From a bacterium (lineage in GTDB: Bacteria > UBA10199 > 2-02-FULL-50-16 > JAJFLM01): 64,000 bases of DNA. This document shows positions 1-64,000 of the stretch, piece by piece. The notes beneath the pieces are model-generated. The model saw only the letters and a list, made by a program, of their open reading frames with translations. It did no database searches and was not told the origin of the DNA. Where the stretch lies: contig CBDCFN010000016.1 in NCBI GenBank assembly GCA_965216315.1, positions 320,001 through 384,000 on the forward strand. The letters run 5' to 3'. Positions within the stretch are counted from its first letter, which is position 1. Each line of letters begins with the position of its first letter. Both the position numbers and the translations under genes were made by a program.

Positions 1-113
1 ATTCAGTATGCATCAGAGTTTGCGGGATATTGTAAGGTGGATAAAAATTCGCCGTATTCCTTCATTCATTTCAGGACTACAATTTTTTTATGGATTGAAG
101 GGGGTGAGGGGGG

Positions 114-362
114 ATGAAGCACTTTCCTTTATGTCTGTTGGCGATCGTAGCGGTCTTGTTTATCGCACCGCAACTGTCACCGGTGCACGGCGGTTCATTT
201 AATCAAAGTTTATCAATCAACACGCCAGCTCCATGTGACTACGTCGCACGCCGCGGTTGCTGCTCGTGGCACGGCGGCGTGTGCGGATGTCACAAAGCAT
301 CCGATCGCATCCGTTGTTGCGATGGGACCTTGAGTCCGACGTGTACGTGTAGTGGGTATTGA
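114..362 (+). CDS. Small secreted cysteine-rich protein
   Basis: 82 aa ORF with hydrophobic N-terminal signal-like segment and a C-terminal RRGCCSWHGGVCGC...CCDGTLSPTCTC cluster; G-rich RBS-like run upstream. Confidence 0.6.
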   Translation: MKHFPLCLLAIVAVLFIAPQLSPVHGGSFNQSLSINTPAPCDYVARRGCCSWHGGVCGCHKASDRIRCCDGTLSPTCTCSGY

Positions 363-375
363 GTAAGGAGAGAAT

Positions 376-1392
376 ATGGGTTGGAGGGGTGCACTGCGTT
401 CATTAAATTCTCTGTCCAAAGAAATGGATCGAGAGGCGAGACGTCGACGAAAAGAGCAGGAAGCAATAGATGCTGGAGTCATAGTTGCTGAATATCTGAG
501 CTATATTGAACGATTAACATCTGTGCATAAGAGCGTATCTGCACCTATTGATTGGGAGCTAATAGCTTCTAAGCCTGCGCCTGATAAACCTCAGAGGTCT
601 ACTGTCCATGAAAAGAAAGCGGTGAAAAAATCATTAGAGTATAAACCAGGTTTTATTGATCGGATTTTAGGAAGAGAAAAGAAAGTAAGGAATAAACTTA
701 CTTCAAAGATAGAGAAGGCTATTAATAAAGATGAGAATATCTATCAAAATTTATTTGTAAACTACAAAAAGGAATTCAATGAATGGCAAGAAAAGCACAA
801 TTTAGCAAGATCCGTAATTGAAGGAAAAACAGAGGCCTATGTTGATGCTATTGAGAAATTCAAGGGTCTGACGGATATCGCGGAATTGGGTACGCAGGTT
901 AATTTCCGAACTATTAATTCTAAAGCGATAACAGCAACACTTAACATTCACGGGAGGGATATAATTCCTGAGGAGGAAGTCAAACAGCTAAAAAGCGGTA
1001 AACTGTCTGTTAGGGATATGCCCAAAACTAAATTTAATGAGTTGCATCAGGACTATGTTTGTAGCTGTTTGCTGAGGCTTGCGAATGAGCTTTTTTCATT
1101 GCTTCCAATTGATAAAATACTTGTAACGGCACGTGATGAATTACTAAATACGCAGACAGGTTATCTTGAAGATCAGCCTATCGCCTCTGTTTATATACCA
1201 AGAGAAACTCTAAGTAAGCTTAAACTGGATTTCATTGACCCTTCTGACTCTATGAACAACTTTGTACATAAAATGAATTTTAAGAAAACAGCGGGTTTTA
1301 GTTTAATTCCTAAAGCCAGTCTCTTAGAGTTAGAGGAATTATGCTATTCTGAACCTAGTATTAATTGTAGTGGGGAAGCCACAAATCTCTAG
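376..1392 (+). CDS. Hypothetical protein (coiled-coil N-half, globular C-half)
   Basis: 338 aa ORF, AGGAG RBS upstream, AT-rich. Confidence 0.7.
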   Translation: MGWRGALRSLNSLSKEMDREARRRRKEQEAIDAGVIVAEYLSYIERLTSVHKSVSAPIDWELIASKPAPDKPQRSTVHEKKAVKKSLEYKPGFIDRILGREKKVRNKLTSKIEKAINKDENIYQNLFVNYKKEFNEWQEKHNLARSVIEGKTEAYVDAIEKFKGLTDIAELGTQVNFRTINSKAITATLNIHGRDIIPEEEVKQLKSGKLSVRDMPKTKFNELHQDYVCSCLLRLANELFSLLPIDKILVTARDELLNTQTGYLEDQPIASVYIPRETLSKLKLDFIDPSDSMNNFVHKMNFKKTAGFSLIPKASLLELEELCYSEPSINCSGEATNL

Positions 1393-2047
1393 CTTTATTG
1401 AGGACTATAGGTCTGCAATGAAAATTTCTAAGGTTTCTGAGAAAACTTTTGAATTAAATTTTTGCAGTTCACTAAATTTCCTTCATCATAACTGGATATC
1501 TTGGATCGGATTAACGCAGAAGCAAGAATCGCAGTTTGGATTTGATGCACTGGCTCGGCATTTATGTGGACCATTCAATCTGTTTGTTCTCCAATTTAAG
1601 GTCATTGCCAGATCAATCAGGAAGCGTGATAATGCCTTCATTTACAAAACGGCTTCGTCACAACTGTCATCTCTTATTAGAGTTGCAGATGGAAGAAAAA
1701 GGTTTGTTTACTATGTATTGTCTTTGATCGTATCACCTGGAGAATTATTTAAACTCAAGTTGCCAAATCCACCTGTAGTAATTTTTGATGTAACCGATAT
1801 TCAGGGTAGGCTTTCTATGAAGCAAGATAGCCACACAATTGAATATATTCCTTCAATTGACCCTGCGTTTGTAAGGATTAAATCAGAGATTAAAAAAGTG
1901 CCAATTATTCCATTTAGCAAATTTATCGGTGAGATAGAAAAGGCTGGAAGCGATATGGTAAGGCAGAACTTGAGTTATAGAGTCGGTGAGGGAAAACACC
2001 TATTTGGAAGGGGCAGAGCTATGGGTATCTATTGCCCTAGGCGGTAG
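1370..2047 (+). CDS. Hypothetical protein (start uncertain, possibly ATG 1418)
   Basis: 225 aa open frame in AT-rich DNA; no recognisable motif. Confidence 0.45.
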   Translation: MGKPQISSFIEDYRSAMKISKVSEKTFELNFCSSLNFLHHNWISWIGLTQKQESQFGFDALARHLCGPFNLFVLQFKVIARSIRKRDNAFIYKTASSQLSSLIRVADGRKRFVYYVLSLIVSPGELFKLKLPNPPVVIFDVTDIQGRLSMKQDSHTIEYIPSIDPAFVRIKSEIKKVPIIPFSKFIGEIEKAGSDMVRQNLSYRVGEGKHLFGRGRAMGIYCPRR

Positions 2048-2118
2048 TGCTGAATTCCATGAATTTTCCATTCATCTATCTGTATCGTGGCCGGCAGTGT
2101 GTTTTTATAAATTGATCT

Positions 2119-4209
2119 ATGACTGAATTTTCTCTTTCTCAAATTATCGATGCTAAGGGTCAAGGTATTGTTACACTTAAGCTTGCAGGGAAATATCTGA
2201 GCGCTCAGTTATTTGGCACGCACGATAGAACGCCAGATATAGATGGTGTAATTCACTTGAGGTATCGTGTGGACGAAGATCTACATAGAATACTCCATTT
2301 TCAATTAAAAAGTACGCAGAACCTAAAAAACAACCATTTTTACTGCAGGCGAGATATTTTAGATTATCTTTCTTCAGCTAATACACCTACTTTGCTTCTT
2401 GTCGCTGATGTATCTAGAGAAAGACTATATTGGTACTATCTTTCAGGGGAAGAAAGGGAGTTACTTAATCTTGATAGTGATAAAAGGGGGAGGAAACTCG
2501 ATTTAACAGATAAAGAAATCCCTGATAATCTTGCGGAGATTACAGAAAAGTGGTTTGAGATTGCAGGGAGAAGTCGACCGCCGCAATTGCCTCCGCTCGC
2601 TACTTCTGCTGATGCTCAAGTTGTAATGCAGCCTGCCTCATCATTGGTTGGGAAGCGAGAAGCTAATTTAATTATAAAAAAAGTAGAAGAAAATATAAAT
2701 AATAAGAATGTATCGGATCTCATTGAAGAGTTAAGTCTTCTTAATAAGTCAACTGCTTCTGAACGGCAGAAGTACGCGTATCATATACATGTAGGAAATG
2801 TTTATATGACACATGGGTTTCTGTCGAAAGCTCAAGCATCTTATGTGAAAGCTATGCGCTACCGAGGTAGTGATATGGTTGCTATTAATAATCGTGCTCT
2901 AGCATATGCCTTAGATGATAATGATGACAGAGCGTTAAAGCTATTAAAGAGATATAAGGGCGATAATCCGAAAAACGCGTCATATTGGGTATGTTTGGGA
3001 ATAGCGCATGTTGGTAAGGCTAAGAATTCAAGAAGAAGTAAATATCATCTTAGGCAGGCAAAAGAAGCGTACGAGAAGGCAAGAAAGCTAGATTCAAAGG
3101 ATGATAATATCGCATTTAACTATCTCAGATGTCTTGAGCTGATTAACGATGAAGATCAATTGAGGAAATGGGAGCAGGTCTGTGAAGAGAAATATTTATC
3201 TAACCCTTTGATAAGGAATCATTTAGCTATTAAGCGATTCAAGCTCTTCAGGGAAACGCTGCAGAATAAATTTTTGAAAGAAATGGGTGATCTTATTAGA
3301 CCAGCATTCGAAGAAATTGCAACATTTGATGCCGATGACAATGTCGTAATGAAAATGCCTTTTGGGGAGTATACCGCGCAAACCTATAGGCCTATTCTAG
3401 ATAATATGGCCGTATATTTATATCACTCACATAAGACTCAGAAGGCTGAAAATATTTGGAAAGCTTTGTTGCTGGATTCCGATCAATATGAAAGTGCTCA
3501 TCAAAATATGGGCATGATTAGATTGTCTGAAGGCAATTTTGAAGAAGCTGTAGAGCATCTTGAGAAGGCAAAGTCGAATCCAGAGTTTCGTTATCAAACT
3601 CTAGCGGGCGCGTTAATGGAAAGTGTGAGGGCTAGAAGGGAGATTGGAGGATACATTCTTATACATAGGATTAAAGAGGCTGCTAGATATTTCAAGAAAG
3701 CGTACGAGAAAGAGAAACTTTTGTATCTTAAGGTTAATGAAGCAGCTTGTCGGCTTTACTATGATGTTGAATCGGCAAAAAGAATATTAAGCAGAGTGTT
3801 AGAGATTGATCCCAATCATTATTTAGCCAGATTAAATTGGGATTCTATACAATACGATAAATCGAGAAATTGGAAGGTATTTAGGCGTAAAATGGAGTCT
3901 CTTACCGAGAAGCATCCTGATGAGTATGTTCATTTGTTTGTGCTTGCTTCACACTTTAAGAAGAGAGGTGAATATGATGTTGCTGAAGAGACTTATGATA
4001 GCGCAATGCTTAAATTGATGAGTAATAATCATAGAATCGAAGATATGATGGCTCAGGGACTGATTCTTGAATTTACTGATTTTTTAGAGAAGATCGGTAA
4101 TTTAAAGAAAGCTATGAAGATATTGAATCAATGCGTTAAGAATCTGAGCTTTACTGATCGGTTGCAAGCAAAGCTAAGTGAGATGACATTTCATAGCCAT
4201 GGTCTGTGA
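2119..4209 (+). CDS. DUF4365-like PD-(D/E)xK domain fused to TPR repeats
   Basis: N-terminal RTPDIDG...ILHFQLKST...PTLLLVAD...LYW pattern, followed by many TPR-like helical repeats (AINNRALAYA, AHQNMGMIRL). Confidence 0.65.
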   Translation: MTEFSLSQIIDAKGQGIVTLKLAGKYLSAQLFGTHDRTPDIDGVIHLRYRVDEDLHRILHFQLKSTQNLKNNHFYCRRDILDYLSSANTPTLLLVADVSRERLYWYYLSGEERELLNLDSDKRGRKLDLTDKEIPDNLAEITEKWFEIAGRSRPPQLPPLATSADAQVVMQPASSLVGKREANLIIKKVEENINNKNVSDLIEELSLLNKSTASERQKYAYHIHVGNVYMTHGFLSKAQASYVKAMRYRGSDMVAINNRALAYALDDNDDRALKLLKRYKGDNPKNASYWVCLGIAHVGKAKNSRRSKYHLRQAKEAYEKARKLDSKDDNIAFNYLRCLELINDEDQLRKWEQVCEEKYLSNPLIRNHLAIKRFKLFRETLQNKFLKEMGDLIRPAFEEIATFDADDNVVMKMPFGEYTAQTYRPILDNMAVYLYHSHKTQKAENIWKALLLDSDQYESAHQNMGMIRLSEGNFEEAVEHLEKAKSNPEFRYQTLAGALMESVRARREIGGYILIHRIKEAARYFKKAYEKEKLLYLKVNEAACRLYYDVESAKRILSRVLEIDPNHYLARLNWDSIQYDKSRNWKVFRRKMESLTEKHPDEYVHLFVLASHFKKRGEYDVAEETYDSAMLKLMSNNHRIEDMMAQGLILEFTDFLEKIGNLKKAMKILNQCVKNLSFTDRLQAKLSEMTFHSHGL

Positions 4210-4486
4210 GTGTCTCGCTAAACTCGAACAAGCCTTATTAAACGCCGGCATCAAAGAGACGTATCGCGGCCAGGCCTGGTCGCAGAACTGTCGCGAGTGG
4301 GTGTACTTTGATTGCGTCTTAGATCTGCCAAGTCTGCGCGAGCGCTTTGGCTTAAGCGATCTCGTCAAAGACCATGAACATCGTGGAACCCATGACGGGA
4401 GCGAGCGGGGTTTTGTTTGTTCCGAATGTCAGGACGGCGTGATGGGCGTGCATCCGAGTCAAAAGAGGTCGGATACGTTTAAATAG
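4199..4486 (+). CDS. Small Cys/His-containing hypothetical protein
   Basis: 95 aa; CEC, RGQAWSQNCREWVYFDC, HRGTHDG and CSEC motifs. Confidence 0.65.
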   Translation: MVCECLAKLEQALLNAGIKETYRGQAWSQNCREWVYFDCVLDLPSLRERFGLSDLVKDHEHRGTHDGSERGFVCSECQDGVMGVHPSQKRSDTFK

Positions 4487-4509
4487 ACGTGGCTTTGGAG
4501 AAAATTAAT

Positions 4510-4872
4510 TTATAAGAATCTCCGGTAATCAACGCCAAAGGCCTTGGCAAATTTTTTGGCTGTAATTTTGCCAATGGAACGAAAGCCACGCTTCATTTCT
4601 GAAATATGTCCCTGAGGAATGCCGGTGGCTTTCTCAAGCTTCTTTTGAGTCCACTTTTGCAAGTCCATATAAGTCATTAGAGCCGCTTGAGGCGTATCGA
4701 TATCCGGATCGAGTTTTTTTAATTCGGCCTGTAGCTCTTCAATCGGATGGATATCGTCGACCTCGCGGCGAATCGACTCCGCAATCGCCTTGCGCACGTC
4801 GGCACTAATTTTGTTGGGGATGGAAACCTTGATCTTTCCCGCAGACGTTGAAACGGTCATTGTTTTACTCAT
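4510..4872 (-). CDS. higA: HigA-like XRE helix-turn-helix antitoxin
   Basis: C-terminal HTH WTQKKLEKATGIPQGHISEMKRGFRSIGKITAKKFAKAFGVD; overlaps the upstream toxin gene by 4 bp. Confidence 0.8.
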   Translation of the reverse strand: MSKTMTVSTSAGKIKVSIPNKISADVRKAIAESIRREVDDIHPIEELQAELKKLDPDIDTPQAALMTYMDLQKWTQKKLEKATGIPQGHISEMKRGFRSIGKITAKKFAKAFGVDYRRFL

Positions 4873-5150
4873 TTTTTATACGCGCCTTCCCTTGTCGTGA
4901 CTTCAATAATCTCAATAATCAATATCCCATGAAAAACTTCGAAAATGAGACGATGTCGATAATCAATCTTAAGCCGCCAATAATCTCTTAGTTGTCCTTC
5001 CATTCGTTTTGAATCCCACACTTTTGGCGCAGGTCCTTCGAGTTCGAGATCTTTAATGGCAGCATAAAGTTTCCTTCTTGATGACGGCCTTAGCGTCTTA
5101 ATGACTTTGAATAATTTATTCTTATTTCGAAATTTAACCGTCCATTTCAT
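4869..5150 (-). CDS. higB: RelE/HigB-family toxin
   Basis: 93 aa basic protein, MKWTVKF...YWRLKIDYRHRLIFEV...IEIIEVTTREGAY; toxin-first gene order. Confidence 0.8.
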   Translation of the reverse strand: MKWTVKFRNKNKLFKVIKTLRPSSRRKLYAAIKDLELEGPAPKVWDSKRMEGQLRDYWRLKIDYRHRLIFEVFHGILIIEIIEVTTREGAYKK

Positions 5151-5190
5151 CGCGAGGGCTATACCCTATGCAGTCTCTAACGGCAATTAA

Positions 5191-5219
5191 ATAATATACC
5201 ATATATGGTATATCGTCAA
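5191..5219 (-). promoter_or_regulatory. Sigma70 promoter of higBA with a palindromic operator
   Basis: Minus strand TTGACG-N17-TATTAT; perfect 20-bp palindrome ATATACCATATATGGTATAT (5194-5213) fills the spacer. Confidence 0.8.
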
Positions 5220-5303
5220 TGAGGCCTTCAAGGTTGTGCTCAATTGTTAGTTTAATCTTAATCGGCTGAAATCATTGACCTTTTAAGAGGGTCCAGTGAC
5301 TTG

Positions 5304-5669
5304 CTATTGCCGATTCTTGACTCCGACATATTGTTTGCCGTCAAAGTCTTCGAAGAATTGATCAATCGCCGGATGCTTGATGGGCGCCGCTTCGGTGTCC
5401 GGTTCGAGGTGGCGCTCCGCGACGTAGGTCATATTCGCAGTATTGTCCGGGAGGACGTGATACCACGGTTTGTCCTTCGGCGGCCGCGACTTGGCGACCT
5501 CTTCGTACCATTCGTCACTGGCCTCAAAGACCGGATCGACGTCGACGATGACGCCGCGATAGCCGAACTTGCGGTGGTGAACGAGCTGGCCGATCTGAAA
5601 TTTGGCTTCGTAAATCTCCACGGAGTGCCTCCAGCCCCCGGTCATAGGGGACTCGGTGGAATAACTCAA
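5304..5669 (-). CDS. hspQ: Heat shock protein HspQ (YccV-like)
   Basis: AKFQIGQLVHHRKFGYRGVIVDVDPVF...KPWYHVL...TYVAERHL...IKHPAIDQFF. Confidence 0.9.
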   Translation of the reverse strand: MSYSTESPMTGGWRHSVEIYEAKFQIGQLVHHRKFGYRGVIVDVDPVFEASDEWYEEVAKSRPPKDKPWYHVLPDNTANMTYVAERHLEPDTEAAPIKHPAIDQFFEDFDGKQYVGVKNRQ

Positions 5670-5703
5670 GACTCAACCGCCGAAATGTTGTATGTTGCGC
5701 CCT

Positions 5704-6216
5704 ATGGAAACAGCCAACTATTGGAAAAAATGTAGCGTCTGTAAAAAGGAAATTGGTTTCAATGCGCCTTATCAAGTCTGCTCGGTCAGTACTTGTCAGA
5801 GTAAACGGACGGGCCTGACCTTTTGTTCGGTCGAGTGTTGGGACTCGCACTTAGGCTTCGCGAATCATCGCAGCTCGTTCGCCGAGGAACGCCGCTCACC
5901 GTCGCAGCAGGCCTATCAGCAGGAGGTCGCGGCGGAACGCGCGAATCCGACCCTACCGCGGGAGGAGGATAAACCCGCCGCGCGCCGTATCATTGCACGC
6001 TCGGAAGCGCCGGCGCCCGCTCCCGGCAAGATTCAGACCGATACTTTGGTGGTCGTGTCCAAGGTAAAAAAACTGATCAAGGAACAGTCGGGCTACAATA
6101 CCAGCCAATGCGCGATCGACGCCTTGACCGAAAAGGTGATTGAGGAATGTCTCAAGGGCATCACCGAAGCGCGCCAAGCGGAACGCAAGACGGTGATGGG
6201 CCGCGATATCAAGTAA
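5704..6216 (+). CDS. Zinc-finger plus bacterial histone-fold protein (ZZ-histone-like)
   Basis: N-terminal CSVC...CSVSTC...FCSVECWDSH; C-terminal LVVVSKVKKLIKEQSGYNTS...LKGITEARQAERKTVMGRDI resembles Bdellovibrio histone Bd0055. Confidence 0.85.
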   Translation: METANYWKKCSVCKKEIGFNAPYQVCSVSTCQSKRTGLTFCSVECWDSHLGFANHRSSFAEERRSPSQQAYQQEVAAERANPTLPREEDKPAARRIIARSEAPAPAPGKIQTDTLVVVSKVKKLIKEQSGYNTSQCAIDALTEKVIEECLKGITEARQAERKTVMGRDIK

Positions 6217-6219
6217 CGC

Positions 6220-7086
6220 TTATTTACGCGCCATGATCGCCCAGGTGCTTGAGGGCATCCAGACTTCTTCGCCGCGCAGGTATTGTTTCATCAATTCCCG
6301 CAGCTCGCGCCGAATTTCAGGGAGTTGCTTTTGCCCTTCCGCTTCCGCTTCACGGATAATCTCACCGGAAGGTCCGACGAGAATCTGATAATCGATTGCT
6401 TCTTCGAGGCTGGTGCCGACACAGACGTCCGCATCGATGCGTTCAAACAGTTCCACATTATCGAAACCGGCCGCCTGCAACATCGCGCGATCGGTCTCTT
6501 CGTTGCCCCATGAAAAGGGCCCGGGTCCACAGGTTTTGGCCTGATCACCCGGCGGGGGCAGGTACTTCAAGGCGATCTCCTTGGCGAGCCGCCAACAGGG
6601 ATTCTCTTGGAGTGAGCGCCACACGATGAGCCCGAGTTTGCCACCCGGCTTGAGTGCGCCGTGCGCGTTCTTCAACGCCATGACGGCGCTTTGAAAAAAC
6701 ATGATGCCGAAGCGAGAGAAGGCGACGTCAAAGCTGTCGGCGGGGAGCTCTTGCGTCATCGCGTCGCCGAGGAGGTATTCGACGTTGGTGACGCCGGCGG
6801 CGGCTTGTTCTTGCTGGGCAATTTCTAAAAAAGCCTCAGTGCAATCAACGCCTACGACCTTGCCGCTCGGACCGACGAGTTGACTGATCTCAAGACAGGT
6901 CTCGCCGTAACCGCAACCGATGTCCAGCACCTGATGGCCCGCTTCAATACCAAATTTAGGGAGCGCAATGTCGCTGTGGATGCCGCCGTTGCCGGAGAGC
7001 AGGTGTCGAAAGCGATTCCACTTCGGGACCAGGATCTCGTTCCAACAATTGATAAAGTCGTCGTTTTGGGCAGTGTCTAAGCTCAT
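6220..7086 (-). CDS. Class I SAM-dependent methyltransferase
   Basis: VLDIGCGYG, FDVAFSRFGIMFF, LKPGG motifs. Confidence 0.9.
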   Translation of the reverse strand: MSLDTAQNDDFINCWNEILVPKWNRFRHLLSGNGGIHSDIALPKFGIEAGHQVLDIGCGYGETCLEISQLVGPSGKVVGVDCTEAFLEIAQQEQAAAGVTNVEYLLGDAMTQELPADSFDVAFSRFGIMFFQSAVMALKNAHGALKPGGKLGLIVWRSLQENPCWRLAKEIALKYLPPPGDQAKTCGPGPFSWGNEETDRAMLQAAGFDNVELFERIDADVCVGTSLEEAIDYQILVGPSGEIIREAEAEGQKQLPEIRRELRELMKQYLRGEEVWMPSSTWAIMARK

Positions 7087-7167
7087 CGGCGGATCGTACT
7101 ATCCGAGCGGGGGCCCGTCACCGCCGGGCGATTGACTTAGTGCGTGCCTCATGTTTGGGTGGCGGTC

Positions 7168-7455
7168 ATGTACATTGCCATGAACAAATTCAAAGTTGTC
7201 GACGGTCAAGGCGCGGCGTTCGAGCAGATGTGGCAGCAGCGTGAAACCTATCTCGATGACGTGCCGGGCTTTCAAACGTTTCATCTGTTGAAGGGCGGCG
7301 ATGGAATATACATCTCGCACTCGACCTGGGAGAGCGCCCAGGCCTTTCAGGCGTGGACCGAGTCCGAGGCCTTCCGCAAGGCCCACGCTCAGGGCGGTTC
7401 CAAGGGCCTGCTCGCCGGGCCGCCGGAATTTTCCGGTTATGAGGTCGTATTGTAA
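7168..7455 (+). CDS. Antibiotic biosynthesis monooxygenase (ABM/IsdG-like) protein
   Basis: MYIAMNKFKV...VPGFQTFHLL...WTESEAFRKAH. Confidence 0.85.
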   Translation: MYIAMNKFKVVDGQGAAFEQMWQQRETYLDDVPGFQTFHLLKGGDGIYISHSTWESAQAFQAWTESEAFRKAHAQGGSKGLLAGPPEFSGYEVVL

Positions 7456-7575
7456 GCCTGTTGCCAGAGATACGGCGAAATCCGCTTATTCGACGCTGCG
7501 ATAGAAGAGCATTGCATTTCTTATTGATATCAATTAGTTCCGACGCTACAGTTTCGTGGCGCTTAGGGCGCAAGA

Positions 7576-7647
7576 GGGCGAGTAGCTCAGTGGGAGAGCA
7601 CCTGGTTTACACCCAGGGGGTCGTAGGTTCGAAACCTACCTCGCCCA
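7576..7647 (+). tRNA. tRNA-Val(TAC), CCA not encoded
   Basis: Acceptor stem GGGCGAG/CTCGCCC, D-arm TAGCTCAGTGGGAGAGC, anticodon arm CCTGG-TTTACAC-CCAGG, T-loop GGTTCGAAAC. Confidence 0.95.
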
Positions 7648-7665
7648 CATGGGCAACTCTTGAGC

Positions 7666-7739
7666 GGGGTGGTAGTTCAGTTGGTTAGAATGCCGGCCTG
7701 TCACGCCGGAGGTCGCGGGTTCGAGTCCCGTCCACCCCG
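7666..7739 (+). tRNA. tRNA-Asp(GTC), CCA not encoded
   Basis: Acceptor stem GGGGTGG/CCACCCC, anticodon arm CCGGC-CTGTCAC-GCCGG, T-loop GGTTCGAGTCC. Confidence 0.95.
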
Positions 7740-7810
7740 CTGAAGAGTTAACAGTATTGGCTTTAGGCTTTTCACACCCCAAAAAGGCGAGTAAAATGCC
7801 GGATGAATCC

Positions 7811-8107
7811 ATGACAAGTGCCATACGAATGCTCGTCTTAGACGTGCTCAAGCCCTTGGAACCCTCGATCATCAAATATTCTCAAGCTCTCGCCGATGTT
7901 GAGGGCATTGATGGAGTCAACATCACGGTTGTCGAGGTGGATCGGCAGACCGAAACGATCAAGATCTCCCTGCAAGGCAAGGACATCGAATATTCGCTGC
8001 TGAATGATATTATCCAAGGGCTTGGCGGTTCCATCCATTCCATCGACAAGGTTTCGGCCGGAAGCAAGATGATCAGCGAAGTGCCTTCGCGCAGCACTCA
8101 CGAATGA
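7811..8107 (+). CDS. DUF211 family protein
   Basis: IRMLVLDVLKPLEPSII...GVNITVVEVD...GGSIHSIDKV. Confidence 0.8.
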   Translation: MTSAIRMLVLDVLKPLEPSIIKYSQALADVEGIDGVNITVVEVDRQTETIKISLQGKDIEYSLLNDIIQGLGGSIHSIDKVSAGSKMISEVPSRSTHE

Positions 8108-8637
8108 AGCCACAGTCTCGATATTTAATTCGCGGTATTATGGATGGGTTGATCTCAACCTTAGGGGTTGTTATCGGCGCCTTCAATCCCGATGCCGCAA
8201 TCGTTGTTGCGGCGGGTGCCGCCGGTGCCGTCGCCAACGGGGTTTCCAATATCATGGCCGCCCTGACGGCCGAGTACGCGGAGCGTTATCAAGATCTGCG
8301 CAAATTGGAACAGGCGACGCTGAGCGATCTGAGCGGGACCCATCACGAAAAACAGTTGCGGCGGCGGATGCGACTCGACGCCGCGGCGGATGGACTGGCG
8401 AGCATCAGCGGTGGAGTGATTCCCCTGGTGCCGTTTTTCTTTCTAAGAGGGCCGATGGCGCTCTATGGTTCAATCGCGGTCAGTTGTAGCTTGATGGGTA
8501 TCTTAGGGGTTTGGGTCGGGGCGCTGACCAAACAAAACATGGCCCTCATGTTTATCAAACTCGTCATCATGACGGTCGTGACAGCGTTTATCTGTTTCGT
8601 GATCGGCAATCTCATTCAGGGAGGCACGTTCTTATAA
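8104..8637 (+). CDS. VIT1/CCC1-family membrane protein
   Basis: GIMDGLISTLGVVIG...ANGVSN...AEYAE; several TM segments; ATGA overlap with the DUF211 gene. Confidence 0.8.
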   Translation: MKPQSRYLIRGIMDGLISTLGVVIGAFNPDAAIVVAAGAAGAVANGVSNIMAALTAEYAERYQDLRKLEQATLSDLSGTHHEKQLRRRMRLDAAADGLASISGGVIPLVPFFFLRGPMALYGSIAVSCSLMGILGVWVGALTKQNMALMFIKLVIMTVVTAFICFVIGNLIQGGTFL

Positions 8638-9524
8638 TGTCCGTATTAGAGGCCCTCGTATTGGGTGTCATTCAAGGGTTGACCGAGTTTCTCCCGATTT
8701 CCAGTTCGGGCCATCTGGTGATCATTCAACAACTCTTTGGCCTTGAGGAGTCCGGCGCGGAGTTGTTGGGTTTTGATCTCGCCTTGCACTTCGGGACCTT
8801 GCTTTCCGTGCTGGCGGTGTTTTATCGGGATATTGGCGAAATGATTGCTGGATGTTTTCTCCTCTTGCGGCGGGTGGCCCGAAGAGTCCTTATTGTTGGG
8901 GCTCCCACGTCACAACAAAAGGACTCTGACAGGACAGGACCCGCCCCACTTCGAGAAAACAGAGGCGCCTACCTGGCCTTCCTTGTTCTCGCCGGCACGA
9001 TCCCCGCCGCGATCATCGGTGTCGCCTTCGCCGATTTTTTTCGTTCCCTCTTTGACTCGGCACTCGCGGCCGGCACCATGTTGTTGGTGACCGGCGCGAT
9101 CCTGTGGGGGACGCGCTTTGTCAAGAGCTCCGAGCGCCAGCTTAAGGATCTTTGCCTCGCCGACGCCCTCATCGTCGGCTGTGCGCAGGCCCTGGCGATC
9201 TTTCCCGGCATCTCACGGTCGGGTAGCACGATTGCGGCGGGTTTGTTCAGCCGCTGGGATCGCGAACTGGCCGCCCGCTATTCTTTTTTACTCGCGGTTC
9301 CCGCGATTGCCGGCGGCATCATCTTTGAGTTGGAGAACTTGAACCAGTGGTCGACGCAGGCGGCCTTGCCGTTGTTGGTCGGAGTCGTCGCGGCGGCCCT
9401 GTCCGGCTTCTTTGCGATTCATTGGCTGCTGCGCATCGTTCAACGAGGCCACTTCGCCAACTTTGCCTACTACTGCTGGGCGGTCGGCCTCGCGACGCTC
9501 GTTTATTTTGGGATCTTTGCTTAA
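8637..9524 (+). CDS. uppP: Undecaprenyl-diphosphate phosphatase
   Basis: QGLTEFLPISSSGHL and PGISRSGSTI motifs; TAATG overlap places the start at 8637. Confidence 0.95.
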   Translation: MSVLEALVLGVIQGLTEFLPISSSGHLVIIQQLFGLEESGAELLGFDLALHFGTLLSVLAVFYRDIGEMIAGCFLLLRRVARRVLIVGAPTSQQKDSDRTGPAPLRENRGAYLAFLVLAGTIPAAIIGVAFADFFRSLFDSALAAGTMLLVTGAILWGTRFVKSSERQLKDLCLADALIVGCAQALAIFPGISRSGSTIAAGLFSRWDRELAARYSFLLAVPAIAGGIIFELENLNQWSTQAALPLLVGVVAAALSGFFAIHWLLRIVQRGHFANFAYYCWAVGLATLVYFGIFA

Positions 9525-9541
9525 TCTGTTACGATCCCCGC

Positions 9542-9943
9542 ATGGCCATTCGAATGCTGTTGGCATTTTTGGCGGTGATGGATCTGGGCCTGGGGTTGTG
9601 TTGTGTGCTCGCCCCGGAGATCTTCATCGAATTCGTCTGGCCCCAGGCCGATGCGGACACCTTGTTTCTGATCCGTCGGACCGGCGCGATCTGGCTCTTC
9701 TTTGCGGTCGCCGAGTTGGCGGCCTGGCAGAAACCCAACCTGATGCGGCGCCGCCTCGTTGCGGCGTTGCGGTTTATGGATATCGTTCCGGATCTCTTGT
9801 GGGTGACGCTCGCCTACGACGAGTTGAGCGCGATGGGTCGCATTCTGATCGAGGCGGCACCGCCCTTTAATCTCTTGGTCGGGATTTGGCTTTGGTACAA
9901 GCCCGCGCGGGCCCCGGCGCACGAACCCCTTTATTTTAGCTAG
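9542..9943 (+). CDS. Hypothetical membrane protein
   Basis: About 4 hydrophobic segments; fills the gap between uppP and recN. Confidence 0.65.
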   Translation: MAIRMLLAFLAVMDLGLGLCCVLAPEIFIEFVWPQADADTLFLIRRTGAIWLFFAVAELAAWQKPNLMRRRLVAALRFMDIVPDLLWVTLAYDELSAMGRILIEAAPPFNLLVGIWLWYKPARAPAHEPLYFS

Positions 9944-9988
9944 GTTATGCCGGTTGCGCGGGTGGAAGGCCTGTGCTAACCCTCGACC

Positions 9989-11683
9989 ATGCTGCAGTCT
10001 TTGCACATTCGGAACTTCGCGATTATCGAAGACGTCGCCCTCGAGTTCGGTCCCGGCCTCAACGTGCTGACCGGTGAAACCGGTGCGGGTAAATCGATCA
10101 TCATTCAGGCGTTGAGTTTGTTGATGGGTCAGCGCGGGAGTTCGGAATGGATTCGCAAGGACGAGGCGTCCGCGGTCGTGACGGGGCTCTTTAACGTCAG
10201 TGATCGACCTGATCTCCTCAAAAAAATCGATGAGTGGGGGGTGCCGCTGGATGAACCGGAATTACTCGTGCAACGTACGCTGGCACGGAGTGGCCGCAAT
10301 CAAGTCCGGCTCAACGGCATGCCGGCAACGGTGGCGATGCTCGCCGAACTCGCCGAACGTCTCGTTGATATCGTTTCCCAAAAAGAACATGAAATGCTGT
10401 TGCGCTCGGAAGTCCAACGCGACCTGCTCGATCAGTTTGGGGGGCTAGAGAAAACCCGCCAGGCGTATCGTGATTCATTGGAAAAACTCCATCACTTGCA
10501 ACAAGAGCGGGCGGCCCTCGAAGAAGGGGATCGCAGCAATCGTGAGATGGAAGAGTTTTTGCGCTTTCAAGCCAAGGAAATAAAAGAAGCCCAACTGCAC
10601 GCGGGTGAGGACGAAGAGCTTAAAACCGAGAAGTCGCGCATCAAGAATGCCGCGCACTTGGGCGAGTTGTGTACACTGGCGGAAACTCTCTTGGTCTCCG
10701 GTGATGACACCGTGACCGGACGCTTAGCGCAGTTGGAACAACAACTGGCCCGCGTGAGTGACGATGATGCCCAATTGGCAGAGCTGCTGGTGGTATTACA
10801 GTCCGTCCAGGCTCAATTGGCGGATGTCGCGCGGACTTTCACCAATAATTTACAGGAGCTCAATTTCGAACCGGGTCGCCTCGAAGCGATCGAGTCGCGA
10901 CTTGCCGAAATTGATCGACTCAAACGTAAATATGGCGCCAGTGTCGAGGAGGTCTTGCTGTTTGCTGAAGAGGTAACGTCCAAACTCGAAGGGCTGGAAA
11001 ATTTTGAAGAGCGTGCGGTTGAATTGAGACAGGCCTGTGAAGAGGGCGAGCAAGAGTTGGTCGCCCTCGACAAAAAATTACAAGAAGCCCGCCGCAAGGT
11101 CGCGAAACGTTTGGCCAAGGAAGTCGTCAAGGAGCTGACCGATTTGGGGATGGAACAAGCGGTGTTCGAAGTCGCTTGGGAGGCCGTCGCCAACGGTCTG
11201 TTGACTGCGCATGGCAAGCAATATGATCGCTTGGGAAGTCAGCGGGCCGTTTTCAACTTAGTGGCCAATCCCGGCGAAGATCCGAAGCCACTCGTGCGCA
11301 TCGCCTCGGGGGGCGAGCGTTCACGTATCTTGCTCGCGATCAAAAAAATCCTCGTTGATTTTGCGGATCTCGCCACGTCCATCTATGACGAGGTCGATGA
11401 AGGTGTCGGGGGTGCGACGGCGAGCAAGATCGGTGAGAAACTAGCGGAGATTGCCAAGCAGCGCCAAGTCATCTGTATTACGCATCAGGCGCAGATTGCC
11501 GCCTTTGCATCGGCTCATTTCGTTATCCACAAGGAATTCGGGGATGCCCGGACTCAGACTTGCGTGCGGCGGCTGGAACAAGACGAACACGAGCTGGAAT
11601 TGGCGCGCATGTTGGCCGGCAAAAAAGTTACTGCGCAGGCGCGTGAGCATGCTCGCGAATTGATTCGGAGCGCCGGCGCGTGA
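9989..11683 (+). CDS. recN: DNA repair protein RecN
   Basis: LTGETGAGKS Walker A, coiled coil, ASGGERSR signature, DEVDEGVGG, VICITH. Confidence 0.97.
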   Translation: MLQSLHIRNFAIIEDVALEFGPGLNVLTGETGAGKSIIIQALSLLMGQRGSSEWIRKDEASAVVTGLFNVSDRPDLLKKIDEWGVPLDEPELLVQRTLARSGRNQVRLNGMPATVAMLAELAERLVDIVSQKEHEMLLRSEVQRDLLDQFGGLEKTRQAYRDSLEKLHHLQQERAALEEGDRSNREMEEFLRFQAKEIKEAQLHAGEDEELKTEKSRIKNAAHLGELCTLAETLLVSGDDTVTGRLAQLEQQLARVSDDDAQLAELLVVLQSVQAQLADVARTFTNNLQELNFEPGRLEAIESRLAEIDRLKRKYGASVEEVLLFAEEVTSKLEGLENFEERAVELRQACEEGEQELVALDKKLQEARRKVAKRLAKEVVKELTDLGMEQAVFEVAWEAVANGLLTAHGKQYDRLGSQRAVFNLVANPGEDPKPLVRIASGGERSRILLAIKKILVDFADLATSIYDEVDEGVGGATASKIGEKLAEIAKQRQVICITHQAQIAAFASAHFVIHKEFGDARTQTCVRRLEQDEHELELARMLAGKKVTAQAREHARELIRSAGA

Positions 11684-13038
11684 GTTCAGATCGCGAAATC
11701 GCATCGCTCGTGCATAGCTTCTTACCTCTCGCCGAAGTCGACAATGCCGAGATCTATCTCGAGACGCGACAGAACTTAGAAATCCAAGTTAAAGATCGTG
11801 AGATTAATTCATTGCAGCGTGCCCGGGAGCAGGGCGTTGCCGTTCGGCTTGAGCGTGAGGGCCATGTCGGTTTTGCCTATTCGACCGATTTGACCCGGGG
11901 CGCGCTCGAAAGACTGGTCGCACAGTCATACAATAGTTTGCAGACCGTCGAACCGAAGTATCGTCAGTATCTTCCTGACCTAAACATGTTGCATAGTGTG
12001 CCGACGCTCCAACAGTATGATGAAGGTTTAGCGACGCGCCCTTTGGTGGATAAGATCGAAGTCGCACTGCATCTGGAACAGGTGGCGCTTGAATATGACA
12101 AACGGGTGCAACAGGTCCGTATGGGGACATATCAAGATGAAGTGAAAGAGGTGTTGTTGTGGAGCTGCAAGCCGGAGCAGGAACCGGCGGAGCGGCATTA
12201 TCGCAGCACCTTGTGCCAAGTCTATTTAATGGTGATAGCCGCGGATGACACCGGCCAAGAGTCGAGTTGGAATATCGGTTTTGCCCCTTACTTTGATGAG
12301 CTGCCAACGGACGCGGTGGCGCGCGATGCGGCTGAGGAGGCCGTTGGTCGCCTTCAGGCCCAAGTCCTGAAGACCGGTCACTATACGGCGGTACTTGACC
12401 GATCGGTGGTGGCGGCGTTTCTCGGTATTTTAGCCCCGTCTTTTCTCGGCGATGCTGTTCAGAAGCATAAATCTCGCTTGGAGGGTAAGCTGGGGGAGGC
12501 CATTTATGCGGACTGCGTCAATCTCGTCGATGATGGCTGCCTGCGGGGGGGCATGGCCAGTTTTCCCTACGACGGCGAGGGCGTTCCGAGTCAGAAAACG
12601 CCGGTTGTCGCAAAGGGTGTCCTTCAGACCTATTTATATGATACAAGTAGTGGTCGGACCGCTGGGAAGGAGTCCACTGGAAATAGCGTGCGCGCTAATA
12701 TTAAGGAAGCCCCGCGAGCGGGGACGCGGAATTTTTATCTGAGTCCAGGCACCGCGTCGATCGACGAACTCGTGGTGGGAATAGAAAACGGCGTTGCGAT
12801 TCATGACGTGATCGGAATGCATACGGCCAATCCCATTACGGGAGATTTTTCGGTCGGTGCTTCCGGCTATCGGATTCGCGATGGAAAAAAGGCAGAAGCC
12901 ATAAGAGGATTTGCTATTTCTGGGAATTTACATAATATTTTTTCGTTAGTGGAACGCATTGGCGCTGATTTAAAGTTTTATGGATCTGTGGGAGCGCCTT
13001 CCGTGCGTATTGCGGAGCTGTCAGTGGGTGGTCAATAA
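11680..13038 (+). CDS. pmbA: TldD/PmbA family protein (PmbA-like)
   Basis: FPYDGEGVP, NPITGDFSVGASG, ISGNL motifs. Confidence 0.85.
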   Translation: MSSDREIASLVHSFLPLAEVDNAEIYLETRQNLEIQVKDREINSLQRAREQGVAVRLEREGHVGFAYSTDLTRGALERLVAQSYNSLQTVEPKYRQYLPDLNMLHSVPTLQQYDEGLATRPLVDKIEVALHLEQVALEYDKRVQQVRMGTYQDEVKEVLLWSCKPEQEPAERHYRSTLCQVYLMVIAADDTGQESSWNIGFAPYFDELPTDAVARDAAEEAVGRLQAQVLKTGHYTAVLDRSVVAAFLGILAPSFLGDAVQKHKSRLEGKLGEAIYADCVNLVDDGCLRGGMASFPYDGEGVPSQKTPVVAKGVLQTYLYDTSSGRTAGKESTGNSVRANIKEAPRAGTRNFYLSPGTASIDELVVGIENGVAIHDVIGMHTANPITGDFSVGASGYRIRDGKKAEAIRGFAISGNLHNIFSLVERIGADLKFYGSVGAPSVRIAELSVGGQ

Positions 13039-13799
13039 TGATTGAAGCCTATGGTCTCAGTGATGTGGGGCGACGTCGCGAGAAGAACGAGGACTCGATC
13101 CTCGTCGATAATGGCCTTCATGTTTATATGGTTGCCGACGGGATGGGCGGCCATCTGGGTGGCGAATTCGCGAGCAACCTAACCGTCAAAACGGTCCAAG
13201 AAGTCTTTCAGAAATTAGAAGAGGATCCTGAAGCGACCCTCGTTGCGGGTGGTGAAGAGGCGGCCACGGATATCGGGGAGCGTCTTAAATATTCCATTCG
13301 CGTGGCGTCGATGCGTGTCTATGACGAGGCGAGTAAAAATGAGAGCCTCTCCGGTATGGGCACCACCGCGGTCGGTATCGCTATTAATGATGATAGGGCC
13401 TATATAGCCAATGTCGGTGACAGTCGTGCCTATCTGATCCGGGATAAAACGATCACTCAATTGACCGAGGACCATTCCCTGGTTTCGGAACAACTGAAGG
13501 CCGGCCTGATCACCGACGAAGGGGCCCGCACCCATCGCCTGAAGAATATTATTACCCGCTCGGTGGGCTTTCAACGCGATGTTGAGGCCGACCTGCTGAC
13601 GCGGGATCTCGAGGATAAAGACATTTTTTTGCTTTGTTCCGATGGCCTCAGCAACCTCGTTGAGGACCAGCGTATTCTCCGCATTATCCGCAAGAACGGG
13701 TCCCTGGATAAGGCCTGTGAACGCCTCATCGAGGCCGCCAATGACGAGGGAGGCGACGATAATGTCTCTGTCGTGTTGGTCCGCGTCTCTGAGGCCTAA
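13038..13799 (+). CDS. PP2C-type Ser/Thr phosphatase (Stp1/IreP-like)
   Basis: RREKNED, VADGMGG, GMGTT, NVGDSRAY, LCSDGL, GGDDNVS. Confidence 0.95.
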   Translation: MIEAYGLSDVGRRREKNEDSILVDNGLHVYMVADGMGGHLGGEFASNLTVKTVQEVFQKLEEDPEATLVAGGEEAATDIGERLKYSIRVASMRVYDEASKNESLSGMGTTAVGIAINDDRAYIANVGDSRAYLIRDKTITQLTEDHSLVSEQLKAGLITDEGARTHRLKNIITRSVGFQRDVEADLLTRDLEDKDIFLLCSDGLSNLVEDQRILRIIRKNGSLDKACERLIEAANDEGGDDNVSVVLVRVSEA

Positions 13800-13924
13800 G
13801 TCCCTGTAATTAAAAGAGAAATTAGCAGCCAAAAGACTTGACAGAGGGCCGGATCGTCTTGTAGGTAGGGGTCACTCCAGCCTGTAGCGAAACTTTTTCT
13901 ATAAAAGGACGATAAAGAATACGA

Positions 13925-14929
13925 GTGATGAAGACGGCAAATTCTCAGCAAAAGCGCAGACAGGGGTCATCTTTCCATTTATTGATGGTTCCCGATGATT
14001 CGAGCCAGATTCACCGGCTACGGGTCCGTACCTGGCAATTACGCAGCGGCATCCTCTTAGCCGTCGGTCTCATCCTCGGTCTCGCCGTGACGACGGGGGG
14101 CTATCTCCGTTATCAAGGGCTCTATCGCAAGACGGCGGATATCCGGGGTCGTTACGCTCAGCTCCAACAAGAACAATCACGCCTCTCGCAGCGGCTCGTT
14201 TTGCTCGAGGCGACAGTCAGCCGTGCCGAAAAACTGGCCAGCAAGGTCGATTCGCTCGTCGGTCCGCAAGTGACGGTTCAGGCCCAAGGGGTAGGCCCCA
14301 TCGAAGGGCGGCAGCGTCAGGCCATCGGCGATCCACAAATTTTTTCAAATCTTAATGACCTCGATCCCGCGGTCTTTGCAGGCCAATTTGGCGGTATGAT
14401 GGAAAAGATGCAGGCACGTTCACTTGGCGTCGAAAATCAGGTGACGGCCCTTTACCAGAAATACCAAGATCAAATGGTCCGGCTCTCGTCGACACCGAGC
14501 CTTTGGCCGGTCTATGGGTGGATGACGTCCCGCTTTGGTCCGCGCCGCTCGCCGTTTGGAGGCAAGGCCCGCTTTCATGATGGTCTTGATATCGCCGCTC
14601 CTTGGGGTACGACGGTCAAGGCAGCGGGCGATGCCGTGGTGAAATATGCGGGCTATAAAGGTGGTCTCGGTAAGACCGTCATCCTGGATCACGGTTTTGG
14701 GATTCAGACCGTCTATGGTCACAACTCAAAGCTGCTCGTTAAGGAAGGTGATACGGTCGGTCGTGGTAAACAGATTGCCGCGGTTGGGAATACCGGGCAC
14801 AGCACGGGCCCGCATCTTCATTTCGAGGTCCGCGTTGATGGCGTTGCCGTCGACCCCATGACTTATCTGCCCCCCCGGACTGAATTGACGAAGTCCGAAG
14901 TCCTCTCTTCTAAAAAGAAGGCCCTCTAA
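13925..14929 (+). CDS. M23 family metallopeptidase with N-terminal TM and coiled coil
   Basis: HDGLD, YGHNS, STGPHLHFEV. Confidence 0.92.
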   Translation: MMKTANSQQKRRQGSSFHLLMVPDDSSQIHRLRVRTWQLRSGILLAVGLILGLAVTTGGYLRYQGLYRKTADIRGRYAQLQQEQSRLSQRLVLLEATVSRAEKLASKVDSLVGPQVTVQAQGVGPIEGRQRQAIGDPQIFSNLNDLDPAVFAGQFGGMMEKMQARSLGVENQVTALYQKYQDQMVRLSSTPSLWPVYGWMTSRFGPRRSPFGGKARFHDGLDIAAPWGTTVKAAGDAVVKYAGYKGGLGKTVILDHGFGIQTVYGHNSKLLVKEGDTVGRGKQIAAVGNTGHSTGPHLHFEVRVDGVAVDPMTYLPPRTELTKSEVLSSKKKAL

Positions 14930-14979
14930 GTTAGCTCAAGAGCTTGCTATTCGTTTAGGCCCTATAGTAATCGATTGCC

Positions 14980-15144
14980 ATGCCGGCGATAATGAAAAAG
15001 CTGTTTGGCAGTCAAAACGAGCGCGACCGATTCGCTCACCAAAAGCGCAGCTTCCGGTTCGCTAAAGTCAGGGGGCGAATCTTCTCTCCCCCTGACAACC
15101 CCCATCGTCGGGATAAGTGAAGGGGAGGCTTTTATGCGGCAATA
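14980..15144 (+). repeat. Duplicated secA 5' end plus ~100-bp hairpin element forming a 46-codon mini-ORF (14980-15120)
   Basis: 14992-15027 repeats secA codons 1-12 (15145-15180) with 3 synonymous changes; the insert resembles 27948-28017. Confidence 0.8.
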
Positions 15145-17835
15145 ATGAAAAAGTTGTTTGGTAGCCAAAACGAGCGCGACCTTAAGAGGCTGAATCCGCT
15201 GGTCGAGCAAATCAATGCGCTCGAGCCCAGCATAGAAAAACTCAGCGACGATGAACTGCGTGGCAAGACCGCCGAGTTTCGGCAGCGGCTCAGTGAAGGC
15301 GCCAAGCTGGATGATCTCTTGCCGGAGGCCTTTGCCTGTGTGCGCGAGGCCTCAAAACGCACTCTTAAAATGCGGCACTTTGATGTCCAGTTGTTGGGGG
15401 GCATCGTACTGCATCAAGGCATGATTGCTGAGATGAAGACCGGTGAAGGAAAGACGCTGGTCGCGACCTTGCCGGTTTATTTGAATGCCCTGACCGGAAA
15501 GGGTGTGCACGTTGTGACGGTCAATGATTACCTGGCCAAACGTGATGCTCAATGGATGGGGCACATTTATGAGTTTCTTGGGATGAGTGTCGGCGTTATC
15601 GTTCACGGCCTCAACGACGAACAACGCAAAGCGGCCTATGCGGCTGATATCACTTACGGTACTAATAACGAAATTGGTTTCGATTTTTTGCGTGATAACA
15701 TGAAGTTTGATCGCGCGGATTTTTCTCAACGTAATTTCCATTATGCGATTGTCGATGAAGTGGATTCTATTTTAATCGACGAAGCGCGGACGCCGTTGAT
15801 TATTTCAGGGCCTTCCGAGAGATCCACGGATAAATATTATCAAATCAATCGAATTATTCCCGGCCTCGAAAAGGGTGAAGTCATCGAGGATGAGGAAGGG
15901 AATAAATCGACGACGGGTGATTTCACCGTCGATGAAAAATCGAAGTCGGCGATGCTGACCGATGAAGGGGTCGCCAAGGTCGAGAAAAAGCTCAATATTG
16001 ATAACCTGTATGACCCGCGTAATATCGATGTTCTCCACCATGTCAATCAGGCGCTCAAGGCCCATGCGATGTTTAAGCGCGATGTCGACTACGTCGTTAA
16101 AGAAGGCAAAGTGATGATTGTCGATGAATTTACGGGTCGCCTCATGGCCGGGCGCCGTTGGTCCGACGGTTTGCATCAGGCGGTTGAAGCCAAAGAAGGC
16201 GTGACGATTGAAAATGAAAATCAGACGCTGGCGACGATCACCTTCCAGAACCTGTTTCGAATGTATGAAAAGCTGTCGGGGATGACGGGAACTGCGGAGA
16301 CGGAGGCGCCGGAATTCGGCAAAATCTACAAGCTGGAAGTCCGTGTCATGCCGACCAATCGCGAGCTTGTCCGCAAGGATGAAGCGGACGTGATCTATAA
16401 GACGGAGCGGGAAAAATTTCATGAAGTGATTGAGGATATCAAAGAACGCCACAAAAAAGGGCAGCCTGTACTGGTGGGGACGATCTCCATTGAAAAGTCC
16501 GAAGTCCTCGCGCAGCTCCTCAAGCGAGAAGGCTTCCCCCATCATGTATTGAATGCCAAGCATCATACCAAAGAAGCCGAGATCATCGCTCAGGCGGGAC
16601 GACTCGGGTCCGTCACGATCTCAACCAACATGGCCGGACGTGGAACCGATATTGTCTTGGGCGGGAATCCGGAGTTTCTGGCCAAGAGCAAGTTCGATCC
16701 GGAGGAAAGCCCGGACAAATATCAGAAGGCATTAGCCGAGTTTGAGGCGCAGTGTAGCGCGGAACGCGAACAGGTGCTGGCTGCGGGAGGACTTTATGTC
16801 TTGGGGACGGAAAGACACGAGTCAAGGCGTATCGACAACCAGCTCCGGGGCCGCTCGGGTCGTCAGGGGGATCCCGGAGAATCGCGGTTTTATCTCTCGC
16901 TTGAAGATGACCTGCTACGTATTTTCGGGTCGGAGCGGATTAGCCGCATGATGGATCGCTTGGGCATTGAGGAGTATGAGCCGATCACGCATCCCTGGAT
17001 TTCCAAGGCGATAGCGAATGCGCAAAAGAAAGTTGAAGGCCACAACTTCGGGATCCGTAAAAACCTGTTGGAATACGATGACGTGATGAACCAACAACGT
17101 CAGACGGTTTATCAGATGCGCCGCAAGATTCTTGAAAGTGAAGATTTTACGGACTCGGCTTACGACTCGATTGACTATGCCGTCGCCGACACGGTGGATG
17201 CGCTTGTTCCTGATAAAGTGCAGCCGGATGATTATGATACGAGTTCTTTGGATGAAAAATGCCTGTCTCTGTTTGGATGGTGTCCGGAGTACAACCGCCT
17301 CGACCGTGATGATTGGAGTCCGGACGGGATCGGTAAGTACCTCTATGATCGCGCGTTAGAGACGTATAATCAGAAGGTGGAACAGTATACTCCTGAGATC
17401 ATGAATCATGTGGGCAAGGTTTTGGCACTCTCGACCTTGGATTCGCTCTGGAAGGACCACCTCTTGGCGATGGATCACTTGCGTGAAGGCATTGGGCTGC
17501 GGGGCTACGGACAAAAAGATCCGCTGTTGGAATATAAACGCGAAGGGCTCGGTATTTTTCAGATGATGTTGAGCCGTTTTCATGCGGAGCTTGTCGAAAA
17601 GATCTTTCACGTTCAGATCACATCGGAAGCCGGTGCATCGATTGAAGCGGGCGACGAATCTCCGGCCATGTCCATGGGCCGCGGCTCTTTGCCGGGTCTT
17701 CCCGAAGGCGGGCAACGCCCGGAAGCCGAGCCGCAGACCAAGGGGACGGTTGTCCGTGAAGGCGAGAAGGTCGGGCGTAATGAGCCTTGCCCGTGTGGCT
17801 CGGGCAAGAAGTATAAGAAGTGCCACGGAAAATAA
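15145..17835 (+). CDS. secA: Preprotein translocase ATPase SecA
   Basis: [39 protein letters not shown]-terminal [18 protein letters not shown]. Confidence 0.99.
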
Positions 17836-17837
17836 CG

Positions 17838-19058
17838 ATGGCAAAGAAAGCAAGATCGCTGGTTGTGCCGGGTTTTCACTTTGCGGGGCTCGCCTGTGGC
17901 ATCAAGCCGAAGCGCAAAAAAGACCTGGCCCTCATTTATTCGGAAGTCCCGGCGACGGTGGTCGGAACTTTCACCCAACATCCGGCAGCCGCGGCGCCGG
18001 TCGTGTTAAGCCGGCGCCACATCCGCAAGGGCATCGCCCAGGCGGTTGTTATCAATAGCGGTAACGCCAATGCCTGTACCGGTGACCGCGGTATGAAAGA
18101 CGCTCGGGTGATGGCCAAAACAACGGCACAGTGTCTGCAAGTCACGTCGTCGCGCGTCCTGGTTTGTTCGACAGGGGTGATCGGCGTGCCTCTTCCCATC
18201 CGGCAAGTTGTTAGCGGGATTAAGCAAGGTGCCGGCCAACTGAAGCCGCAAGCATTAGGGGCCGCTGCTGAAGCGATTATGACGACGGATAAAGGGCCCA
18301 AAAAAACCGGGGCGATCGATCAGGTCGGCCGGCTGCCGTTTCGACTCGTTTCTTTTGCCAAAGGGGCGGGGATGATAGAGCCCCATATGAAATTGGAACG
18401 GCCGCATGCAACCCTGCTGGCCTTCGCGATGACGGATCTCTGTTTAGAGCCGCGATGGGCGGCGCGCGTGCTCAGTGAAGCCGTTGAAGCCTCATTCAAT
18501 TGTATTTCGGTCGATGGCGATACCTCGACCAATGATACCTGCTTGCTACTGGCCAATGGTAAGGCGGGCAATAAGCCACTCAAGCCCGGTACGGCCGGCG
18601 CGCGCCGGTTTGAGCGTCTCCTTGCCGAGCAACTCCAGTACCTCGCCAAGGAAATGGTGGCGGACGGCGAAGGGGCGACGAAGGTCGCGACCATTATCGT
18701 CAAGGGGGCCAAGACCCATAGTCAAGCGCGTCAAATAGCCTATACCATCGCTAATTCGCAGCTCGTGCGGACCTCGTTTTACGGCGCGGATCCCAATTGG
18801 GGCCGCGTTCTTGCCGCTGCCGGCAATTCCGGCGCAACTTGTCGACCCGACAAGGTCGATATTTCTTATGGAAATGTTCGAGTTTGCCGGAAAGGGCTCG
18901 ATGCGGGGCCCGTAGCGGAACGTCGCGCTAAAAAGGTCCTCCAGGCCCAGGAATTCAGCGTGACGATTGACTGCCATCTCGGACAAGGCACCCACCAACT
19001 CCTTTCTAGCGATCTCGGCATTGAATATGTTAAGTTAAATAGCTGTTATAGAAGCTAA
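17838..19058 (+). CDS. argJ: Glutamate N-acetyltransferase / ornithine acetyltransferase
   Basis: [50 protein letters not shown]. Confidence 0.97.
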
Positions 19059-19082
19059 CATTAACATTTTTTTGTCTCGATT

Positions 19083-21218
19083 ATGGCTGATTTGGCAGAA
19101 TCATTGAGCGGCATTAATAAGCTAATCGCTAAGTACAGTGATCTCGTGATTGCGGGACTCGTTGTGGCGGTCTTGGCGATTATTGTCATTCCGCTGCCAA
19201 CTTGGCTCATTGATATCATGATAACCATCAATATCACCGGTGGTGTCATCTTGATGTTGACGGCCCTTTACATCAATAACGCCCTTCAAATCGCGAGTTT
19301 TCCGACCATCTTGCTGATTTCCACCTTGTACCGGCTGTCGATCAATATCGCGACCACGCGTCAGATTCTGGGGACCGGTCAGGCCGGTGAAGTGATCTAT
19401 GCCTTTGGTAATTTCGTGGTCGGGGGCAACTACGTCGTCGGGGGAATACTCTTTGCGATCATTACCTTGGTCAACTTTCTCGTCATTGCCAAAGGTTCGG
19501 AGCGTGTGTCGGAAGTCGGGGCCCGCTTTACCTTGGACGCGATGCCCGGAAAGCAGATGTCTATCGATGCGGATTTGAGGGCGGGCATTATCGATCAGGA
19601 TGACGCGCAGGAACGACGCGCCACCTTGCAGCGTGAATCTCAGATGTACGGGGCTATGGACGGTGCGATGAAGTTCGTTAAAGGGGACGCGATCGCCGGT
19701 ATCGTCATTACCTTCATCAACGTTATCGGTGGCCTCTCCATCGGGGTATTGCAGCGCGGGCTCGAGTTAGGCAATGCGGCCAAACAATATACCTTGCTCT
19801 CGATTGGTGACGGGCTGGTGTCGCAGGTTCCGGCGCTGATTATTTCGGTGTCGGCCGGTATCGTCGTTACGCGTGTCGCCTCGGAAGGTGAGGACGCGAA
19901 TCTCGGCCGCGACATTATCAGCCAGATGACGGCCTACCCGAAGGCCCTGATGATTGGGGCGGGATTGCTCTTTGTGATGGGAATTATCCCGGGCTTGCCG
20001 ACCGTGCCCTTCCTGGTGCTGGCGGCGGCCTTAGGCGCCTTATCGTTCTTCTTGGTGCGCGGCAAGGTGAAGGCCGTGCAGGATGTCATGGAGACACCGA
20101 AGGAAGAGGTTGTTAAGAAAGCGGTCGCGAAACATGGGGATCAGCTCCCTTTTATTATGCCTGCGCCGATCTCGCTGGAAGTCGGTTCCGGTTTGATCCC
20201 TTTTGTCGACGATACGCAGGATGGAGGGCGTTTTATCAATGAATTGATTCCATTGCTGCGGCATGGCCTTTACTATGAATTAGGCGTCAATTTTCCGGGT
20301 ATTCAGGTGCGTGGCCAAAATATTGATATGGAGCCGAATGCCTACGTGATCAACATCAATGAGGTGCCGGTCGCGCATGGTAGCGCGGAAAGTGGTTGCA
20401 TCCTCGTCGGCGAACCGCTGGAACAGCTGTCGTTGTTTAATATTACGGGAAAAGAGACAATTCATCCCATTGATGGATCGGTGGTGACCTGGATTTCCGA
20501 ACAGTACCGTGAAGTCGCGCAGCAGGCCGGCTTTCGAATGTGGGACGTGGCGGAGTATCTCATCCTGCATCTCTCCCATTTACTCCGCAAACATGCCCAT
20601 GAATTCTTAGGCCTCCAGGAAGTGCAGACCTTGCTCAACGAGCTCGAAAAGACGCATCCGGCGCTGATCAAGGAGTTAGTGCCGAAGGTGATTACAATCT
20701 TGCAATTATCAGAAATATTTCAGCGTTTGGTCCAGGAAGACATTTCGATTCGCGATCTCAAAAATATCTTTTCGACGATGGCGCAGTGGGGAGAAATTGA
20801 GCGGGATTCGGTCGCGCTTACCGAACATATTCGCGCGGGTCTCAAGCGTTACGTGACTTATAAGTATGCCGGCCAGACCGCCACGCTGGCCGTGTATCTC
20901 TTGGATCCGAATATCGAGGAAATGATCAAGGCGGCGATACGCAAGACAGATAAAGGCAACTATCTCGCGCTCGAACCGGAGATCATGCAGGAACTCGTGG
21001 AAGCGGTCGGTAAAGAGATCGCCAGTCATCCCATGCCGCCGGCGGCCAAGCCTCCGGTTATCCTAACGATCTCGGAGGTGCGTCGGTACTTCCGTAAGAT
21101 TATCGAGCTCGAATTTCCGCAGCTGTCTGTCCTGTCTTACCAGGAATTATCAGAAAATCTGCGTATTCAGCCGATCGCGCGGATCACCTTGCCAAATCGC
21201 CAGATTCAAGCGGCGTGA
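19083..21218 (+). CDS. sctV: Type III secretion export gate SctV (LcrD/FlhA family)
   Basis: RVSEVGARFTLDAMPGKQMSIDADL, YGAMDGAMKFVKGDAIAG, IGDGLVSQVPAL, VLSYQEL. Confidence 0.95.
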   Translation: MADLAESLSGINKLIAKYSDLVIAGLVVAVLAIIVIPLPTWLIDIMITINITGGVILMLTALYINNALQIASFPTILLISTLYRLSINIATTRQILGTGQAGEVIYAFGNFVVGGNYVVGGILFAIITLVNFLVIAKGSERVSEVGARFTLDAMPGKQMSIDADLRAGIIDQDDAQERRATLQRESQMYGAMDGAMKFVKGDAIAGIVITFINVIGGLSIGVLQRGLELGNAAKQYTLLSIGDGLVSQVPALIISVSAGIVVTRVASEGEDANLGRDIISQMTAYPKALMIGAGLLFVMGIIPGLPTVPFLVLAAALGALSFFLVRGKVKAVQDVMETPKEEVVKKAVAKHGDQLPFIMPAPISLEVGSGLIPFVDDTQDGGRFINELIPLLRHGLYYELGVNFPGIQVRGQNIDMEPNAYVININEVPVAHGSAESGCILVGEPLEQLSLFNITGKETIHPIDGSVVTWISEQYREVAQQAGFRMWDVAEYLILHLSHLLRKHAHEFLGLQEVQTLLNELEKTHPALIKELVPKVITILQLSEIFQRLVQEDISIRDLKNIFSTMAQWGEIERDSVALTEHIRAGLKRYVTYKYAGQTATLAVYLLDPNIEEMIKAAIRKTDKGNYLALEPEIMQELVEAVGKEIASHPMPPAAKPPVILTISEVRRYFRKIIELEFPQLSVLSYQELSENLRIQPIARITLPNRQIQAA

Positions 21219-22277
21219 TTATAGCAATTTAAGTAGGAACCAAATCGACCCGACAAGAATAACCAAGCCAATAACGGCGGCGCCGATTTCGACCGGGCTG
21301 AAACGTTGCCAAAAGGGAGTGGAGGTCTCCGCCATCGGTGCCTCGGGGGGCATTTCAGTGGGCAGCTGGGGAGGCATTTCCGGAGGCATCTCGACCGGCG
21401 CTTCTTCCGGCGGTGGGGCCTCAGGTGCAGGTTTCTCGACAGCCTGTTCCGTGGTTCCGCTGCTATCGGCACGTCGTGCGACCCGGGCGATACTCTCATC
21501 GCCGCTTTCTCGGTTGATGACGGGTGGCGGGGCTTCCGCCCTGGGGGGTGGCGAGGCGGCCAGATAGTCCCAGCCATGTTCCGTGGGATTGCGGTAGAGG
21601 AGGGGCAGCGTCCCGAGTAAGATGCGATCCCCATCACTTAACACGACTTCATTGATTTTTTCGTCGTTGACGAAAACCCCATTTTTGCTGGCGAGATCAA
21701 TGATGCTGACCGTGTCCCATTTTTTGACGATACGGGCATGCTTGCGGGAGATTACCTCAGATTCAATTTGGAACTCACAGGCCGGATCGCGACCGACGAC
21801 GACTTCCTGGGTTTTGCCATCGAGGATGAAGCGTTTGCCTTCATGGCCGCCTCCGACAACTTCCAGTACGGGGGCGTTGTCCTTGTCGACGGCGCGGAGT
21901 AATTTTTTAATCATCTTGATTTCAAGGACGTCCGTGTCGGTAATTTCCCCGAAATCAGGGTTGGTGCTGCCGTTGATGATGAAAACAATTTCGAAATTTT
22001 CAATCTGAATCTTGTCACTGTTACGCAACAACATTTTTTCATGGGCTTGCAGTCGCTGACTATTGACGTAGGTTCCGTTGCCGCTATCAAGATCGACAAT
22101 AAAAAAACTCCCGTTTTCAAAACGGATCTCAGCATGATTGCGGGACACGCTTTTGGAAGGGAGGACGATGAAATTGGAGCGGTCACGGCCGATTACAATC
22201 GACTCCTGGTCCATGCGGTAAGAATTTTTTTGACCGCTATCGCGGTCCTTAACGGCAATGGAAGGGTGGATGTCCAT
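21219..22277 (-). CDS. Tandem FHA-FHA protein with Pro/Glu linker and C-terminal TM anchor
   Basis: Two GR...SRxHA...NG FHA motifs; C-terminal hydrophobic helix. Confidence 0.85.
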   Translation of the reverse strand: MDIHPSIAVKDRDSGQKNSYRMDQESIVIGRDRSNFIVLPSKSVSRNHAEIRFENGSFFIVDLDSGNGTYVNSQRLQAHEKMLLRNSDKIQIENFEIVFIINGSTNPDFGEITDTDVLEIKMIKKLLRAVDKDNAPVLEVVGGGHEGKRFILDGKTQEVVVGRDPACEFQIESEVISRKHARIVKKWDTVSIIDLASKNGVFVNDEKINEVVLSDGDRILLGTLPLLYRNPTEHGWDYLAASPPPRAEAPPPVINRESGDESIARVARRADSSGTTEQAVEKPAPEAPPPEEAPVEMPPEMPPQLPTEMPPEAPMAETSTPFWQRFSPVEIGAAVIGLVILVGSIWFLLKLL

Positions 22278-22280
22278 GGC

Positions 22281-23522
22281 TTAGCAGCCTCCATTGGAGT
22301 CAGCCATATTCTTGGCGATCTGGGCCTCACGTGGAAAACGCTGCGCACCGCTTTTGACGAAGGGGCATAGGTATTGATTGGCTTTTTTGCGATTGCCTAA
22401 TTTGTTGTGGAGACTGCCGAGATTGTAGAGGGCCTGCGGGTGCTGGGGTTCGAGATCGAGTGCGGCTTCCATCCCTTTAATTGCTTGTTGGGGGTTGTCT
22501 TCTTTCAGGTAGGTCATGGCCTTATTGAAGGCCGCATCCGCATACGTCGGTTTGAGTTTGAGCGCCTTGTCAAAGGCCTCGCGTGCTTTAGAGTATTTTT
22601 TGAGGGCGTAGTAGGCATAGCCGAGGTTGAAGAAACCACGCGGATTTTTCTTGTCCAGTTGGGTGGCATGTTTGAAGGCCCCGAGTGCATCCATCGGGCG
22701 CCGATTTTTCAGATAAGATTCGCCGAGTTTTAGGAAGGTTGAACTGTCGTTGGTGTTCATCTTGAGAGCCCGGACAAAACTGGCCCGGGCGCGTTCCGGA
22801 TCACCTTTTTGCAAGTAGACGTTTCCCATCTTGATCCAGGGCTCGGCTGCATTCGGCCGAGTCTCCGTCGCCAAACGGAAGCGTATGAGGGCCTCTTCCC
22901 AACGTCCGAGTTGGTGGTAGATGTCGCCGAGCCGTAAATGCCCGTGATAGAGTTTGGCATCAATAGCAGTAGCTTCTTTCATGTGCTTGGCGGCTTTTTG
23001 TAGATAAGAGGTTGGGTCTTCGGCCTTGTCGGCGCGGCGCAGATCGACAATGGCGAGGTTGTAGTGGGCATCGGCAAATTTCTCATCGATATCGATCGCT
23101 TTGTTGAGATAGCTTTCGGCGCGACCGTAATCGCCTTTGTCCATATAAGTCGTGCCAAGATGGTTGTAGGAAGTCGCCCATTTTTTATCGGCTTTGATCG
23201 CTTGTTCGAAATAAGCGATCGCCTGCTCGAGATTGCCCTGGTATTTGTACACGAGACCCAGATTGCTCAGTGCTTCCGGATAATTGGGGCTGGCCTCGAC
23301 CGCGGTCTTGAACTCAAGTTCCGCTTCTTTGAATTTGCGTTCCTCTAAATAACGCACACCACGGTTATTGTGGTAGATCGCAATCTTGGGGGGGATGTTT
23401 TCGCGCTGCGGTTCGGCGACGGCACCTCCGCCAAACGATCCAAAACAACCGTTTAGGTTAATTGTCCAGACAGTTATGATAATGCCGACCACGATAAACG
23501 AATGCTTCATAAGCCTCACCAT
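22281..23522 (-). CDS. TPR-repeat (lipo)protein
   Basis: Hydrophobic N-terminus with LNGC lipobox-like motif, then about 10 TPR repeats. Confidence 0.85.
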   Translation of the reverse strand: MVRLMKHSFIVVGIIITVWTINLNGCFGSFGGGAVAEPQRENIPPKIAIYHNNRGVRYLEERKFKEAELEFKTAVEASPNYPEALSNLGLVYKYQGNLEQAIAYFEQAIKADKKWATSYNHLGTTYMDKGDYGRAESYLNKAIDIDEKFADAHYNLAIVDLRRADKAEDPTSYLQKAAKHMKEATAIDAKLYHGHLRLGDIYHQLGRWEEALIRFRLATETRPNAAEPWIKMGNVYLQKGDPERARASFVRALKMNTNDSSTFLKLGESYLKNRRPMDALGAFKHATQLDKKNPRGFFNLGYAYYALKKYSKAREAFDKALKLKPTYADAAFNKAMTYLKEDNPQQAIKGMEAALDLEPQHPQALYNLGSLHNKLGNRKKANQYLCPFVKSGAQRFPREAQIAKNMADSNGGC

Positions 23523-23523
23523 T

Positions 23524-24567
23524 TTACTGACAATTTGTAAGCGAAGGAAGCGACGATGTATCGCCCTTTCCCAGCTGTTGCATCAATTTAAGGGATGAAA
23601 CGTCTCCAGGCAAGGCTTTCAAAGCCTCTTCGAGCTGTTGGGCCGCAGCCGCGCTGTCGCCTTTTTCTAAGCGATCCGCGGCGGAGGTTTGGAGGGCATC
23701 CGCTTCGAGGTATTGCGTGACGCGCCGGCCCCAGTGTTTGCCGATAATCGGACAGAGCAGCAGCATTTTGGTCAACTCACGTTCGGCTTGTTGGAAATAA
23801 TTCTTATAGTCACGGCCTTCAACTTTTGCCATGAAACCGATTTCCGCGAGGGTTTGCGCCAGCCCGAGATAGGCGTAGCAATAGTTGAAATCATTTTTGA
23901 TCGCTTCCTCGTAAAAACCGCGCGCTTTGAGAATATGTGCTTCCGTTCCTTTAGCATCGGCAATTTGCCCCAGCACCCAGAAATTCATTGCCGTTAAGTT
24001 GCGAACCCGGTTTTCGGTTCCCATGAGCACTTTTTTGTCGACGCGGACTTTTTTGAATGCCTTGCTGGCGCGGCGCGCGAGGTGAATGAAGAGTTCGGAG
24101 AGTTTTTTAGGGCTGGGCCAAGCAATAACTTCTTCTTCAATCGGCACCTGTTTTTTTGCGCTGACATCGACGAAACGCGTGAAGATTTCCAGCTTGTCCG
24201 TTTTTTTGTGATACTGGCCGGCAATGACATAATCGGCGTTGGCCGTTTTACCGAGTTGGATCGCTTCATTTAGGTCAAAAGTTGTTTCCGCACTTCGTTT
24301 TTCGATGACCTTGGTGTTCTTCGTTGATTCGAGCGCCAAGAAAAGTCCTAGACGCAGTGCGTCTGAAAGCCATTGGAGGTTGGGATCGTTTGTTTCGTTG
24401 ATATACGGCAAGATTAATATACGTTTATCTTTAGGGGAGGCCGCAAAGACCTTGCGATTAGCCTCGAAGATGGCAGGCCAGTTGTAACACGTGCGTGCCG
24501 GGGCTTGGCGGGGGCTAAGCATCACAACGAGGGCAAAACACGCTATAATGAAAACGGTGGGTTTCAT
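23524..24567 (-). CDS. Exported protein with TolB-N/FlgO-like domain and TPR
   Basis: Signal peptide; ILILPYIN...WLSDAL...ANADYVIAGQY...RFVDV pattern; C-terminal TPR. Confidence 0.65.
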   Translation of the reverse strand: MKPTVFIIACFALVVMLSPRQAPARTCYNWPAIFEANRKVFAASPKDKRILILPYINETNDPNLQWLSDALRLGLFLALESTKNTKVIEKRSAETTFDLNEAIQLGKTANADYVIAGQYHKKTDKLEIFTRFVDVSAKKQVPIEEEVIAWPSPKKLSELFIHLARRASKAFKKVRVDKKVLMGTENRVRNLTAMNFWVLGQIADAKGTEAHILKARGFYEEAIKNDFNYCYAYLGLAQTLAEIGFMAKVEGRDYKNYFQQAERELTKMLLLCPIIGKHWGRRVTQYLEADALQTSAADRLEKGDSAAAAQQLEEALKALPGDVSSLKLMQQLGKGDTSSLPSLTNCQ

Positions 24568-24718
24568 GAATGTCGGCAATCTTACGCACATTCGACTGCG
24601 TTTGAAAACCGCTAAGTGTTTGAGAACGTTAAGGAACTGTGTTAAATGAAATAAGGTGAGGAATCTCACTCTACCCTAATAGCCCCTCATCTGAAATTTA
24701 AGGTTATTGAGAATATTT

Positions 24719-26869
24719 ATGGCGGATCCAAAGGACAAGACGACTGTAGAAGTAGAAGAGAATACCGAAATACGTGAAATCGGTGCCCTCGATGCCGCCG
24801 TCTTTCCTTGTTTGCGTGTCGTCGCCGGTCCGGGGCGCGGGGCTATTTATCCATTGCAGCCGGGGACCAACCTCGTGGGTCGTAGCGATATGGCCCACGT
24901 CATGCTCGATGACTCATCGATCTCACGTAATCATGCCGAGCTTGATGTGCGTGAAGAAGGGGCCCTCGTGCGTGACCTGGACAGTCGCAATGGAACACAG
25001 GTGCAGGGGGTTGCGATCACAAGTGACACCCCCATTATGCATGGGCAGCGCCTCAAGGTCGGGATCTATGATTTTCAATATTTGACGGAGGAGGCCGAGA
25101 TGCCGGCGGAAGATGAACCGCCGCAACCGCCACCGGAATCTGCTACGGAGGCGGCGGGTGCTGAAACCGTTGTTGAGGATGACGCTCCGACGGTTGATGA
25201 AGCGCCGCCCGAGGAAATGCCGCCGCAAGAAGAGGTGCCTGCGGAGGTGCCGCCCGAAATGCCGCCCGAAGTTCCTCCTGAGGCAACGGAACAACCGCCG
25301 GTGCCCGAAGCCGCGGCGGAGGCGCCGCCGAAGCCACCCGGCAAACTCGGTCCCTTGCTCGCGGTCTTTAAACGGATTCCGCGACGTTGGTATTTTATCA
25401 GTGTCGGTCTCTTGGTCGTCGCCGCGCTTGCTTATGGAGCGGTTTCCTACTTTACGGGTGGGCCGAGTGGCCCGCCGGAAATTCCCACCAAGCCGATCAC
25501 GACCCCGGACCCGCAAGCGATTCCGAGCGACGTTAAACTGGCGGTGCCGGAATACGTCCCGGTCTTTCTCGATTTTTCGGCGGCGCCGATTAGTGCGGAA
25601 GTCTTTTTTGGCGATGAGTCGGTGGGACGGACCCCGTTTCGCATGAGCGCCCATCTCAAGTACGGCAAGACGTATGAAGTCAAAGCCAAGTTCCGCCTCG
25701 AAGAGATCGACGAAGTCGTTGAACAAAAACAACGCATCGCTTTGGGTAAGGATCAGCAGGTGATTCCCGTCAATTTCGCCGGCGAGATTGGGCATATGAA
25801 AATCAAAGCCTTGCCGCGCGGGATAGACCTTTATTTAGAAGCCTTCTTTGCAAGCGATCCGCACCAGGCCAAGCCGATCAAATTTAACGAAGTGATCTTT
25901 GGTAAGCCGATTTACTTGCCCTTCGGTCGCTATGTGATGGAACTACGTCAAAGTCGTAAGTTGAGTGCGTCCAAGACCTTTATCAACGAAGTCGTGTATC
26001 GCCGTGAGTTTGTGATTGATAAGGATCAAGGCGTCTACGAAGTCGAGGTCAAAGCGGCGGAGCTCAGCGTGTTTCCGGCCAAGATCAATACGGTCCCGCC
26101 GGAGGCGACGTTAATCGTCGATGGCAAGGAGTTGGGGCCCACGCCCTTTGAGGGCGATCTGGCGGTCGGAAGTCATAAGCTGATGATTCGCAAGGAAGGG
26201 TATTTTCCGCACGAGCAGGAGATACGCGTTGATCTGAATACGCCCTTTGAGGCCGACATTGCCCTTAAGACATCGGAGGCGGGTCAGCGCATCAATGAGG
26301 CGCGGATCAAGATTCGACAACGTCGCTATAAAGAAGCGATTAATCTCTTGATCAACGCACTCAAAGAGAACCCGACGACTAAAGAGGTTGCGGAAACGCA
26401 TTACTTGATTGGGCAGGCGAATGTTTTCCTGAAAAACTATCCTGATGCGCGCGATTATTTCATTCAAGCGATGCGGCACCAGGAGTATCGCTATCCGGCG
26501 CGCCTCGGAATTGCTCAGCTTCATTACGCCCAGGGAGAACGGGTTAAGGCCTTGCAGATACTAACGGAGGTCCTGATCTCGGCGAAACGCAAGGATCTGC
26601 GTTCGGATGCGGGCAAATTGTTTCAGCAGATCTCTCCCTTCAAATCAGTTCTTTATGTCATGACCGAGCCGGAAGGGGCCGACGTGATCGTGAATGACAA
26701 AAAAGTTGCGGTCAAGACACCGCTCTTACTCCATGACTTGCTGGTGGGGGCCTATCGACTTTATTTTAGCCTGCCGGGTTATGAGCCCCACCATGTCAAA
26801 GTGGATATCGGGGTTTCCGAGTTCAAGCCGGTTACCGTGAAATTGCAGCCGATTAAACTGGCCGAGTAG
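24719..26869 (+). CDS. FHA-TM-PEGA-TPR membrane protein
   Basis: N-terminal FHA (VGRS...ISRNHA...SRNGT), Pro/Glu linker, one TM, PEGA repeats (NTVPPEATLIVDG...TP), TPR block. Confidence 0.85.
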   Translation: MADPKDKTTVEVEENTEIREIGALDAAVFPCLRVVAGPGRGAIYPLQPGTNLVGRSDMAHVMLDDSSISRNHAELDVREEGALVRDLDSRNGTQVQGVAITSDTPIMHGQRLKVGIYDFQYLTEEAEMPAEDEPPQPPPESATEAAGAETVVEDDAPTVDEAPPEEMPPQEEVPAEVPPEMPPEVPPEATEQPPVPEAAAEAPPKPPGKLGPLLAVFKRIPRRWYFISVGLLVVAALAYGAVSYFTGGPSGPPEIPTKPITTPDPQAIPSDVKLAVPEYVPVFLDFSAAPISAEVFFGDESVGRTPFRMSAHLKYGKTYEVKAKFRLEEIDEVVEQKQRIALGKDQQVIPVNFAGEIGHMKIKALPRGIDLYLEAFFASDPHQAKPIKFNEVIFGKPIYLPFGRYVMELRQSRKLSASKTFINEVVYRREFVIDKDQGVYEVEVKAAELSVFPAKINTVPPEATLIVDGKELGPTPFEGDLAVGSHKLMIRKEGYFPHEQEIRVDLNTPFEADIALKTSEAGQRINEARIKIRQRRYKEAINLLINALKENPTTKEVAETHYLIGQANVFLKNYPDARDYFIQAMRHQEYRYPARLGIAQLHYAQGERVKALQILTEVLISAKRKDLRSDAGKLFQQISPFKSVLYVMTEPEGADVIVNDKKVAVKTPLLLHDLLVGAYRLYFSLPGYEPHHVKVDIGVSEFKPVTVKLQPIKLAE

Positions 26870-26883
26870 GGCGCGGCACCCGT

Positions 26884-26930
26884 CCTCCGAAGTAGCTCTG
26901 CTACGGAGGGTGGAAGTAGCGCCGCTACTT
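26884..26930. repeat. Two adjacent intergenic palindromes (REP-like)
   Basis: CCTCCG-AA-GTAGC-TCT-GCTAC-GGAGG and AAGTAGC-GCC-GCTACTT. Confidence 0.55.
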
Positions 26931-27019
26931 GCGCAAGTGGCGTAAAATTGTTAAAATTTTCAAAACGTTATACGTGTTTGCCCGGATAACGGCTTGAATC
27001 AGTATTGAGGAGGTCCTTT

Positions 27020-27358
27020 TTGCCCAGAGACACGCAGACCCAAGATCAGGCGGCGCCGGAGCCGTTTCGCCCCCGCTATCCGGCTATTGAAAAGTTGGTT
27101 GATTCTGAGGACTTTGATGCCCTCAATCACAATTATGGCCAGGCCTATGACGAATTGGAAAAGCTGGCCAAGCAAAAAGGGGTGGGTGGATCGCGTGATT
27201 CCAAAAAGGCCATGAAGGCCCTCGAACTAGTGATGGATCTGCTGAAGTATCTCCTGAAGCTGAAGTACGAATATTTGGCTTCTATAGAGGGTGGGGATCA
27301 AAGTCCCCAAAAAAATCTTTCTGGAGACACGCAACTCCAGGGAGAGCGGGTGCGATAA
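27020..27358 (+). CDS. Small helical hypothetical protein (possible needle co-chaperone)
   Basis: TTG start after GAGGAGG; lies directly before the needle-like gene. Confidence 0.6.
   Translation: MPRDTQTQDQAAPEPFRPRYPAIEKLVDSEDFDALNHNYGQAYDELEKLAKQKGVGGSRDSKKAMKALELVMDLLKYLLKLKYEYLASIEGGDQSPQKNLSGDTQLQGERVR
27331..27358 (+). promoter_or_regulatory. Putative sigma28-like promoter GCAACT-N16-CGATAA
   Basis: Same motif recurs before five other T3SS-associated genes. Confidence 0.7.
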
Positions 27359-27384
27359 TTTTGGTGAAAGGATAGAAGACCCAG

Positions 27385-27936
27385 ATGACATTAGCCGCAA
27401 TTGAACCCAAAGCCCTTCGCGTTCAGACAGGAGCCCCCTCGACCCCCAAAGGTCCGGGTTTCTCTGAAATCATGTCGGCTTTGGCGCCTGCGGCGGCTGA
27501 AAGCACTGGGCTCGCGACGAATAATGCGAATGCGGCTTCCCTGACGCACGCAGCGCTTACGGGCGCGGCAGTGGCGGCGGGTCCTCAAACGGGGGCCTAC
27601 GGTGGGACTTATGGGATGAGTACGCAGTCTCCTTTCTCTTCCGCCGGATACGGCGTTCCCGACAGCCTCGGGACCGGTTATTCGAGTGGAACTTACGCCG
27701 CGGGTGGCTCCACCGGCGGTTTCGGCGCAGCTATTGGCGGGGGCTCAGGCCTTCCGACCGATCCCTTCATGCAGCAGGATTATCTACTCAATAAAATGCG
27801 TGATACCAACATGCAGATGATCCAGATTCAGGCCTCGATTCAGCACGAAAACCGGCGCTGGACGACCAATTCAAATATCTTAAAGGCAAAACACGATACG
27901 GAAATGGCTCAAGTGCGGAACTTCCGGGTCACCTAA
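27385..27936 (+). CDS. Putative needle/filament subunit (SctF-like C-terminus, Gly/Ser/Ala-rich N-terminal extension)
   Basis: C-terminal QIQASIQHENRRWTTNSNILKAKHDTEMAQVRNFR resembles SctF C-terminal helices; lies upstream of a TPR chaperone and sctJ. Confidence 0.6.
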   Translation: MTLAAIEPKALRVQTGAPSTPKGPGFSEIMSALAPAAAESTGLATNNANAASLTHAALTGAAVAAGPQTGAYGGTYGMSTQSPFSSAGYGVPDSLGTGYSSGTYAAGGSTGGFGAAIGGGSGLPTDPFMQQDYLLNKMRDTNMQMIQIQASIQHENRRWTTNSNILKAKHDTEMAQVRNFRVT

Positions 27937-27939
27937 TTC

Positions 27940-28029
27940 GTGAACCGAAAGCGCAGCTTCCGCTTCACTCTAGTCAAGGGGGCGAAAACTTTCTCCCCCT
28001 TAACAATCCCCCATCGTGGGGTCTCTTAA
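27940..28029 (+). repeat. Hairpin element (same family as the secA insert) forming a 29-codon mini-ORF
   Basis: AAAGCGCAGCTTCCG...GTCAAGGGGGCGAA...TTCTCCCCCTTAACAATCCCCCATCGT matches 15042-15108. Confidence 0.75.
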
Positions 28030-28042
28030 GGAGGAAGCCTGT

Positions 28043-28459
28043 ATGGTCCCGATGGAAAACGACGATCTCATCGTCATGATGGAGGCGGGTTACGTCTACC
28101 TTGGCATGCAGAAGTTCAAGGAGGCCAAGGCCGTCTTTGAAGGGGCCGCCGTGCTCGCGCCGGAAAGCGAGGTTCCACTCGTAGCGCTCGGAAGTGTCTT
28201 CTTTGCCCAGGAGAAATTTGACCAGGCGATCAGCTGGTATAAGAAGGCGCTCAAGAAGAATCCCAATAGTCCCTTCGCCAAGTCCTATTATGGGGAGGCC
28301 CTCATCTTTAAGGGCAAAAAGGACGAGGCCCTCGTTGCCTTGAATGAGGCGATTCAGATGGACCCGAAGGGCCAGTCCGGGATCTTTGCGCAGGCCCTGG
28401 TCGAGGCGGTCAAGGAAGGTTTTGTTCCCCCCAGTCGTGCCGGAGGGGCTGCGCCGTGA
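28043..28459 (+). CDS. TPR protein, probable T3SS chaperone
   Basis: Three TPR repeats; AAGGAGG RBS; position between the needle-like gene and sctJ. Confidence 0.75.
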   Translation: MVPMENDDLIVMMEAGYVYLGMQKFKEAKAVFEGAAVLAPESEVPLVALGSVFFAQEKFDQAISWYKKALKKNPNSPFAKSYYGEALIFKGKKDEALVALNEAIQMDPKGQSGIFAQALVEAVKEGFVPPSRAGGAAP

Positions 28460-29463
28460 CGCGTTTGACTCGGCATGCTGTCGTCTTAGTATTGGCCTTG
28501 AGCCTTTGTGCCTGTGGTGAAGTCGTCTTGCACCAAAATCTCAACCAGATCGACGCGGACAAGATACTCGTTCTGTTGGACAAAAATGGGATTGAGGCCC
28601 ATACCGAAGCCGGGACCGACGGACAGGAGACGACCTGGTCGGTGCTGGTCTCCAAATCGGACGTCTCGATGGCGCGCCGGCTCCTTGTCGAAAACAATTT
28701 GCCCGCCCGCCCCGAATTAGGACTCTCCGGGGTCTATAGTGAAAAAGGACTGATCCCCACGCCAGATGAACAGCGGGCCCGTTTTCTGCTGGCGATGAAG
28801 GGGGAGGTCGTGAACGCGTTGCGCAAGATTCCCGGGGTCCATGAGGTCGGCGTCGTGCTGAATGTCCCGCAAGAATCCGAGTTGGCCTTGGGACAGATCG
28901 ATCAGGTCAAACCGTCGGCATCGGTTGTTCTCCGGGTGGCGGATCCGGCGATGCTCCACCAGGAGTTGACCGAAGAAAAGGTCAAACGCTTCGTCGCGAA
29001 TTCGATCAAGAATCTGGAGCCCAACAACGTCATTGTCATTATTAGTTCCGAGAAGAAAGATACGACGCAGCTCGGTGGGACCGTGTCGGCGCCGGGCGCC
29101 TTGCCGCCGCCCCCGCGTAATCCCCCCCCACCGTCGCCCGAAGGCGGACCGAGTTCGGATCTTGGTTCCGAGTCGGGGACCGCGGGCGGCGAGATCGTGA
29201 CGGTGGCGGGAATCGAGCTGGATGCGGCCTCCGTGGGCAAATTCCGTTTTTATCTGATTATCTTTTTATGCGTCTTGATTCTCCTCTCGGCGGCGTTGCT
29301 GTTGACGCTGTTCCGTTTTAGTCGGATGCGGCGCAAGGCCAAGCCGCGGCGGCTCGAGGCCGTGCCGATTGAGGGGCAACAAGGAGGGCCGGATTTGCTC
29401 CAGAGCGGCCAGGGAGCCATGGGAGTGGGTCCTGGACCCGGTGAAACGGGGACCGGTGCCTAA
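28456..29463 (+). CDS. sctJ: T3SS inner-membrane ring lipoprotein SctJ
   Basis: Lipobox LCAC, LHQNLNQIDAD...LDKNGI, ENNLP, GLIPTPDEQRARF, PSASVV, C-terminal TM; far shorter than FliF. Confidence 0.9.
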   Translation: MTRLTRHAVVLVLALSLCACGEVVLHQNLNQIDADKILVLLDKNGIEAHTEAGTDGQETTWSVLVSKSDVSMARRLLVENNLPARPELGLSGVYSEKGLIPTPDEQRARFLLAMKGEVVNALRKIPGVHEVGVVLNVPQESELALGQIDQVKPSASVVLRVADPAMLHQELTEEKVKRFVANSIKNLEPNNVIVIISSEKKDTTQLGGTVSAPGALPPPPRNPPPPSPEGGPSSDLGSESGTAGGEIVTVAGIELDAASVGKFRFYLIIFLCVLILLSAALLLTLFRFSRMRRKAKPRRLEAVPIEGQQGGPDLLQSGQGAMGVGPGPGETGTGA

Positions 29464-29484
29464 GCCCTGCGGCAGGCTCAGGGC
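29464..29484. repeat. Short REP-like hairpin
   Basis: GCCCTG-CGGCAGGCT-CAGGGC directly after the sctJ stop. Confidence 0.45.
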
Positions 29485-29486
29485 AA

Positions 29487-29515
29487 GCAACTGGAACGGT
29501 TTGAAGAGGCGATAA
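29487..29515 (+). promoter_or_regulatory. Putative sigma28-like promoter GCAACT-N17-CGATAA
   Basis: Recurring motif, 25 bp upstream of ATG 29541. Confidence 0.7.
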
Positions 29516-29540
29516 TAGCTATAAGAGGTAGTATATTGTT

Positions 29541-29996
29541 ATGACTGCAGGTTTAAATGGCGTCAATCCCAGCATTATGCGGACCGAGGTCCGCTTTGTG
29601 GATCCGACCCGCCCGAAAATAAAGAAGATTGGTGCCGGCGCCAAGTTTGCGAGCGCCTTAGGGAGTTTTTTGGGACCGGTCGCCTCGATTGCCGGTATTT
29701 TCTTTCCACCGGCCTTTGCGATTGGCGCGGCGGCCTACGGAATGAAGGGGCTGGCCCAGCAGTCGATCATGCGGCAACAGGCGGCCAACGCGCAGCAGCA
29801 AGCGTCCTACCAGGCGCAACAGGGGCAGCAAACGATCTCTTTTATGGGCTATGAAGGCGGGCAGGCGCCGATTCGACCCGCGGCGGGCGGGGGACTGATG
29901 GGCCACCGGCCTCCGCAAGCGGATCCGATGATGGATATCCTCTTTATGCGGCAGGAGGCGACGCAACAGATGATTAATACCGATTATAGACGGTAG
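29541..29996 (+). CDS. Putative T3SS substrate with a hydrophobic segment
   Basis: FLGPVASIAGIFFPPAFAIGAAAYG segment, Gln-rich tail; weak similarity to the 27385 protein. Confidence 0.65.
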   Translation: MTAGLNGVNPSIMRTEVRFVDPTRPKIKKIGAGAKFASALGSFLGPVASIAGIFFPPAFAIGAAAYGMKGLAQQSIMRQQAANAQQQASYQAQQGQQTISFMGYEGGQAPIRPAAGGGLMGHRPPQADPMMDILFMRQEATQQMINTDYRR

Positions 29997-30009
29997 CGAA
30001 AGGGAATGT

Positions 30010-30369
30010 ATGGGGGTGCATCGACTCGATTCAAATAAAGTTCAACGTTCGCGCGCCGCGGATCCAGCGGCCGATTCCGCGACAAGCGGCGCAGGAACGG
30101 CCAAGGGCCCCGCGGAAGTATTGCCGTTTCCTTTTACGGAGATGCTGACGGTCGCGGGTTTTCGGGTCCCGACCCAATGGCAAGCGCACCCACAATTAGC
30201 GCAACTCCGCCAGAATGCGGAACATACCGCCGGTTTGGACCTTTCCTCGTTTCCACCGGAGATTCAGGAGGATATCCGCACGATGCTCGAATTTGCCGAG
30301 TCCCCGACCTTTAAGCGGCAGATGCAGGCCCTGTTGGATATTGACGTCCCTGACAACGATTCGGCGTAG
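30010..30369 (+). CDS. Hypothetical protein
   Basis: 119 aa, RBS AAGGGA, in operon with 29541. Confidence 0.6.
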   Translation: MGVHRLDSNKVQRSRAADPAADSATSGAGTAKGPAEVLPFPFTEMLTVAGFRVPTQWQAHPQLAQLRQNAEHTAGLDLSSFPPEIQEDIRTMLEFAESPTFKRQMQALLDIDVPDNDSA

Positions 30370-30396
30370 CGTCAGAACGTTCGAATCGCCCCAAAA

Positions 30397-30414
30397 TGAG
30401 GTCTCCAGGCCCCA
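30397..30414. promoter_or_regulatory. Candidate enhancer (UAS) TGAGGTCT-CC-AGGCCCCA
   Basis: Imperfect palindrome about 120 bp upstream of a -24/-12 promoter; recurs at 44491, 46124 and 57091. Confidence 0.65.
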
Positions 30415-30530
30415 TTTTGAAACCCTCTGGCGCATTGCGTTACCGAAAAGCTGTTTGCCAATTTTCGAAAAAACTCAGTATTGACAATGACTTAGAAGTG
30501 TTGTGGAAGGTTGGGAACAGTTGCCCGCTT

Positions 30531-30546
30531 TGGCACAAATACTGCA
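30531..30546 (+). promoter_or_regulatory. Sigma54 -24/-12 promoter
   Basis: TGGCACAAATACTGCA (GG-N10-GC). Confidence 0.75.
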
Positions 30547-30582
30547 TCTTCATCCTGTACGAAGCGAAGGAGTCAAAATCGG

Positions 30583-31410
30583 ATGAGTTCAAAAGCTGTG
30601 AAAAAAGTTGCCAAAAAGAAGAGTCCCCCCGCCAAGCAGAAGAAAGACGAGCGCCGTCATTCGGAGACACGGGATCGTCTGATCAAGCAGTATCTTCCCT
30701 ATGCGGCGTCGATCGCGGGACGCGTGATGCAGATGTTATCGTCGGCAGTCGATTACGACGATGTCATGTGTTATGCGCGTTTAGGCCTGCTTGAAGCCGC
30801 CGAACGCTTTGATCCCAGCATGAACGTCGATTTTAAGACCTTTGCGTACTACCGTATCAAGGGCGCGATCTATGACGGGCTCCGCAAGAGCGGTTGGGTC
30901 CCCCGCGCTCTTTACGCCAAGATCAAGTTTGAGCAGGCGTCCAATAATTATCTTGAGTTTGTTTCTTCCAAGCGTTCGCTCGACGGCGATGAAGACCAAA
31001 AGGCCGCCGAGGTCTATGACACAGTTAACTCCCTCGCTTCAATTTACGTGATCTCGATCGATGCCTCGGAAGAGCCGATGGAGATTGAAGATACCAATGC
31101 CAAGAGCTCCGAGCAGCTCGCCCAGTTTCAACAGCTCAAGGGGCACATGAAGGCCTCGATTGAACTCCTCCCGGCCAAGGAACGCAAGCTGATCAAAATG
31201 TATTATTTCCAGAACAAGACCCTCGAAGAGGCGGGAGCTGAATTAGGTCTGTCGAAGAGTTGGACCTCGCGACTCCACGCCCGGGCCCTCGAAATGCTTT
31301 TCAAGAAGGTGAATGCCCGCATTCATCACTCGCACGGGGCGCAAGCGCCTGCGCAGCCGGACGAAGACACCCCTGATCTGCCGCAATTGCAGCAAGGAGG
31401 CACGCGGTGA
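30583..31410 (+). CDS. FliA/WhiG-family (sigma28-like) RNA polymerase sigma factor
   Basis: GLLEAAERFDP...FKTFAYYRIKGAIYDGLR...WVPR; region 4 LEEAGAELGLSKSWTSRLHARAL. Confidence 0.9.
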   Translation: MSSKAVKKVAKKKSPPAKQKKDERRHSETRDRLIKQYLPYAASIAGRVMQMLSSAVDYDDVMCYARLGLLEAAERFDPSMNVDFKTFAYYRIKGAIYDGLRKSGWVPRALYAKIKFEQASNNYLEFVSSKRSLDGDEDQKAAEVYDTVNSLASIYVISIDASEEPMEIEDTNAKSSEQLAQFQQLKGHMKASIELLPAKERKLIKMYYFQNKTLEEAGAELGLSKSWTSRLHARALEMLFKKVNARIHHSHGAQAPAQPDEDTPDLPQLQQGGTR

Positions 31411-31895
31411 GCATCGAAGCGAAAGTCGCTCAAACCGCGACCAAGGTCGCGACCGAAGTTGCCAAGCAAGGGGGCCAAAATCCGCTTCAAACCGGCGAAT
31501 CTCAGTTTATGAACGTGCTGCAGCAGCACGAAATCAAGATGGAAGCGTCCAGCAATGACATTATGTCGATGTTGGGGCAAGATGCCAGCCTCCATCCGGC
31601 CGATAACGCTGTTTCGGCCGATGGCCTCCAAATCCAGATTTCCGACGTCCAAAAGTTGGAATCTGTCGAATCATCCAACAAACTCGGCAATATGTTTGAA
31701 AACCTCAATCGTGATGGGCTCAATATGGAGCGCATTCAGGAGATGGTGATGTCTGGTGAGAAGATGAGTAATCGCGAATTGATGGCAATGCAGGCGATGA
31801 TTCACCAGTCAGCCCTTGAAATCCAGATTGGGGTTCAGGCGATGGACGCCGGGAAGTCCTCGATCCAAACGCTGGTACAAAGGACAACGCAATAG
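31407..31895 (+). CDS. Putative inner-rod (SctI-like) protein
   Basis: C-terminal MSNRELMAMQAMIHQSALEIQIGVQAMDAGKSSIQTLVQ helix pattern; position in the operon. Confidence 0.55.
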   Translation: MSIEAKVAQTATKVATEVAKQGGQNPLQTGESQFMNVLQQHEIKMEASSNDIMSMLGQDASLHPADNAVSADGLQIQISDVQKLESVESSNKLGNMFENLNRDGLNMERIQEMVMSGEKMSNRELMAMQAMIHQSALEIQIGVQAMDAGKSSIQTLVQRTTQ

Positions 31896-31907
31896 TATAA
31901 CTACAAT

Positions 31908-32918
31908 ATGAATGAAGAATTGGCCACCTCAGGCAAGGTCATGGCGGCCTTAGCCATCTTGGAGGGGGAAAGGGATCCGGCGGCACTGTTTCGCTTTGCG
32001 CCGACCGAGCTGGCCGACTCGCTGACCCATTATGCCGGGGTGCTGCGGAGCCGTTTTGCGAGGGGCAAGGCGCAGGAACTGGCAGCGTTGCTCAAGTCGT
32101 GGTCCGAACAATCGCCCGCCTTACCCATCCATGAGATCCATCCGGGCTGGCTCCTTGAAGTCGTCAAAGAAGAGAGTCCGCGCGTCATTGGACTCATCTG
32201 TCGCTACCTTCCCGGTCATCATGTTCGTTTTGTCATCGAGAATCTTCCGCGCGAAATCCGCGACAAACTCCCGACCTTGAATGAAAGTTTCGGTCTCCCG
32301 GTCGAATTGATTAATGAGGTGAAGTCCTTTTTGGGGTCTCGCTTCTTTCAAGGGACGCCGCCCAATGCCGGGGAACGTTTTTCCGTGCGTCATATCCCAT
32401 GGATGAGTGCCCGGGACATTCGTTGCGTGGTGCGGGAGCTGGGCTATAGCGAGTTACGCAAGGCCTTTGTCGGCATGGATGTGCAGGCGATCCAGGCCTT
32501 TCTGACCCGCTTTCCGCTCGAGGAGGCCAAGGAATTGCGGGCCCACATCGAGAAGGGTCCGGCGATTTCTGACGCGGAGCACAAGCGCGCGCAGGCCCAC
32601 ATTGTCGGGATGAATTTAGATGTGAGTTGTGCGGCCGACCTCCCCTATGAAATTGGACTTTCCGCCCTGGCGGAAGCGGTGGCCGCCGATGAGACCGGCT
32701 GGATTGAAGGCGTGGTCGTGCGGCTGGACCCGGCCGAGGGCTACAGCCTCCGTCGTTATGTCAAAGAGGCGCAGGCCAGTGGGCGTTCCGACTCATGCGA
32801 GCGGCGTCAGACGGAATTGTTGGGCTTGATCCGTGAATTGGCCGATAATGGCAAAATTGCCCAGTATTGGGGGAGTCGAGCGGACGACGAAATCACTCAG
32901 AGCGGAAAACCGACTTAA
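31908..32918 (+). CDS. Divergent FliG-like protein in the SctK position
   Basis: EESPRVIGLICRYLP resembles FliG-M EHPQ.IALIL..L; MSARDIRCVVRELGYSELRKAF...GPAISDAEHKRAQAHIV and LLGLIRELADNGKI resemble FliG-C. Confidence 0.65.
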   Translation: MNEELATSGKVMAALAILEGERDPAALFRFAPTELADSLTHYAGVLRSRFARGKAQELAALLKSWSEQSPALPIHEIHPGWLLEVVKEESPRVIGLICRYLPGHHVRFVIENLPREIRDKLPTLNESFGLPVELINEVKSFLGSRFFQGTPPNAGERFSVRHIPWMSARDIRCVVRELGYSELRKAFVGMDVQAIQAFLTRFPLEEAKELRAHIEKGPAISDAEHKRAQAHIVGMNLDVSCAADLPYEIGLSALAEAVAADETGWIEGVVVRLDPAEGYSLRRYVKEAQASGRSDSCERRQTELLGLIRELADNGKIAQYWGSRADDEITQSGKPT

Positions 32919-32941
32919 ATGGTATAATAAGGGCCGAAATT

Positions 32942-33610
32942 ATGACTGAAATCATTAAACGCGATGATCCCGAAGGACAGCTCAAAGTGAAGGAAACGGA
33001 GACGTTCAGTCCGAGCCACTTCGTGCCGTCACGGGGGGTCCTCTCCAAAGACGTCGTCGGGGCCCGAGACGAGGCCGCACGGCTCATTGCCGAGGCGCGC
33101 GTGGAAGGACAACGCGTCATTGAGCAGGCGCGTCAACTCAAAGAGCGCATGACCGCCCAGGTCGAGCAGGAGAGAAAAAAAGGTTACGCCATTGGTCGTG
33201 AAGAGGGCCTGGGCCAGGTGACGGAACTGATGGCCACGGCGACGGCCGAGCGCGAAAAGATGCTCCAGGCGGCCGAACCCGAAGTCGTTCGGATGGTCTT
33301 CCAGATCGTTGAAAAGATACTCGGTGACGCGGTCGACCGCGGGGCCATTGTCGCCGTCGTGCAGCAGGCCCTGACCGAAGCCATCGGCGAACGGATCACG
33401 GTTCGGGTGCATCCCGACGATTTGGACAAAGTCCGCTTGGCCGAGCCCCAGCTCAAAGAGCGGCTCCAAAATATCAAATCTCTGGTCACCGTTGCAGACG
33501 AAGGGATGGAAAAAGGGGGATGCAGCGTGGATACGGAAGTTGGGACAATTGACGCCCAGCTCAGCACGCAGATGGCGGCGATCAAAAAATCCTTAGGATT
33601 GGCGGATTAA
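32942..33610 (+). CDS. sctL: Stator SctL/FliH
   Basis: GYAIGREEG repeat, ITVRVHPDD, GGCSVDTEVGTIDA. Confidence 0.9.
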   Translation: MTEIIKRDDPEGQLKVKETETFSPSHFVPSRGVLSKDVVGARDEAARLIAEARVEGQRVIEQARQLKERMTAQVEQERKKGYAIGREEGLGQVTELMATATAEREKMLQAAEPEVVRMVFQIVEKILGDAVDRGAIVAVVQQALTEAIGERITVRVHPDDLDKVRLAEPQLKERLQNIKSLVTVADEGMEKGGCSVDTEVGTIDAQLSTQMAAIKKSLGLAD

Positions 33611-33613
33611 GCG

Positions 33614-34939
33614 ATGACGATTATTGATCTGAAGAAATTTCAGCGCGACCTCTCTCAAGTGTCGACTTACAAGGTCAAGGGACGGGTGACTGAGCTGATC
33701 GGTTTGGTCGTGCGCGCCGTCGTGCCGAACGTACAGGTCGGCGAGCTCTGTCTGATTGAGCCTCTCAATGAACGGCCCAGTCTGCGGGCGGAGGTCGTTG
33801 GCTTTCAAGAAAATGAGGTCTTACTGATGCCGCTGGGGAATCTCGAAGGGATTGCCCCGGGTTGTAGCGTGATCCCCACCGGCCATGCCATGACGGTTCG
33901 GGTCGGACATGGTTTGTTGGGCCGGGTGCTCAATGGATTGGGGGATCCCCTCGATGAGGAGGAAAAGGGCCCTTTGTCGTGGGACGAAGAGTATCCTGTC
34001 CAAGCGGATCCTCCCCATGCCCTCAAGCGGGAACGCGTGCTGAATACCCTGTCCGTCGGGATCAAGGCGATCGATGCCGTGTGTACGGTCGGTGAGGGCC
34101 AGCGCGTCGGTTTGTTTGCCGGGGCCGGGGTGGGAAAATCGACGCTGATCGGGATGATCGCCCGTAATACGAGTGCCGAAATCAATGTTATTTGTCTGGT
34201 CGGGGAGCGTGGTCGCGAGGTCAGAGATTTCCTGGAACAGGATTTGGGGCCCGAGGGGTTGGCGCGTTCCGTCGTGATCGTGTCGACATCCGATCAACCG
34301 TCGTTGGTGCGTGCCAAGGCCGCCTATGTAGCGACGGCCATTGCCGAGTATTTCCGGGACCAGGGCAAGAGCGTCTTTTTGATGATGGATTCCGTGACGC
34401 GCTTTGCGCGCGCTCTGCGCGAGATTGGTCTGGCCGTCGGGGAGCCGCCGGCGCGTCAAGGCTATACCCCGTCGGTCTTTTCTACTTTGCCCCGTTTGCT
34501 CGAACGCTCCGGTAATTCGGACCGTGGCTCGATCACGGCCTTTTACACGGTGTTGGTGGCCGGGGACGATATGAACGAGCCCGTCGCCGATGAAACGATG
34601 TCGATTCTCGACGGTCATATCGTCTTGTCCCGGGACCTGGCGAATCGCGGTCATTACCCGGCGATCGATGTTTCCAAGTCGGTCAGTCGCGTCATGCTGG
34701 GAGTCGTGAGCCCGGAACACATGAAGGCGGCTCAACAGCTCAAGGAGGTCTTGGCCTCCTATGAAAAGGAGCGGGACCTGATCGTCATCGGGGCCTATGA
34801 GCCGGGGACGGACCCCAAGGTGGATTATGCGATCGATAAGATTGAAGAGGTCGAGACTTTTTTAAAGCAGGATGTCCACGACAAAGTCGGCCTCAACGAA
34901 TCCGTCCAGGAACTCCAGGAGATGTTCGATGATGTTTAA
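33614..34939 (+). CDS. sctN: T3SS ATPase SctN/FliI
   Basis: GAGVGKST, LVGERGREV, MDSVTRFARA, GHYPAIDV. Confidence 0.97.
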   Translation: MTIIDLKKFQRDLSQVSTYKVKGRVTELIGLVVRAVVPNVQVGELCLIEPLNERPSLRAEVVGFQENEVLLMPLGNLEGIAPGCSVIPTGHAMTVRVGHGLLGRVLNGLGDPLDEEEKGPLSWDEEYPVQADPPHALKRERVLNTLSVGIKAIDAVCTVGEGQRVGLFAGAGVGKSTLIGMIARNTSAEINVICLVGERGREVRDFLEQDLGPEGLARSVVIVSTSDQPSLVRAKAAYVATAIAEYFRDQGKSVFLMMDSVTRFARALREIGLAVGEPPARQGYTPSVFSTLPRLLERSGNSDRGSITAFYTVLVAGDDMNEPVADETMSILDGHIVLSRDLANRGHYPAIDVSKSVSRVMLGVVSPEHMKAAQQLKEVLASYEKERDLIVIGAYEPGTDPKVDYAIDKIEEVETFLKQDVHDKVGLNESVQELQEMFDDV

Positions 34940-35039
34940 TAACGATAGCCATTCTAGCGAGCAACGCGAGCGAGAGGGGGAGGCTCCGATGGCTTTGCCA
35001 GTGGAGGGGGCGACGCGAGCCCCTATGAACAATGTCTGA
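34929..35039 (+). repeat. Intergenic hairpin insert forming a 36-codon mini-ORF bridging sctN and sctO
   Basis: AGGAG RBS, ATG 34929, open frame through GC-rich GGGGGAGGCTCC...GGAGGGGGCGACGCGAGCCCCT, TGA just inside the start of sctO. Confidence 0.55.
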
Positions 35040-35535
35040 GAAGTATCGCTTAGAGCCGCTGTTGCGCATCAAAGCCCGCGCGCGGAAGCGCGCGGAGATT
35101 GCCCTGGCTCAGGCGATTGGCCACCTCGAAAAGGAAAAGAAGCGCAAGGAAGAGCTCGAGCAGGAGAAGCAGGATCTGATCACGACCAAGACCGAGATCC
35201 GGAATGAGCTCGATGCCCGCATGAACAGCGAGGCTGGCATCGTGTCGGATTCCTTTCAGTACATTAATTACATGCGCGGGCTCGAGGAGGATATCGGGCA
35301 GAAGGATCGTGATATCGAGCGCCAGGAAGATGTCATCGAGGACGCCAAGGTCGTCGTCGGTCGCGCACGGCGTGATTATATTGACGCGGCCCAGGAGCAT
35401 AAGGTGATGGAGAAGCACAAGGAGCTCTGGGAGAAGCGGCAACAGAAAGAGCTGATGCGGCGCGAACAAAAGGAGATGGATGAACTCGGACAGGTCATCC
35501 ATCAGATGGCGCACCGGGGCGGGAAAGGTTTATAA
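35032..35535 (+). CDS. sctO: Stalk SctO/FliJ
   Basis: YRLEPLLRIK start, charged coiled coil, EQKEMDEL end; follows sctN. Confidence 0.85.
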   Translation: MSEKYRLEPLLRIKARARKRAEIALAQAIGHLEKEKKRKEELEQEKQDLITTKTEIRNELDARMNSEAGIVSDSFQYINYMRGLEEDIGQKDRDIERQEDVIEDAKVVVGRARRDYIDAAQEHKVMEKHKELWEKRQQKELMRREQKEMDELGQVIHQMAHRGGKGL

Positions 35536-35644
35536 TTAAATGGACGGGTCCTGCCGCCTTCGCAATCCTTTTGCTGCGTCTCAAAACGACGGTCAAAAGG
35601 ATCGCTCGCGTCACCCGTCGCAAGTGAGTATTTGGTAATTTAAT

Positions 35645-36565
35645 ATGGCTAAAAACATCGACAACGCTGCCTCCCGAGACGCCGCCCGCCAGGCCCAAAA
35701 AGTCAGCCAGGCCGAACAGGCCCGGACCGGCAAACAGGCGATGGGCATCGGTGCCCAGCCGTCTCAATCCCAGTTCGGCCAGATTCTCCAAGAGCAGATG
35801 GGCCAGTCCGCTCAACTGAATCGTCAGGACTCCGTGAAGCCCCGGGAGGACAAGCCGGAAGACCGGCGTTCCGATACCCGTGATTCCGGTAAGGGGAAAG
35901 AGTCGGCGCACAAGGACGCCGCGGTCCAAGATCGGGTCCGCGAGTCAAAAGGGCGCGATGACTCGCGAGACCGTTCCGATTCCCGCGAGGACTCCAAGGG
36001 GGGCGGGGAGCGCAAGGAGTCGACCCAGCAGGCCAAAGAGGCCGAACAGCGCGTCGTCGGCAAACAGCAGGGCCGCGGCGATGGCGAGGGTCAAAAGGGC
36101 GGCCAACAAGGGAAGGGCCAGGACGGGCGACATGGCGCGGGCCAGCAGTCTCAGGGCGAAGCGGGTACGATGGCCGGGAAGACCGCGAAGCAGCCGGCGC
36201 AGTCCCAGGCCAAGCCTCAGTTTGCTCAGGGGGCGATGGCAACCGCTCAAGCGAGTTCGACCTCAGCCGCGGCTAAATCAGCACCCATGACCCGGATTCC
36301 CCAGCAGGTTATCGACCAGATTGTTAGTTATGCACGGCTCCACAGCAAAAAAGACGGGGAAACCGAGATGGAGCTAGCCCTGCATGAAGAAGTCTTCAAG
36401 GGGCTCCGCATGCGTATTTCGACCAAGAACGGTAAAATCACGACGACCTTCATTACGAGCTCCCGGGACGTCAAGGACCTCTTCAATACCCACAAGCAGA
36501 CCCTCCGCCGTCAGCTGACCGAAAATGGTTTGGCGCTGGAGGGGATCGATGTTATTATGACCTAA
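35645..36565 (+). CDS. sctP: Length-control protein SctP/FliK-like
   Basis: Low-complexity N-terminal region plus a C-terminal T3S4-like domain (MELALHEEVFKGLRMRIS...LRRQLTENGL). Confidence 0.75.
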   Translation: MAKNIDNAASRDAARQAQKVSQAEQARTGKQAMGIGAQPSQSQFGQILQEQMGQSAQLNRQDSVKPREDKPEDRRSDTRDSGKGKESAHKDAAVQDRVRESKGRDDSRDRSDSREDSKGGGERKESTQQAKEAEQRVVGKQQGRGDGEGQKGGQQGKGQDGRHGAGQQSQGEAGTMAGKTAKQPAQSQAKPQFAQGAMATAQASSTSAAAKSAPMTRIPQQVIDQIVSYARLHSKKDGETEMELALHEEVFKGLRMRISTKNGKITTTFITSSRDVKDLFNTHKQTLRRQLTENGLALEGIDVIMT

Positions 36566-36603
36566 GAATTTCGCGTAGTTACGTGATTTTTGGGTCAAAT
36601 TCT

Positions 36604-37539
36604 ATGGAAGCTACAAGCCTTGATTTTTCGCGCTTAGAAAAGATTTCGCTCACGGAGCGACGTTTGCGGGAGACCCTCGACAATTTTATTCCGGCTGGGG
36701 AGCGACGGCTTCAGCTTCAACTGGCCATTGAACAGGCCCTGCAGCAATCCCTGCGAGGGGGCTGTACTCTCCATGGCAAGGCCTATCGCTTGGAGGCGGC
36801 CGAAGAATGGCGCGACCATGCCGCCGGTGATGCGCTGTATGTGACCTTATCAGTCATTCCGACCGGGGCCAAGATGGTCCTGGTCTGGGATCCGGTACTG
36901 GCGCTTGCGTTGGTCGATCGCGTGTTAGGAGGCGAACTCAAGGAAGTTCCTGTGGCGCGACAGCTGACGGAGATTGAGATCGGGGTCATTTCCTTTCTCT
37001 TGATGCAGGCCTGTCGCGTGTTTGACCAGATGGTGGCGGAATCCGCGAACGGGGAGTTTGCCCCGATTCGCATCGAAAAAGTCTTTCACGCCCGGGAGAC
37101 CTTACTGGCGGCCATGGCCGGCGCCAAGCAAGTGGCCGTTATGGATGTGTCGGTCGCGATTCCCGAGCTTACCGGGTTGATGCAGATGGTTTTGCCGGAC
37201 AACTTCATTGAGGAGGTCATGCAACCCCGTGTCAAACTGCCGGAACAGACCCTGGGGGTGGCGGAAGAACGGGCGCGACTTGAGTCGCTCGGTGACTTGA
37301 CCTTTCCGATGCGTGCCGTGGTCGGGGAGAGTGCGCTGCTTCCGGCCGAGTTGGGGGCCTTGGAGCCTGGAGACATCGTTCTGCTGGATCAAGCCCATGC
37401 CCGCATGGAGCAGGGTCGACTGCAAGGTCACGTGCAGTTGAAGGCCTTGCGCCCCGGTGCTCCGACGCTGATGACGCAGATTCGCGATGACGGGCCGCCG
37501 GCTCAACTCGAAATTATAGAAATGTACCGAGAGGCATAA
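36604..37539 (+). CDS. FliM-like / SctQ N-terminal sorting-platform protein
   Basis: LVDRVLGG...RQLTEIE FliM motif; C-terminal SPOA (ELGALEPGDIVLLD). Confidence 0.8.
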   Translation: MEATSLDFSRLEKISLTERRLRETLDNFIPAGERRLQLQLAIEQALQQSLRGGCTLHGKAYRLEAAEEWRDHAAGDALYVTLSVIPTGAKMVLVWDPVLALALVDRVLGGELKEVPVARQLTEIEIGVISFLLMQACRVFDQMVAESANGEFAPIRIEKVFHARETLLAAMAGAKQVAVMDVSVAIPELTGLMQMVLPDNFIEEVMQPRVKLPEQTLGVAEERARLESLGDLTFPMRAVVGESALLPAELGALEPGDIVLLDQAHARMEQGRLQGHVQLKALRPGAPTLMTQIRDDGPPAQLEIIEMYREA

Positions 37540-37544
37540 ATTTT

Positions 37545-38039
37545 ATGGAAGATAAAGCACCCGATAAAGAAGCGATTCCCGATACGCTGGGAGGCGTTGG
37601 CGAAGAGGGGCACGATCCCTATTTAGATCAGCTGGATAGTTCCTTGGAAGACCTCGGTGACGAGGAGGCGACGCGTTATGATATTCCCGCGGACACGCCG
37701 GCGCCTGGCAACCAGCTGCCTCCGGAGGCGCCGCTTGACCCGATGCCGGCCACGCCAGAGGAGCCGCCCGCGACGCCGGCGCCGACCATGGGTATGGATG
37801 AGGCCTTGGAAAATGCCGCGGCCATTCCGGTTTCATTGCGGGTCGTGATTGGAGATCGAGCGACAACTCTAGGCGAATTACTCAAGCTGAAGAAGGGGGA
37901 GTTGCTCGAACTCGATCGGGGGCTTGATTCGGCCGTCGACCTGATGGTCCAGGATAAGGTCGTGGCCCGTGGTGAGCTCGTCGAGATCGATGGGCGGATG
38001 GGTGTACGCATCATTCGTATCTTTGAGAATGCCTCATGA
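37545..38039 (+). CDS. FliN-like / SctQ-C SPOA protein
   Basis: IPVSLRVVIG...LGELLKLKKGELLELD...VARGELVEIDGRMGVRI. Confidence 0.9.
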   Translation: MEDKAPDKEAIPDTLGGVGEEGHDPYLDQLDSSLEDLGDEEATRYDIPADTPAPGNQLPPEAPLDPMPATPEEPPATPAPTMGMDEALENAAAIPVSLRVVIGDRATTLGELLKLKKGELLELDRGLDSAVDLMVQDKVVARGELVEIDGRMGVRIIRIFENAS

Positions 38040-38365
38040 TGACGTTTTGGGTCTTAGGAGCGGCGACGAGTACGGATGCAACCGTGGCGGCGTCCGAGCT
38101 CGATTACAGCGGGCTTTTCATCAAGATGGTCATTTTACTCATCTTGATTGTCGTAATGGGCTTCGTGTTGATGCGCTATTTAGGTCACTCCGCCAAGGCC
38201 CGGGGACGGGGTTCGGGGGCGCATTTTGAACTGATTTCCTGGTTTCGCTTGGAGCCCAAAAAGACGGTTTATTTGCTCAAGATCGGCAAACGAATCTTTG
38301 CCGTCGGGTCAGGAGACTCACAACTTAACCTGCTAGCGGAGATTGATGCGAGTGATCTGGAATAA
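38036..38365 (+). CDS. fliO: FliO-like export-gate assembly protein
   Basis: Single TM then LEPKKTVYLLKIGKRIFAVGSGDSQLNLLAEI; directly upstream of the FliP homologue. Confidence 0.75.
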   Translation: MMTFWVLGAATSTDATVAASELDYSGLFIKMVILLILIVVMGFVLMRYLGHSAKARGRGSGAHFELISWFRLEPKKTVYLLKIGKRIFAVGSGDSQLNLLAEIDASDLE

Positions 38366-39233
38366 ATTAGGGGGGTTGAGGGGGACTTTACTAAGCCTCT
38401 TTTTTCTCCTCCTTCCCGCCATAACGTTTGCTCAAGAGCGGATTGACCAGCCCGATGCCGGTCTCGCGCCCGAGGGGGTCAGCCGACCGCTGGTCATGCT
38501 CCTGGTCCTGGCTGGCTTGGTTCTGTTGCCCATCCTGGCCATGATGACGACGGCCTTCGTCAAATTAGTCGTCGTGATGTCGATGCTGCGCAATGCCCTC
38601 GGGACCCAACAAATTCCACCGACCCCGGTTATTACCGGACTGGCGCTCATTTTGACGATCTACATCATGGCGCCGGTCGGGGCGCAGATGTATAAGACGG
38701 CGGAAGAGACGATCCAGCAAGGGAGCAACCAGCCGCTCCTCTCGCAGACCTCGGTCAATATGTTGATGACGGCCATTAGTCAGGCCAAGGAACCGATGCG
38801 GGAGTTTCTCATCAAGCATACCCATCCGCAGGAGCAGAAACTTTTTTATCAGATCGGTCGGGTGATGATGAATGTCCCCGGGGCGGAGGAAGCCAAGGAG
38901 GTGACCGCGGAGGCGGCGACCGAGGCGGAGATCACGGCCGAGACTGCCGGAGAGGAAAAACCCGCCAAGAAGCCGAAAGAACTGAGTCCGACGGATTTCA
39001 TGGTCCTGATCCCGGCCTTTACAATCAGCGAGCTGACCGAGTCCTTTCAGATCGCCTTTATTATCTTTTTGCCCTTTTTGATCATCGACATTGTCGTGAC
39101 CAATATCCTGCTGGCCCTCGGGATGTTCATGGTGCCTCCGGTCACGATGTCCTTGCCGGTCAAGCTGCTCCTCTTCGTCATGGTCGATGGGTGGCATATC
39201 CTCACGAAGGCACTCATTACCGGTTATATGTAG
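38343..39233 (+). CDS. sctR: Export apparatus SctR/FliP
   Basis: LRNALGTQQIPP, LIPAFTISEL, FLPFLIIDIVV, SLPVKLLLFVMVDGW; start codon uncertain. Confidence 0.95.
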   Translation: MMRVIWNKLGGLRGTLLSLFFLLLPAITFAQERIDQPDAGLAPEGVSRPLVMLLVLAGLVLLPILAMMTTAFVKLVVVMSMLRNALGTQQIPPTPVITGLALILTIYIMAPVGAQMYKTAEETIQQGSNQPLLSQTSVNMLMTAISQAKEPMREFLIKHTHPQEQKLFYQIGRVMMNVPGAEEAKEVTAEAATEAEITAETAGEEKPAKKPKELSPTDFMVLIPAFTISELTESFQIAFIIFLPFLIIDIVVTNILLALGMFMVPPVTMSLPVKLLLFVMVDGWHILTKALITGYM

Positions 39234-39399
39234 GAGAGACTTTATGAGCTTCAAAACGAAATGGTTGCGAGAGAGAGCGGATTTACTCCGGTCGAACGAG
39301 CCGGTCGGGGGTTCGGGGGTGTTGGGCCAAGCACACACCCCCGTTTCGAATGATGGGTGGCATATCCTCACGAAGGCACTGATTACGGGGTACATGTAA
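39234..39399 (+). repeat. Hairpin insert plus duplicated sctR 3' end forming a 51-aa mini-ORF (39244-39399)
   Basis: 39352-39399 repeats 39186-39233 with 5 third-position changes; internal hairpin CGGGGGTGT...ACACCCCCG. Confidence 0.85.
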
Positions 39400-39408
39400 G
39401 GAGTTTCG

Positions 39409-39675
39409 ATGGATGCCTATATAATCAGCATTTCGCGTCAAACTCTTTATCTGACCTTGATCCTCACCGCGGCGCCGGTGGGGGCCGCCTTGATCGTCGG
39501 TCTCGCCGTCAGCCTCCTGCAGGCGACGACACAGATCCAAGAGCAGACCCTGACCTTCGTCCCTAAGCTGGTCATCGTCTTCGTGCTGCTCTCGGTATTA
39601 GGACCGTGGTCGTTTTTTCAGGTGGTCGCCTTTATGAATAGCCTGATCGAGAACATCCCACAGGTGATTAAGTGA
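39409..39675 (+). CDS. sctS: Export apparatus SctS/FliQ
   Basis: VGLAVSLLQATTQIQEQTLTFVPKL. Confidence 0.95.
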   Translation: MDAYIISISRQTLYLTLILTAAPVGAALIVGLAVSLLQATTQIQEQTLTFVPKLVIVFVLLSVLGPWSFFQVVAFMNSLIENIPQVIK

Positions 39676-39689
39676 AGCGGAGGTGATCG

Positions 39690-40514
39690 ATGGAGCAAGT
39701 CCTCCAGCTGCTCGGCTTTGAAATCGATTCCGGTCCGGCGCTCATCACGATGATGCTGATTTTGACGCGCATCTTTATCATCATCAACTTGATCCCCTTT
39801 CTCTTCGGCAATCCCGTCCCTGGGCTCGTCAAGCTTGGGGCTACCTTCATTTTTGTTGTCATCTTGTTTCCGTACATCTATCCGGGGGTGCCGGAAGGGG
39901 CCTATGACAACACCCTGTTTGTCGTGACGCTCTTTGTGAAAGAGGCCTTTTATGGGTCGGTGTTGGGACTCGTTGTCTCGATGATCTTTTATGCCTTTGA
40001 TTCCGCGGGGCAGATCATCGACAACCAGCGCGGGGCCTCGATGGCCCAGATCTTTTCACCCCAGACCGGGCGCCAGGTGACGATTTTTGGGTCCTTTACC
40101 TTTCAGCTGTCGGTCGTGATGTTCTTGTCTTTCGGGGGGCACATCATGTTCTTTCAGGCCCTCGGCCAGAGCTATGCCTACCTGCCCATCTATGAGATGC
40201 CGGCGGCCGGGGTCAATTTCTACAGCACGGTGATTCACTTCATCAAGGTGACGGGGACGGTCCTCTTTATCGCTGCCCAGTTGGCGGCCCCGATCCTGAT
40301 TTCGATCTTCGTCGTCGACCTGATCCTCGGCGTCATGAACCGCATCTCGCCGGCGATCAACGTGTTGACGCTCGGTTTCGCGATTCGCGGTATCATGGGG
40401 GTACTGATCTTCTTCCTCGCCTTTACGACGATTGCCTATCAGATGAAGGTCCTGTCGATCCAGAGTCTGGAGAATGTCACCCGGACGATTCGTTTTTTGG
40501 CGACGGGCGGGTGA
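39690..40514 (+). CDS. sctT: Export apparatus SctT/FliR
   Basis: AGQIIDNQRGASMAQIFSP, DLILGVMNRISPAINV; multiple TMs. Confidence 0.93.
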   Translation: MEQVLQLLGFEIDSGPALITMMLILTRIFIIINLIPFLFGNPVPGLVKLGATFIFVVILFPYIYPGVPEGAYDNTLFVVTLFVKEAFYGSVLGLVVSMIFYAFDSAGQIIDNQRGASMAQIFSPQTGRQVTIFGSFTFQLSVVMFLSFGGHIMFFQALGQSYAYLPIYEMPAAGVNFYSTVIHFIKVTGTVLFIAAQLAAPILISIFVVDLILGVMNRISPAINVLTLGFAIRGIMGVLIFFLAFTTIAYQMKVLSIQSLENVTRTIRFLATGG

Positions 40515-40552
40515 TTTTTCCAATTTTCGCATAACTTTTCCTTAATTTTCCG

Positions 40553-40579
40553 GCAACTTTGGGTCGCTCGAGGCGATAA
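40553..40579 (+). promoter_or_regulatory. Putative sigma28-like promoter GCAACT-N15-CGATAA
   Basis: Recurring motif immediately upstream of ORF 40590. Confidence 0.65.
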
Positions 40580-40589
40580 GCGGGTCGTA

Positions 40590-42743
40590 ATGGCTTATTT
40601 TATGGCGGGGGGGATTGCCACGACTCAGCTTGCGTCGGCTGGTGTCCCTGCCCTGAATTCAGGAATTTTATCAGCCCAGTTGCTCAGCCAACCGGCGGTC
40701 TTCGGCGAAATGGCGCCCGGAGCCCCGTTGGCCCTGTCGCTGCAAAGCCCTTATTCCCTGCAACGAACCCAGGCCCGCGAGAATGCCGCGACCGACGCGA
40801 CCTTTCAGGCCGCCGTTCAATTGTTGGACGATATTCAGCGTGGCGTTGATCCCGCGGAGGGAACGGCCGCCGCGTCATTGGATCGCGCTCGTGCGGCGAC
40901 CTTTGTCAGCCGCCTCCAGCGCGAGATCGATCAGGCCTTAGCGCAGACCGCACTCGGTGACCTGGCGGAACCGCTCCGCCAAATAATGACGCAGCATCCG
41001 GAGTTGGCGACTGCCGACCTGGCGACCTGGCGGGAAAATGACTTAGGCCGTAACTTTATCGAGCGCGTCAAAAATCTCTATCGTGAGCAATATTTAGGTT
41101 TTAGCGCCTTTCGTGCAACGACGCAGCTTCCCGGGACGGAGCAGGTTGCCGCCTTGGAAAATGCGGTGCGGGCGATCTATGGCGACGCCGGCCAGGCGCT
41201 GCTCTCCGAGCTGGCGCAAGAAAATCTCAGTGAACTCTTACAACGCGAGAGCTTGGCCGAGCGGGTTTCGCCGGAGGTGTTAGCCAGGCTTTTCCCCGCG
41301 GGACAGCCGCCGTTGACCGAGCGGTACCAAAAAATGGGTCACATGGCCCTGTTTGCGCGCTTTGTCGTGACGCAGCGTCAGTTCATGGAATCCCTCGTCG
41401 GTTCCCCGGAGCGCGTCGAACTCTTTTGGACCTTGCGTGGCTTGGAACTAGAGATGTCGCGACGGGATGATTTCGAGTCGGATGCGTTCAAGACCTTGAT
41501 GCGGCGGGTCCAGATGCCGGACTTAAGCCCCGTTGACCGGAGCCGTTATTTCGCCCTCCAAGAGGCTGTGGCCAAGAGTGGGGCGAATCCGGATCCAGCC
41601 CTCCAGGCGCAAGTCACCGAAGCGCTCCATTATTTTTCTCAGCGGACCGGTGAAACCGATTTAGCAACGGATGCTGGCCAGCATTTTGCCTACCGGGATG
41701 TCGTGCAACAGGTGGCGCTCCTGGCGCTCCGCGTCGGCGTCTCGGCGGAGGACATCAGACGGGAGACCAGCGGACAGGGGACGGCCCCATCGAATGAGCC
41801 GGTGACGCTCCAGCAGATTTATGACGGCACCCAGGTCGTGACCCTTGACGCACTGCCACCGGAAATAAAGGACATCCTTCGCGCCACGGGCCAGTGGGAT
41901 CTCGTCAATCAGGCGACGCGGCGGGTCATCCTCATGCCGGAGATCGCCTCGACGGACTACGTCAAGATGCTGGTCGGCTCGGCACCGAGCGGCCGGGGCT
42001 ATTTTGCCGACGGAACCCTGGTGATCTCGACCGCCCCGGACGGGCTGCGCTCACCGGTCTGGCGCATTGCCGGGTTGATTGCCCATGAAGCGGCGCATCT
42101 GCGCTCTTTGAATGGGATTATGGACAACCCGCAAGAGCTGATGGGAATGACCTCGAATGTACCTCAAGAGCGGGAGGCCTATGCCTGGGAGTCGAAGTTT
42201 TATCGGAGCTTTCTCAGTCGCTTTGGATCCCGCCTCAATGACGCGGATCGCGCCGCCATTGAGCAAACCGTTTTCAATACCGAGTCCATCGTCTATGCGA
42301 CCAATCTGCTCTTGAGCCATTCATTAGAGGACCTGGAGCCGGGGCGTGGGCTGCAGGCCGATCTGGAAATGCGGCGGTATGGCGGGCTGACCGTCGGGCA
42401 GTTGGATATCAATAGTTATCCGGAGCGGTTGCGGGACTTGATCGGGAGGATTGAGTTTAGTGGGGTCGACGGCATCCATCTCAGTAATTTGCGTTCCCGG
42501 CTGCGGCGTCGGATCGAAGATCTCGAACGGGCGCTCCAGGCGTCGCTACGGTTTCAACGCGAAGAGTTGGAGGCGCTGCGTCGGCAGACCGGATCCGACG
42601 CGCTCAGTCCCGAGGCGATTGCCGCCTTTGAGCAGCAGTTGACCGAGATGCCGGACGGGATCCGTCGGAGCCTTGAGGCCTATCGGCGGCAGTTTGGGTT
42701 GTTGGGGCAGGATAACGGGCATGCCGCGGTCAAACTTACCTAA
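40590..42743 (+). CDS. Putative effector with a zincin HExxH motif
   Basis: IAGLIAHEAAH plus downstream EREAY; Ala/Ser/Leu/Pro-rich N-terminus. Confidence 0.65.
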   Translation: MAYFMAGGIATTQLASAGVPALNSGILSAQLLSQPAVFGEMAPGAPLALSLQSPYSLQRTQARENAATDATFQAAVQLLDDIQRGVDPAEGTAAASLDRARAATFVSRLQREIDQALAQTALGDLAEPLRQIMTQHPELATADLATWRENDLGRNFIERVKNLYREQYLGFSAFRATTQLPGTEQVAALENAVRAIYGDAGQALLSELAQENLSELLQRESLAERVSPEVLARLFPAGQPPLTERYQKMGHMALFARFVVTQRQFMESLVGSPERVELFWTLRGLELEMSRRDDFESDAFKTLMRRVQMPDLSPVDRSRYFALQEAVAKSGANPDPALQAQVTEALHYFSQRTGETDLATDAGQHFAYRDVVQQVALLALRVGVSAEDIRRETSGQGTAPSNEPVTLQQIYDGTQVVTLDALPPEIKDILRATGQWDLVNQATRRVILMPEIASTDYVKMLVGSAPSGRGYFADGTLVISTAPDGLRSPVWRIAGLIAHEAAHLRSLNGIMDNPQELMGMTSNVPQEREAYAWESKFYRSFLSRFGSRLNDADRAAIEQTVFNTESIVYATNLLLSHSLEDLEPGRGLQADLEMRRYGGLTVGQLDINSYPERLRDLIGRIEFSGVDGIHLSNLRSRLRRRIEDLERALQASLRFQREELEALRRQTGSDALSPEAIAAFEQQLTEMPDGIRRSLEAYRRQFGLLGQDNGHAAVKLT

Positions 42744-42887
42744 TATTCTTTAACTTGGCCGCAACTGGAGCCGAGCGATCAGCGAAGAATGAGCTGGCGT
42801 TGAGATGAATGCCGCGAAATTTTTCAACTATTTGAATTTATTGAATAAATTTCTTTCAACTATTGGGATGAATTTGCCAATAAGGCG

Positions 42888-42914
42888 GCAACTATTCGTC
42901 GATCGAGCCGATAA
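42888..42914 (+). promoter_or_regulatory. Putative sigma28-like promoter GCAACT-N15-CGATAA (GCCGATAA -10)
   Basis: Canonical sigma28 -10 GCCGATAA; weaker copies at 42761 and ~42856. Confidence 0.75.
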
Positions 42915-42937
42915 TCTAGATTAGAGATTATTTTATT

Positions 42938-44413
42938 ATGGGCAGTTATAGCATTTCAATTAGCGGCGCGCATACCCAGACCCTGACCGGGTCGGTGGCC
43001 ATCACGCGGGATGGGAATTTTACCGCGACGGAGCATGGCGCGGCCAAAACCGCCGTCCGTCAGGCCCTCGTTGCGGCAGGCTATTTCGATGGCGGGGGCG
43101 GCCGCTGGTATAAAGATCTTAATGGCGATGGCAATTATACTGCCGATGAGCGCGTCAATATCAGCGTTTCCTTATCCGGCGGCAGCGGTGCGAATTCCAC
43201 CGAGTGGAGCGGCGGGATTGGGACCCTGATGGGGGGAAGTCCTCCGACGGCCATCCCGATGTCCGGGAGTGGCGATACCAACGGCGGCGGTGATACGAAT
43301 GGGACGAACAATGGCACCGGCAATGGCAGTGGCGGTCGGCGTGGGAGCGGAGGACGTACGAGCGGTGGCGGTGGGACGAGTCGCACGACGACTAGTGACC
43401 CCAGCACCTGGACCGGCTATCCGATGCGCATCCGCGTCAAAAAGTCTGATGGGACCTGGGGCGAGTGGCGCACGATCCCTCACGGCCAGGATAACAATTA
43501 TGACGCGAGTGATGCCGAAATCCGCCAGTTGCTCGGGGTTTTGGAAAACGATGATACCGGAGACATGAATGCCCAGGTTCAGGTCGAGTATCAACGCAAT
43601 GGCAGTTGGGGACATGCGGATTCCTTCGATCAATTAGGTCCCCTCTATACCCGGGCCGGGATGGTCCGCCCGGGGGCGACGTCGGGGATGGGCAACGCGA
43701 CGATCAGTTACCGGGATGGCTCGCGGACACGAACGGTGACGGTGCAGTACCGTCTCGATCCCAATTCTGAAGGGGATGTCAGTCACGCCGAGGCGACGCG
43801 CATTCAAGAAATTTTTCGCAACATTCCCGGTTATCAAAGCAGCTGGCGGATCACGCAGGTGCAAGCGGAGGGCAAGACCCTGAATGCCGGTGCTTGGGCG
43901 AGCCGCCTGAGCCCGGATTATCGCTCGCCCAACAGCTCCGGGACTCCCGACGATTTTCTCGATGATTCCTTGAATCGCGGTTTTCTGGCCCGTTTGAGTC
44001 GCAACCGGCAGAGTCGCCGGGCGGAACAGCGGCGTTTGACCGCCATGTTGAATAATCTCCTCAGAGGCGGCCGGCTGAACTGGCGGACCTTCTTAAGCTA
44101 CATCAATCTCAGTGCGATGCGGCGCGAGGCCGTCGTGAACGAGTCCTTGAGCTGGGCGGTGCAGAGCCTGTCCGAAATCGAGGCCCGCCAGGGTGAACTC
44201 AATACCGAATTGCGCGGGCTGAGTTCGTCGGACCGCAACCGCTATACCTCGAGCATGACGCGCATCAACAACGAGCTCAATGAGCTCTCCGGGCAGCGTA
44301 ATTCAATCATGAGCTTTGTCCGCGACTCCAAGTCGGTCTCTGATGAAGGGAAGGAACTCGCGAAGAGTCTCTACGCCGAGCTCCAGCAGGAAGAAATGTT
44401 GATGCGCTTCTAG
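42938..44413 (+). CDS. Putative T3SS substrate, paralogue A (shared C-terminal helical module)
   Basis: Gly/Thr-rich linker, DLNGDG motif; strong similarity to 44685. Confidence 0.75.
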   Translation: MGSYSISISGAHTQTLTGSVAITRDGNFTATEHGAAKTAVRQALVAAGYFDGGGGRWYKDLNGDGNYTADERVNISVSLSGGSGANSTEWSGGIGTLMGGSPPTAIPMSGSGDTNGGGDTNGTNNGTGNGSGGRRGSGGRTSGGGGTSRTTTSDPSTWTGYPMRIRVKKSDGTWGEWRTIPHGQDNNYDASDAEIRQLLGVLENDDTGDMNAQVQVEYQRNGSWGHADSFDQLGPLYTRAGMVRPGATSGMGNATISYRDGSRTRTVTVQYRLDPNSEGDVSHAEATRIQEIFRNIPGYQSSWRITQVQAEGKTLNAGAWASRLSPDYRSPNSSGTPDDFLDDSLNRGFLARLSRNRQSRRAEQRRLTAMLNNLLRGGRLNWRTFLSYINLSAMRREAVVNESLSWAVQSLSEIEARQGELNTELRGLSSSDRNRYTSSMTRINNELNELSGQRNSIMSFVRDSKSVSDEGKELAKSLYAELQQEEMLMRF

Positions 44414-44432
44414 GCAGTGCACGCTGTCCCCC

Positions 44433-44616
44433 GCAACTGGAACTAGAACCCCCACGAAAACACTATGTCGGAGAATTTTAAGCGGACATCTGGGGTCTGT
44501 AGACCTCAAATCCCGGTCCCCTGGACCCGATTTCGTTGATCCCGGGCCGCCGTTTTAATTGTAAGTATTTGAAATTATAAAGGAAATTATTTCCGCCCCT
44601 TGGCATGAAACTTGCT
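44433..44616 (+). promoter_or_regulatory. Composite promoter: sigma28-like (44433-44460), UAS (44491-44508), IHF-like (44562-44574), sigma54 (44601-44616)
   Basis: GCAACT-N16-CGAAAA; TGGGGTCT-GT-AGACCTCA; TTTCAAATACTTA on the minus strand; TGGCATGAAACTTGCT. Confidence 0.75.
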
Positions 44617-44684
44617 ACTTAATTGGGCGGAGACCAAGGGTCCGTGAGGACCATAACAGACGCTAGAATTTATTAGGAATAACG

Positions 44685-46067
44685 ATGGCAACGGCATCAT
44701 TTACCATAACCTATACGAAAAACGGCACTCAGCACACGGCCAATATCACCACGGGTGAACTCGATCGCAACGGTGACGGTCAGGTAACGGCTCGTGAAGT
44801 TGATGAGGCAGTCTCTGCGGCGATCCGCGACTACCGGGTTGATGGTAATCGGGTATTTAACTGCGCGGATAGTGCGACGGCGATTACTGGCCGTTCCGGC
44901 GTAACCATTGATAGTCGCAGTGATGTGACGCTTTCCAATTTGACCGGGCATACGAGTTTTACAATGCCGGCGGTGCTCAATCGAAGTTCTTTATCCGCAC
45001 CGGTCCGGACGAGCAACGCGAGCGATCACTCGACCTGGACCGGACGGCCGATGCGCATCCGCGTCAAGAACGCCGATGGTTCCTGGGGACCGTGGCACGA
45101 GATTCCGCACAGCATGGACACTAATTCTGCCGTGAGTAACGAGGAGTTAGCCCGGTTGCTTGGCACACTTCCCTCAAATGAAACCGGTAATATGGGTGCC
45201 GATGTCCAGATTCAGTACCAGAATTCGAGTGGGCAATGGCACCGTTCCAGCGTTCATAATGAGGACTTGGGCAATCTCTATCCCCGCGCCGGCGTGACCC
45301 CGCCGGGAACCGGTGATGGCATGGGCTGGGCGACTATTAAATATCGGGATGGTAATAATACCCGGACGGTTCGTGTCCAGTACCGCTTGGACCCGAATTC
45401 GCCCAACGACGTCAACCACACCGAGGCGACCCGCATTCGAGATGTTTTTCGCAATCTACCCGGTTACCAAAGCTCTTGGCGCATCACCGAGATCCAGGCC
45501 GAAGGCCAGACTTTGGATGCCGGTGGGTTCGCCAGTCGTCTGAGTGATGACTATGTCTCGCCGAATAATCCTAATAATCCGGATAACCCGGATGACCCGA
45601 ACAATCCGGTCAATGGGGCGATTACGCGTAACCTGACCGAGCGCTTGGGCCGGAGTCGTCGCAGCAGTAAGGCGCAGCAGCGGCAGATCACGATGATCCT
45701 GCAGAGTCTGCTTAGAGGCGGTAATCTAAATTGGCGGACCTTTTTGAGCTATATCAATATGAGTACGATGCGGCGTGAGGCCGTGATGAACGAGGCCCTG
45801 ACCTATGCGGTCCAGAGCCTGTCCGGTCTCGAACAGCGCCAGAGTGAGCTGAATACCGAATTGCGTGGCCTGAGCACGAGTGACCGGAACCGCTATACCT
45901 CGAGCATGACCCGCATCAACAACGAACTCAACGAGCTCTCCGGGCAGCGGACGGCGATCATGAACTTTGTCCGTGACTCCAAATCCGTCTCGGATGAGGG
46001 CAAGGAACTCGTCAAGAGCCTGATGGCCGAGCTGCAGCAGGAAGAAGCCCTGATGCGTTTCGCATAA
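44685..46067 (+). CDS. Putative T3SS substrate, paralogue B
   Basis: DRNGDG motif, PNNP/PDNP repeats; central and C-terminal domains closely similar to paralogue A. Confidence 0.75.
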   Translation: MATASFTITYTKNGTQHTANITTGELDRNGDGQVTAREVDEAVSAAIRDYRVDGNRVFNCADSATAITGRSGVTIDSRSDVTLSNLTGHTSFTMPAVLNRSSLSAPVRTSNASDHSTWTGRPMRIRVKNADGSWGPWHEIPHSMDTNSAVSNEELARLLGTLPSNETGNMGADVQIQYQNSSGQWHRSSVHNEDLGNLYPRAGVTPPGTGDGMGWATIKYRDGNNTRTVRVQYRLDPNSPNDVNHTEATRIRDVFRNLPGYQSSWRITEIQAEGQTLDAGGFASRLSDDYVSPNNPNNPDNPDDPNNPVNGAITRNLTERLGRSRRSSKAQQRQITMILQSLLRGGNLNWRTFLSYINMSTMRREAVMNEALTYAVQSLSGLEQRQSELNTELRGLSTSDRNRYTSSMTRINNELNELSGQRTAIMNFVRDSKSVSDEGKELVKSLMAELQQEEALMRFA

Positions 46068-46090
46068 TCTAAGTTATTGATATTAGGGAG

Positions 46091-46118
46091 AAAGGCGGCC
46101 TTCATGGCCGCCTTTTTT
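46091..46118 (+). terminator. Rho-independent terminator
   Basis: AAAGGCGGCC-TTCAT-GGCCGCCTTTTTT. Confidence 0.85.
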
Positions 46119-46123
46119 ATTGC

Positions 46124-46274
46124 TGGGGCCCTCAGCCCCCATATCCCCGCCTCCAGACCCCAGGGAGTGGGGTATTCAGGGCCTAATTTTTTGGCTTCAA
46201 ATTGTATAATCCCCTGATTTTAGGTATCATTTACTTAGTGCCCCTCTCCGGCGGAGGTTGGCATGGGTCTTGCA
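46124..46274 (+). promoter_or_regulatory. Sigma54 promoter with UAS array and IHF site
   Basis: UAS-like copies at 46124, 46145 and 46168; AATCAGGGGATTA on the minus strand (46207-46219) fits WATCARNNNNTTR; TGGCATGGGTCTTGCA at 46259-46274. Confidence 0.75.
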
Positions 46275-46296
46275 TCTTAAGTCCGCGAGGACCTCT

Positions 46297-48132
46297 ATGG
46301 ATTTATGTTTGTTTGATAACAGCGCGATCGTTCTTGTCGGGAAGCAGGCCGGACTCTTTGACGTGAGTCATCCGGGCAGTGTCGGTGCCCCAAGCGGTCC
46401 GCAGAGTTCAGTTCAGAACCAGAGTACCTCCAGCTCCGGCGAGGCCCCGCAGTACGAAGCCAAGGTCGAAACCCCGACTTTATTGAGTCCGGAAGAAGAA
46501 GCCGCACTGGCCGACCAGAATTTACGCATGAGCAACGCGAATGTTGACCCCAACAAAGCTGCGATCCAGAGCAATCTGCAGGAGAGTAAACTTATTCATA
46601 AAGAGCAGATCACCTGGTTGGAGCACGTCCTGGGTGCGGATGTCGCCAAGGCCCTGCGCAGTGCCAATAAAGATAGTCTTCGCAATATTTCTGATGTCGC
46701 CCGCATTGTTTATGAAGTGACCGGCGGCGATCTCAAGGCCGTTCAAGCCCTGTTGAATAAACTGCACGCGATCAAGTCATCACTGCCCCGCGAAGCCCGC
46801 GCCGATCTCGATGCAATTACGGGCCTCATTGGAGAGATCGAGACCCGAGCCGCAGCGGATGGATTGAAAATCAGCTCTAGTGCTTCCACGCACGATCAGT
46901 ACAAGGCCCGCTCGGCTGAACTGGAGCAGGTGATCACGAAGCTGCAAGACAAGCTGGCCACGCTGCTCCCCAAAGAGCTCGCCGCTCAGTTGAAGAGCCA
47001 AGGATTTTTAGGCGTCGGTGTGGCCAAGAAGGTCAGCGACGCGATTACCAAGAAATTTGATGCCCAGCTCAAGGAGCTGCGTGCCGAACTCAAGGCGGCC
47101 AAGGACGCCGGCAACAAAGAGCGGGTCCAGTTAATCAAGTCGAAAATCAGCGATGTCCAGGCCAACCAAAAGCAGGCCCTGCAGCAGGCCCGCATTCTCG
47201 GCAAGGTCCTGCAGGCCGGTGACCGGGCGCTTAGCTCCGAGAATCTCGAGCAGATCAATCAATTTTTTAATCTTATTGATGCCCCGCGCGGTGGTGCGCA
47301 GGAAGGTATCCAGGCAGCGGTTCTCAATCTTGATGAGGTCCGTGACCTCGATCAACTCGAAGGCATTGTCAATGTCGTGTTGAACGCCGAAGAGACCGCC
47401 CAGGCCGGGACGCAGTCGACCGCGCATTCCGGTGACGCCGGAGCGCCGCAAGAGTCGTCTTCGGGCGCCGGCATTCAGTCTGCAGGCGGTACCGGTAACG
47501 ATGAGCCGGTCGACGAAGCCGAGATGGCCAAAAAAGTTTTAATGGAAGAAGGCCAGGACATCGAAGGCCAGGGCAGCGGTGCCGGGATTCAATCCGAAGG
47601 CGCGACTGCCGAAGAGCATGCCGAGATCCAGGGTGACTGGATGGGCCTGACGCAGGCCGAGATGGGCATGAAGATCGCCAGTTCGAGCGTCGTGATGGGG
47701 ATTACCTCGTCGTATTACCGCGGCCGCTCGGACGAGCGCAAACTCAAGGGCATGATCGACAAGTTGATCGCCGCGATTTCACGCGGTGATCTCGATGCGA
47801 TCAGTACCGCTCTGATCCTGATCGGACGCCGCTCGCAGGAGAGCCTACGCAAGGTCTCCCTGACGATGATCAAGGCGATGAAATATTATGAAGAACAGCA
47901 GTCGGGCCTCAATGATGAGCTGGAATCCTTGACCCGTGATATGGGTCCGACCTTTGGTGCGGATATGCAGGCGATTAACAACAAGATGAATATGTACTCG
48001 AGTAATCGCCAGGCCCTGATGTCGATGTTCCGTGATACCAAGGCGCAGGTCGATACGATTGAGAATTTAACCAAGTCGATACTGGATATCGAAGGCCGGC
48101 AGAAACGCCAGCTGGCGCAATTCCAGGCCTAA
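46297..48132 (+). CDS. Putative T3SS substrate, paralogue C (coiled coil plus shared C-terminal module)
   Basis: ATG 46297 after GAGG (the TTG at 46258 overlaps the sigma54 promoter); YSSNRQA...RD.K C-terminal motif. Confidence 0.75.
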   Translation: MDLCLFDNSAIVLVGKQAGLFDVSHPGSVGAPSGPQSSVQNQSTSSSGEAPQYEAKVETPTLLSPEEEAALADQNLRMSNANVDPNKAAIQSNLQESKLIHKEQITWLEHVLGADVAKALRSANKDSLRNISDVARIVYEVTGGDLKAVQALLNKLHAIKSSLPREARADLDAITGLIGEIETRAAADGLKISSSASTHDQYKARSAELEQVITKLQDKLATLLPKELAAQLKSQGFLGVGVAKKVSDAITKKFDAQLKELRAELKAAKDAGNKERVQLIKSKISDVQANQKQALQQARILGKVLQAGDRALSSENLEQINQFFNLIDAPRGGAQEGIQAAVLNLDEVRDLDQLEGIVNVVLNAEETAQAGTQSTAHSGDAGAPQESSSGAGIQSAGGTGNDEPVDEAEMAKKVLMEEGQDIEGQGSGAGIQSEGATAEEHAEIQGDWMGLTQAEMGMKIASSSVVMGITSSYYRGRSDERKLKGMIDKLIAAISRGDLDAISTALILIGRRSQESLRKVSLTMIKAMKYYEEQQSGLNDELESLTRDMGPTFGADMQAINNKMNMYSSNRQALMSMFRDTKAQVDTIENLTKSILDIEGRQKRQLAQFQA

Positions 48133-48179
48133 ACGGCCGGAATCTGAATGTAGGGGCGCTGCTCGCCGCGCCCGGAAAG

Positions 48180-48208
48180 GCAACTGGAAGAGGCTTTTGA
48201 GCCGATAA
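48180..48208 (+). promoter_or_regulatory. Putative sigma28-like promoter GCAACT-N17-CGATAA (GCCGATAA -10)
   Basis: Recurring motif. Confidence 0.75.
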
Positions 48209-48232
48209 AATATTGTTGGAACTGTAAATACG

Positions 48233-50038
48233 ATGGAACTTTATCTTTCACATAGCGACTTACCGATCGTCCTGACCAGGCCGGGGCTGTTTGAGGTCCC
48301 TGTCGCAACGGTGGGTTCAGTCCAAACGGGTGGGACGCAGCCGACGGCGCCTGATGCAACGGTTGCGCAAGGAACGACGATCCCGACGGACGGGACGAAT
48401 GCCGGTCAATTGACGGTTCGCCGCGACACGGCCTGGCCGGAAGTTGGCAACGGTTCGGGACAGCTAGGTGTTCGTTATCGAGATGCTAGTGGTGCATGGC
48501 ACGACCTGCCAGGCTCTGCCATCACGCGGGGGGGCACCGACAATAGAGACCTGACGATTACCTTTCCGGAAACAGCTCGTACCGGGAACGTCGCTTACGA
48601 AATTTTTACAGGTTCGGGTGGATCCCGCACGTATCTCGCCGATGGAACGGCTCCCTTTGCGACGCGGACGGCGACAGATGGCGACGGGACGGCGCGTCCC
48701 GGGCAGACTCAGAGCCCTCCGACGAATGAGGCGCTTGGCTCTGTCGGTGGCGGTACGGGTGAAGACACACGGACCGCACTCAATACCTATGCGACCAATT
48801 TTGAGACCACGACAGGTCCCAACGCGATGCGTTCAATTTTTAATCTCGGGAGCGGTGTCGAATATTGGTCGAGTGGGACGACTTTAAATCCCGCTAATTT
48901 TGATCAAGCCGTGACGGACATGACTGCAGGTCGGGATCGGGTTCAAGCCCTGCGTGATACCGCGGTGTCCGATTTGGGCACGGCGACGACGGAGCTACAG
49001 CGTTTGGAAAATCTCCCGGCTGGCGAAAGACCTGCTGACTATGATACCCAATTATCAGCTGCTCGGACACGGGTTGAGACTTTGCGCACGCAGGTCCGGC
49101 AATATAGCGATTCTTTTGACGCGCATGTGCGTGGTCTGGGCCGAGCCTCTTCTTTCCGTACTATTTATGACGAATTCAGAACCGCACGGACGGCATTGGA
49201 TGGTGGTGATCCGACGCAAATGAGAGATTTTAGACAGCGCTATGATCGTCGTACGGTTGCGTCGTTAGGCAATGGGACCGTGATGGCAGGCATTACAAGC
49301 GGTAATTACACTGGCGAGCAGATCAATGCGGCGCGTACCGAAGTCAATCGGCCGGCCGGCGGTGGCAACGGCGGTGCCGGGACCCAGAGCGCCGGTTTCA
49401 CTAATACCGTCCACGGTATTAACCAAGGCATTAACGCCGTTGCAGGGACTGTCCACAGTGCGGCGAACGTGACGGATGCCCTCGGGCGTCTCACCCGTTC
49501 GTCAGCCAGCATTCCGCCGAACAGCGGCTTTGGCTATGGCGGTTTCGGTGGCGGCTATGGTTTCGGGGGTGGCTTTGGTTTCGGCGGTTTCGGACCGATG
49601 GGAATGATGGGACCGGTGGGTCAGCAAGACCAGCGTGAAGAATCTCGCAAGATCACGATGTTGTTGCAGATGTTGATGCATGCCATCCAGGCGGGGAATA
49701 CGGATGCGATCGGTACGGCCCTGACCTTCATCGCGATGCGCGGTAAAAAGACCTTGTTACAGGCGGCGGCACGCACCGTGCGGGCGATGGAATCTTTTGA
49801 GCGGCAGCAGCAGACGATCAATAATCAGATGGCCAACCTCAATGCCGAGGGCAATCGGAATTATCAGTCGCAGATGATGACCCTGACCAACGACATGAAC
49901 GTCTATTCTTCGAATCGTCAGGCCATCGTCAACTTCCTGCGGGACGTCAAAGGGATGGTCGATGAGCTCGATAATATGGATAAGAGCTGGCGCGATGTGG
50001 CGATCAGACAGCAGACGTCGTTGACTCGATTTGCCTAA
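48233..50038 (+). CDS. Putative T3SS substrate, paralogue D (Thr/Gly-rich, GGFG repeats, shared C-terminal module)
   Basis: YSSNRQAIVNFLRDVK motif; GFGYGGFGGGYGFGGGFGFGGFG tract. Confidence 0.75.
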   Translation: MELYLSHSDLPIVLTRPGLFEVPVATVGSVQTGGTQPTAPDATVAQGTTIPTDGTNAGQLTVRRDTAWPEVGNGSGQLGVRYRDASGAWHDLPGSAITRGGTDNRDLTITFPETARTGNVAYEIFTGSGGSRTYLADGTAPFATRTATDGDGTARPGQTQSPPTNEALGSVGGGTGEDTRTALNTYATNFETTTGPNAMRSIFNLGSGVEYWSSGTTLNPANFDQAVTDMTAGRDRVQALRDTAVSDLGTATTELQRLENLPAGERPADYDTQLSAARTRVETLRTQVRQYSDSFDAHVRGLGRASSFRTIYDEFRTARTALDGGDPTQMRDFRQRYDRRTVASLGNGTVMAGITSGNYTGEQINAARTEVNRPAGGGNGGAGTQSAGFTNTVHGINQGINAVAGTVHSAANVTDALGRLTRSSASIPPNSGFGYGGFGGGYGFGGGFGFGGFGPMGMMGPVGQQDQREESRKITMLLQMLMHAIQAGNTDAIGTALTFIAMRGKKTLLQAAARTVRAMESFERQQQTINNQMANLNAEGNRNYQSQMMTLTNDMNVYSSNRQAIVNFLRDVKGMVDELDNMDKSWRDVAIRQQTSLTRFA

Positions 50039-50066
50039 TTTTTGACCGAAAAAATGGAATTTTTAG

Positions 50067-50096
50067 AGGGTGGACCGGGTGTCCGCCCTTTTTTTT
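50067..50096 (+). terminator. Rho-independent terminator
   Basis: AGGGTGGAC-CGGGT-GTCCGCCC followed by a T-run. Confidence 0.8.
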
Positions 50097-50165
50097 GGCA
50101 AAAAACCCAAGGATTATTAGAACTTGTACGGCTCAGACGAAAATGTTATTTTATATCCAGAGGTT

Positions 50166-50810
50166 ATGGATTCGATGGCAAATCCGAAGGATACCGGTGT
50201 ACCCGAGAATCCCGCACCTGAAGGGGCAGAGGCCGGCCCGGAGGAGGTCTCCTTTGATGAGCTCGCCAATCAACTCGAGGCGGAGCTCAAAAAGGTGCCC
50301 CCCCAAAAGCTGGCAGAGGCCCAGAAGCAGGTAGCGGATTTTCTGGGGGGCGACCTGAAATGGGCCGATCTCGCCGATTGGACCCCCGAGAAGCTGCATG
50401 AGACCGCCAAGGAGGGCTACGCCCAATACGAGGCCGCCCAGTACGACCAGGCGGAGATCATTTTTAAGGGGCTGACCGTGCTGGATCCGGACAATTTCTA
50501 CTATCACCAGATGCTCGGGGCGTGTTTTCAGCAACAGAAGAAATTCGCCGAATCCATCGTCGAGTATTCAATCGCGGTCGATCTCAAGCCCGACGATATC
50601 ACCTCTTTTACCAACCGGGGCGAGGTCTACTATGAGCTCAAGCTCTGGGATCTGGCCGAACGGGATTTTAATGAGGCGATCCGCCTCGATACGACCGGAG
50701 GGGACCGCTGGGCCAATCGCTCCCGGCTGTTGTTGAAAAAGCTGGCGGGACTGCGTAGTACGCAACCCGTTGGGGCCTCTGAGCCGAAAATAGAAGCAGG
50801 AGATAAGTAA
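50166..50810 (+). CDS. SycD/LcrH-like TPR chaperone
   Basis: GYAQYEAAQYDQAEIIFKGLTVLDPDNFYYHQMLGACFQQQKKFAESIVEY. Confidence 0.8.
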   Translation: MDSMANPKDTGVPENPAPEGAEAGPEEVSFDELANQLEAELKKVPPQKLAEAQKQVADFLGGDLKWADLADWTPEKLHETAKEGYAQYEAAQYDQAEIIFKGLTVLDPDNFYYHQMLGACFQQQKKFAESIVEYSIAVDLKPDDITSFTNRGEVYYELKLWDLAERDFNEAIRLDTTGGDRWANRSRLLLKKLAGLRSTQPVGASEPKIEAGDK

Positions 50811-50813
50811 TTT

Positions 50814-51710
50814 ATGGCCATTGATATGCCAGGCATGCAGACCGGCGCTTCCGATGTGAGGACGCAGACGCCCCCTGTCGTGACGGAGGGGCTCCTTAGC
50901 GGTCAGGTCGCCCAGGAGATCCGTCAGCTGCTCAAGACGGACGTGACGGCCACCGATATGCTGGCCTATCTCTCGCAGCAAGCGACGCGCCTGGCCGATC
51001 TCCAGTCACCGCCTTCGATCAAGGCGATGTCCGCGGACATCCCGCCGCCGCCGGAAGATAGCCCGCTTTGGAATGAATCGGATCCGTCGATGCAGGTCTC
51101 CGATGTGGAGCTGCAGGCCCTTGATGAGTTTACCCAACAGATGGCGGGCATTGCCTCGGAAGGGGGCGATGCGAATGACGCCTGGCTCAACGGGGCGGAT
51201 AGCATCCTCGATAAACTCAAAGAACAATACGGGGATCCGCAGATGGCCATCGGTGACGGCGAGATGACCGGTGGGATCTGGGACTGGATGATGACCGGTG
51301 AAGTCAGTCGTGAGGCCGCTGAGGTCGATGACAGATGGCGTACCCTGATTCAGTCGTTGCTGGCGGATCCCAAGGCCAGTGCGGTTGATGTGCTGATGGC
51401 GATGGGCCAATATTTAACGGAGAAAAACGGGAAGGGACTGACCGAGGCCTTCAAGCTGTTTCACAATAAAGAAGTCGCTTATCAAGAGAATATGGCGGAG
51501 CTGGGCCTGGGCGAAAAGGCCCTCAATCCGACGGAGATGATGCAGGCGCAGGAAGAGATGCGCCAGTTTGGGATGGACTCCCAGATGGGGATGCAGGTGA
51601 TCCAGCAGTTCCGTCAGGACATCGACCGGACGCAGAACTACGTGAAGTCTTCCGCGACGGCGGTTCATCAGACGCTCCGAGCCATGATCCAAAACTACGC
51701 GTTACGATAA
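50814..51710 (+). CDS. Putative T3SS substrate, paralogue E (acidic N-half, divergent shared C-terminal module)
   Basis: Lies between two SycD-like genes; D..QN..KS C-terminal pattern. Confidence 0.65.
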   Translation: MAIDMPGMQTGASDVRTQTPPVVTEGLLSGQVAQEIRQLLKTDVTATDMLAYLSQQATRLADLQSPPSIKAMSADIPPPPEDSPLWNESDPSMQVSDVELQALDEFTQQMAGIASEGGDANDAWLNGADSILDKLKEQYGDPQMAIGDGEMTGGIWDWMMTGEVSREAAEVDDRWRTLIQSLLADPKASAVDVLMAMGQYLTEKNGKGLTEAFKLFHNKEVAYQENMAELGLGEKALNPTEMMQAQEEMRQFGMDSQMGMQVIQQFRQDIDRTQNYVKSSATAVHQTLRAMIQNYALR

Positions 51711-51761
51711 GTGGGGGAGACGCGTTAGGGTGGCGCGTGAGTTGATACGGGTCGAACTATC

Positions 51762-52364
51762 ATGGATGAGACGTATACGAGGGGTCAAAAGACGACAACG
51801 CGGGAACAGGACCCTAATCCTGACCGGGTAAAACATCTCGCCGAACTCCTTCATCGATTTGCCACCAATAAAATCAGTCTGGCCGATATCGCGCGCCTGC
51901 CGCGCAAAGAATTGCGACGCATGACCGAGATCGGTCATACCAAGCTCAAATACGGTCGTTACAAAGAGGCCTTAGAGATCTTTTCGATGCTCGCCAAGGT
52001 CGACCACAAAAACTATTATTATCGTTCCGCTCTCGGTGGTGTGTATCAGAAGATGAAAAAATGGATCGAGTCCCTGGCGAGTTATACGATTGCCCTCAAA
52101 CTCAATAAGAATGATACCGCCAGCCTCGTCAATCGCGGGGAGATTTTTTTGCGTCATGACAAGTTCAAGCGGGCCGCGGAAGATTTTCGTCGCGCCATCC
52201 TGACGGACAAGGCGGGAAAAAACCTATGGGCGAATCGGGCCCGCTCTTTGGTGATTGCGCTCAAGCGCAGCGTGGAAGCCAAGAAAAATGTGAAGAAAGC
52301 CACCCGGCCCGCCTTGCCGGCATCACGTAAGCCGGTGCCGCGGAGTGCGGGAAGAAGAAGGTAA
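51762..52364 (+). CDS. Second SycD/LcrH-like TPR chaperone (basic)
   Basis: GRYKEALEIFSMLAKVDHKNYYYRSALGGVYQ...NRGE...WANRAR; paralogue of 50166. Confidence 0.8.
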   Translation: MDETYTRGQKTTTREQDPNPDRVKHLAELLHRFATNKISLADIARLPRKELRRMTEIGHTKLKYGRYKEALEIFSMLAKVDHKNYYYRSALGGVYQKMKKWIESLASYTIALKLNKNDTASLVNRGEIFLRHDKFKRAAEDFRRAILTDKAGKNLWANRARSLVIALKRSVEAKKNVKKATRPALPASRKPVPRSAGRRR

Positions 52365-52421
52365 GAAATTTATCTCCCCCTTTACAAAGGGAGGGACTCT
52401 AAGTGGGACAGTTGACGCTCT

Positions 52422-53819
52422 TTAATCGTTGTCGTTGAGGATCCCATATTTCTTGAGCAGATTGCGGATGTGCTTCCGGTCGATTCCAGCCTCGCGGGCG
52501 GTCTTGGAGATGTTGTAATTGTTGCGCCGGAGCAGGGCGGCCAGATAGTCCCGTTCAAAGGATTCGACGATCTTTTGCTTGGCCTCTTTGAAGGGCAGGC
52601 CGAGATCGACCTCCGGGAGTTTTTCAGTGACCTCGTCTTCTTCACGTTCCAACTCTTGAAAGACATAGGCTAAGTCCTGACCTTTGACGGAATCCCCGTT
52701 GACTAAGGGGACGACGCGCGAGAGGACGTTGACGAGTTCCCGGACGTTTCCCGGCCATTGATAACGAGTGAGCATCTTGAGGGCGTCATCTTCCACGCGC
52801 GTGACATGAAGGCTGCCATCGGGATTGCGATTGAAATCCCCCTCGGACAAGAAACGTTCGACCAGCATTTCGATGTCATCAGGGCGTTCGCGCAAGGGCG
52901 GAATGAAAATTTTGACGACGGAGAGCCGATAATAGAGATCCTCGCGAAAATTGCTATCAGCGACTTCTTTGCGCAGATTGCGATTGGTCGCGCAGAGCAC
53001 GCGGACATCAATGCTCACCGTATCGTTAGAACCGACCTTTTTGATTTGGCGTTGCTCTAAGGCGCGCAGCAGTTTCGGTTGCAGGTCCATGGAGAGTTCG
53101 CCGATTTCATCGAGAAAGATCGTCCCTCCAGTGGCTTCCTCAAAGGCCCCTTTGCGGGTCGACACGGCCCCGGTAAATGAACCTTTCATATGACCAAAGA
53201 GTTCCGATTCGATCAAATTTTCGGCCACGGCCGAACAATCGAAGACGACAAAGGGTTTATCTTTGCGGGGACTGTTGTCATGGATGGAGCGGGCAACGAC
53301 TTCTTTACCGACACCGGTTTCCCCTTCGATAATAACCGTCGCATTGGTAGGCGAGATCCGACTGAGGAGGCCGAAGATCTGGCGCATGCGCCGTGACCGG
53401 CCGATTAAACGCCCGAATTCGGTTTTTTCCGAGGGCTCCACCTGAACCTTTTCATCGAAAGCAATAAATTCAATGCGGGAGTTGCCGATGCGAATAATAT
53501 CGCCGGGGGCGAGATAGGCTTCTTTGACCCGCGTTTCGTTAATAAACGTGCCGTTAGTGCTCTCGAGATCTCTTAATAGAAAACTGTCTTCTTCCGGTAC
53601 GATTTCAAAGTGAGTCCGCGAGACCGCTCGGTCCTCGATGGCGAGTCCATTGTCCTCTTTTTTGCCGATCGTGATACGGTTGTCTTTAAGGTCCATCTTG
53701 CGGCCTTTGCTGGTCCCTTCAACGACTACGAGCTGGCATTTACGGAGACTGACGACATCCTTGTTTTCGTCGAGTCGTAAGAGTTGGGTATCACTCTCTA
53801 AGATTTCATTTTGCGCCAT
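52422..53819 (-). CDS. FHA-domain sigma54-dependent enhancer-binding protein
   Basis: N-terminal FHA (VSRTHF...STNGT), [36 protein letters not shown], Fis-type HTH. Confidence 0.95.
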
Positions 53820-53838
53820 GCTGACTCCTTAACTTCAT

Positions 53839-56496
53839 TTAATTTTTTTGTAGCCGAACGTTATAACGTTTGTTTTTTTCGCGGCTCATATCGACGGATG
53901 TGGACCAAGGACGGAACCCGTTCATCTCCACGCGCAAGCTGTGTGAACGGTTGCGTGGGACCTTGCGAATCGTTACGGGAGTTCGGGCCCCGATGCGATT
54001 GCCATCAAAAATAACATCGGCTCGTGGGGGGATGGTTTCGACCTTGATCTCTCCAAACATGCCTTCTAATTTGATCGTACCTAAACTTTTCTTTTTGCCC
54101 CCCTGGAGGCTTACGCTTGATGAATGCTGCATAAATCCATCCTTACGCAGCATTACCGAGGCGCTTCCCGGACGGAGTCCGCTCACGGTGATCGGTGTCT
54201 TTCCTTTATACTCGGAGTTGACATAGACCTCGGCGCCGGAAGGGCTTGATCTAATCGACAGACTGGCCGGACGTCCTGAAGCGACGGGTTTGGGTGCCGG
54301 CGGCGGCGTATAGCGTGGCTCGGGTTTGGGCTCCGGCGGCGGAGTATATCTTGGTTCAGGCTTGGGTTTGGGCGTGGGCTTGGCCTCGCGAATCGGCTTT
54401 TCGACCGGCTTCGGTTTGGGTTTGGGCTCAGGTATTGCTTTGCCCTTGTCTAATGAGGCGATGAGCTTGTCGCCGGATTCTTGTTCGACCTTGACGCTCT
54501 TGGTGAAGACCTCATAGCCGCCTTTTTCCAGCTTGATCGTGTAAAACTTATCCAGCTCAAGGTTGTCGAGTTGGGTCGGGGTCACGCGCCCCGTATCCTT
54601 GCCATTTAAGAAGACCTTGGCCGCCCCCGGCTTGGAACGAACCACTAAAGAACCGAGCTTGGGAGGCGGAGGGGGCTCGGGTTTCTCTTCGAGCTTCGGA
54701 AGCTCAGGAAGTTTAGTCAAGGTAGCGCGGATATTGACCGGATTGAAATTGGCGATAGGAACCGTGCTGGCCCAATCACCGTAACCTTCCTTCTTTAAGT
54801 GAATCGCATAATCTTTTTTGATCTCAAGCTCGCCGATATCGGTTGGCGTGACCTTGCCCGTCTCTTTGCCGTTAAGCAGGATCGCGGCGCCGGGCGGATC
54901 CGATGAGATCTTGAGCATTCCTTCCGCGAGGGCCTGAAGGCTGACATGAACCTTGACGGGTTCTTCCGTCACGAGCGCGACGGTTTTTTCGTAGGGCTTA
55001 TAGTGTTCTCTTTCAATTGAGACTTTGTAGTCATCGCCAAGTGATAAGCGGCTTAAGGTCGCCGGTGTTGTTTTGCCGATGTTTTTTCCATTGAGCAGTA
55101 TCGTTGAATTAGAGGGTTCCGAGCTGACAATGATTGAGCCGTAATCAGCGAGGGGCGGCTTGGGTTCGGGCGGTTCGACGGGCTTTACGGGTTTGTCCGG
55201 GACTGTCGGTCCGACGAGTTCTTCCCAGAGCCCGCTGACTTTGTCGCCGATACCGAATTGGGACCAACTCAGATACCCGGCCGCGCCCAGTGCGAGGAAG
55301 ACGGCCAATATCATCCAGGGTCGCCTTCTTTTCGCCTGCTTGCGGACGATGGTGGGTTCGGGGACCGGAATGGCGCCGGCTTGGGTGGATTCATCGGTGA
55401 CGGATGATTCTTCATCAATTCCGATGTCAGTGCCCGTTCCGGCGTCTTTAATGCCGGCTTCCGTTCCCTGGCCTTCGTCCCCAACGAGGCTTTCACCGGT
55501 GCTGGCCTTGATCAGCAGTGAACGTGTTTTGTCGTCGACATGAGGTCCGCTCTCCTCGGTTGCTTTCATTTCTTTGTCAAAATAGTTTCGGACAAGAGAG
55601 GCGAGGTTGCGCGGTGAAAAATCGATGTACGAGGAATAAAGATATTTAGTGAGTTCGAGATGAAGGTCACCCGCCGTGGCGTAACGGTCCTTGGCATTGA
55701 AGGAAAGGGCCTTGGCGAGTATGGCTTTCAGCGGCCCGGGGATATCATCCGGCAGGTCCATTGTGTTGACGCGGGTCGTGCGGATTTTATTCAATACTTC
55801 AAATTGAGTCTCTCCGGTGTAGAATTTTTCGCCGGTCAACATTTCATAGAGAACGAGGCCTGCCGAGTAGATATCAGTCCGCCCATCGAGCGGTTTGCCG
55901 AGGGCTTGTTCGGGTGACATGTAAGCGATTTTGCCCTTCAGGACGCCGGCCATCGTGTGAGAGACGTTGAGTGCCGCTTTGGCGATTCCGAAGTCGACAA
56001 TCTTGACCTCGCCTTCATAGGAAATGAGGATATTTTGCGGGTTGATATCGCGGTGGACAATATTAAGCTGCTGGCCGTCGGGGCTCGATTTGCGATGGGC
56101 ATAATCAAGGCCCTTACACATTTCACTGACAGCATACACGGCAAGGTCTTCCGGCATCTTGCCCTCGTCGGAGGTCACCCGCCGGATAAGCTCGCGCAGA
56201 TTGGTGCCATGAATGAATTCCATAGAGATGTAGTAGTCATCACCGACTTTACCGAGGTCATAGACTTGAACGATATTGGCGTGCGAAAGCAGAACCGTTA
56301 GCTTGGCTTCATCAACCAGCATCGTGATGAAGTCTTTGTCGGCAGCGCAATGAGGGAGTATTCGTTTGATGGCGAGTAGCTTTTCAAAGCCGTCGACACC
56401 ATAAGTTTTGGCCTTGTAGATCTCGGCCATGCCGCCCACGGCAAGTTTGTCGATCAGCAGATAGCGCCCAAACTGTTTCGGTTCAAAATCGCTCAT
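53839..56496 (-). CDS. Membrane Ser/Thr protein kinase with extracytoplasmic PEGA repeats
   Basis: GGMAEIY, AIK, HRDINPQN, DFG, YMSPEQ; one TM; about 5 PEGA repeats with Pro-rich linkers. Confidence 0.95.
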   Translation of the reverse strand: MSDFEPKQFGRYLLIDKLAVGGMAEIYKAKTYGVDGFEKLLAIKRILPHCAADKDFITMLVDEAKLTVLLSHANIVQVYDLGKVGDDYYISMEFIHGTNLRELIRRVTSDEGKMPEDLAVYAVSEMCKGLDYAHRKSSPDGQQLNIVHRDINPQNILISYEGEVKIVDFGIAKAALNVSHTMAGVLKGKIAYMSPEQALGKPLDGRTDIYSAGLVLYEMLTGEKFYTGETQFEVLNKIRTTRVNTMDLPDDIPGPLKAILAKALSFNAKDRYATAGDLHLELTKYLYSSYIDFSPRNLASLVRNYFDKEMKATEESGPHVDDKTRSLLIKASTGESLVGDEGQGTEAGIKDAGTGTDIGIDEESSVTDESTQAGAIPVPEPTIVRKQAKRRRPWMILAVFLALGAAGYLSWSQFGIGDKVSGLWEELVGPTVPDKPVKPVEPPEPKPPLADYGSIIVSSEPSNSTILLNGKNIGKTTPATLSRLSLGDDYKVSIEREHYKPYEKTVALVTEEPVKVHVSLQALAEGMLKISSDPPGAAILLNGKETGKVTPTDIGELEIKKDYAIHLKKEGYGDWASTVPIANFNPVNIRATLTKLPELPKLEEKPEPPPPPKLGSLVVRSKPGAAKVFLNGKDTGRVTPTQLDNLELDKFYTIKLEKGGYEVFTKSVKVEQESGDKLIASLDKGKAIPEPKPKPKPVEKPIREAKPTPKPKPEPRYTPPPEPKPEPRYTPPPAPKPVASGRPASLSIRSSPSGAEVYVNSEYKGKTPITVSGLRPGSASVMLRKDGFMQHSSSVSLQGGKKKSLGTIKLEGMFGEIKVETIPPRADVIFDGNRIGARTPVTIRKVPRNRSHSLRVEMNGFRPWSTSVDMSREKNKRYNVRLQKN

Positions 56497-56936
56497 AAAA
56501 AGGCCCTAATAACGAATGAAAGCGCGATGACGATGCCGACAATTGCAAAAAAATAGAGGCCAATCGTGCCCCATTGATAGTGGCGATTGTCGTCAAGAAA
56601 GCCCACGGCTCTTAAAAAAGTTATGGTCGTTGAAGTCGTGACTTCTTCGATAGTCGTTTCCTCTGCGGTCACTTCAATGGGCTCATCTGTCTTGGCCGAG
56701 ACGCTCTCTTCCTCATGGGTTGCTGCCGGACGTTTATCCCAAAGTGACGGATGGTGCTGGCCTCCGGCGTCTTTGTCTCCGGTCCATTTTTTAAAGTCGA
56801 GTTTGGGGGCAAACTCATCGTGCTCTTCTTGTTCTTCTTGTTTTTGTTTTCCCCCGCCACCATGCTCGTCTGAAGTGTCCTCCTTGCGAAGGACTTTCAT
56901 GGCGTCTGATTCGACCTTTGGGATACGATCGACCAT
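56493..56936 (-). CDS. Small acidic/Thr-rich protein with C-terminal TM
   Basis: ATG 56936 after GGAG; overlaps the kinase start. Confidence 0.65.
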   Translation of the reverse strand: MVDRIPKVESDAMKVLRKEDTSDEHGGGGKQKQEEQEEHDEFAPKLDFKKWTGDKDAGGQHHPSLWDKRPAATHEEESVSAKTDEPIEVTAEETTIEEVTTSTTITFLRAVGFLDDNRHYQWGTIGLYFFAIVGIVIALSFVIRAFL

Positions 56937-57045
56937 TGCTACTCCGTAAATTCTCCGTTCTACTGCGAATTTACTTCGCACCTCAGGAGACCTGAGGTTT
57001 GACAATTCTGCTCCACAAATTCTGAACTCTAATTCATTCCCTCGG

Positions 57046-57108
57046 TGGCCCCGTGCTTGCATAAGATGTCCAACTGGGGACTTAGCTCTACGGGGACTAC
57101 AGACCCCA
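57046..57108 (+). promoter_or_regulatory. Orphan sigma54-like promoter and UAS-like palindrome
   Basis: TGGCCCCGTGCTTGCA (57046-57061); CGGGGACT-AC-AGACCCCA (57091-57108). Confidence 0.45.
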
Positions 57109-57155
57109 TTTTAGAGATTTGTGAGACCGTTGTCTATAGGGATGTTCGTGCGGGA

Positions 57156-57467
57156 TTAGGGGGCGAGCAGGTCCCTGGCGACGTCGAAGAGAATGCCAAC
57201 CACGATCGTATCGAGCAGTATCAAGGCGAAAAAGACGAGCAGCGGGGCAAAATCGATGCCAGTACGATAAAGGGCTCGGGGCAAAATACGTCGGGCCTGG
57301 CGAAAGGCCGGTTCGGTCAGCTGACGCAGAATGCGGACAATCTGGTTGGAGGGGTCTGCATTGACCCAGGAGATGATCACGGCGGCCGCGACGACAAAGG
57401 TATAGATATTGATCAGCAGGCTTAAGAGTCGGGCGATAGCGAGGAGGATATATCCGAGCGCGGCCAT
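57156..57467 (-). CDS. yggT: YggT family membrane protein
   Basis: ISWVNADPSNQIVRILRQLTEP...GIDFAPL. Confidence 0.92.
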   Translation of the reverse strand: MAALGYILLAIARLLSLLINIYTFVVAAAVIISWVNADPSNQIVRILRQLTEPAFRQARRILPRALYRTGIDFAPLLVFFALILLDTIVVGILFDVARDLLAP

Positions 57468-57468
57468 T

Positions 57469-58290
57469 TTATTTCCCCCTCAGTTGTTTGGCGCGGGCAG
57501 CGGCTGCCTTGACGGCACGTTCGAGGGCCTGCGGCCAACGGGCCTTTTTTAGCGTGTTGAGAGCAGCGGCTGTCGTGCCTCCCTTGGAGGTGACGCGTTC
57601 GCGCAGCGTTTTTAGCGCGGTCTTTTGGCTGGCGGCCAGTTCGGTCGCGCCGGTGAGCGTGGCCGTGGCCAGCTGACGTGCTTGTGTCTCCGCAAGTCCG
57701 CCCTTGACCGCGGCATTGACCAAGGATTCTAAAAACAAGAAGACGTAGGCCGGTCCACTTCCGGAGAGGGCCGTGACCCAGTCCAGCTGATCTTCTCGCT
57801 TGCAGACGATGACCTCCCCGACGCTGGAAAAAAGCGCATGCGTGTTTTTAATGTCGATGGGTCGTGCTGTCTTGGCGGCAAAGAGGGCGGTGATCCCCTT
57901 ACGGACCAGGGCCGGGGTGTTGGGCATGGTGCGCATGAGCCGGGCGGAGCGGCCGAGATGGCGCTGCATGAAGCGCGTATCGATACCGGCGGCGATTGAG
58001 ATCAGTAGGTGTTTCGAGTTGAGGCCGGGGCGGATTCCCTGGAGGACCGCAGCCATCACCTGGGGTTTCACGGCGAGTACGATAAGAGAACACTTTTTCA
58101 TCAGTTCCTGGTTGGCGGCGAGCGTCTTGACCCTGTAGCGCTTGCTCAGTTGATTGCGACGTGCCGCCAGCGGTTCGGCCACGTAGATATTGGCGGCGCG
58201 CGCTTGTTTGGAGGCCAAGAGGCCACTGACCAAAGCTTCGGCCATGTTGCCGCCACCGATGAAACCGATTTTTTTATTTTGTAATGACAT
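57469..58290 (-). CDS. proC: Pyrroline-5-carboxylate reductase
   Basis: IGFIGGGNMA, LAVKPQ, MPNTP, TALSGSGPAY, VTSKGGTT. Confidence 0.97.
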   Translation of the reverse strand: MSLQNKKIGFIGGGNMAEALVSGLLASKQARAANIYVAEPLAARRNQLSKRYRVKTLAANQELMKKCSLIVLAVKPQVMAAVLQGIRPGLNSKHLLISIAAGIDTRFMQRHLGRSARLMRTMPNTPALVRKGITALFAAKTARPIDIKNTHALFSSVGEVIVCKREDQLDWVTALSGSGPAYVFLFLESLVNAAVKGGLAETQARQLATATLTGATELAASQKTALKTLRERVTSKGGTTAAALNTLKKARWPQALERAVKAAAARAKQLRGK

Positions 58291-58296
58291 AAAAGA

Positions 58297-58986
58297 TTAT
58301 TCTCGTGGCCCAAATAACAGGGTTCCAATGCGAATCATCGTGGCCCCTTCTTCGATCGCCACTTGATAGTCATGGCTCATGCCCATTGATAGCTCACGCA
58401 GGGGCTGCTTATACACGGCTTGTTGGTTGATTGCATCCCTTAATTCACGGACTTGGCTAAAAAATGGCCGTACCTGTTCCGTGTCATCAAAGTAGGGCGG
58501 AAGCGTCATCAATCCGCCGATGTGGACATGTTCAAAAGTATTGCATGCCCTAATCAACGAGGCCGCTTCCTCCGGAGGAACTCCGCCTTTGCTCGCTTCA
58601 GTGCCGGTATGGATTTGAATCAGTATGTTGCTGTGGGTGCCTTCTTGTGCTGCGCGGTGGTTGATTTCTTGCGCCAGTTCGATGCGATCGACGGAGTGGA
58701 TCCAATCCACGCGACCAATAATTTGTCGGACTTTCTTGCGCTGCAAATGGCCGATGAAATGCCAATGAATATCACGATGACTTTCAAGCGCTGCCTGTTT
58801 GTCGATAAGCTCCTGGACATAATTTTCGCCGAGGTCTGTCAGTCCCTCCTGAATGAGTCCTTGAATGCGATTGGGTGGCTGTCGTTTGCTTGCGCCAATG
58901 ACAACAACCTCTGACGCGTCGCGGCCGCAGTTGAGGCAGCAGCGACGTATATGGTCCCAGAGTATAGATAGTGAATGGGCTGCCAT
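58297..58986 (-). CDS. yggS: PLP homeostasis protein
   Basis: GENYVQE, WHFIGHLQ, LSMGMSHDY, GATMIRIGT. Confidence 0.95.
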   Translation of the reverse strand: MAAHSLSILWDHIRRCCLNCGRDASEVVVIGASKRQPPNRIQGLIQEGLTDLGENYVQELIDKQAALESHRDIHWHFIGHLQRKKVRQIIGRVDWIHSVDRIELAQEINHRAAQEGTHSNILIQIHTGTEASKGGVPPEEAASLIRACNTFEHVHIGGLMTLPPYFDDTEQVRPFFSQVRELRDAINQQAVYKQPLRELSMGMSHDYQVAIEEGATMIRIGTLLFGPRE

Positions 58987-59121
58987 AGCGGCTCTGTAGC
59001 GTGATTAGCCGGGTGCGTCATTCTTTTTTTTAGCCGCCTGCCATCATCTTTGGTATAATTTATAATGCGTTAACGATCTTTTACGATGCCGGCAACCTGT
59101 AACCTTAATCCATAGAATCAG

Positions 59122-61215
59122 ATGGGGAAAGAGACCATTATGGAACTTTCGCATGTCCTGCAAGAGATTCGGGAAGGCAAAGGTCAGCAAGAATTCCGAG
59201 ATCTCAAATGGGAAGGTAATTTTAAAGATTATCTAGGACTCGTTTTAAAGGAACCCCGCATTGCACGTTCGGCGTTCCAACGTATCTATGACATGATCAT
59301 GTCATACGGTTCTGAAGAGTATGTGGATCACCGCAAAAAAGTTACCCGTTATAAATTTTTCTCCGACCCACTCGAAGGCGGTAAAGACGCTATTTTCGGT
59401 CTCGATGTTCCCTTAATGAAGCTCGTGAATCTTTTCAATGCGTCAGCGCGTCGTTATGGTCCGGAGAAACGAGTGCTGTTGCTCCACGGCCCCGTTGGTA
59501 GTTCTAAAAGTACGATCGTTCGTCTCCTTAAGAAAGGTTTGTCTACTTATTCGCGCACTCCCGCCGGCAAGCTTTTTACCTTCAGTTGGGTGCCGTTAGA
59601 TCTTCCGATTCGGGAAGAATTATTCGGGAGTGCAGAAGTTTTCCCATGTCCCATGCATGAGGACCCGTTGCGACTGATCCCCCGGGAAGATCGCACCAAT
59701 TTTTTAACTGAACTGAATAAAGATCTCGCGGAAGATCAAAAAATAAATGTGGAAGGAGATTTATGCCCGCCGTGCCGCTATCTGTTTCGTGAGTTAATGA
59801 ATTACTATGATGGTGAATGGGAGAAAGTCGTTCAACATGTTCGCGTGCGTCGCATGGTTTTGTCGGAACAGGATCGGGTGGGAATTGGGACGTTTCAACC
59901 CAAAGATGAGAAGAATCAGGATTCGACCGAACTGACCGGCGATATCAATTATCGTAAAATTGCAGAGTACGGTTCTGACTCAGATCCGCGGGCGTTTAAT
60001 TTTGATGGAGAGTTCAATATCGCCAACCGTGGGCTTATCGAATTTATCGAGGTTCTCAAACTGGATGTCGCCTTTTTATATGATTTATTAGGGGCCTCTC
60101 AGGAGCATTCCATTAAACCGAAAAAATTTGCACAGACGACCATTGATGAAGTGATCATTGGACATACCAATGAAGCGGAGTTTCGCAAGCTGGAGAGTAA
60201 TGAATATATGGAGGCTTTGCGCGATCGAACGAGCCGCATTGATATTCCTTATATAACCAAGTTGCATCAGGAAATTAAAATTTATGAGCGTGATTTTAAT
60301 CCCGAGCGCATCATGGGGAAGCATATCGCACCGCATACTTTGGAGATGGCTGCAATGTGGGCGGTATTGTCGCGGCTTGAAGACCCTAAAATGCCTAATC
60401 TGACGCTCCTTCAGAAATTAAAACTTTACGATGGTAAGATGGTTCCCGGTTTTACGGAAGACAATGTAAAGGAGCTGCGCAAACAAGCCATGCGCGAGGG
60501 ACTTGATGGGATCAGCCCGCGCTATATCCAGGATAAGATTTCAAATGCGCTCGTATCTTCCAAATCGGAATCTTGCGTCAGTCCCTTCCTTGTCTTGAAG
60601 GAGCTTGAGAGCGGACTAAAATATCATACCTTGCTGAAAGGTGAGGAGCAGCGTAAGCGCTACCGCGAGTTGGTTTCCGTCGTGCGCGATGAGTATGAAG
60701 ATATCGTTAAGAATGAAGTGCAGCGTGCGATCAATGCGGATGAAGACGCCATCAGTCGACTCTGTGCCAACTATATCGACCATGTTCGTGCCTATACTCT
60801 ACGTGAAAAAGTTCAGGACTCTTACACGGGAGACTACGTCGATTCTGATGAACAGCTTATGCGCTCTATCGAAGAAAAAATTGATATTCCTGACTCCCGT
60901 AAAGATGATTTTAGGCGTGAGATAATGAACTACATTGCGGCCCTTGCCTTGGAAAATAAGACATTTGACTATCGTTCTAATGATCGCCTGCGTTCAGCTT
61001 TGGAGATAAAACTTTTTGAGGACCAGAAAGATACGATACGGTTGACTAACTTAATAGCATCGGAAGCCGTCGATCCGGCAGCTCATGATAATATTCAATT
61101 AATCAAGAGAAAGATGATCGACAACTACGGCTATTGCAAATTTTGTTCAACGGATGTCCTCAACTTTGTTGCTTCGGTGTTTGCTCGCGGTGACATTAAA
61201 GAAAAAAGAATTTAA
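59122..61215 (+). CDS. prkA: PrkA/YeaG family AAA+ serine kinase
   Basis: [34 protein letters not shown]. Confidence 0.93.
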
Positions 61216-61218
61216 GGT

Positions 61219-62325
61219 ATGTTTTTGAAGATCGAGCCAGATCGATCTCGCTTTAAGCAGATTATCCGCGGTCGAATCAAGAAAGAGCTGCGCCGGTTTA
61301 TCCGCCAGGGTGAACTTATTGGAAAGCAGGGGAATGAAAATATTTCCATTCCTCTCCCGCAAATTGAACTTCCACACTTTATGTACGGTCCTCAAGAAAT
61401 GGGGGGCGTCGGTCAAGGAGATGGCAAGCCGGGGACCCCTTTGGGGACGGATGAAGTGGAGGGAGGTAAGCGAGAGGCGGGTAACCAGCCGGGGGATCAT
61501 ATTCTAGAAGTCGAAGTGACCTTGGAAGAGTTGGCACAGATGATGGGTGAGGAGTTGGAGTTGCCGAACATCAAGCCAAAGGGGCATTCGGGACTTGTGG
61601 CGGAAAAAGAACGTTATACCAGTATTCGAGCGACAGGTCCGGAATCGTTGCGACACTTTCGAAGAACTTTTAAGCAGGCGTTGCGTCGGCAGCTGGTTGC
61701 CGGCACTTACAATCCTAAAAATCCAATCATTGTGCCGATTCGTGAAGACCGGCGCTATCGGATGTGGCGTCAATATCGTCGCCCCGAGCGCAATGCCGTA
61801 ATCATTTATATGATGGACGTAAGTGGTAGTATGGGTGCGGAGCAAAAAGAGATCGTGCGTATTGCCTCGTTCTGGATTGATACATGGCTACGGTCGCAAT
61901 ATGACGGACTCGATATTCGGTATATTGTTCACGATGCCGTGGCGCGAGAAGTCGACCGGGATACCTTTTATCATACCCGAGAATCAGGCGGAACGATCAT
62001 TTCATCGGCCTATCGTTTGTGTTTGCAAATGATACGAGAGGAATATGACCCGACGGAATGGAATATTTATCCTTTTCATTTCTCGGATGGCGACAATTGG
62101 TCGGGTAATGACACGATGGAATGTGTTAAATTGTTACGCGAGGAGATTATCCCGAGGAGTAATATATTTTGTTACGGTCAGGTGGAGAGCGAATATGGAA
62201 GTGGCCAATTCATGAAAGATCTCGATGAAGCCTTCGAAGAAATGGATACGCTGACAATGGCGGCGATTGGCTCGCGAGATGCGATCTATGAGTCGATTAA
62301 GAAGTTCATGGGAAAGGGACGCTAG
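61219..62325 (+). CDS. yeaH: YeaH/YhbH (DUF444) vWA-like protein
   Basis: [30 protein letters not shown]. Confidence 0.9.
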
Positions 62326-62328
62326 CGA

Positions 62329-63723
62329 ATGAGCCTTGAGAGTACGTTGGCAGAGGTGAAGGAAAAGATCCGTGACCGGGTTATGCAGACCGGACTCGAT
62401 TTTTATGAAGTCATTTTTGAGATGGTTGACGCTGATCAAATGAATGCTATCGCCGCATATGGAGGGTTTCCTAATCGCTATCCACACTGGCGCTTCGGTA
62501 TGGAGTATGAGCGCTTGAGTAAAAGCTATACTTACGGGTTTTCAAAAATCTATGAAATGGTTGTCAATAATGATCCTTGCTACGCCTATCTGATGCGTGC
62601 CAACAGCCTTGTCGAACAGAAGCTTGTGATGGCCCATGTTTATGGTCACTCCGATTTTTTTAAAAATAATGTTTTTTTTGCGAATACGAATCGCAAAATG
62701 ATGGACCAAGCAGGGACGCACCGCTCTAAAATACAACGGATGATGTTGCGTCATGGGCAGGACAAGGTAGAGGATTTTATTGATATCTGCCTTTCGCTTG
62801 AAAACTTGGTGGATGTCAATGGGTCATTGCGCCGACCCCAAGGACAACTTACTGATGAGTTGTCTGTGGAGACGCGCGAGTCTGGTGAAGAAATGGACAG
62901 TGCTCCAGGAGATATAAGGCCTGAAAAAGATGTGTTGCTATATTTGTTGGAGCGCGCGCCGCTGCATGACTGGCAGCAGGAAGTTCTTTCGGTGATTCGC
63001 GAAGAGGCCTATTATTTTACACCACAGCGGCAAACAAAAATTATGAATGAAGGTTGGGCATCCTTTTGGCATTCAATGTTGATGACTTCGGGTATTTTAA
63101 CGGACTCGGAAGTTATTGATTATGCCGATAGACATTCTGGTTCGATGCAAATGACGGGAGGGTCATTGAATCCTTACAAAGTTGGAATAGAGCTGTTTCG
63201 GGATATCGAGCAACGATGGGACAAGGGGCGTTTTGGTCGTGAGTATAATGAGTGCGATGACATGCATGAAAAAGAGACATGGGACCGTGATTTGAAAAAG
63301 GGAAGAGAAAAAGTCTTTGAGGTGCGCCGGCTTCATAACGACGTGACATTTTTGGATAATTTTTTAACTCCTGAGTTTTGTGAGCGCATGAAGCTTTTCA
63401 CGTATGATTATGAGCAAAAGAGCTCCCAGTATCAGGTGCAAAGTCGTGACTATGAAGATGTAAAGAAGAAGTTGTTGCAGATGTTGACCAATGGAGGCAA
63501 TCCCGTAATCGGCGTCATTCCGAGCTCGAGTGGAAACGGCGGCGATCTCTATTTGCGCCATTATCATGAAGGAGTGGATCTCAAGCTTGATTATGCGCGC
63601 GAGACGATTAAGAATATCTACGCTATCTGGCAGCAGCCCGTACATATAGAGACATTGGTCGAGGACGTTCCTAAACAGATTTCTTTTGATGGCTCCGAAC
63701 ACCGAGAGAGACGAATTTCGTAA
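62329..63723 (+). CDS. spoVR: SpoVR/YcgB family protein
   Basis: RYPHWRFG, AHVYGHSDFFKNN, TKIMNEGWASFWH, NPYKVG. Confidence 0.93.
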   Translation: MSLESTLAEVKEKIRDRVMQTGLDFYEVIFEMVDADQMNAIAAYGGFPNRYPHWRFGMEYERLSKSYTYGFSKIYEMVVNNDPCYAYLMRANSLVEQKLVMAHVYGHSDFFKNNVFFANTNRKMMDQAGTHRSKIQRMMLRHGQDKVEDFIDICLSLENLVDVNGSLRRPQGQLTDELSVETRESGEEMDSAPGDIRPEKDVLLYLLERAPLHDWQQEVLSVIREEAYYFTPQRQTKIMNEGWASFWHSMLMTSGILTDSEVIDYADRHSGSMQMTGGSLNPYKVGIELFRDIEQRWDKGRFGREYNECDDMHEKETWDRDLKKGREKVFEVRRLHNDVTFLDNFLTPEFCERMKLFTYDYEQKSSQYQVQSRDYEDVKKKLLQMLTNGGNPVIGVIPSSSGNGGDLYLRHYHEGVDLKLDYARETIKNIYAIWQQPVHIETLVEDVPKQISFDGSEHRERRIS

Positions 63724-63731
63724 GCAGTCAA

Positions 63732-63998
63732 TCACTCACTCGTCAATCCAATTAATCTTTTTCTTAGCGCGACTAAAATCGGCAGGTGAATCAAGATCCC
63801 CGTGGTAACAATAAGATATTCACCTATATAGACGCCGATAATGCCCATAAATGTCATGATGCCATAGTAAAAGTAGGGACCCAGTTGCGGGGCTCGTAGT
63901 GGGGGTTCCGATGAAAACCATTTATTTGAGAGCTGCTCGTAAGAGAATAGAATGGCATAAGAGACGATAAACCAACCGACAAAGTTGCTGATTGGGAC
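63732..63998 (-). CDS. 3' end of a membrane protein, DUF422/carotenoid-biosynthesis-like (partial)
   Basis: Manual translation VPISNFVGWFIVSYAILF...GLTSE*; runs off the window edge. Confidence 0.55.
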   Translation of the reverse strand, partial: VPISNFVGWFIVSYAILFSYEQLSNKWFSSEPPLRAPQLGPYFYYGIMTFMGIIGVYIGEYLIVTTGILIHLPILVALRKRLIGLTSE

Positions 63999-64000
63999 AC

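Follow-up and report, generated by a model that had tools for sequence, protein, structure and literature searches.

A probable non-flagellar, secretin-less type III secretion system with flagellar-type features in the candidate phylum UBA10199

Among described type III secretion systems (T3SSs), the Myxo T3SS or needle-less T3SS* of Myxococcus xanthus is reported to lack both a secretin and SctF (PMC3459982, PMC10433427), FliG is listed as absent from Myxo systems by Abby & Rocha 2012 (PMC3459982), and FliO is reported in Myxococcota T3SS (PMC12248157), as far as the available text of these papers goes. We analyzed a 64,000-nucleotide stretch of DNA (the window) from a member of UBA10199, a candidate phylum of uncultured, small-genome bacteria. 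Judged from its sequence, the locus at 19083-56936 probably encodes a T3SS that is non-flagellar, lacks a secretin, and shows features of the flagellar type; it would match the myxobacterial 'Myxo'/T3SS* systems in grade. Within the available descriptions, both lack a secretin and share SctD, SctJ, SctI, SctQ-type, SctRSTUV, SctN, SctL, and several LcrH-like chaperones; both also lie outside the secretin-bearing injectisomes, are vertically conserved in their lineage, and bear FliO. Unlike the Myxo systems as there described, the window system has a conserved SctF-like candidate and Pfam-detectable FliG-like and separate FliM-like proteins. It also differs in its own FliA-like sigma factor, its detached SctU, and its origin in a different, uncultured small-genome phylum, a comparison made by published descriptions.

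Export apparatus and membrane rings

The T3SS gene content and positions claimed by a sequence-only reading of the window were recovered with Pfam and NCBIfam profiles, apart from the SctI-like and SctF-like genes (below); genes lie on the plus strand unless marked otherwise. The export gate SctV (19083..21218; Pfam FHIPEP, 787.6 bits), the sole FHIPEP gene in the genome, scored 806 bits with the NCBIfam hrcV model TIGR01399 (cut-off 692) and 698 bits, below the cut-off of 772, with the FlhA model. SctR (38343..39233; FliP family, 210.6 bits) matched the yscR model at 205 bits versus 179 bits for the fliP model, and was encoded between FliO (38036..38365; PF04347, 31.7 bits, cut-off 22; TM segment 20-38) and SctS (39409..39675) and SctT (39690..40514), the latter two recognized by Pfam and NCBIfam. 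SctU, noted earlier as absent from the window, was found as a solitary SctU/FlhB gene 420 kb away from the locus (G000:C16:805026-806048). The ATPase complex comprised the SctL/FliH stator (32867..33610) and SctN ATPase (33614..34939), both assigned by Pfam and NCBIfam, with SctN clearing the FliI_clade2 (638, cut-off 630) as well as the SctN model (620, cut-off 605), and the SctO/FliJ stalk (35032..35535; Pfam YscO-like 81.6 bits, FliJ 40.4 bits). A length-control or switch protein of the SctP/FliK type (35645..36565) matched Flg_hook (FliK C-terminal; 39.1 bits, cut-off 29.8) and also HpaP (21.9 bits) in Pfam.

The inner-membrane ring lipoprotein SctJ (28456..29463; Pfam YscJ_FliF, 82 bits) scored 115 bits with TIGR02544 (SctJ) versus 38 bits with FliF, and has a C-terminal TM segment (257-275) followed by a ~47-aa cytoplasmic tail with short conserved motifs. 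A SctD-like bitopic ring candidate (24707..26869; Pfam Yop-YscD_cpl 62.5 bits, FHA, PEGA, TPR) combines a cytoplasmic FHA domain, a single TM segment (228-246), and periplasmic PEGA x2 plus TPR, and reached 39 bits with TIGR02500 (SctD), below the cut-off of 86. The machine core would thus consist of the SctRST and SctV gate with the distant SctU, the SctL/N/O ATPase complex, the SctJ ring, and the FHA-bearing SctD-like protein; FliO may aid SctRST assembly, and SctP/FliK may act as the export switch.

The absence of flagellin, rod/hook, FliF, MotAB, and secretin genes noted by the sequence-only reading held for the window, and no flagellum was completed elsewhere: profile searches of the whole genome (98.3% complete) found no flagellin, no rod/hook C-terminal domain, no MotB plug, and no second YscJ/FliF gene, SctJ being the sole one. 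GC content of the locus was 0.555 versus a contig mean of 0.509, ~2 SD higher.

Flagellar-type sorting platform and evolutionary position

At the SctK position, a FliG-like adaptor (31908..32918; Pfam FliG_C, 29.3 bits, cut-off 23.3) yielded an AF2 model (pLDDT 85) whose best 13 Foldseek matches were all FliG; it aligned with the FliG middle domain at Z 10-11 (rmsd 1.7-2.1 A, 72-75 aa) and with PscK (SctK) at Z 7.8. A FliM-like sorting-platform protein (36583..37539) matched Pfam FliM (36.2 bits, cut-off 27), FliMN_C weakly, and TIGR01397 below cut-off (46 bits). A separate FliN-like/SctQ C-terminal (SpoA) protein (37545..38039; Pfam FliMN_C, 68.9 bits) scored 83 bits with the SctQ model and 64 bits with the FliN model, each below cut-off. 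Profiles uphold the earlier description of a non-flagellar export machine with FliG-like, separate FliM-like and FliN-like, FliO, and FliA-like sigma components, and the sorting platform under the rings may keep a flagellar layout, with the FliG-like adaptor in the SctK position and the FliM-like and FliN-like proteins encoded apart.

Gene order in the window resembled that of the Bacillus fla/che operon (L099; fliE-fliF-fliG-fliH-fliI-fliJ-fliK...fliM-fliN(Y)-fliO(Z)-fliP-fliQ-fliR), with the SctI-like gene at the fliE position, and the FliG fold, separate FliM/FliN genes, and sigma-28-type factor are likewise flagellar. Unlike a flagellar system, the window has no FliF, which is replaced by SctJ encoded upstream, and no rod, hook, flagellin, or MotB; neither its SctN nor its SctV belongs to the flagellar clade, and its rod-like protein matches SctI, not FliE. 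A concatenated SctN+SctV tree (25 taxa, 1133 columns) split flagellar from non-flagellar systems with 100/100 support, placing the window's SctN and SctV outside the flagellar clades. Canonical injectisomes were recovered at 100/100, the UBA10199 phylum alone at 100/100, and a clade of this phylum with Acidobacteriota systems, sister to the canonical injectisomes, at 100/97. The branching proposed earlier was supported in this tree, the locus lying outside canonical injectisomes yet on the non-flagellar side. All five flagellated relatives tested encoded a separate FlhA and FliI besides their T3SS copies, and identity to the window SctN was 49-52% for the relatives' FliI versus 71-76% for the T3SS copies.

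Within the phylum, gene order was retained in 22 related loci (L006-L027) and the system was kept in 92/93 genomes from 24 families. The FliG-like gene occurred in 92/93 genomes, including 63/63 high-quality ones, in agreement with the vertical inheritance proposed earlier. One of the flagellated relatives (G055) has stops or splits in at least four of its T3SS genes, so some lineages can dispense with the T3SS. These broken copies, the flagellar-type gene order and parts (FliG-like, FliM-like, FliN-like, FliO, FliA-like), and a SctN that clears the FliI_clade2 cut-off would accord with the locus being a flagellar gene cluster in decay that no longer has a function. We give that explanation next to no credence, as every reading frame in the window is open, conservation extends over nearly all genomes, the clade is separate from the same phylum's flagellar FlhA/FliI (100/100), SctJ replaces FliF, and axial flagellar genes are absent. 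For the probable non-flagellar T3SS, persistence in almost every genome of the phylum hints at a life in contact with other cells, be it predatory, epibiotic, or host-associated. Chlamydiota, another phylum of small-genome bacteria, likewise retains its T3SS essentially throughout; its SctN is 61-64% identical, and a small TPR chaperone of the window weakly matches the CdsG family. Unlike the window's SctN, however, that of Chlamydiota groups with canonical injectisomes (SH-aLRT 80, quick SctN tree), although this tree, too, sets the window's SctN among non-flagellar sequences.

The Acidobacteriota loci (e.g., Edaphobacter aggregans DSM 19364, L051; E. modestus, L065), sister or paraphyletic in the SctN+SctV tree, share the order sigma factor, SctJ, SctL/N/O/P, FliO, SctRST, TPR chaperones, SctV, have Ser/Thr kinase neighbors, and encode no secretin within the flanks fetched. 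They differ in carrying an FHA-FliN fusion instead of the FliM-like and FliN-like pair and in having SctU inside the locus. A FliG-like gene was detected in four Acidobacteriota loci only, with the window's protein as query, and searches of the stretches fetched turned up no coiled-coil substrate domain. We found no published description of sigma-factor-headed T3SS loci of Acidobacteriota.

Rod-like and needle-like candidates and the missing secretin

An SctI-like inner-rod protein (31407..31895) aligned with SctI in hhalign (prob 87.4%, E 3.7e-6) and had no match to the FliE profile. The window's own protein had no Pfam match, 5/14 family members matched PF17001 weakly, and the Acidobacteriota counterpart matched PF17001 at E 1.9e-5. 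A second protein (27385..27936) is a candidate member of the needle family by sequence: in a single profile-profile match to an SctF profile built from three sequences, it aligned with SctF positions 31-82 of 82 (hhalign prob 90.8%, E 1.2e-6) and not with the SctI profile. This SctF-like gene, conserved in 78/93 phylum genomes, encodes a long Gly/Ala-rich N-terminal extension, the proteins measuring 160-206 aa versus ~80 aa for SctF, and no needle Pfam model matched any of 11 family members; the window's own protein had no Pfam match at all. Directly upstream, a small conserved helical protein (27005..27358), present in nine relatives' loci, occupies what may be a needle co-chaperone position, a role drawn from position; no likeness to YscE was detected. 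Downstream lies a small TPR chaperone (28016..28459; Pfam TPR families), SycD/SctY/CdsG-like, with LcrH_SycD at 40.9, SctY at 33.3, and CdsG at 32.5 bits, each below cut-off. The SctI-like and SctF-like proteins would be exported first. Two further ORFs lie between SctJ and the sigma-factor gene: a conserved 151-aa protein (29541..29996; hydrophobic segment 36-54) with homologs in ten relatives' loci and no likeness to SctF in profile comparison, and a 119-aa ORF (30010..30369) without a Pfam or NCBIfam family or a homolog in relatives at E 1e-5.

A canonical injectisome (Aeromonas Asc/Ysc family, L100) shares with the window system the SctJ lipoprotein, an FHA-bearing SctD-type protein, SctI, SctL/N/O/P, SctRSTUV, SycD-type chaperones, and an SctF-type candidate that precedes a TPR chaperone. 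In contrast to it, the window lacks the SctC secretin, pilotin, gatekeeper SctW, a recognizable tip protein, and hydrophobic translocators, has a FliG-like protein in place of the short SctK and separate FliM-like/FliN-like proteins versus one SctQ, and encodes FliO. An alternative is a true contact-dependent injectisome, in which a secretin encoded elsewhere (T2SS GspD or a small secretin-like ORF) or an unrecognized pore would let the SctF-like needle through the outer membrane, and the coiled-coil proteins would serve as tip/translocators handled by SycD-like chaperones. The SctF-like and SctI-like candidates, the encoded SctP/FliK-type ruler, the two SycD/LcrH-like chaperones flanking candidate substrates, and an order of small protein, SctF-like protein, and TPR chaperone that parallels ascE-ascF-ascG of Aeromonas fit such a device, as does a second, short secretin-like ORF in the genome (L004:1411-2172). 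We nevertheless regard it as unlikely. Neither the locus nor, as far as the fetched flanks reach, any of the 22 related loci encodes a secretin, and the sole full-length secretin of the genome is GspD inside a complete T2SS operon; moreover, the SctF-like protein has more than the usual ~80 aa, none of the substrates contains translocator-type hydrophobic segments, and their coiled-coil domain showed no significant match to SctF.

Candidate substrates and regulation

Downstream of SctT, a 717-aa protein (40590..42743) with an HExxH motif, no Pfam family, no TM segment, and no signal peptide is a candidate secreted metalloprotease on sequence grounds; its one homolog, 32% identical, retains HExxH and a downstream QER..Y..E stretch. 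Sequence comparison showed no relation to the four proteins that follow, excluding it as a fifth paralog. These four tandem paralogs are candidate substrates of 491 aa (42938..44413), 460 aa (44685..46067; 61% identical to the former across 375 aa), 624 aa as listed (46258..48132; a 611-aa form is on record), and 601 aa (48233..50038). Their relatedness is confined to a common ~135-aa C-terminal domain, for which the AF2 model of the 460-aa protein predicts three long helices (308-459, pLDDT >=90). None has a TM segment or signal peptide. The sequence-only reading had proposed five paralogous filament subunits; we found four, sharing the C-terminal three-helix coiled coil alone, in 17/93 genomes, and comparisons with needle and filament subunits gave nothing significant. 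That these proteins polymerize into a surface filament, assembled by a flagellum-like machine that does not rotate, would suit four tandem paralogs with long C-terminal helices and no signal peptides, and one alignment to SctF in matching register, itself non-significant (hhalign prob 2.6%). We consider this highly improbable, as the N-terminal parts are unrelated in three of the four, the conserved N-terminal helix of axial proteins is absent, fold searches gave nothing above generic coiled coils, and the domain is missing from 76/93 genomes that keep the machine. Because the fold matches generic coiled coils only, their status as substrates of the probable secretin-less T3SS is drawn from position, chaperone neighbors, and absent signal peptides.

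Two SycD/LcrH-like TPR chaperones follow (50124..50810, TIGR02552 75.6 bits, cut-off 104.8; 51762..52364, 69.3 bits, also below cut-off), the first with TPR family matches, and between them lies a 298-aa candidate substrate (50814..51710) of no family and unrelated to the four paralogs. Later export would involve locus-encoded proteins without signal peptides, namely the HExxH protein and, in this sub-lineage, the four coiled-coil proteins with variable heads and a common C-terminal three-helix coiled coil, delivered by three TPR chaperones.

The FliA/WhiG-like sigma factor (30511..31410; Pfam Sigma70_r2 and r4) is the genome's best and sole FliA-like match (TIGR02479 133 bits, below the cut-off of 189.6). 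Translation probably starts at the ATG at 30583, which follows a predicted sigma-54 promoter (30531..30546, +). Further sigma-54 pattern matches precede the 460-aa substrate gene (44601..44616, +) and fall inside the listed 624-aa ORF (46259-46274), which suggests a later start for the latter. Three matches to this pattern occurred in the window versus 0.21 expected, and rpoN is present in the genome. Sigma-28-like promoters were predicted on the plus strand at 29487..29515 (GCAACT-N-GGCGATAA), 40553..40579, 42888..42914, and 48180..48208, four pattern matches where 0 were expected in the window; contig C16 had 27, against 0-4 in five shuffles. Both patterns follow what we take to be the consensus sequences. 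An FHA domain forms the N-terminus of a sigma-54 enhancer-binding protein (52422..53819, minus strand; Pfam Sigma54_activat 230.9 bits, FHA, HTH_8), which has the same location in seven relatives' loci. These predicted promoters fit a plausible two-tier cascade, in line with the regulatory cascade suggested earlier, in which the FHA-bearing activator would switch on the gene for the FliA-like sigma factor along with two substrate genes, and the sigma factor would then act on GCAACT-N13-15-GCCGATAA promoters before the remaining substrate genes.

A Ser/Thr protein kinase that carries five PEGA domains (53839..56496, minus strand; Pkinase 132.5 bits, PEGA 233.7 bits) adjoins the activator, and a minus-strand protein beside SctV (21219..22277) carries two FHA domains (Pfam FHA x2, Yop-YscD_cpl) and a C-terminal hydrophobic anchor (325-343). 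FHA domains on three proteins, taken together with the kinase nearby, suggest control by threonine phosphorylation. Other minus-strand neighbors are a tail-anchored 189-aa protein of no family (56493..57062; hydrophobic segment 162-180), a 413-aa TPR-repeat protein (22281..23522; many TPR families) that adjoins the locus in three relatives, and a 381-aa protein (23524..24669; N-terminal hydrophobic segment 31-49) of no Pfam or NCBIfam family, with weak homologs in two related loci (L011, L027).

Gene content and genomic context of the locus

The locus (19083..56936) is a real and intact type III secretion system (T3SS), secretin-less and non-flagellar, encoded in a 38-kb block that lies mainly on the + strand and in which every frame was open (ORF list, Pfam, and NCBIfam). 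SctV is encoded first, followed on the - strand by a protein with two FHA domains, a TPR protein, and an uncharacterized 381-aa protein. An SctD-like protein comes next; it combines a cytoplasmic FHA/YscD domain and a single transmembrane (TM) segment (228-246) with PEGA and TPR domains on the periplasmic side. After it come, in order, a small helical protein (27005-27358), a 183-aa protein (27385-27936), and a small TPR chaperone. SctJ (28456-29463) and two small unknown proteins precede the FliA/WhiG-like sigma factor (30511-31410) and a 162-aa protein (31407-31895). ORFs encoding the FliG-like protein (31908-32918), SctL, SctN, SctO, and SctP, the last with a FliK C-terminal domain, are consecutive, as are those for FliM-like, FliN-like, FliO, and SctR/S/T. 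The sctR-sctS spacer (39234-39408) is G+C-rich and, at 175 bp, unusually long, the rest of the operon being tightly packed. Next are a 717-aa protein with an HExxH motif, a set of four proteins (460 to 624 aa), and two SycD-like chaperones with an unknown 298-aa protein encoded between them. The block ends on the - strand with a sigma-54 activator that bears an FHA domain, a Ser/Thr kinase containing five PEGA domains, and an unknown protein with a tail anchor.

Scores of the core proteins fell between flagellar and injectisome models (NCBIfam). SctV passed the hrcV model (806 bits) and failed that of FlhA (698), while SctN was above the cut-off for both FliI_clade2 (638) and SctN (620). SctR scored 205 on yscR vs 179 on fliP, SctS 75 on the SctS model vs 89 on fliQ, and SctT 135 vs 134 on the injectisome and flagellar models, respectively. 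In place of FliF there is an SctJ lipoprotein ring component (SctJ model, 115 bits; FliF model, 38 bits). Past its TM segment, the cytoplasmic tail of SctJ (residues 289-335) carries two short phylum-conserved motifs, a hydrophobic residue then E-G and x-L-G-x-G, which may form a docking peptide. The ATPase complex SctN/L/O is present in the locus, and the export apparatus is complete in the genome, with SctR, S, T, and V in the locus and a distant SctU (Pfam and NCBIfam).

The 2.96-Mb assembly (16 contigs, 98.3% complete) was scrutinized for parts located elsewhere. SctU, which the sequence-only reading had listed as missing from the window, is indeed outside it; the genome nevertheless encodes a single, solitary SctU/FlhB on the same contig (C16:805026-806048; stretch L001:1480-2565), 420 kb from the locus, with a Ser/Thr kinase gene on one side and ybaK/rpsB on the other. 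This protein scored 357 on the SctU model vs 329 on FlhB (NCBIfam). One FHIPEP gene and one YscJ/FliF gene were found, the latter being SctJ. The absence of flagellin, rod/hook, FliF, and MotB genes, first noticed within the window, extends to the whole 98.3%-complete genome, in which no flagellin, rod/hook C-terminal domain, MotB plug, or FliF was matched. No dedicated secretin SctC was detected in the window (Pfam), and the genome held two secretin matches. The first, of 988 aa, is the GspD of a type II secretion GspC-D-E-F-G...J-K operon. The second, a 253-aa ORF between gltX and ilvC (L004:1411-2172; C16 ~16.6-17.4 kb), had marginal scores (Secretin_N, 28.7 bits; Secretin, 27.5 bits) and is far shorter than any functional secretin known to us. 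Given the single FHIPEP and YscJ/FliF genes, the lack of axial and MotB genes, and the placement of GspD in a type II operon, the alternative of a flagellum completed by genes elsewhere is rejected, and the machine has no secretin of its own.

C-ring-like proteins and candidate axial and substrate proteins

The FliG-like protein matched FliG_C at 29.3 bits (Pfam; cut-off 23.3). In a model built from a 23-sequence alignment (pLDDT 85), the 13 best Foldseek matches were all FliG chains. VIA-align, in which fold matches were confined to residues 70-320, superposed the protein on the FliG middle domain with Z 10-11 and an rmsd of 1.7-2.1 A over 72-75 residues, and on the SctK protein PscK with Z 7.8 over 175 of 187 residues. 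Its gene is flanked by the SctI-like gene and sctL, which is where flagellar operons carry fliG and injectisome loci carry sctK. With no MotB plug in the genome and with the SctK resemblance, the protein does not fit the role of a MotAB-partnered rotor. FliG has already been grouped structurally with SctK families in a 2025 preprint (10.1101/2025.03.14.643159), and what is unusual in this locus is that the FliG-SctK link is detectable in the sequence itself. FliM-like and FliN-like are separate genes, as in flagella; a 2022 paper (PMC9907115) relates the N-terminus of SctQ to the middle domain of FliM, and FliO in Myxococcota non-flagellar systems is already on record (PMC12248157).

Two small proteins were candidates for axial components. 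The SctI-like family (17 sequences; 31407-31895 in the window) aligned with the SctI profile end to end at the C-terminus (probability 87%, E 3.7e-6) and did not match that of FliE; PF17001 matched weakly in 5 of 14 members, and an Acidobacteriota counterpart matched it at E 1.9e-5. The SctF-like family (11 sequences; 27385-27936) aligned with the SctF profile (hhalign probability 90.8%, E 1.2e-6) and not with SctI, while needle Pfam models matched none of the 11 members. Its proteins are 160 to 206 aa long (183 aa in the window) with a Gly/Ala-rich N-terminal part, and occur in 78 of 93 phylum genomes, covering all 24 families. The small TPR chaperone encoded directly downstream had weak SycD, SctY, and CdsG matches (NCBIfam), and the order small protein, SctF-like protein, TPR chaperone resembles ascE-ascF-ascG. 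The small-protein family (27005-27358) bore no likeness to a YscE reference profile of two sequences, the 29541-29996 family did not match SctF, and comparison of three small-protein families with PDB sequences gave chance-level matches only. The SctF-like protein is regarded here as a candidate member of the needle family rather than an established needle.

The proteins of 491, 460, 624, and 601 aa share a ~135-aa C-terminal domain at 27-35% identity (BLAST and a small HMM), with 61% identity over 375 aa between the first two (BLAST). The same searches related neither the 717-aa nor the 298-aa protein to these four and found no additional copies of the domain in the genome, so the five paralogous subunits originally proposed are reduced to four. 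A profile of the domain recovered 87 representatives among 1.84 billion proteins, in most of which it occupies the extreme C-terminus behind variable N-terminal parts; in 30 domain-bearing representatives no Pfam family exceeded its cut-off, with two weak sub-threshold matches. Within the phylum, 17 of 93 genomes encode it in two to three tandem copies, located 12 to 21 kb from the FliG-like gene in five of them (G052, G055, G058, G062, and G063), like the window, and ~37 kb away in G064. In the 460-aa protein, modeled at pLDDT 75 and pTM 0.41, three long helices at the C-terminal end reached pLDDT >=90, and the model had no Foldseek match at E 0.001 or better. The best VIA-wide match (Z 10.6) was at the level of helical-bundle noise, in a list that included the IpaB N-terminal coiled coil (Z 9.5), FliJ, and YscO. 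Comparisons of the coiled-coil domain with SctF, the SctF-like family, and the 298-aa protein were not significant. The surface filament that had been suggested for these proteins lacks support, the fold searches returning generic coiled coils only. No TM segment or signal peptide was predicted in the candidate substrates, and their position, chaperone neighbors, and promoters make it plausible that they are T3SS substrates. The 717-aa protein and its only homolog both have HExxH and a downstream Glu-rich stretch, making it a candidate secreted metalloprotease.

Relatives, phylogeny, and inheritance

Genome contigs were scanned with SctN and the best 80 loci were taken. Among these, the 22 closest (L006-L027; 71-75% SctN identity) came from metagenome-assembled genomes deposited as Deltaproteobacteria, Myxococcales, Pseudomonadota, or 'bacterium', and their gene order was that of the window within the reach of each stretch. 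The FliG-like gene was present in 19 of the 22, the remaining three stretches starting at sctL. The next tier of the best 80 (61-67%) comprised Acidobacteriota, including the cultured Edaphobacter aggregans and E. modestus, and Chlamydiota. No Myxococcus locus was among the best 80, and the FliG-like family search returned no named Myxococcus protein.

Across the GTDB phylum sample (93 species genomes of one class and 24 families, 1.1-4.6 Mb), the FliG-like protein was encoded in 92 genomes, including all 63 of high quality, and flagellin in 12 (11 above the cut-off). All five flagellated members examined encode FlhA and FliI apart from the T3SS copies; their flagellar FliI was 49-52% identical to the window SctN vs 71-76% for the T3SS copies. 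A third FHIPEP gene, beyond the flagellar and T3SS copies, is found in two flagellated relatives (L096, G087:C12; L097, G064:C16). In another, the single-contig genome G055, at least four T3SS genes are broken (C1:1812809-1841969), with SctV split over two frames and the SctN, FliG-like, and SctF-like genes each carrying a stop or split, which may reflect pseudogenization or assembly error. The FliG-like gene of G056, from the same genus, also carries a stop.

In a careful maximum-likelihood tree of SctN and SctV (25 taxa, 1133 columns), the flagellar group (Bacillus, Granulicella, and five in-phylum flagella) was separated from all non-flagellar systems at 100/100, and SctN and SctV of the window fell on the non-flagellar side, not inside flagellar clades. 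The canonical injectisomes (Aeromonas Asc, Bradyrhizobium Rhc, Shigella Mxi-Spa, and Ralstonia Hrp) formed one clade (100/100), with the Acidobacteriota systems and the window's phylum as its sister clade (100/97). The phylum itself was monophyletic (100/100) and nested among Acidobacteriota lineages. A quick SctN-only tree recovered the flagellar vs non-flagellar split (98) and, with moderate support, grouped Chlamydiota with canonical injectisomes (SH-aLRT 80) and Acidobacteriota with the phylum (81). An SctN tree rooted with the genome's own F1-ATPase subunits showed a long-branch artefact and was discarded.

Phylum-wide presence and monophyly together argue for vertical descent within the phylum, upholding at that level the inheritance originally proposed. 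Consistent with the housekeeping surroundings noted at the outset, the locus is flanked by secA and argJ upstream and by proC and a YggS-type gene downstream, and the Pfam matches of ORFs scanned in or beside it included no integrase or transposase family. Locus GC (0.555 vs 0.511 for the genome) is high yet within the contig range (38-kb windows on C16: mean 0.509, SD 0.021, maximum 0.572). The window ends (1-4000 and 60000-64000) have GC of 0.38-0.47 vs 0.51-0.60 across the locus. Since the phylum nests among Acidobacteriota systems, an ancient transfer between the two is possible.

To our knowledge, work on secretin-less T3SSs, the proposed intermediates between flagellum and injectisome, has been confined to myxobacteria, whose systems are described as having neither a needle nor FliG. 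The locus is nearest in kind, by description, to the myxobacterial T3SS* and nearest in sequence to undescribed Acidobacteriota systems. According to PMC10433427 and PMC3459982, it shares with the 'Myxo' NF-T3SS/T3SS* the lack of a secretin, SctD, J, I, Q-type, RSTUV, N, and L proteins, and LcrH-like chaperones; that type is described as needle-less, and the window has a conserved, tentatively assigned SctF-like candidate, its family without needle Pfam matches (0/11). Myxococcales systems are given the same tree position as this system by Abby & Rocha (PMC3459982). Acidobacteriota relatives differ in placing sctU directly after sctT and in having an FHA-FliN fusion where the window's phylum has the FliM-like and FliN-like pair. 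The FHA domain is fused to a FliN-type SpoA domain in E. aggregans DSM 19364 (L051:12396-13847) and in a second Acidobacteriota locus (L031:8215-9702), an arrangement that would couple the recognition of phosphothreonine directly to the sorting platform. Literature searches, which covered openly accessible papers without the Abby & Rocha supplements, turned up no account of systems of this type in the window's phylum or in Acidobacteriota.

The window's machine, a relative of the myxobacterial system, has FliG-like and FliM-like parts that can be recognized in sequence, together with a candidate needle-family protein. A speculative and rather doubtful reading is that the clade and its Acidobacteriota relatives might preserve a transitional flagellum-injectisome stage before secretin recruitment, with FliG still to shrink to SctK, FliM and FliN still to fuse into SctQ, a sigma-28-type factor and FliO kept, and a needle-family subunit and SctJ ring already there. 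On the same tentative reading, an entire small-genome candidate phylum would depend on the machine to live by cell contact, whether as predators, as epibionts, or in association with hosts, with the variable-headed coiled-coil proteins as exchangeable tips or effectors. T3SS retention across a phylum of small genomes, here 92 of 93 in an uncultured phylum with genomes of 1-5 Mb, is otherwise best known from Chlamydiae. The retained parts and phylum-wide retention make the origin of SctK and SctQ from the C ring, and T3SS function without an outer-membrane pore, testable, and cultured Edaphobacter strains with sister systems offer an experimental entry point.

Predicted regulation

The sigma-54 pattern TGGCAY-N5-YTGCW occurred three times in the window vs 0.21 expected, a count reached in 0 of 100 shuffles. 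All three sites lie on the + strand within the locus: one precedes the sigma-factor gene (30511-31410), another precedes the 460-aa gene, and the third is located where the 624-aa ORF starts. The genome also encodes rpoN. The sigma-28-like pattern GCAACT-N13-15-GSCGATAA was found four times vs 0 expected, preceding the 29541-29996, 717-aa, 491-aa, and 601-aa genes. The locus sigma factor is the only FliA-like one in the genome; FliA/WhiG was its best-scoring family, at 133 bits and below the cut-off of 189.6. As pattern matches, the predicted locus promoters agree with the GCCGATAA-type -10 element expected of FliA/sigma-28 promoters. These patterns fit a putative cascade running from the FHA-bearing sigma-54 activator to the FliA-like sigma factor and then to late genes, and the predicted sigma-28-like regulon provides a list of candidate substrates.

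A looser sigma-28-like pattern had 27 matches on C16 vs 0 to 4 in five shuffles. Outside the window, six of these lie one before each of six tandem - strand genes (C16:2163562-2178756; L119), which encode proteins of 370 to 888 aa with no Pfam family. Four of them, of 608 to 888 aa, have Cys-rich N-termini, and the array may comprise further regulon members, possibly effectors.

What the first reader, a model, noticed from the sequence alone, without database searches (positions are those of the whole stretch)
27331..48208. Recurring GCAACT-N15-17-CGATAA promoter defines a regulon for the locus-encoded sigma28-like factor
Seen: the motif lies upstream of ORFs 27385 (27331, N16), 29541 (29487, N17), 40590 (40553, N15), 42938 (42888, N15) and 48233 (48180, N17), with variants at 44433 (CGAAAA) and 42761 (CGAAGA). 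Known: FliA promoters are TAAA-N15-GCCGATAA. Inference: the sigma factor at 30583 keeps the -10 but reads an altered -35 (GCAACT). Its targets are putative secreted proteins rather than basal-body genes, which mirrors flagellar late (class 3) transcription in an injectisome-like system.
Basis: partly seen in the sequence, partly recalled or inferred. Interest (0 to 1): 0.8.

Follow-up and report, generated by a model that had tools for sequence, protein, structure and literature searches.

The report
Secretion-system sigma factor with rewired promoter
A recurring promoter in this secretion-system gene cluster is real and is most likely read by a flagellar-type sigma factor encoded in the cluster, but it controls a genome-wide set of mostly unknown proteins rather than this locus alone.

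Summary
The five GCAACT-N15-17-CGATAA sites are real (0.03 expected by chance). They are not specific to the locus. The 2.96 Mb genome has 56 exact sites (reversed control 0) and about 100 more one-mismatch sites above control. 44 of 56 are intergenic and 48 of 56 have a co-oriented gene start within 200 nt.

The organism belongs to the uncultured UBA10199 phylum. The motif and the locus-encoded sigma each occur in 41 of 41 class genomes examined. Sites sit at conserved positions in the type III secretion (T3SS) locus.

The sigma is a sigma-28 (FliA/WhiG) paralog, not the flagellar FliA. Five flagellated relatives examined carry an orthodox FliA as well, and 0 of 13 flagellin promoters examined carry the motif.

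Its -10-reading segment is FliA-like. Its -35-reading helix (SKSW-x-SRLH) differs from FliA at four positions and is invariant in the lineage, which matches the kept -10 and changed -35.

The sigma gene has a conserved sigma-54 promoter (38 of 40 relatives), giving a sigma-54 to sigma-28-like cascade.

Locus targets include a needle-like subunit and cysteine-poor orphans flanked by LcrH/SycD-like chaperones. Genome-wide, 44 of 56 first genes lack any Pfam family (control 10 of 48).

No transcript data exist, and no anti-sigma factor was identified.

The parts
27331..27358 (+). Sigma-28-type promoter, N16, 26 nt upstream of the unk183 ATG
   Evidence: Exact match. 13 of 13 detectable unk183 orthologs with upstream sequence have a site with at most 1 mismatch.
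29487..29515 (+). Sigma-28-type promoter, N17, upstream of unk151 and unk119
   Evidence: Exact match. 11 of 11 unk151 orthologs have such a site.
40553..40579 (+). Sigma-28-type promoter, N15, after sctT/fliR and upstream of the 717-aa orphan
   Evidence: Exact match. Many relatives have a site 9.6-10.2 kb downstream of the sigma gene.
42888..42914 (+). Sigma-28-type promoter, N15, upstream of the 491-aa orphan
   Evidence: Exact match.
48180..48208 (+). Sigma-28-type promoter, N17, upstream of the 601-aa orphan and the LcrH-like chaperone genes
   Evidence: Exact match. Chaperone matches.
44433..44460 (+). Degenerate site (GCAACT-N16-CGAAAA), 250 nt upstream of 44685; significance uncertain
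   Evidence: One-mismatch scan. Genome-wide this variant occurs 7 times against 2 in the control.
18834..18862 (+). Degenerate site (GCAACT-N17-CGATAT) inside the 3' end of argJ, 220 nt upstream of sctV
13889..13915 (+). One-mismatch site (GAAACT-N15-CGATAA) upstream of the M23 peptidase gene
   Evidence: The GAAACT variant occurs 9 times against 0 in the control.
30531..30546 (+). Sigma-54-type -24/-12 promoter (TGGCACAAATACTGCA) upstream of the sigma gene
   Evidence: An equivalent site is present in 38 of 40 relatives' loci, against a 5% background.
30583..31410 (+). Sigma-28-family paralog (275 aa from the ATG at 30583); the proposed reader of the motif
   Evidence: Best family is FliA/WhiG at 133 bits, below the 189.6 cutoff. 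Best PDB matches are WhiG and FliA. The SKSW-x-SRLH helix is invariant in 41 orthologs.
27005..27358 (+). unk117, a conserved helical protein; its 3' end contains the 27331 promoter
   Evidence: 26 orthologs in 45 loci. Its position before the needle-like gene resembles that of a needle co-chaperone (recalled, not tested).
27385..27936 (+). unk183, a needle-like (SctF-like) subunit with an extended Gly-rich N-terminal part
   Evidence: Profile against PDB: best hit E 0.0037, and 7 further hits are PrgI or MxiH needle subunits aligned at the extreme C-terminus. Confident C-terminal helix 127-182.
28016..28459 (+). TPR protein, T3SS chaperone-like
   Evidence: LcrH_SycD 40.9, SctY 33.3 and CdsG 32.5 bits, all below cutoffs.
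28456..29463 (+). SctJ-like inner-membrane ring protein, in line behind the 27331 promoter
   Evidence: PF01514. SctJ 115 bits exceeds FliF 38 bits. 0 of 32 orthologs have a promoter site of their own.
29541..29996 (+). unk151, a conserved small protein with one hydrophobic segment
30010..30369 (+). unk119, a fast-evolving small protein with positional orthologs; a speculative anti-sigma candidate
   Evidence: Positional orthologs of 105-125 aa lie between unk151 and the sigma gene. No binding evidence.
31407..40514 (+). Core apparatus genes in line behind the sigma gene: unk162, FliG-like, SctL/FliH, ATPase, FliJ/SctO, FliK/SctP-like, FliM-like, FliN/SctQ-C, FliO, SctR, SctS, SctT
   Evidence: None of the 10 genes other than the ATPase has a sigma-28-type site upstream of its orthologs; the ATPase has one in 7 of 37.
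40590..42743 (+). 717-aa orphan with no cysteine and no Pfam family
42938..44413 (+). 491-aa orphan; one of four paralogs sharing a C-terminal domain of about 140 aa
44601..44616 (+). Exact sigma-54-type site upstream of the 460-aa paralog
44685..46067 (+). 460-aa paralog, 61% identical to the 491-aa protein
46259..46274 (+). Exact sigma-54-type site upstream of the 611-aa paralog
46297..48132 (+). 611-aa paralog; the likely true start is the ATG at 46297, downstream of the sigma-54 site
48233..50038 (+). 601-aa paralog
50124..52364 (+). Two LcrH/SycD-like TPR chaperone genes (50124-50810 and 51762-52364) flanking a 298-aa orphan (50814-51710) with a filament-like C-terminus
   Evidence: LcrH_SycD 75.6 and 69.3 bits, below the 104.8 cutoff. 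Sequence features.
52422..53819 (-). FHA-domain sigma-54 activator flanking the locus; a candidate activator of the sigma-54 promoters (inferred)
19083..21218 (+). SctV (FHIPEP), the only copy in the genome
   Evidence: SctV scores 806 bits, above its cutoff, while FlhA scores 698, below its own.

Best explanation
GCAACT-N15-17-CGATAA is the promoter class of a sigma-28-family paralog encoded inside a flagellum-derived, secretin-less T3SS locus (window 30583-31410). The organism belongs to the uncultured UBA10199 phylum.

The sigma keeps the FliA-type -10 reading (nCCGATAA) but reads a new -35 element (GCAACT, core CAAC) through a changed region 4.2 helix (SKSW-x-SRLH). In the N15 class the promoter has the same geometry as the canonical FliA promoter: GCAACTTT-N11-nCCGATAA compared with TAAAGTTT-N11-GCCGATAA (the latter recalled).

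The sigma gene, and probably the core apparatus genes behind it, are transcribed from a conserved sigma-54 promoter. The sigma then turns on a needle-like subunit operon, cysteine-poor orphan proteins with LcrH/SycD-like chaperones in the locus, and roughly 100-150 further promoters across the genome. Most of these head genes for proteins of unknown family.

Shown here: the motif and its statistics, its conservation, the promoter-like context, the paralogy, and the conserved sigma-54 site. Inferred: that this sigma reads the motif, the order of the cascade, and that targets are exported.
For: Motif statistics:
- 5 sites in the window against 0.03 expected.
- 56 in the genome against 0 in the reversed control.
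- Sharp spacing peaks: N15 30, N16 7, N17 19, and 0-2 elsewhere.
- GCAACT is the top hexamer upstream of CGATAA.
- 138 one-mismatch sites against 34 in the control.

Promoter context:
- 44 of 56 exact sites are intergenic, against 195 of 3000 random positions.
- 48 of 56 have a co-oriented start within 200 nt, against 261 of 3000.

Assignment to this sigma:
- It is the only FliA-like sigma in the genome.
- Sigma and motif each occur in 41 of 41 class genomes. The sigma occurs in 91 of 93 phylum genomes and 63 of 63 high-quality ones.
- The two ECF sigmas occur in only 10 and 15 of 41 genomes.
- The other sigma-70-family members are RpoD-like and RpoH.
- The -10-reading segment resembles FliA/WhiG, while the recognition helix differs at 4 positions and is invariant in 41 orthologs.

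Flagellated relatives:
- An orthodox FliA (209-231 bits) coexists with this paralog (130-147 bits) in 5 of 5 genomes.
- The orthodox FliA has the canonical-type helix.
- Flagellin genes carry a different promoter, TAAAGTTT-like-N10-13-TCCGT, in 8 of 13 regions against 0.03-0.04 expected.

Footprinting across 45 relatives' loci:
- unk183 13 of 13, unk151 11 of 11, sigma gene 0 of 40, and none of the 10 core genes other than the ATPase.
- Sigma-54 site at the sigma gene in 38 of 40, against a 5% background.

Targets:
- 44 of 56 lack any Pfam family, against 10 of 48 control ORFs; p = 4e-9.
- Needle-like profile hits and LcrH/SycD-like chaperones.
Against: - No transcription start sites, RNA data or binding data exist, so the sigma-to-motif assignment is by co-occurrence and analogy.
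- The sigma scores below the curated FliA/WhiG cutoff (133 against 189.6 bits).
- A spacer range with two modes (N15 and N17) is unusual for sigma-28 promoters and is unexplained.
- About 16 of the 56 first-gene products have Sec or lipoprotein-like N-termini (crude hydropathy rule), so the regulon is not purely T3SS substrates.
- sctJ, a ring component, sits behind a 'late' promoter, which does not fit a clean early/late split.
- The needle assignment rests on marginal E-values (0.0037 to 1.6).
- The short flagellar-type pattern is not enriched genome-wide over its reversed control.
- Kin are not independent, so the counts across relatives overstate the support.
Confidence: 0.72

Rival explanations
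1. One reading: the motif marks a locus-centred 'class 3' regulon of secreted effectors of this T3SS, comparable to the late flagellar genes.
For: All five window sites precede non-core genes. 10 of the 11 core apparatus genes have no such site upstream of their orthologs; the ATPase is the exception at 7 of 37. Locus targets look like exported parts with chaperones. Genome-wide targets are mostly orphans.
Against: 51 of 56 exact sites lie outside the locus. Targets include a DEAD-box helicase, a tRNA methyltransferase, a BFD-like ferredoxin, DUF4423 regulator-like proteins and about 16 Sec or lipoprotein-like proteins. sctJ lies behind one of the sites.
Confidence: 0.12
2. The motif is read by another sigma factor, for example one of the two ECF sigmas. 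ECF promoters typically have AAC in the -35 element and CG in the -10 element (recalled).
For: The GCAAC and CGA words resemble ECF-type half-sites (recalled). The genome has two ECF-size sigmas.
Against: The ECF orthologs are found in 10 of 41 and 15 of 41 class genomes, while the motif is dense in 41 of 41. Motif-rich genomes G040, G037 and G004 have neither at E<=1e-15. The extended -10 (nCCGATAA) matches sigma-28, not ECF. In the N15 class the geometry equals the FliA promoter.
Confidence: 0.07
3. The bipartite word is a binding site for a transcription factor or another conserved non-promoter element that merely lies upstream of genes.
For: No transcript data exist. The N15/N17 bimodality is unusual for one sigma.
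Against: Sites are strictly co-oriented with the next gene and 5-150 nt from it in most cases. The -10 half equals the sigma-28 -10 element. There is no dyad symmetry. The changed -35 half matches a changed -35-reading helix in the only FliA-like sigma.
Confidence: 0.05

Closest known systems
Flagellar FliA (sigma-28) and class 3 promoters of enteric bacteria
   Same: Same sigma family by best match. Same -10 element (nCCGATAA) and, in the N15 class, the same spacing (the canonical consensus is recalled). Encoded next to type III export genes. Drives exported axial-type parts.
   Different: Below the curated family cutoff. The -35 element is GCAACT instead of TAAA(GTTT). The recognition helix differs at 4 positions. 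No flagellum in this genome. Coexists with an orthodox FliA in flagellated relatives, and flagellin promoters lack the motif. No FlgM identified.
Bdellovibrio bacteriovorus FliA as global attack-phase regulator (PMC3627812; abstract and passages read)
   Same: A sigma-28-type factor whose regulon has grown far beyond the flagellum: TTAAG-N16-CCGATA in 92 of 140 mapped attack-phase promoters, with many uncharacterised targets.
   Different: There it is the flagellar FliA of a flagellated cell with a canonical-type -35 element. Here it is a separate paralog tied to a non-flagellar T3SS with a new -35 element. Table S2 of that paper was not seen.
Sigma-54 to sigma-28 flagellar hierarchies (Vibrio, Pseudomonas, Campylobacter; recalled; Prouty et al. 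2001 seen only in the reference list of PMC3627812)
   Same: The sigma-28-type gene is itself under a sigma-54 promoter (38 of 40 relatives). An enhancer-binding protein gene flanks the locus.
   Different: The machine is not a flagellum. Which activator acts, and whether any checkpoint exists, is unknown.
Myxococcus xanthus T3SS* (secretin-less, 'needle-less' predation T3SS; PMC10849154 passages; FliO in Myxococcota T3SS, PMC12403147 passages)
   Same: No secretin in the locus. FliO present. Myxococcota-style FHA, PEGA-kinase and sigma-54 regulators around it.
   Different: This locus has a needle-like subunit candidate and a sigma-28 paralog. I found no paper linking such a sigma to T3SS* and could not inspect a named Myxococcus genome.
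Bordetella BtrS/BtrA (sigma factor plus T3SS-secreted anti-sigma; PMC10732220, search listing and abstract only)
   Same: An alternative sigma encoded with a non-flagellar T3SS controls its substrates.
   Different: BtrS is described as a different kind of sigma (recalled: ECF type). A secreted anti-sigma is proven there and only hypothesised here.

Membership tests
FliA/WhiG sigma-28 family (TIGR02479) | Scores above the curated family cutoff | tested here: not met
   133 bits against a cutoff of 189.6. Orthologs in relatives score 130-147 bits, while the true FliA of flagellated relatives scores 209-231.
FliA/WhiG sigma-28 family (TIGR02479) | FliA/WhiG is the best-matching sigma family and the best structural relative | tested here: met
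   The top four NCBIfam hits are all FliA or WhiG models. Top PDB sequence hits are WhiG (6pfj, 6pfv) and FliA (9wsf, 6pmi, 1rp3).
FliA/WhiG sigma-28 family (TIGR02479) | Cognate promoter has the -10 element GCCGATAA | tested here: inconclusive
   The motif's -10 is nCCGATAA (C at -1 in 33 of 56 sites, G at -2 in 26 of 56). That this sigma reads it is inferred, not shown.
FliA/WhiG sigma-28 family (TIGR02479) | Cognate promoter has the -35 element TAAA(GTTT) | tested here: not met
   TAAA-N15-GCCGATAA occurs once in the genome. The -35 element here is GCAACT.
FliA/WhiG sigma-28 family (TIGR02479) | Controls late flagellar genes such as flagellin | tested here: not met
   The genome has no flagellin or rod genes. 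0 of 13 flagellin upstream regions in flagellated relatives have a site with at most 1 mismatch.
FliA/WhiG sigma-28 family (TIGR02479) | Held by an exported anti-sigma factor (FlgM) | not tested
   No window protein matched a FlgM family in the Pfam scans. No genome-wide FlgM search was run.
Non-flagellar T3SS (injectisome) | Core export apparatus of the Sct type (SctV, N, R, S, T, U, J, L, Q) | tested here: met
   SctV 806 bits, above its cutoff, while FlhA is below its own. SctN 620 bits, above its cutoff. SctR subfamily above its cutoff. SctJ and SctL are the best matches but below their cutoffs. SctU is elsewhere in the genome at 377 bits.
Non-flagellar T3SS (injectisome) | Outer-membrane secretin SctC encoded with the system | tested here: not met
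   No secretin domain in the locus. The only genomic secretins are at C16:974670 (989-aa frame) and a weak one at C16:16707.
Non-flagellar T3SS (injectisome) | Needle subunit SctF | tested here: inconclusive
   The unk183 profile hits PrgI and MxiH C-termini at E 0.38-1.6, and a 43-residue chain of a needle/co-chaperone entry at E 0.0037. There is no Pfam needle hit.
Flagellar T3SS | Flagellum-specific parts (FliG, FliM, FliO, FliJ; rod, hook, filament) | tested here: inconclusive
   FliG_C (E 1e-6), FliM, FliO and FliJ matches are present. No rod, hook or flagellin genes are in the genome. The system is a mosaic.
Myxococcus-type T3SS* (secretin-less, needle-less, with FliO) | No secretin, FliO present, no needle or translocon homologs | tested here: inconclusive
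   Secretin-less and FliO-bearing: met. Needle-less: doubtful, given unk183 and the LcrH/SycD-like chaperones. No direct comparison with the M. xanthus genes was possible.
ECF sigma regulon | The cognate ECF sigma is conserved wherever the motif is conserved | tested here: not met
   ECF orthologs in 10 of 41 and 15 of 41 genomes, against the motif in 41 of 41.

The most novel reading that the evidence does not exclude
The non-flagellar T3SS of this lineage has kept the whole flagellar control logic. A sigma-54-driven early operon builds the export machine and makes a sigma-28 paralog. That paralog is held inactive by a small, fast-evolving substrate of the machine (unk119 or another small protein). 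Once the machine is complete, or on contact with a target cell, the inhibitor is exported and a genome-wide 'attack' programme of more than 100 orphan proteins is released. The changed -35 specificity evolved to insulate this programme from the true flagellar FliA, which still coexists in some members. The same CAAC/CGATAA pairing and T3SS linkage extend to many other environmental lineages.
Probability: 0.2. Interest if true: 0.85.

Novelty: new variant of a known kind. Interest (0 to 1): 0.66.

Why it matters
**Evolution of the injectisome.** It would show that a non-flagellar T3SS inherited its regulatory hierarchy (sigma-54, then a sigma-28-type factor) from the flagellum, not just its export core. 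That adds a regulatory line of evidence to the view that injectisomes derive from flagella.

**Insulation of sigma paralogs.** It gives a natural example of two sigma-28 paralogs made orthogonal by splitting the canonical promoter. The flagellar paralog keeps the -35 element and changes the -10. The T3SS paralog keeps the -10 and changes the -35. The matching protein changes are visible in both.

**A practical handle on an uncultured phylum.** The motif is a ready-made predictor of a co-regulated set of about 100-150 genes per genome, mostly of unknown function. This includes candidate T3SS substrates, and 139 of the 150 best sigma cluster representatives carry the same tryptophan in the helix.

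Tried and rejected
- **RNA evidence:** no RNA holder was listed for the locus, so transcription starts could not be tested and read laying was not used.
- **Sigma with unk119 (complex prediction):** no verdict, with run scores 0.73, 0.21 and 0.02 against a mark of 0.32. This is evidence neither for nor against binding.
- **Plain sequence searches against PDB:** unk183 and unk162 gave nothing relevant, p298 gave nothing, and the shared C-terminal domain of the four paralogs gave nothing.
- **Protein atlas:** no usable hit for the 491-aa orphan or for a member of the second cluster.
- **AlphaFold model of unk183:** mean pLDDT 57.9, mostly one long helix. I judged it unsuitable for a fold search.
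- **Literature search by motif words:** uninformative, 1,234 unrelated papers.
- **'The motif is the lineage's flagellar FliA promoter':** rejected.
- **ECF-sigma reading:** rejected on distribution.
- **'CACAAC...CGATAA is a repeat family':** rejected. The 19 sites are independent promoters with an ACAAC -35 variant.
- **Genome-wide enrichment of the short flagellar-type pattern:** not seen.

Full report
**Observation.** The pattern GCAACT-N15-17-CGATAA occurs five times in the window, all on the + strand at the stated coordinates. 0.03 would be expected, and no shuffle reached five. Each site ends 10-26 nt before the ATG of an ORF. The two 'variants' exist, but as a one-mismatch site (44433) and a two-mismatch site (42761). 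I cannot tell them from chance.

**The locus.** The window encodes a T3SS-like cluster.
- SctV lies at 19083.
- An FHA/YscD-like protein with PEGA and TPR domains lies at 24707.
- From 27005 the order is: unk117, unk183, a TPR protein, SctJ, unk151, unk119, the sigma gene, unk162, a FliG-like protein, SctL/FliH, the ATPase, FliJ/SctO, a FliK/HpaP-like protein, a FliM-like protein, FliN/SctQ-C, FliO, SctR, SctS, SctT.
- Five orphan genes of 460-717 aa follow, then two LcrH/SycD-like TPR genes around a 298-aa orphan.

The system is a mosaic. SctV passes its curated cutoff while FlhA does not. SctJ, SctL and SctR match better than their flagellar counterparts. Yet FliJ, FliM, FliO and FliG_C matches are also present.

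SctU is encoded elsewhere, and no secretin lies in the locus. The genome is 98% complete. It has one FHIPEP gene, no flagellin and no rod proteins.

**The motif is genome-wide.**
- The 2.96 Mb genome has 56 exact sites, against 0 for the reversed pattern.
- Spacing is sharply limited: N15 30, N16 7, N17 19, and 0-2 at each other spacing from 8 to 25. The canonical TAAA-N15-GCCGATAA occurs once.
- Anchoring on CGATAA alone gives GCAACT as the top upstream hexamer (30 against 0.61 expected at N15; 19 at N17). ACAAC and GCAACA variants follow.
- One mismatch adds 138 sites against 34 in the control.
- 44 of 56 exact sites are intergenic and 48 of 56 have a co-oriented gene start within 200 nt. 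Random positions give 195 and 261 of 3000. One-mismatch sites give 71 and 69 of 138.
- A second dense cluster of 13 sites lies at C16:2.16-2.21 Mb.

The N15 sites read GCAACTTT and the N17 sites read GCAACTC(G/A)A. The N15 class, GCAACTTT-N11-nCCGATAA, has the geometry of the FliA consensus TAAAGTTT-N11-GCCGATAA (recalled).

**Who reads it.** The window's sigma matches FliA/WhiG models best, at 133 bits against a cutoff of 189.6. It is the only such sigma in the genome. The rest of the sigma-70 family is an RpoD-like gene, RpoH, two ECF-size genes and two partial matches. RpoN is present.

The lineage is the uncultured UBA10199 group, judging from MAG titles.
- The sigma occurs in 41 of 41 class genomes and in 91 of 93 phylum genomes, including 63 of 63 high-quality ones.
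- The motif occurs in 41 of 41 genomes, at 10-99 sites each against 0-2 in controls.
- The two ECF sigmas occur in 10 and 15 of 41, which argues against the ECF rival.

The sigma's best PDB relatives are WhiG and FliA. Its segment FKTFAYYRIKGAIYDGLRKxGWxPR aligns with FETYA..RIRGAM.DE.R..DW.PRS of those chains. Its region 4.2 helix reads SKSW(T/V)SRLH where they read SESRVSQ(L/I)H. The helix is invariant in the 41 orthologs that gave sequence.

**A natural experiment.** 12 of 93 phylum genomes have flagellin, 11 of them above the family cutoff. Those 11 are the same genomes that carry a second, higher-scoring FHIPEP gene.
- In 5 of 5 such genomes examined, an orthodox FliA (209-231 bits) lies near the flagellar flhA and coexists with the T3SS-linked paralog (130-147 bits).
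- Against my expectation, 0 of 13 flagellin upstream regions carry the motif at 0 or 1 mismatch, and none has CCGATAW.
- Instead, 8 of 13 carry [TC][TCA]AAG[TGC]T[TCA]-N10-13-[TC]CCGT at -94 to -126 from the gene, where 0.03-0.04 would be expected.
- A shorter version of that pattern is not enriched genome-wide, so this evidence is positional only.
- The flagellar FliA has the canonical-type helix (T/S)ESR(V/I)SQ and lacks the W before PRS. The T3SS paralog has the reverse.

So each paralog keeps one canonical half of the promoter and one canonical protein segment. That fits insulation of two regulons.

**Architecture within the locus.** Across 45 relatives' loci:

| Gene | Sigma-28-type site (at most 1 mismatch) within 300 nt upstream | Sigma-54-type site |
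|---|---|---|
| unk183 | 13 of 13 | 1 of 13 |
| unk151 | 11 of 11 | 0 of 11 |
| Sigma gene | 0 of 40 | 38 of 40 |
| SctJ | 0 of 32 | 0 of 32 |
| TPR147 | 0 of 30 | 0 of 30 |
| 10 core genes (FliG-like to SctT, other than the ATPase) | 0 | 0 to 4 of 26-41 |
| ATPase | 7 of 37 | 7 of 37 |

Many loci also have a site about 9.6-10.2 kb downstream of the sigma, after sctT, although the gene behind it is barely conserved.

The sigma gene has a sigma-54-type site (TGGCA[CT]-N6-TGCA) in 38 of 40 loci, against 5% of random windows. Exact sigma-54-type sites also precede the 460-aa and 611-aa paralogs. An FHA-type sigma-54 activator and a PEGA Ser/Thr kinase flank the locus. Degenerate sigma-28-type sites precede sctV and sctU.

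I infer a cascade from sigma-54 to the sigma-28 paralog. It is not a clean early/late split, because sctJ follows the needle-like gene.

**The targets.**
- The unk183 profile hits needle subunits PrgI and MxiH end-to-end at the C-terminus (E 0.38-1.6), and a 43-residue chain of a needle/co-chaperone entry (E 0.0037). That is 8 of the 12 listed hits. Its model has a confident C-terminal helix.
- The TPR gene after it matches LcrH, SctY and CdsG-type chaperones weakly. The TPR genes at 50124 and 51762 match LcrH/SycD at 75.6 and 69.3 bits, below the cutoff.
- The orphans have 0-1 cysteine, no TM segments and helical C-termini. Four of them share a C-terminal domain.
- Genome-wide, 39 of 51 non-window first genes and 5 of 5 window ones lack any Pfam family. 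Among 48 ORFs from four arbitrary regions, 10 lack one (one 5,725-aa ORF was left out). p = 4e-9.
- About 16 of 56 have Sec or lipoprotein-like N-termini by a crude hydropathy rule.

**Reach beyond the phylum.** Among the 150 best cluster representatives (down to 32% identity), 139 have the W, 143 have the R and 112 match S[KR]SW.

Of the 30 long loci, 22 have an SctJ-like gene within about 2.3 kb of the sigma and 23 have some T3SS hit. GC ranges from 47% to 71%.

The strict motif was seen only in the four loci with window-like synteny: 5 sites against 0 in the control. In the other 26 loci, a relaxed [GA]CAAC-N16-18-CGATA[AT] gave 5 sites against 1. These include sites upstream of needle-like genes. 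This extension is tentative.

**Literature.**
- UBA10199 appears only in taxon lists (listing).
- M. xanthus T3SS* is described as secretin-less and needle-less (PMC10849154, passages). FliO is reported in Myxococcota T3SS (PMC12403147, passages).
- Bdellovibrio FliA is a global attack-phase regulator with TTAAG-N16-CCGATA in 92 of 140 promoters (PMC3627812, abstract and passages).
- Searches found no paper describing a sigma-28 paralog in a non-flagellar T3SS locus or a GCAACT-type -35 element.

**Verdict.** It is wrong about the scope, and incomplete about the hierarchy and the paralogy.

Noticed in passing
G000:C16:2163562-2208403 (outside the window): A second dense island of 13 exact N15 promoters, many reading GCAACTTTCGCAA...CCGATAA. 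Each heads an orphan gene. The island includes two paralog families (four proteins sharing an N-terminal domain of about 210 aa, and three proteins of 608-901 aa), none with a signal peptide. It may be an effector-like island.
   Followed up: partly
G000:C16:825991-828573 (outside the window): An 860-aa protein with RTX calcium-binding repeats. Its first residues look like a flagellin N-terminus (recalled resemblance). An exact motif site lies 249 nt upstream.
   Followed up: no
G000:C16:2034457 and 2035748: Two tandem paralogous lipoprotein-like genes (374 and 407 aa, 43% identical) carry identical N17 promoter copies, which suggests a recent tandem duplication including the promoter.
   Followed up: no
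L097-L100; G000:C16:1500565-1517742: A single open frame of 5,725 aa was found in one of the arbitrary control regions. It was too long for the Pfam tool and was not examined.
   Followed up: no
window 1-5000: A low-GC stretch (38-40% against about 55% elsewhere) holds two orphan genes and a 696-aa DUF4365 plus TPR protein. It may be a foreign or defence-type island.
   Followed up: no
window 59122-63723: A PrkA, DUF444, SpoVR gene triad lies downstream of the locus, with GC falling to 45-49%.
   Followed up: no
relatives' loci L066, L068, L069, L070, L077 (about +3.0 to +3.3 kb from the sigma gene): In some relatives, an ACAACT-N17-CGATAA site lies just upstream of the T3SS ATPase gene (7 of 37 orthologs). 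Another 7 of 37 have a sigma-54-type site there. Neither is present in the window.
   Followed up: no
window 29487, 48180, 44433, 42761; relatives L055, L057, L058, L066, L068, L069, L080: T3SS-locus sites often extend to GCAACTGGA(A/G) and mostly use N17, whereas the genome-wide majority is GCAACTTT with N15. The two classes may differ in strength or timing or need a co-factor. This is unexplained.
   Followed up: partly
G000:C16:105078, C16:2280780, C15:109074-109928: The genome has at least three DUF4423 paralogs of about 282 aa. Two sit directly behind exact motif sites.
   Followed up: no
phylum genomes G018, G039, G088 (family f15): These genomes have 2-3 FHIPEP matches and a second, distant sigma paralog (31-41% identity) but no flagellin match. 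They may hold a further T3SS-type system.
   Followed up: no

Follow-up and report, generated by a model that had tools for sequence, protein, structure and literature searches.

What are the five neighboring ORFs, here called A to E, that lie at the end of a T3SS (type III secretion system) gene cluster in a window of 64,000 nucleotides of bacterial DNA? The original prediction took their products for paralogous substrates sharing a polymerizing C-terminal module and showing interchangeable domains, that is, for a modular filament or tip complex. The block comes after sctQ, a fliO-like gene, sctR, sctS and sctT; the same cluster includes sctV, sctJ, sctL, sctN, sctO, a sctP-like gene and FliG-, FliM- and FliN-like genes. 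SctU occurs once in the genome; flagellar rod genes were not found there, nor was a secretin in the locus. This context suggests that A-E are secreted. Their positions are as follows.

42938-44413, + strand: ORF A, 491 aa; module at about residues 344-491 (43967-44410); N-terminal part Gly/Ser/Thr-rich
44685-46067, + strand: ORF B, 460 aa, paralogue of A; module at residues 313-460 (45621-46064); representative P0002
46297-48132, + strand: ORF C, 611 aa; module at residues 464-611 (47686-48129); representative P0003
48233-50038, + strand: ORF D, 601 aa; module at residues 452-601 (49586-50035); representative P0001
50814-51710, + strand: ORF E, 298 aa; remote module copy at residues 163-286 (51300-51671)

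All five ORFs are found on the + strand where they had been placed, and every peptide string originally quoted for them occurs in the translations. For C, an alternative TTG start at 46258 would give a product of 624 aa; the ATG at 46297 is preferred because the full-length homologues P0007 and P0009 open with the same N-terminal motif as C and because a sigma-54-type motif (see below) overlaps the TTG. Composition is also as described: A and D are Gly/Thr-rich, D carries a GGFG tract at about residues 430-465, and E is acidic (Asp plus Glu 15.1 % vs Lys plus Arg 7.4 %).

When A-E were compared all against all by BLASTP, the alignments among A-D all extended to the C-terminus, defining a module of about 140 aa. 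A and B are 61 % identical over 375 aa, C and D align with an E value of 5.9e-25 over 133 aa, and the remaining pairs give 4.9e-15 (B/D), 5.9e-9 (A/C), 2.1e-8 (B/C) and 5.8e-7 (A/D). An HMM made from four module sequences scored A at 6.6e-68. Outside the module there are only weak local matches (B/D, E 0.004 and 0.027), in keeping with the claim that the N-terminal parts, A/B apart, are largely unrelated. The module is better conserved than the remainder of each protein: measured against same-family orthologues, identity is 34 % in the N-terminal part and 62 % in the module for D, and 31 % and 48 % for C, while A compared with its in-window paralogue B gives 41 % and 75 %. No Pfam or NCBIfam family was found for A, a protein search with residues 1-310 of B returned no usable match, and no enzymatic domain was detected in any N-terminal part with Pfam, NCBIfam or protein searches.

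E stands further off. Its BLASTP matches to A-D are not significant (best 0.14), and a six-frame scan of its own genome with the four-sequence module HMM (E <= 10) gave 4 matches among 11 scored candidates, none of them E. Comparison by hhalign of a profile of 19 modules with a profile of seven E-type proteins aligned 124 columns, covering E residues 163-286, at a probability of 94.8 % and an E value of 5e-8, a score to be read in the light of the inflation that shared periodicity can cause between helical profiles. The two sets of results make A-D clear members of the family and E a remote one, so that the profile alignment, in which the predicted relationship might have failed, upholds it for all five C-termini. 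E is predicted to be all-helical, with helices of 40 and 57 residues, in an AlphaFold model of low confidence (mean pLDDT 48.9). A homologue search with the E-type family returned six proteins, two of them named 'hypothetical protein [Deltaproteobacteria bacterium]'; neither E nor the family profile matched a tip protein (SctA) in Pfam, NCBIfam or PDB sequences.

The module family is rare and unannotated. Among 1,835,955,588 entries searched, 88 cluster representatives matched at E <= 1e-3 and 68 at E <= 1e-10; the 10 representatives looked up were all singleton clusters, and a homologue search with the D module returned three proteins. In 85 of the 88 representatives the module lies no more than 8 residues from the C-terminus, and the modular architecture originally proposed, a conserved tail behind fast-evolving N-terminal parts, thus holds across the family. 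A sixth copy with yet another N-terminal domain is found 1.07 Mb away in the same genome (G000:C16:1437033-1438475), and further copies outside T3SS loci appear as extra matches in three relatives (G074, G075 and G077). The 19-sequence module profile matches 48 of 93 genomes of the phylum, the same 93 being covered at class and at phylum level; two scans of genome contigs found no related loci.

AlphaFold predicts the module of D (modeled as residues 390-601) with pLDDT above 90, as helices at residues 462-486, 490-535 and 544-600 (25, 46 and 57 residues). The predicted fold is a semi-hydrophobic short helix or helix-turn-helix leading into a long antiparallel hairpin, with conserved polar residues forming a stripe down the last helix. 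The helix-turn-helix at the module start is the most hydrophobic spot in nearly every member, and the best conserved part; its hydrophobic arms span only about 11-13 residues. No Sec-type or transmembrane hydrophobic segment was found in A-E. Their highest 19-residue Kyte-Doolittle means are 0.61, 0.64, 1.42, 1.24 and 1.03, compared with 2.21, 2.57 and 3.12 for SctS, SctT and SctJ of the same locus, and none of 92 family members reaches 2.0 (median 1.19, top 1.81). The absence of a transmembrane hairpin, as first noted from the sequence, is therefore a property of the whole family. Translocator families were not matched either, in Pfam and NCBIfam searches at E <= 0.1 for full proteins and at E <= 1 to 10 for modules.

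The proposed kinship with EspA, needle proteins or flagellin D0 fared less well. The module matched no Pfam, NCBIfam or PDB family, no EspA/SseB or flagellin/HAP Pfam family was reported for module or E-type sequences, and the module, E-family and 183-aa-family (see below) profiles, run against PDB sequences, gave coiled-coil or chance matches only. The needle model PF09392 scored 18.6 bits at most, short of its 29.4 cut-off, on the C-terminal fragment of E. At E <= 1 it matched two of 10 E-type and two of 19 module sequences, and in a genome-wide six-frame scan E was its sole match (E 0.14); as 6 of 14 control genomes match at the same threshold, these needle matches are at noise level. Foldseek found nothing for the module model at E <= 1e-3. 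The VIA-align matches, from a wide search and a second look, are generic long hairpins (best Z 11.3, below the noise bar for helical models). They include YscO and FliJ (Z about 10) and residues 74-224 of IpaB (Z 9.2, rmsd 2.8 Å over 105 residues), the latter tied with many unrelated hairpins. EspA, SctF, LcrV and flagellin were not among the best 50 matches listed in any fold search. A 'PxLxxP-like' chaperone-binding motif, of a kind familiar from translocators, was considered in the N-terminus of D and dropped, as it is not conserved across the family.

The original prediction had also pointed to adjacent SycD-like chaperones. Two such genes flank E, and a regulatory pair lies beyond them on the opposite strand.

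50124-50810, + strand: TPR chaperone 1, SycD/LcrH-like, 228 aa; TIGR02552 E 2.9e-21, 75.6 bits; TPR Pfam matches
51762-52364, + strand: TPR chaperone 2, SycD/LcrH-like, 200 aa; TIGR02552 E 2.5e-19, 69.3 bits; TPR Pfam matches
52422-53819, - strand: sigma-54 activator with FHA domain; Pfam Sigma54_activat 9e-69, FHA 7.9e-18
53839-56496, - strand: Ser/Thr protein kinase, five PEGA domains, adjacent to the activator; Pfam Pkinase 2.3e-38, PEGA 1.3e-70

Both TPR proteins score below the TIGR02552 equivalog cut-off of 104.8 bits; judged by sequence, they are related to the SycD/LcrH class II chaperones and are not equivalogs. Chaperone 1 has 40 invariant columns among seven orthologues. The order module gene(s), TPR gene, E-type gene, TPR gene is common to the window and to six relatives' loci (L020, L021, L022, L024, L025 and L050), the E-type gene sitting between both chaperone genes in all six; a further locus, L023, has neither an E-type gene nor a second chaperone gene. 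The E-type genes in syntenic loci encode 287-322 aa and have no Pfam match. The FHA-domain activator adjoins the block in all four loci scanned (L020, L021, L023 and L024), and the kinase is also present in L020, the sole relative's locus scanned for it. The gene order kept among relatives points to a conserved set equivalent by position to a translocator/tip operon, rather than to a single filament subunit with swappable cargo.

Promoter-like motifs and a possible terminator occur along the block.

42888-42914, + strand: sigma-28-type motif GCAACT-N13-GCCGATAA, upstream of A
48180-48208, + strand: sigma-28-type motif, upstream of D
40553-40579: sigma-28-type motif, upstream of ORF 40590
44601-44616, + strand: sigma-54-type motif TGGCAT-N5-TTGCT, 69 nt upstream of the B start codon
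46259-46274, + strand: sigma-54-type motif TGGCAT-N5-TTGCA, 23 nt upstream of the C ATG, overlapping TTG 46258
50065-50091, + strand: terminator-like stem-loop with T run, after D

The pattern GCAACT-N12-16-GSCGATAA occurs at 17 sites in the genome, vs one for the reversed control pattern, and stands before A, D, ORF 40590 and ORF 29541; in relatives, the sigma-28-type motif precedes module genes (D-type or X-type) and the gene for the 183-aa protein. With two mismatches allowed, the sigma-54 pattern is not enriched across the window (35 matches vs 26.6 expected; 8 of 100 shuffles reach 35), and weight is carried only by the one-mismatch sites before B and C together with their counterparts in relatives, upstream of a C-type gene (L028) and of single module genes (L050, L049).

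Two other genes of the window encode further candidate substrates.

40590-42743, + strand: 717-aa protein with HEAAH motif, between sctT and A; no Pfam family
27385-27936, + strand: 183-aa protein; a TPR protein (28016-28459) and sctJ come next

HExxH is kept in all three proteins of the first family (f1: the window's protein and its two orthologues), a possible secreted metalloprotease. The 183-aa protein is, by position only, a candidate needle or rod-like substrate; it matched no needle family in Pfam or PDB, and the TPR protein behind it matches CdsG at 8.1e-8, below cut-off. By hhalign, the 183-aa family aligns co-terminally with the E family over 56 columns, the last helix of E (47.5 %, E 1.9e-4), but not with the A-D module (2.5 %, no match). 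Since E in turn matches the module, the similarity appears to be graded. The 183-aa protein is present in 30 of 41 genomes of the class; set against this, the 48 of 93 genomes with a module match suggest that many such systems may use other or more diverged distal proteins.

The explanation that we favor, giving it about an even chance, is that A-E and the sixth copy are exported, chaperoned distal components of the window's non-flagellar T3SS, with their variable domains on display. Three other accounts deserve consideration. Were the module to polymerize like EspA, needle or flagellin, the five proteins might co-polymerize into an extracellular filament displaying interchangeable domains. 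The long hairpin with its polar stripe would suit such a filament, as would the existence of several paralogues, a trait of flagellins too, the sigma-28-type promoters, which in flagella drive filament genes, and the weak but recurrent needle-model matches that single out E genome-wide. We nevertheless think a filament unlikely: similarity to EspA, SctF and flagellin is not significant, control genomes yield needle matches just as readily, and relatives conserve not a single abundant subunit but two or three distinct proteins plus a pair of chaperones. From the filament or tip-complex proposal as a whole, the conserved helical module, the modular architecture, the lack of transmembrane hairpins and the adjacent chaperones can be retained; polymerization and kinship with EspA, needle or flagellin are hypothetical.

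Alternatively, A-E could be effectors, injected or released, in which the module serves for chaperone binding, targeting or membrane association and activity resides in the variable N-terminal parts. A constant module joined to rapidly diverging N-terminal parts fits this account, as do the copies outside T3SS loci, and the sigma-28-type regulon extends past structural genes, as the HExxH protein and further members show. It is improbable, however, given N-terminal parts in which no enzymatic domain was detected, module gene(s), chaperone genes and an E-type gene that stay together in synteny and are vertically conserved, as is typical for apparatus parts, and TPR class II chaperones, whose clients in known systems are translocators rather than effectors. 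The same chaperones and the operon position would agree with highly diverged SctE/SctB translocators, inserting into a target membrane through the helix-turn-helix, the conserved hydrophobic spot of nearly every member, and the IpaB coiled-coil domain does figure among the structural matches. Still, arms of so few hydrophobic residues, a family in which no member attains a Kyte-Doolittle mean of 2.0, the failure to match any translocator family and an IpaB match shared with many unrelated hairpins make membrane insertion of this kind very improbable.

Returning to distal components of the apparatus, the data show the family, the predicted module fold, the synteny, the promoter motifs and the absence of transmembrane segments; export, chaperone binding, assembly and display are our inference. 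Each protein combines a brief conserved motif at the N-terminus with a rapidly evolving middle or N-terminal domain and the C-terminal module. Ancestrally, the set may have comprised a C-type and a D-type module protein, or just one module protein, together with a single E-type protein and a pair of SycD-like TPR chaperones, taking the position of the translocator and tip genes of classical systems, with A and B as lineage-specific extra copies bearing a different displayed domain. The proteins would be made late, from the sigma-28-type and sigma-54-type promoters, under control of the locus's own sigma factor and the adjacent kinase/FHA-activator pair, and be held in the cytoplasm by the TPR chaperones. 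After leaving through the export gate, they might use the helical module to assemble at the apparatus's distal end, E acting as the adaptor nearest the 183-aa needle-like protein, and the variable domains would be exposed and contact the target cell. A bolder scheme, which we regard as rather doubtful, would make the 183-aa, E-type and C/D-type proteins successive, distantly homologous axial layers (like rod, hook, junction and filament), with the module as their assembly domain in secretin-less non-flagellar T3SSs that keep flagellum-like parts. These layers would then be the 'missing' needle tip and translocon of 'needleless' systems, and A, B and the sixth copy interchangeable tips, each offering prey or host cells a different recognition domain.

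To our knowledge, no distal parts have been described for non-flagellar T3SSs that branch early or are atypical. Here, in a candidate phylum with small genomes whose members may live on other cells, one locus provides a defined, conserved group of proteins that are candidates for such parts, accompanied by chaperones, promoters and a kinase/activator pair for regulation. Should one assembly module really be common to the three protein types, they would illustrate in a simple way how duplication of an axial protein can give rise to translocator-like and tip-like parts, and target recognition would then be a candidate role for the variable front domains.

Injectisome translocator/tip operons combine a class II TPR chaperone with SctE, SctB and SctA, as in ipgC-ipaBCD and lcrGVH-yopBD. 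The present block resembles them in its position at the end of a T3SS cluster, its two SycD/LcrH-like TPR chaperones, its make-up of two larger proteins and a third of about 300 aa, its predicted long coiled-coil hairpins and its fast sequence evolution. It differs in that A-E have no transmembrane hairpin and belong to no translocator or tip sequence family, and in that a single homologous module is common to the C-termini of the three protein types. Its chaperone genes come after, not before, their presumed clients, and additional paralogues exist in A, B and the sixth copy. Helical hairpins as putative assembly domains and paralogue families sharing terminal helices would be features in common with SctF, EspA, FlgK, FlgL and FliC; the sigma-28-type promoters would parallel late expression in flagella, and the variable, presumably exposed domain that of flagellins. 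Needle proteins, in contrast, are about 70-90 aa in size and have shorter hairpin arms than the 46 and 57 residues of the module, whose similarity to the needle model stays sub-threshold; and, unlike in needle, EspA and flagellar axial proteins, no conserved N-terminal helix was identified here and the chaperones are of the TPR type.

In the available sections of one report, the 'needleless' T3SS* of Myxococcus xanthus is described as being without a secretin, a recognizable needle or a translocon (PMC12075869), and in those of Abby and Rocha 2012, the sequences of tip and translocon proteins are said to have diverged too quickly for these proteins to be placed in the evolution of T3SSs (PMC3459982). 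As far as these sections go, the present system is like the T3SS* in being non-flagellar with no secretin in the locus, but its host belongs to a different, small candidate phylum, and candidate distal proteins and class II chaperones are present here.

All five plus-strand ORFs that the original prediction had grouped as paralogues, together with all the peptides it quoted, were found in the window. They are designated A to E, and two TPR genes, chaperone 1 and chaperone 2, flank the last of them:

42938-44413, plus strand, ORF A
44685-46067, plus strand, ORF B
46297-48132, plus strand, ORF C
48233-50038, plus strand, ORF D
50124-50810, chaperone 1, TPR gene
50814-51710, plus strand, ORF E
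51762-52364, chaperone 2, TPR gene

When the five proteins were compared with each other by BLASTP, A and B proved 61% identical over 375 amino acids, and matches were obtained for C/D (E = 5.9e-25), B/D (4.9e-15), A/C (5.9e-9), B/C (2.1e-8) and A/D (5.8e-7). The alignments of the C-terminal module among A-D span 133-151 aa and all reach the C-terminus. No significant BLASTP match links E to A-D (best E value, 0.14), and a 4-sequence HMM run over all six frames of the genome missed E as well (4 matches among 11 scored candidates). Two profiles were then aligned, one built from 19 modules (15 of related genomes added to the four of the window) and one from 7 E-type proteins encoded at the equivalent position in relatives. 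Because the two profiles match over 124 columns (hhalign, 94.8%; E = 5e-8; residues 163-286 of E), while a control profile from a helical 183-aa family of the type III secretion (T3SS) locus finds no match to the module (2.5%), E is, at the level of profile comparison, a remote member of the module family. The claim of five paralogues therefore stands for A-D by BLASTP and extends to E solely as a remote relative, seen by hhalign and not by BLASTP. None of the members matches a family in Pfam or NCBIfam.

Searching one representative per 50%-identity cluster of some 15 billion proteins with the 4-sequence profile yielded 88 proteins at E <= 1e-3 (68 at <= 1e-10 and 11 at <= 1e-30), with B, C and D themselves among the representatives. 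For 85 of the 88, no more than 8 residues separate the end of the module from the C-terminus; the three exceptions (P0057, P0068 and P0072) are long Cys-rich proteins with an internal module, two of them having signal-peptide-like N-termini. The ten representatives looked up were all unnamed singletons. At the N-terminus a few short conserved classes can be told apart: 'MATxxFTITY', as in A and B; 'MELWGFE...PG..FGLF', variants of which occur in C and D; and 'MSTxxVPxVxV'. From there to the module the sequence is barely alignable, close relatives included. Identity outside and inside the module is 34% and 62% for D and 31% and 48% for C, each against same-family orthologues, and 41% and 75% for A against B.

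The source genome (2.96 Mb in 16 contigs; completeness, 98%), in which the window occupies G000:C16:320001-384000, carries a type III secretion cluster between approximately 19 kb and 52 kb of the window:

19083-21218, SctV (Pfam)
24707-26869, FHA-PEGA-TPR protein of 720 aa, one of several FHA proteins in the cluster (Pfam)
27385-27936, 183-aa protein with Gly-rich middle and helical C-terminus
28016-28459, TPR protein with weak CdsG/SctY/LcrH matches, between the 183-aa gene and sctJ
28456-29463, SctJ (Pfam)
30511-31410, sigma-70-family protein, regions 2 and 4, inside the cluster (Pfam)
31908-32918, FliG-like protein (Pfam)
38343-40514, SctR, SctS and SctT (Pfam)
elsewhere in the cluster, SctL, SctN, SctO and FliK/SctP-like, FliM-like, FliN-like and FliO-like proteins (Pfam)

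The single FlhB/SctU gene of the genome lies on the same contig, away from the cluster. Given this gene content, the failure to find flagellar rod genes anywhere in the genome and the distance of both secretin-family matches from the locus, the system is a non-flagellar T3SS that has kept several flagellum-like parts and whose locus contains no secretin. A 'Myxo' clade is among the T3SS clades named by Abby and Rocha (PMC3459982). Directly after the sigma-70-family gene, and overlapping it, is a 162-aa ORF (31407-31895) without a match to any family; its product could be an anti-sigma factor or a protein of the inner rod. At the flank of the cluster stand genes for an FHA sigma-54 activator and for a Ser/Thr kinase carrying five PEGA domains (52422-56496), and the cluster itself includes a PP2C phosphatase (13038-13799) besides the 720-aa FHA-PEGA-TPR protein. 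Taken together, kinase, FHA proteins and phosphatase point to phospho-threonine signalling as an input to T3SS gene expression.

The phylum comprises 93 species genomes of a single class, all small (1.1-4.6 Mb). The 19-sequence profile matches 48 of the 93 at E <= 1e-3 and 34 at E <= 1e-5; with the narrow 4-sequence profile, 9 of 41 genomes were matched. The window and six loci from relatives (L020, L021, L022, L024, L025 and L050) share one gene order, namely module gene(s), a TPR gene (approximately 190-230 aa), an E-type gene (287-322 aa) and a second TPR gene (approximately 180-200 aa); the conserved core thus encodes an E-type protein and two chaperones along with one module protein or two. 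The E-type genes of these loci have no Pfam match, and two E-type proteins, from MAGs, bear the NCBI name 'Deltaproteobacteria bacterium'. In locus L023 the activator, a module pair and a single TPR gene are present, and a different gene takes the place of E; L026, L027 and L028 end at contig edges. The FHA sigma-54 activator adjoins the block in all four loci scanned for it (L020, L021, L023 and L024), and the PEGA-domain kinase is present in L020, the one locus scanned for it. Each of the three genomes belonging to the window's own family, among them those of L026 and L028, carries an A-type gene; B is a further duplicate found in the window genome. Both chaperones match TIGR02552 (SycD/LcrH), chaperone 1 with 75.6 bits (E = 2.9e-21) and chaperone 2 with 69.3 bits (E = 2.5e-19), scores below the equivalog cut-off of 104.8 bits. 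Conservation is far higher in chaperone 1 than in the products of the adjacent genes: 40 columns are invariant across 7 orthologues.

The motif GCAACT-N13-15-G(C/G)CGATAA, whose second half equals the -10 consensus of FliA/sigma-28 promoters, occurs in the intergenic regions upstream of A, D and the ORFs starting at 40590 and 29541. The genome contains 17 such sites, against 1 for the reversed control. In relatives the motif precedes module genes (L021, L022, L025, L028 and L050) and the 183-aa gene (L039, L042, L044, L045 and L046). Sigma-54-type motifs that depart from the consensus at a single position are found before B (44601-44616) and before C (46259-46274). An exact TGGCAY-N5-TTGCW sequence lies upstream of the C-type gene in L028 and of single module genes in L050 and L049; in L026 it lies downstream of the A-type gene. 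The sigma-54 pattern is not enriched across the window as a whole, so that the weight of the B and C motifs rests on their position and conservation. Since the motif at 46259 overlaps an alternative TTG start of C, and full-length homologues begin as the ATG form does, the ATG at 46297 is the likelier start. Given these motifs, a terminator-like hairpin after D and another read from the sequence after B, each of A, B, C and D appears to be transcribed as a unit of its own, with two sigma factors involved; the adjacent FHA activator and kinase are likely inputs.

Two of the other genes preceded by sigma-28-type motifs lie in the cluster. The ORF at 29541-29996 (151 aa; motif at 29487-29515) has one hydrophobic stretch (Kyte-Doolittle 1.78). 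The ORF at 40590-42743 (motif at 40553-40579), between sctT and A, encodes a 717-aa protein without a Pfam family; its HEAAH motif is kept in all three proteins of its family (the window's and two orthologues), making a secreted zinc metalloprotease possible. Six of the 17 genomic sites precede a tandem family of large paralogues (565-901 aa, with long hydrophobic stretches) outside the window (L059, G000:C16:2161000-2180500), in a cluster that also holds three smaller paralogues starting 'M.CDLYGAS'; these proteins may act as additional T3SS substrates or as effectors that insert into membranes.

An AlphaFold2 model of D residues 390-601, from a 94-sequence alignment, predicts the module (pLDDT > 90) as a long antiparallel hairpin preceded by a short helix (helices 462-486, 490-535 and 544-600), with the GGFG tract ahead of it disordered. 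Its best-conserved parts are a helix-turn-helix at the module start (consensus LLxAIxxGNxDAIxxALI) and a polar stripe on the last helix (N..MN..S..RQAI.N.LRD.....EE..N..KS). Foldseek found nothing in the PDB at E <= 1e-3 (best, an SMC coiled coil at 0.25). A wide VIA-align search and a second look gave top Z scores of 11.3 and 11.0 with a yeast HDAC complex chain, approximately 10 with YscO/CT670 and FliJ, and 9.2 with IpaB residues 74-224 (105 residues aligned at an rmsd of 2.8 A). Many unrelated hairpins score as high, and every one of these values falls below the tool's bar of about 13 for helical models; the modelled fold is therefore a generic long hairpin that does not discriminate between hypotheses. 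For E, the model built from 10 sequences is entirely helical but cannot be relied on (mean pLDDT 48.9).

Context, chaperones, regulation and vertical conservation make A-E probable T3SS substrates, a conclusion in which we have good confidence. As to what they build, we favour, with moderate confidence, a distal assembly that would be held together by the shared hairpin module and leave the variable domains exposed. The true polymerising filament of the original prediction seems to us rather unlikely. The needle family PF09392 scores 18.6 bits on a C-terminal fragment of E (E = 0.0022), below its cut-off of 29.4; at E <= 1 it is matched by two of the 10 E-type sequences and two of the 19 modules, amid noise from prefoldin and SNARE families. 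Across all six frames of the whole genome its sole match is E (E = 0.14), and 6 of 14 control genomes match at the same threshold. The 183-aa protein, detected in 30 of 41 genomes from the class, matches no needle family in Pfam or the PDB and is a candidate needle or rod from its position. Its co-terminal alignment with the E family covers the last helix of the latter (hhalign, 47.5%; E = 1.9e-4; 56 columns). The similarity is graded, linking the 183-aa protein to E and E in turn to the module of A-D; this suggests, but does not prove, an axial series.

That the proteins are instead effectors sharing a C-terminal domain appears equally doubtful. A sixth copy of the module (G000:C16:1438056-1438424; E = 8.6e-9 with the 19-sequence profile, the fifth match in the genome, the other four being A-D) lies outside the window in a 480-aa ORF (G000:C16:1437033-1438475, or L048:7034-8476) surrounded by unrelated genes. 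Residues 354-464 match the module profile (hhalign, 94.1%), and the N-terminal part, different again, contains a GDPH motif and has no Pfam match; relatives, too, have extra module copies apart from the main pair. Classical membrane-spanning translocators are ruled out by low hydrophobicity: no 19-residue Kyte-Doolittle window in A-E exceeds 1.42, against 2.2-3.1 in membrane proteins of the locus. The helix-turn-helix, the hydrophobicity peak of nearly all 92 family members, has a median of 1.19 and a maximum of 1.81, none reaching 2.0. It may make shallow or re-entrant membrane contact; very diverged translocators that insert into the membrane are highly improbable.

The distal assembly that we favour invites comparison with translocator/tip operons. 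While none of the defining sequence or membrane features of those families is present here, the locus resembles such operons in its position and in its set of module protein(s), E-type protein and two class II-like chaperones.
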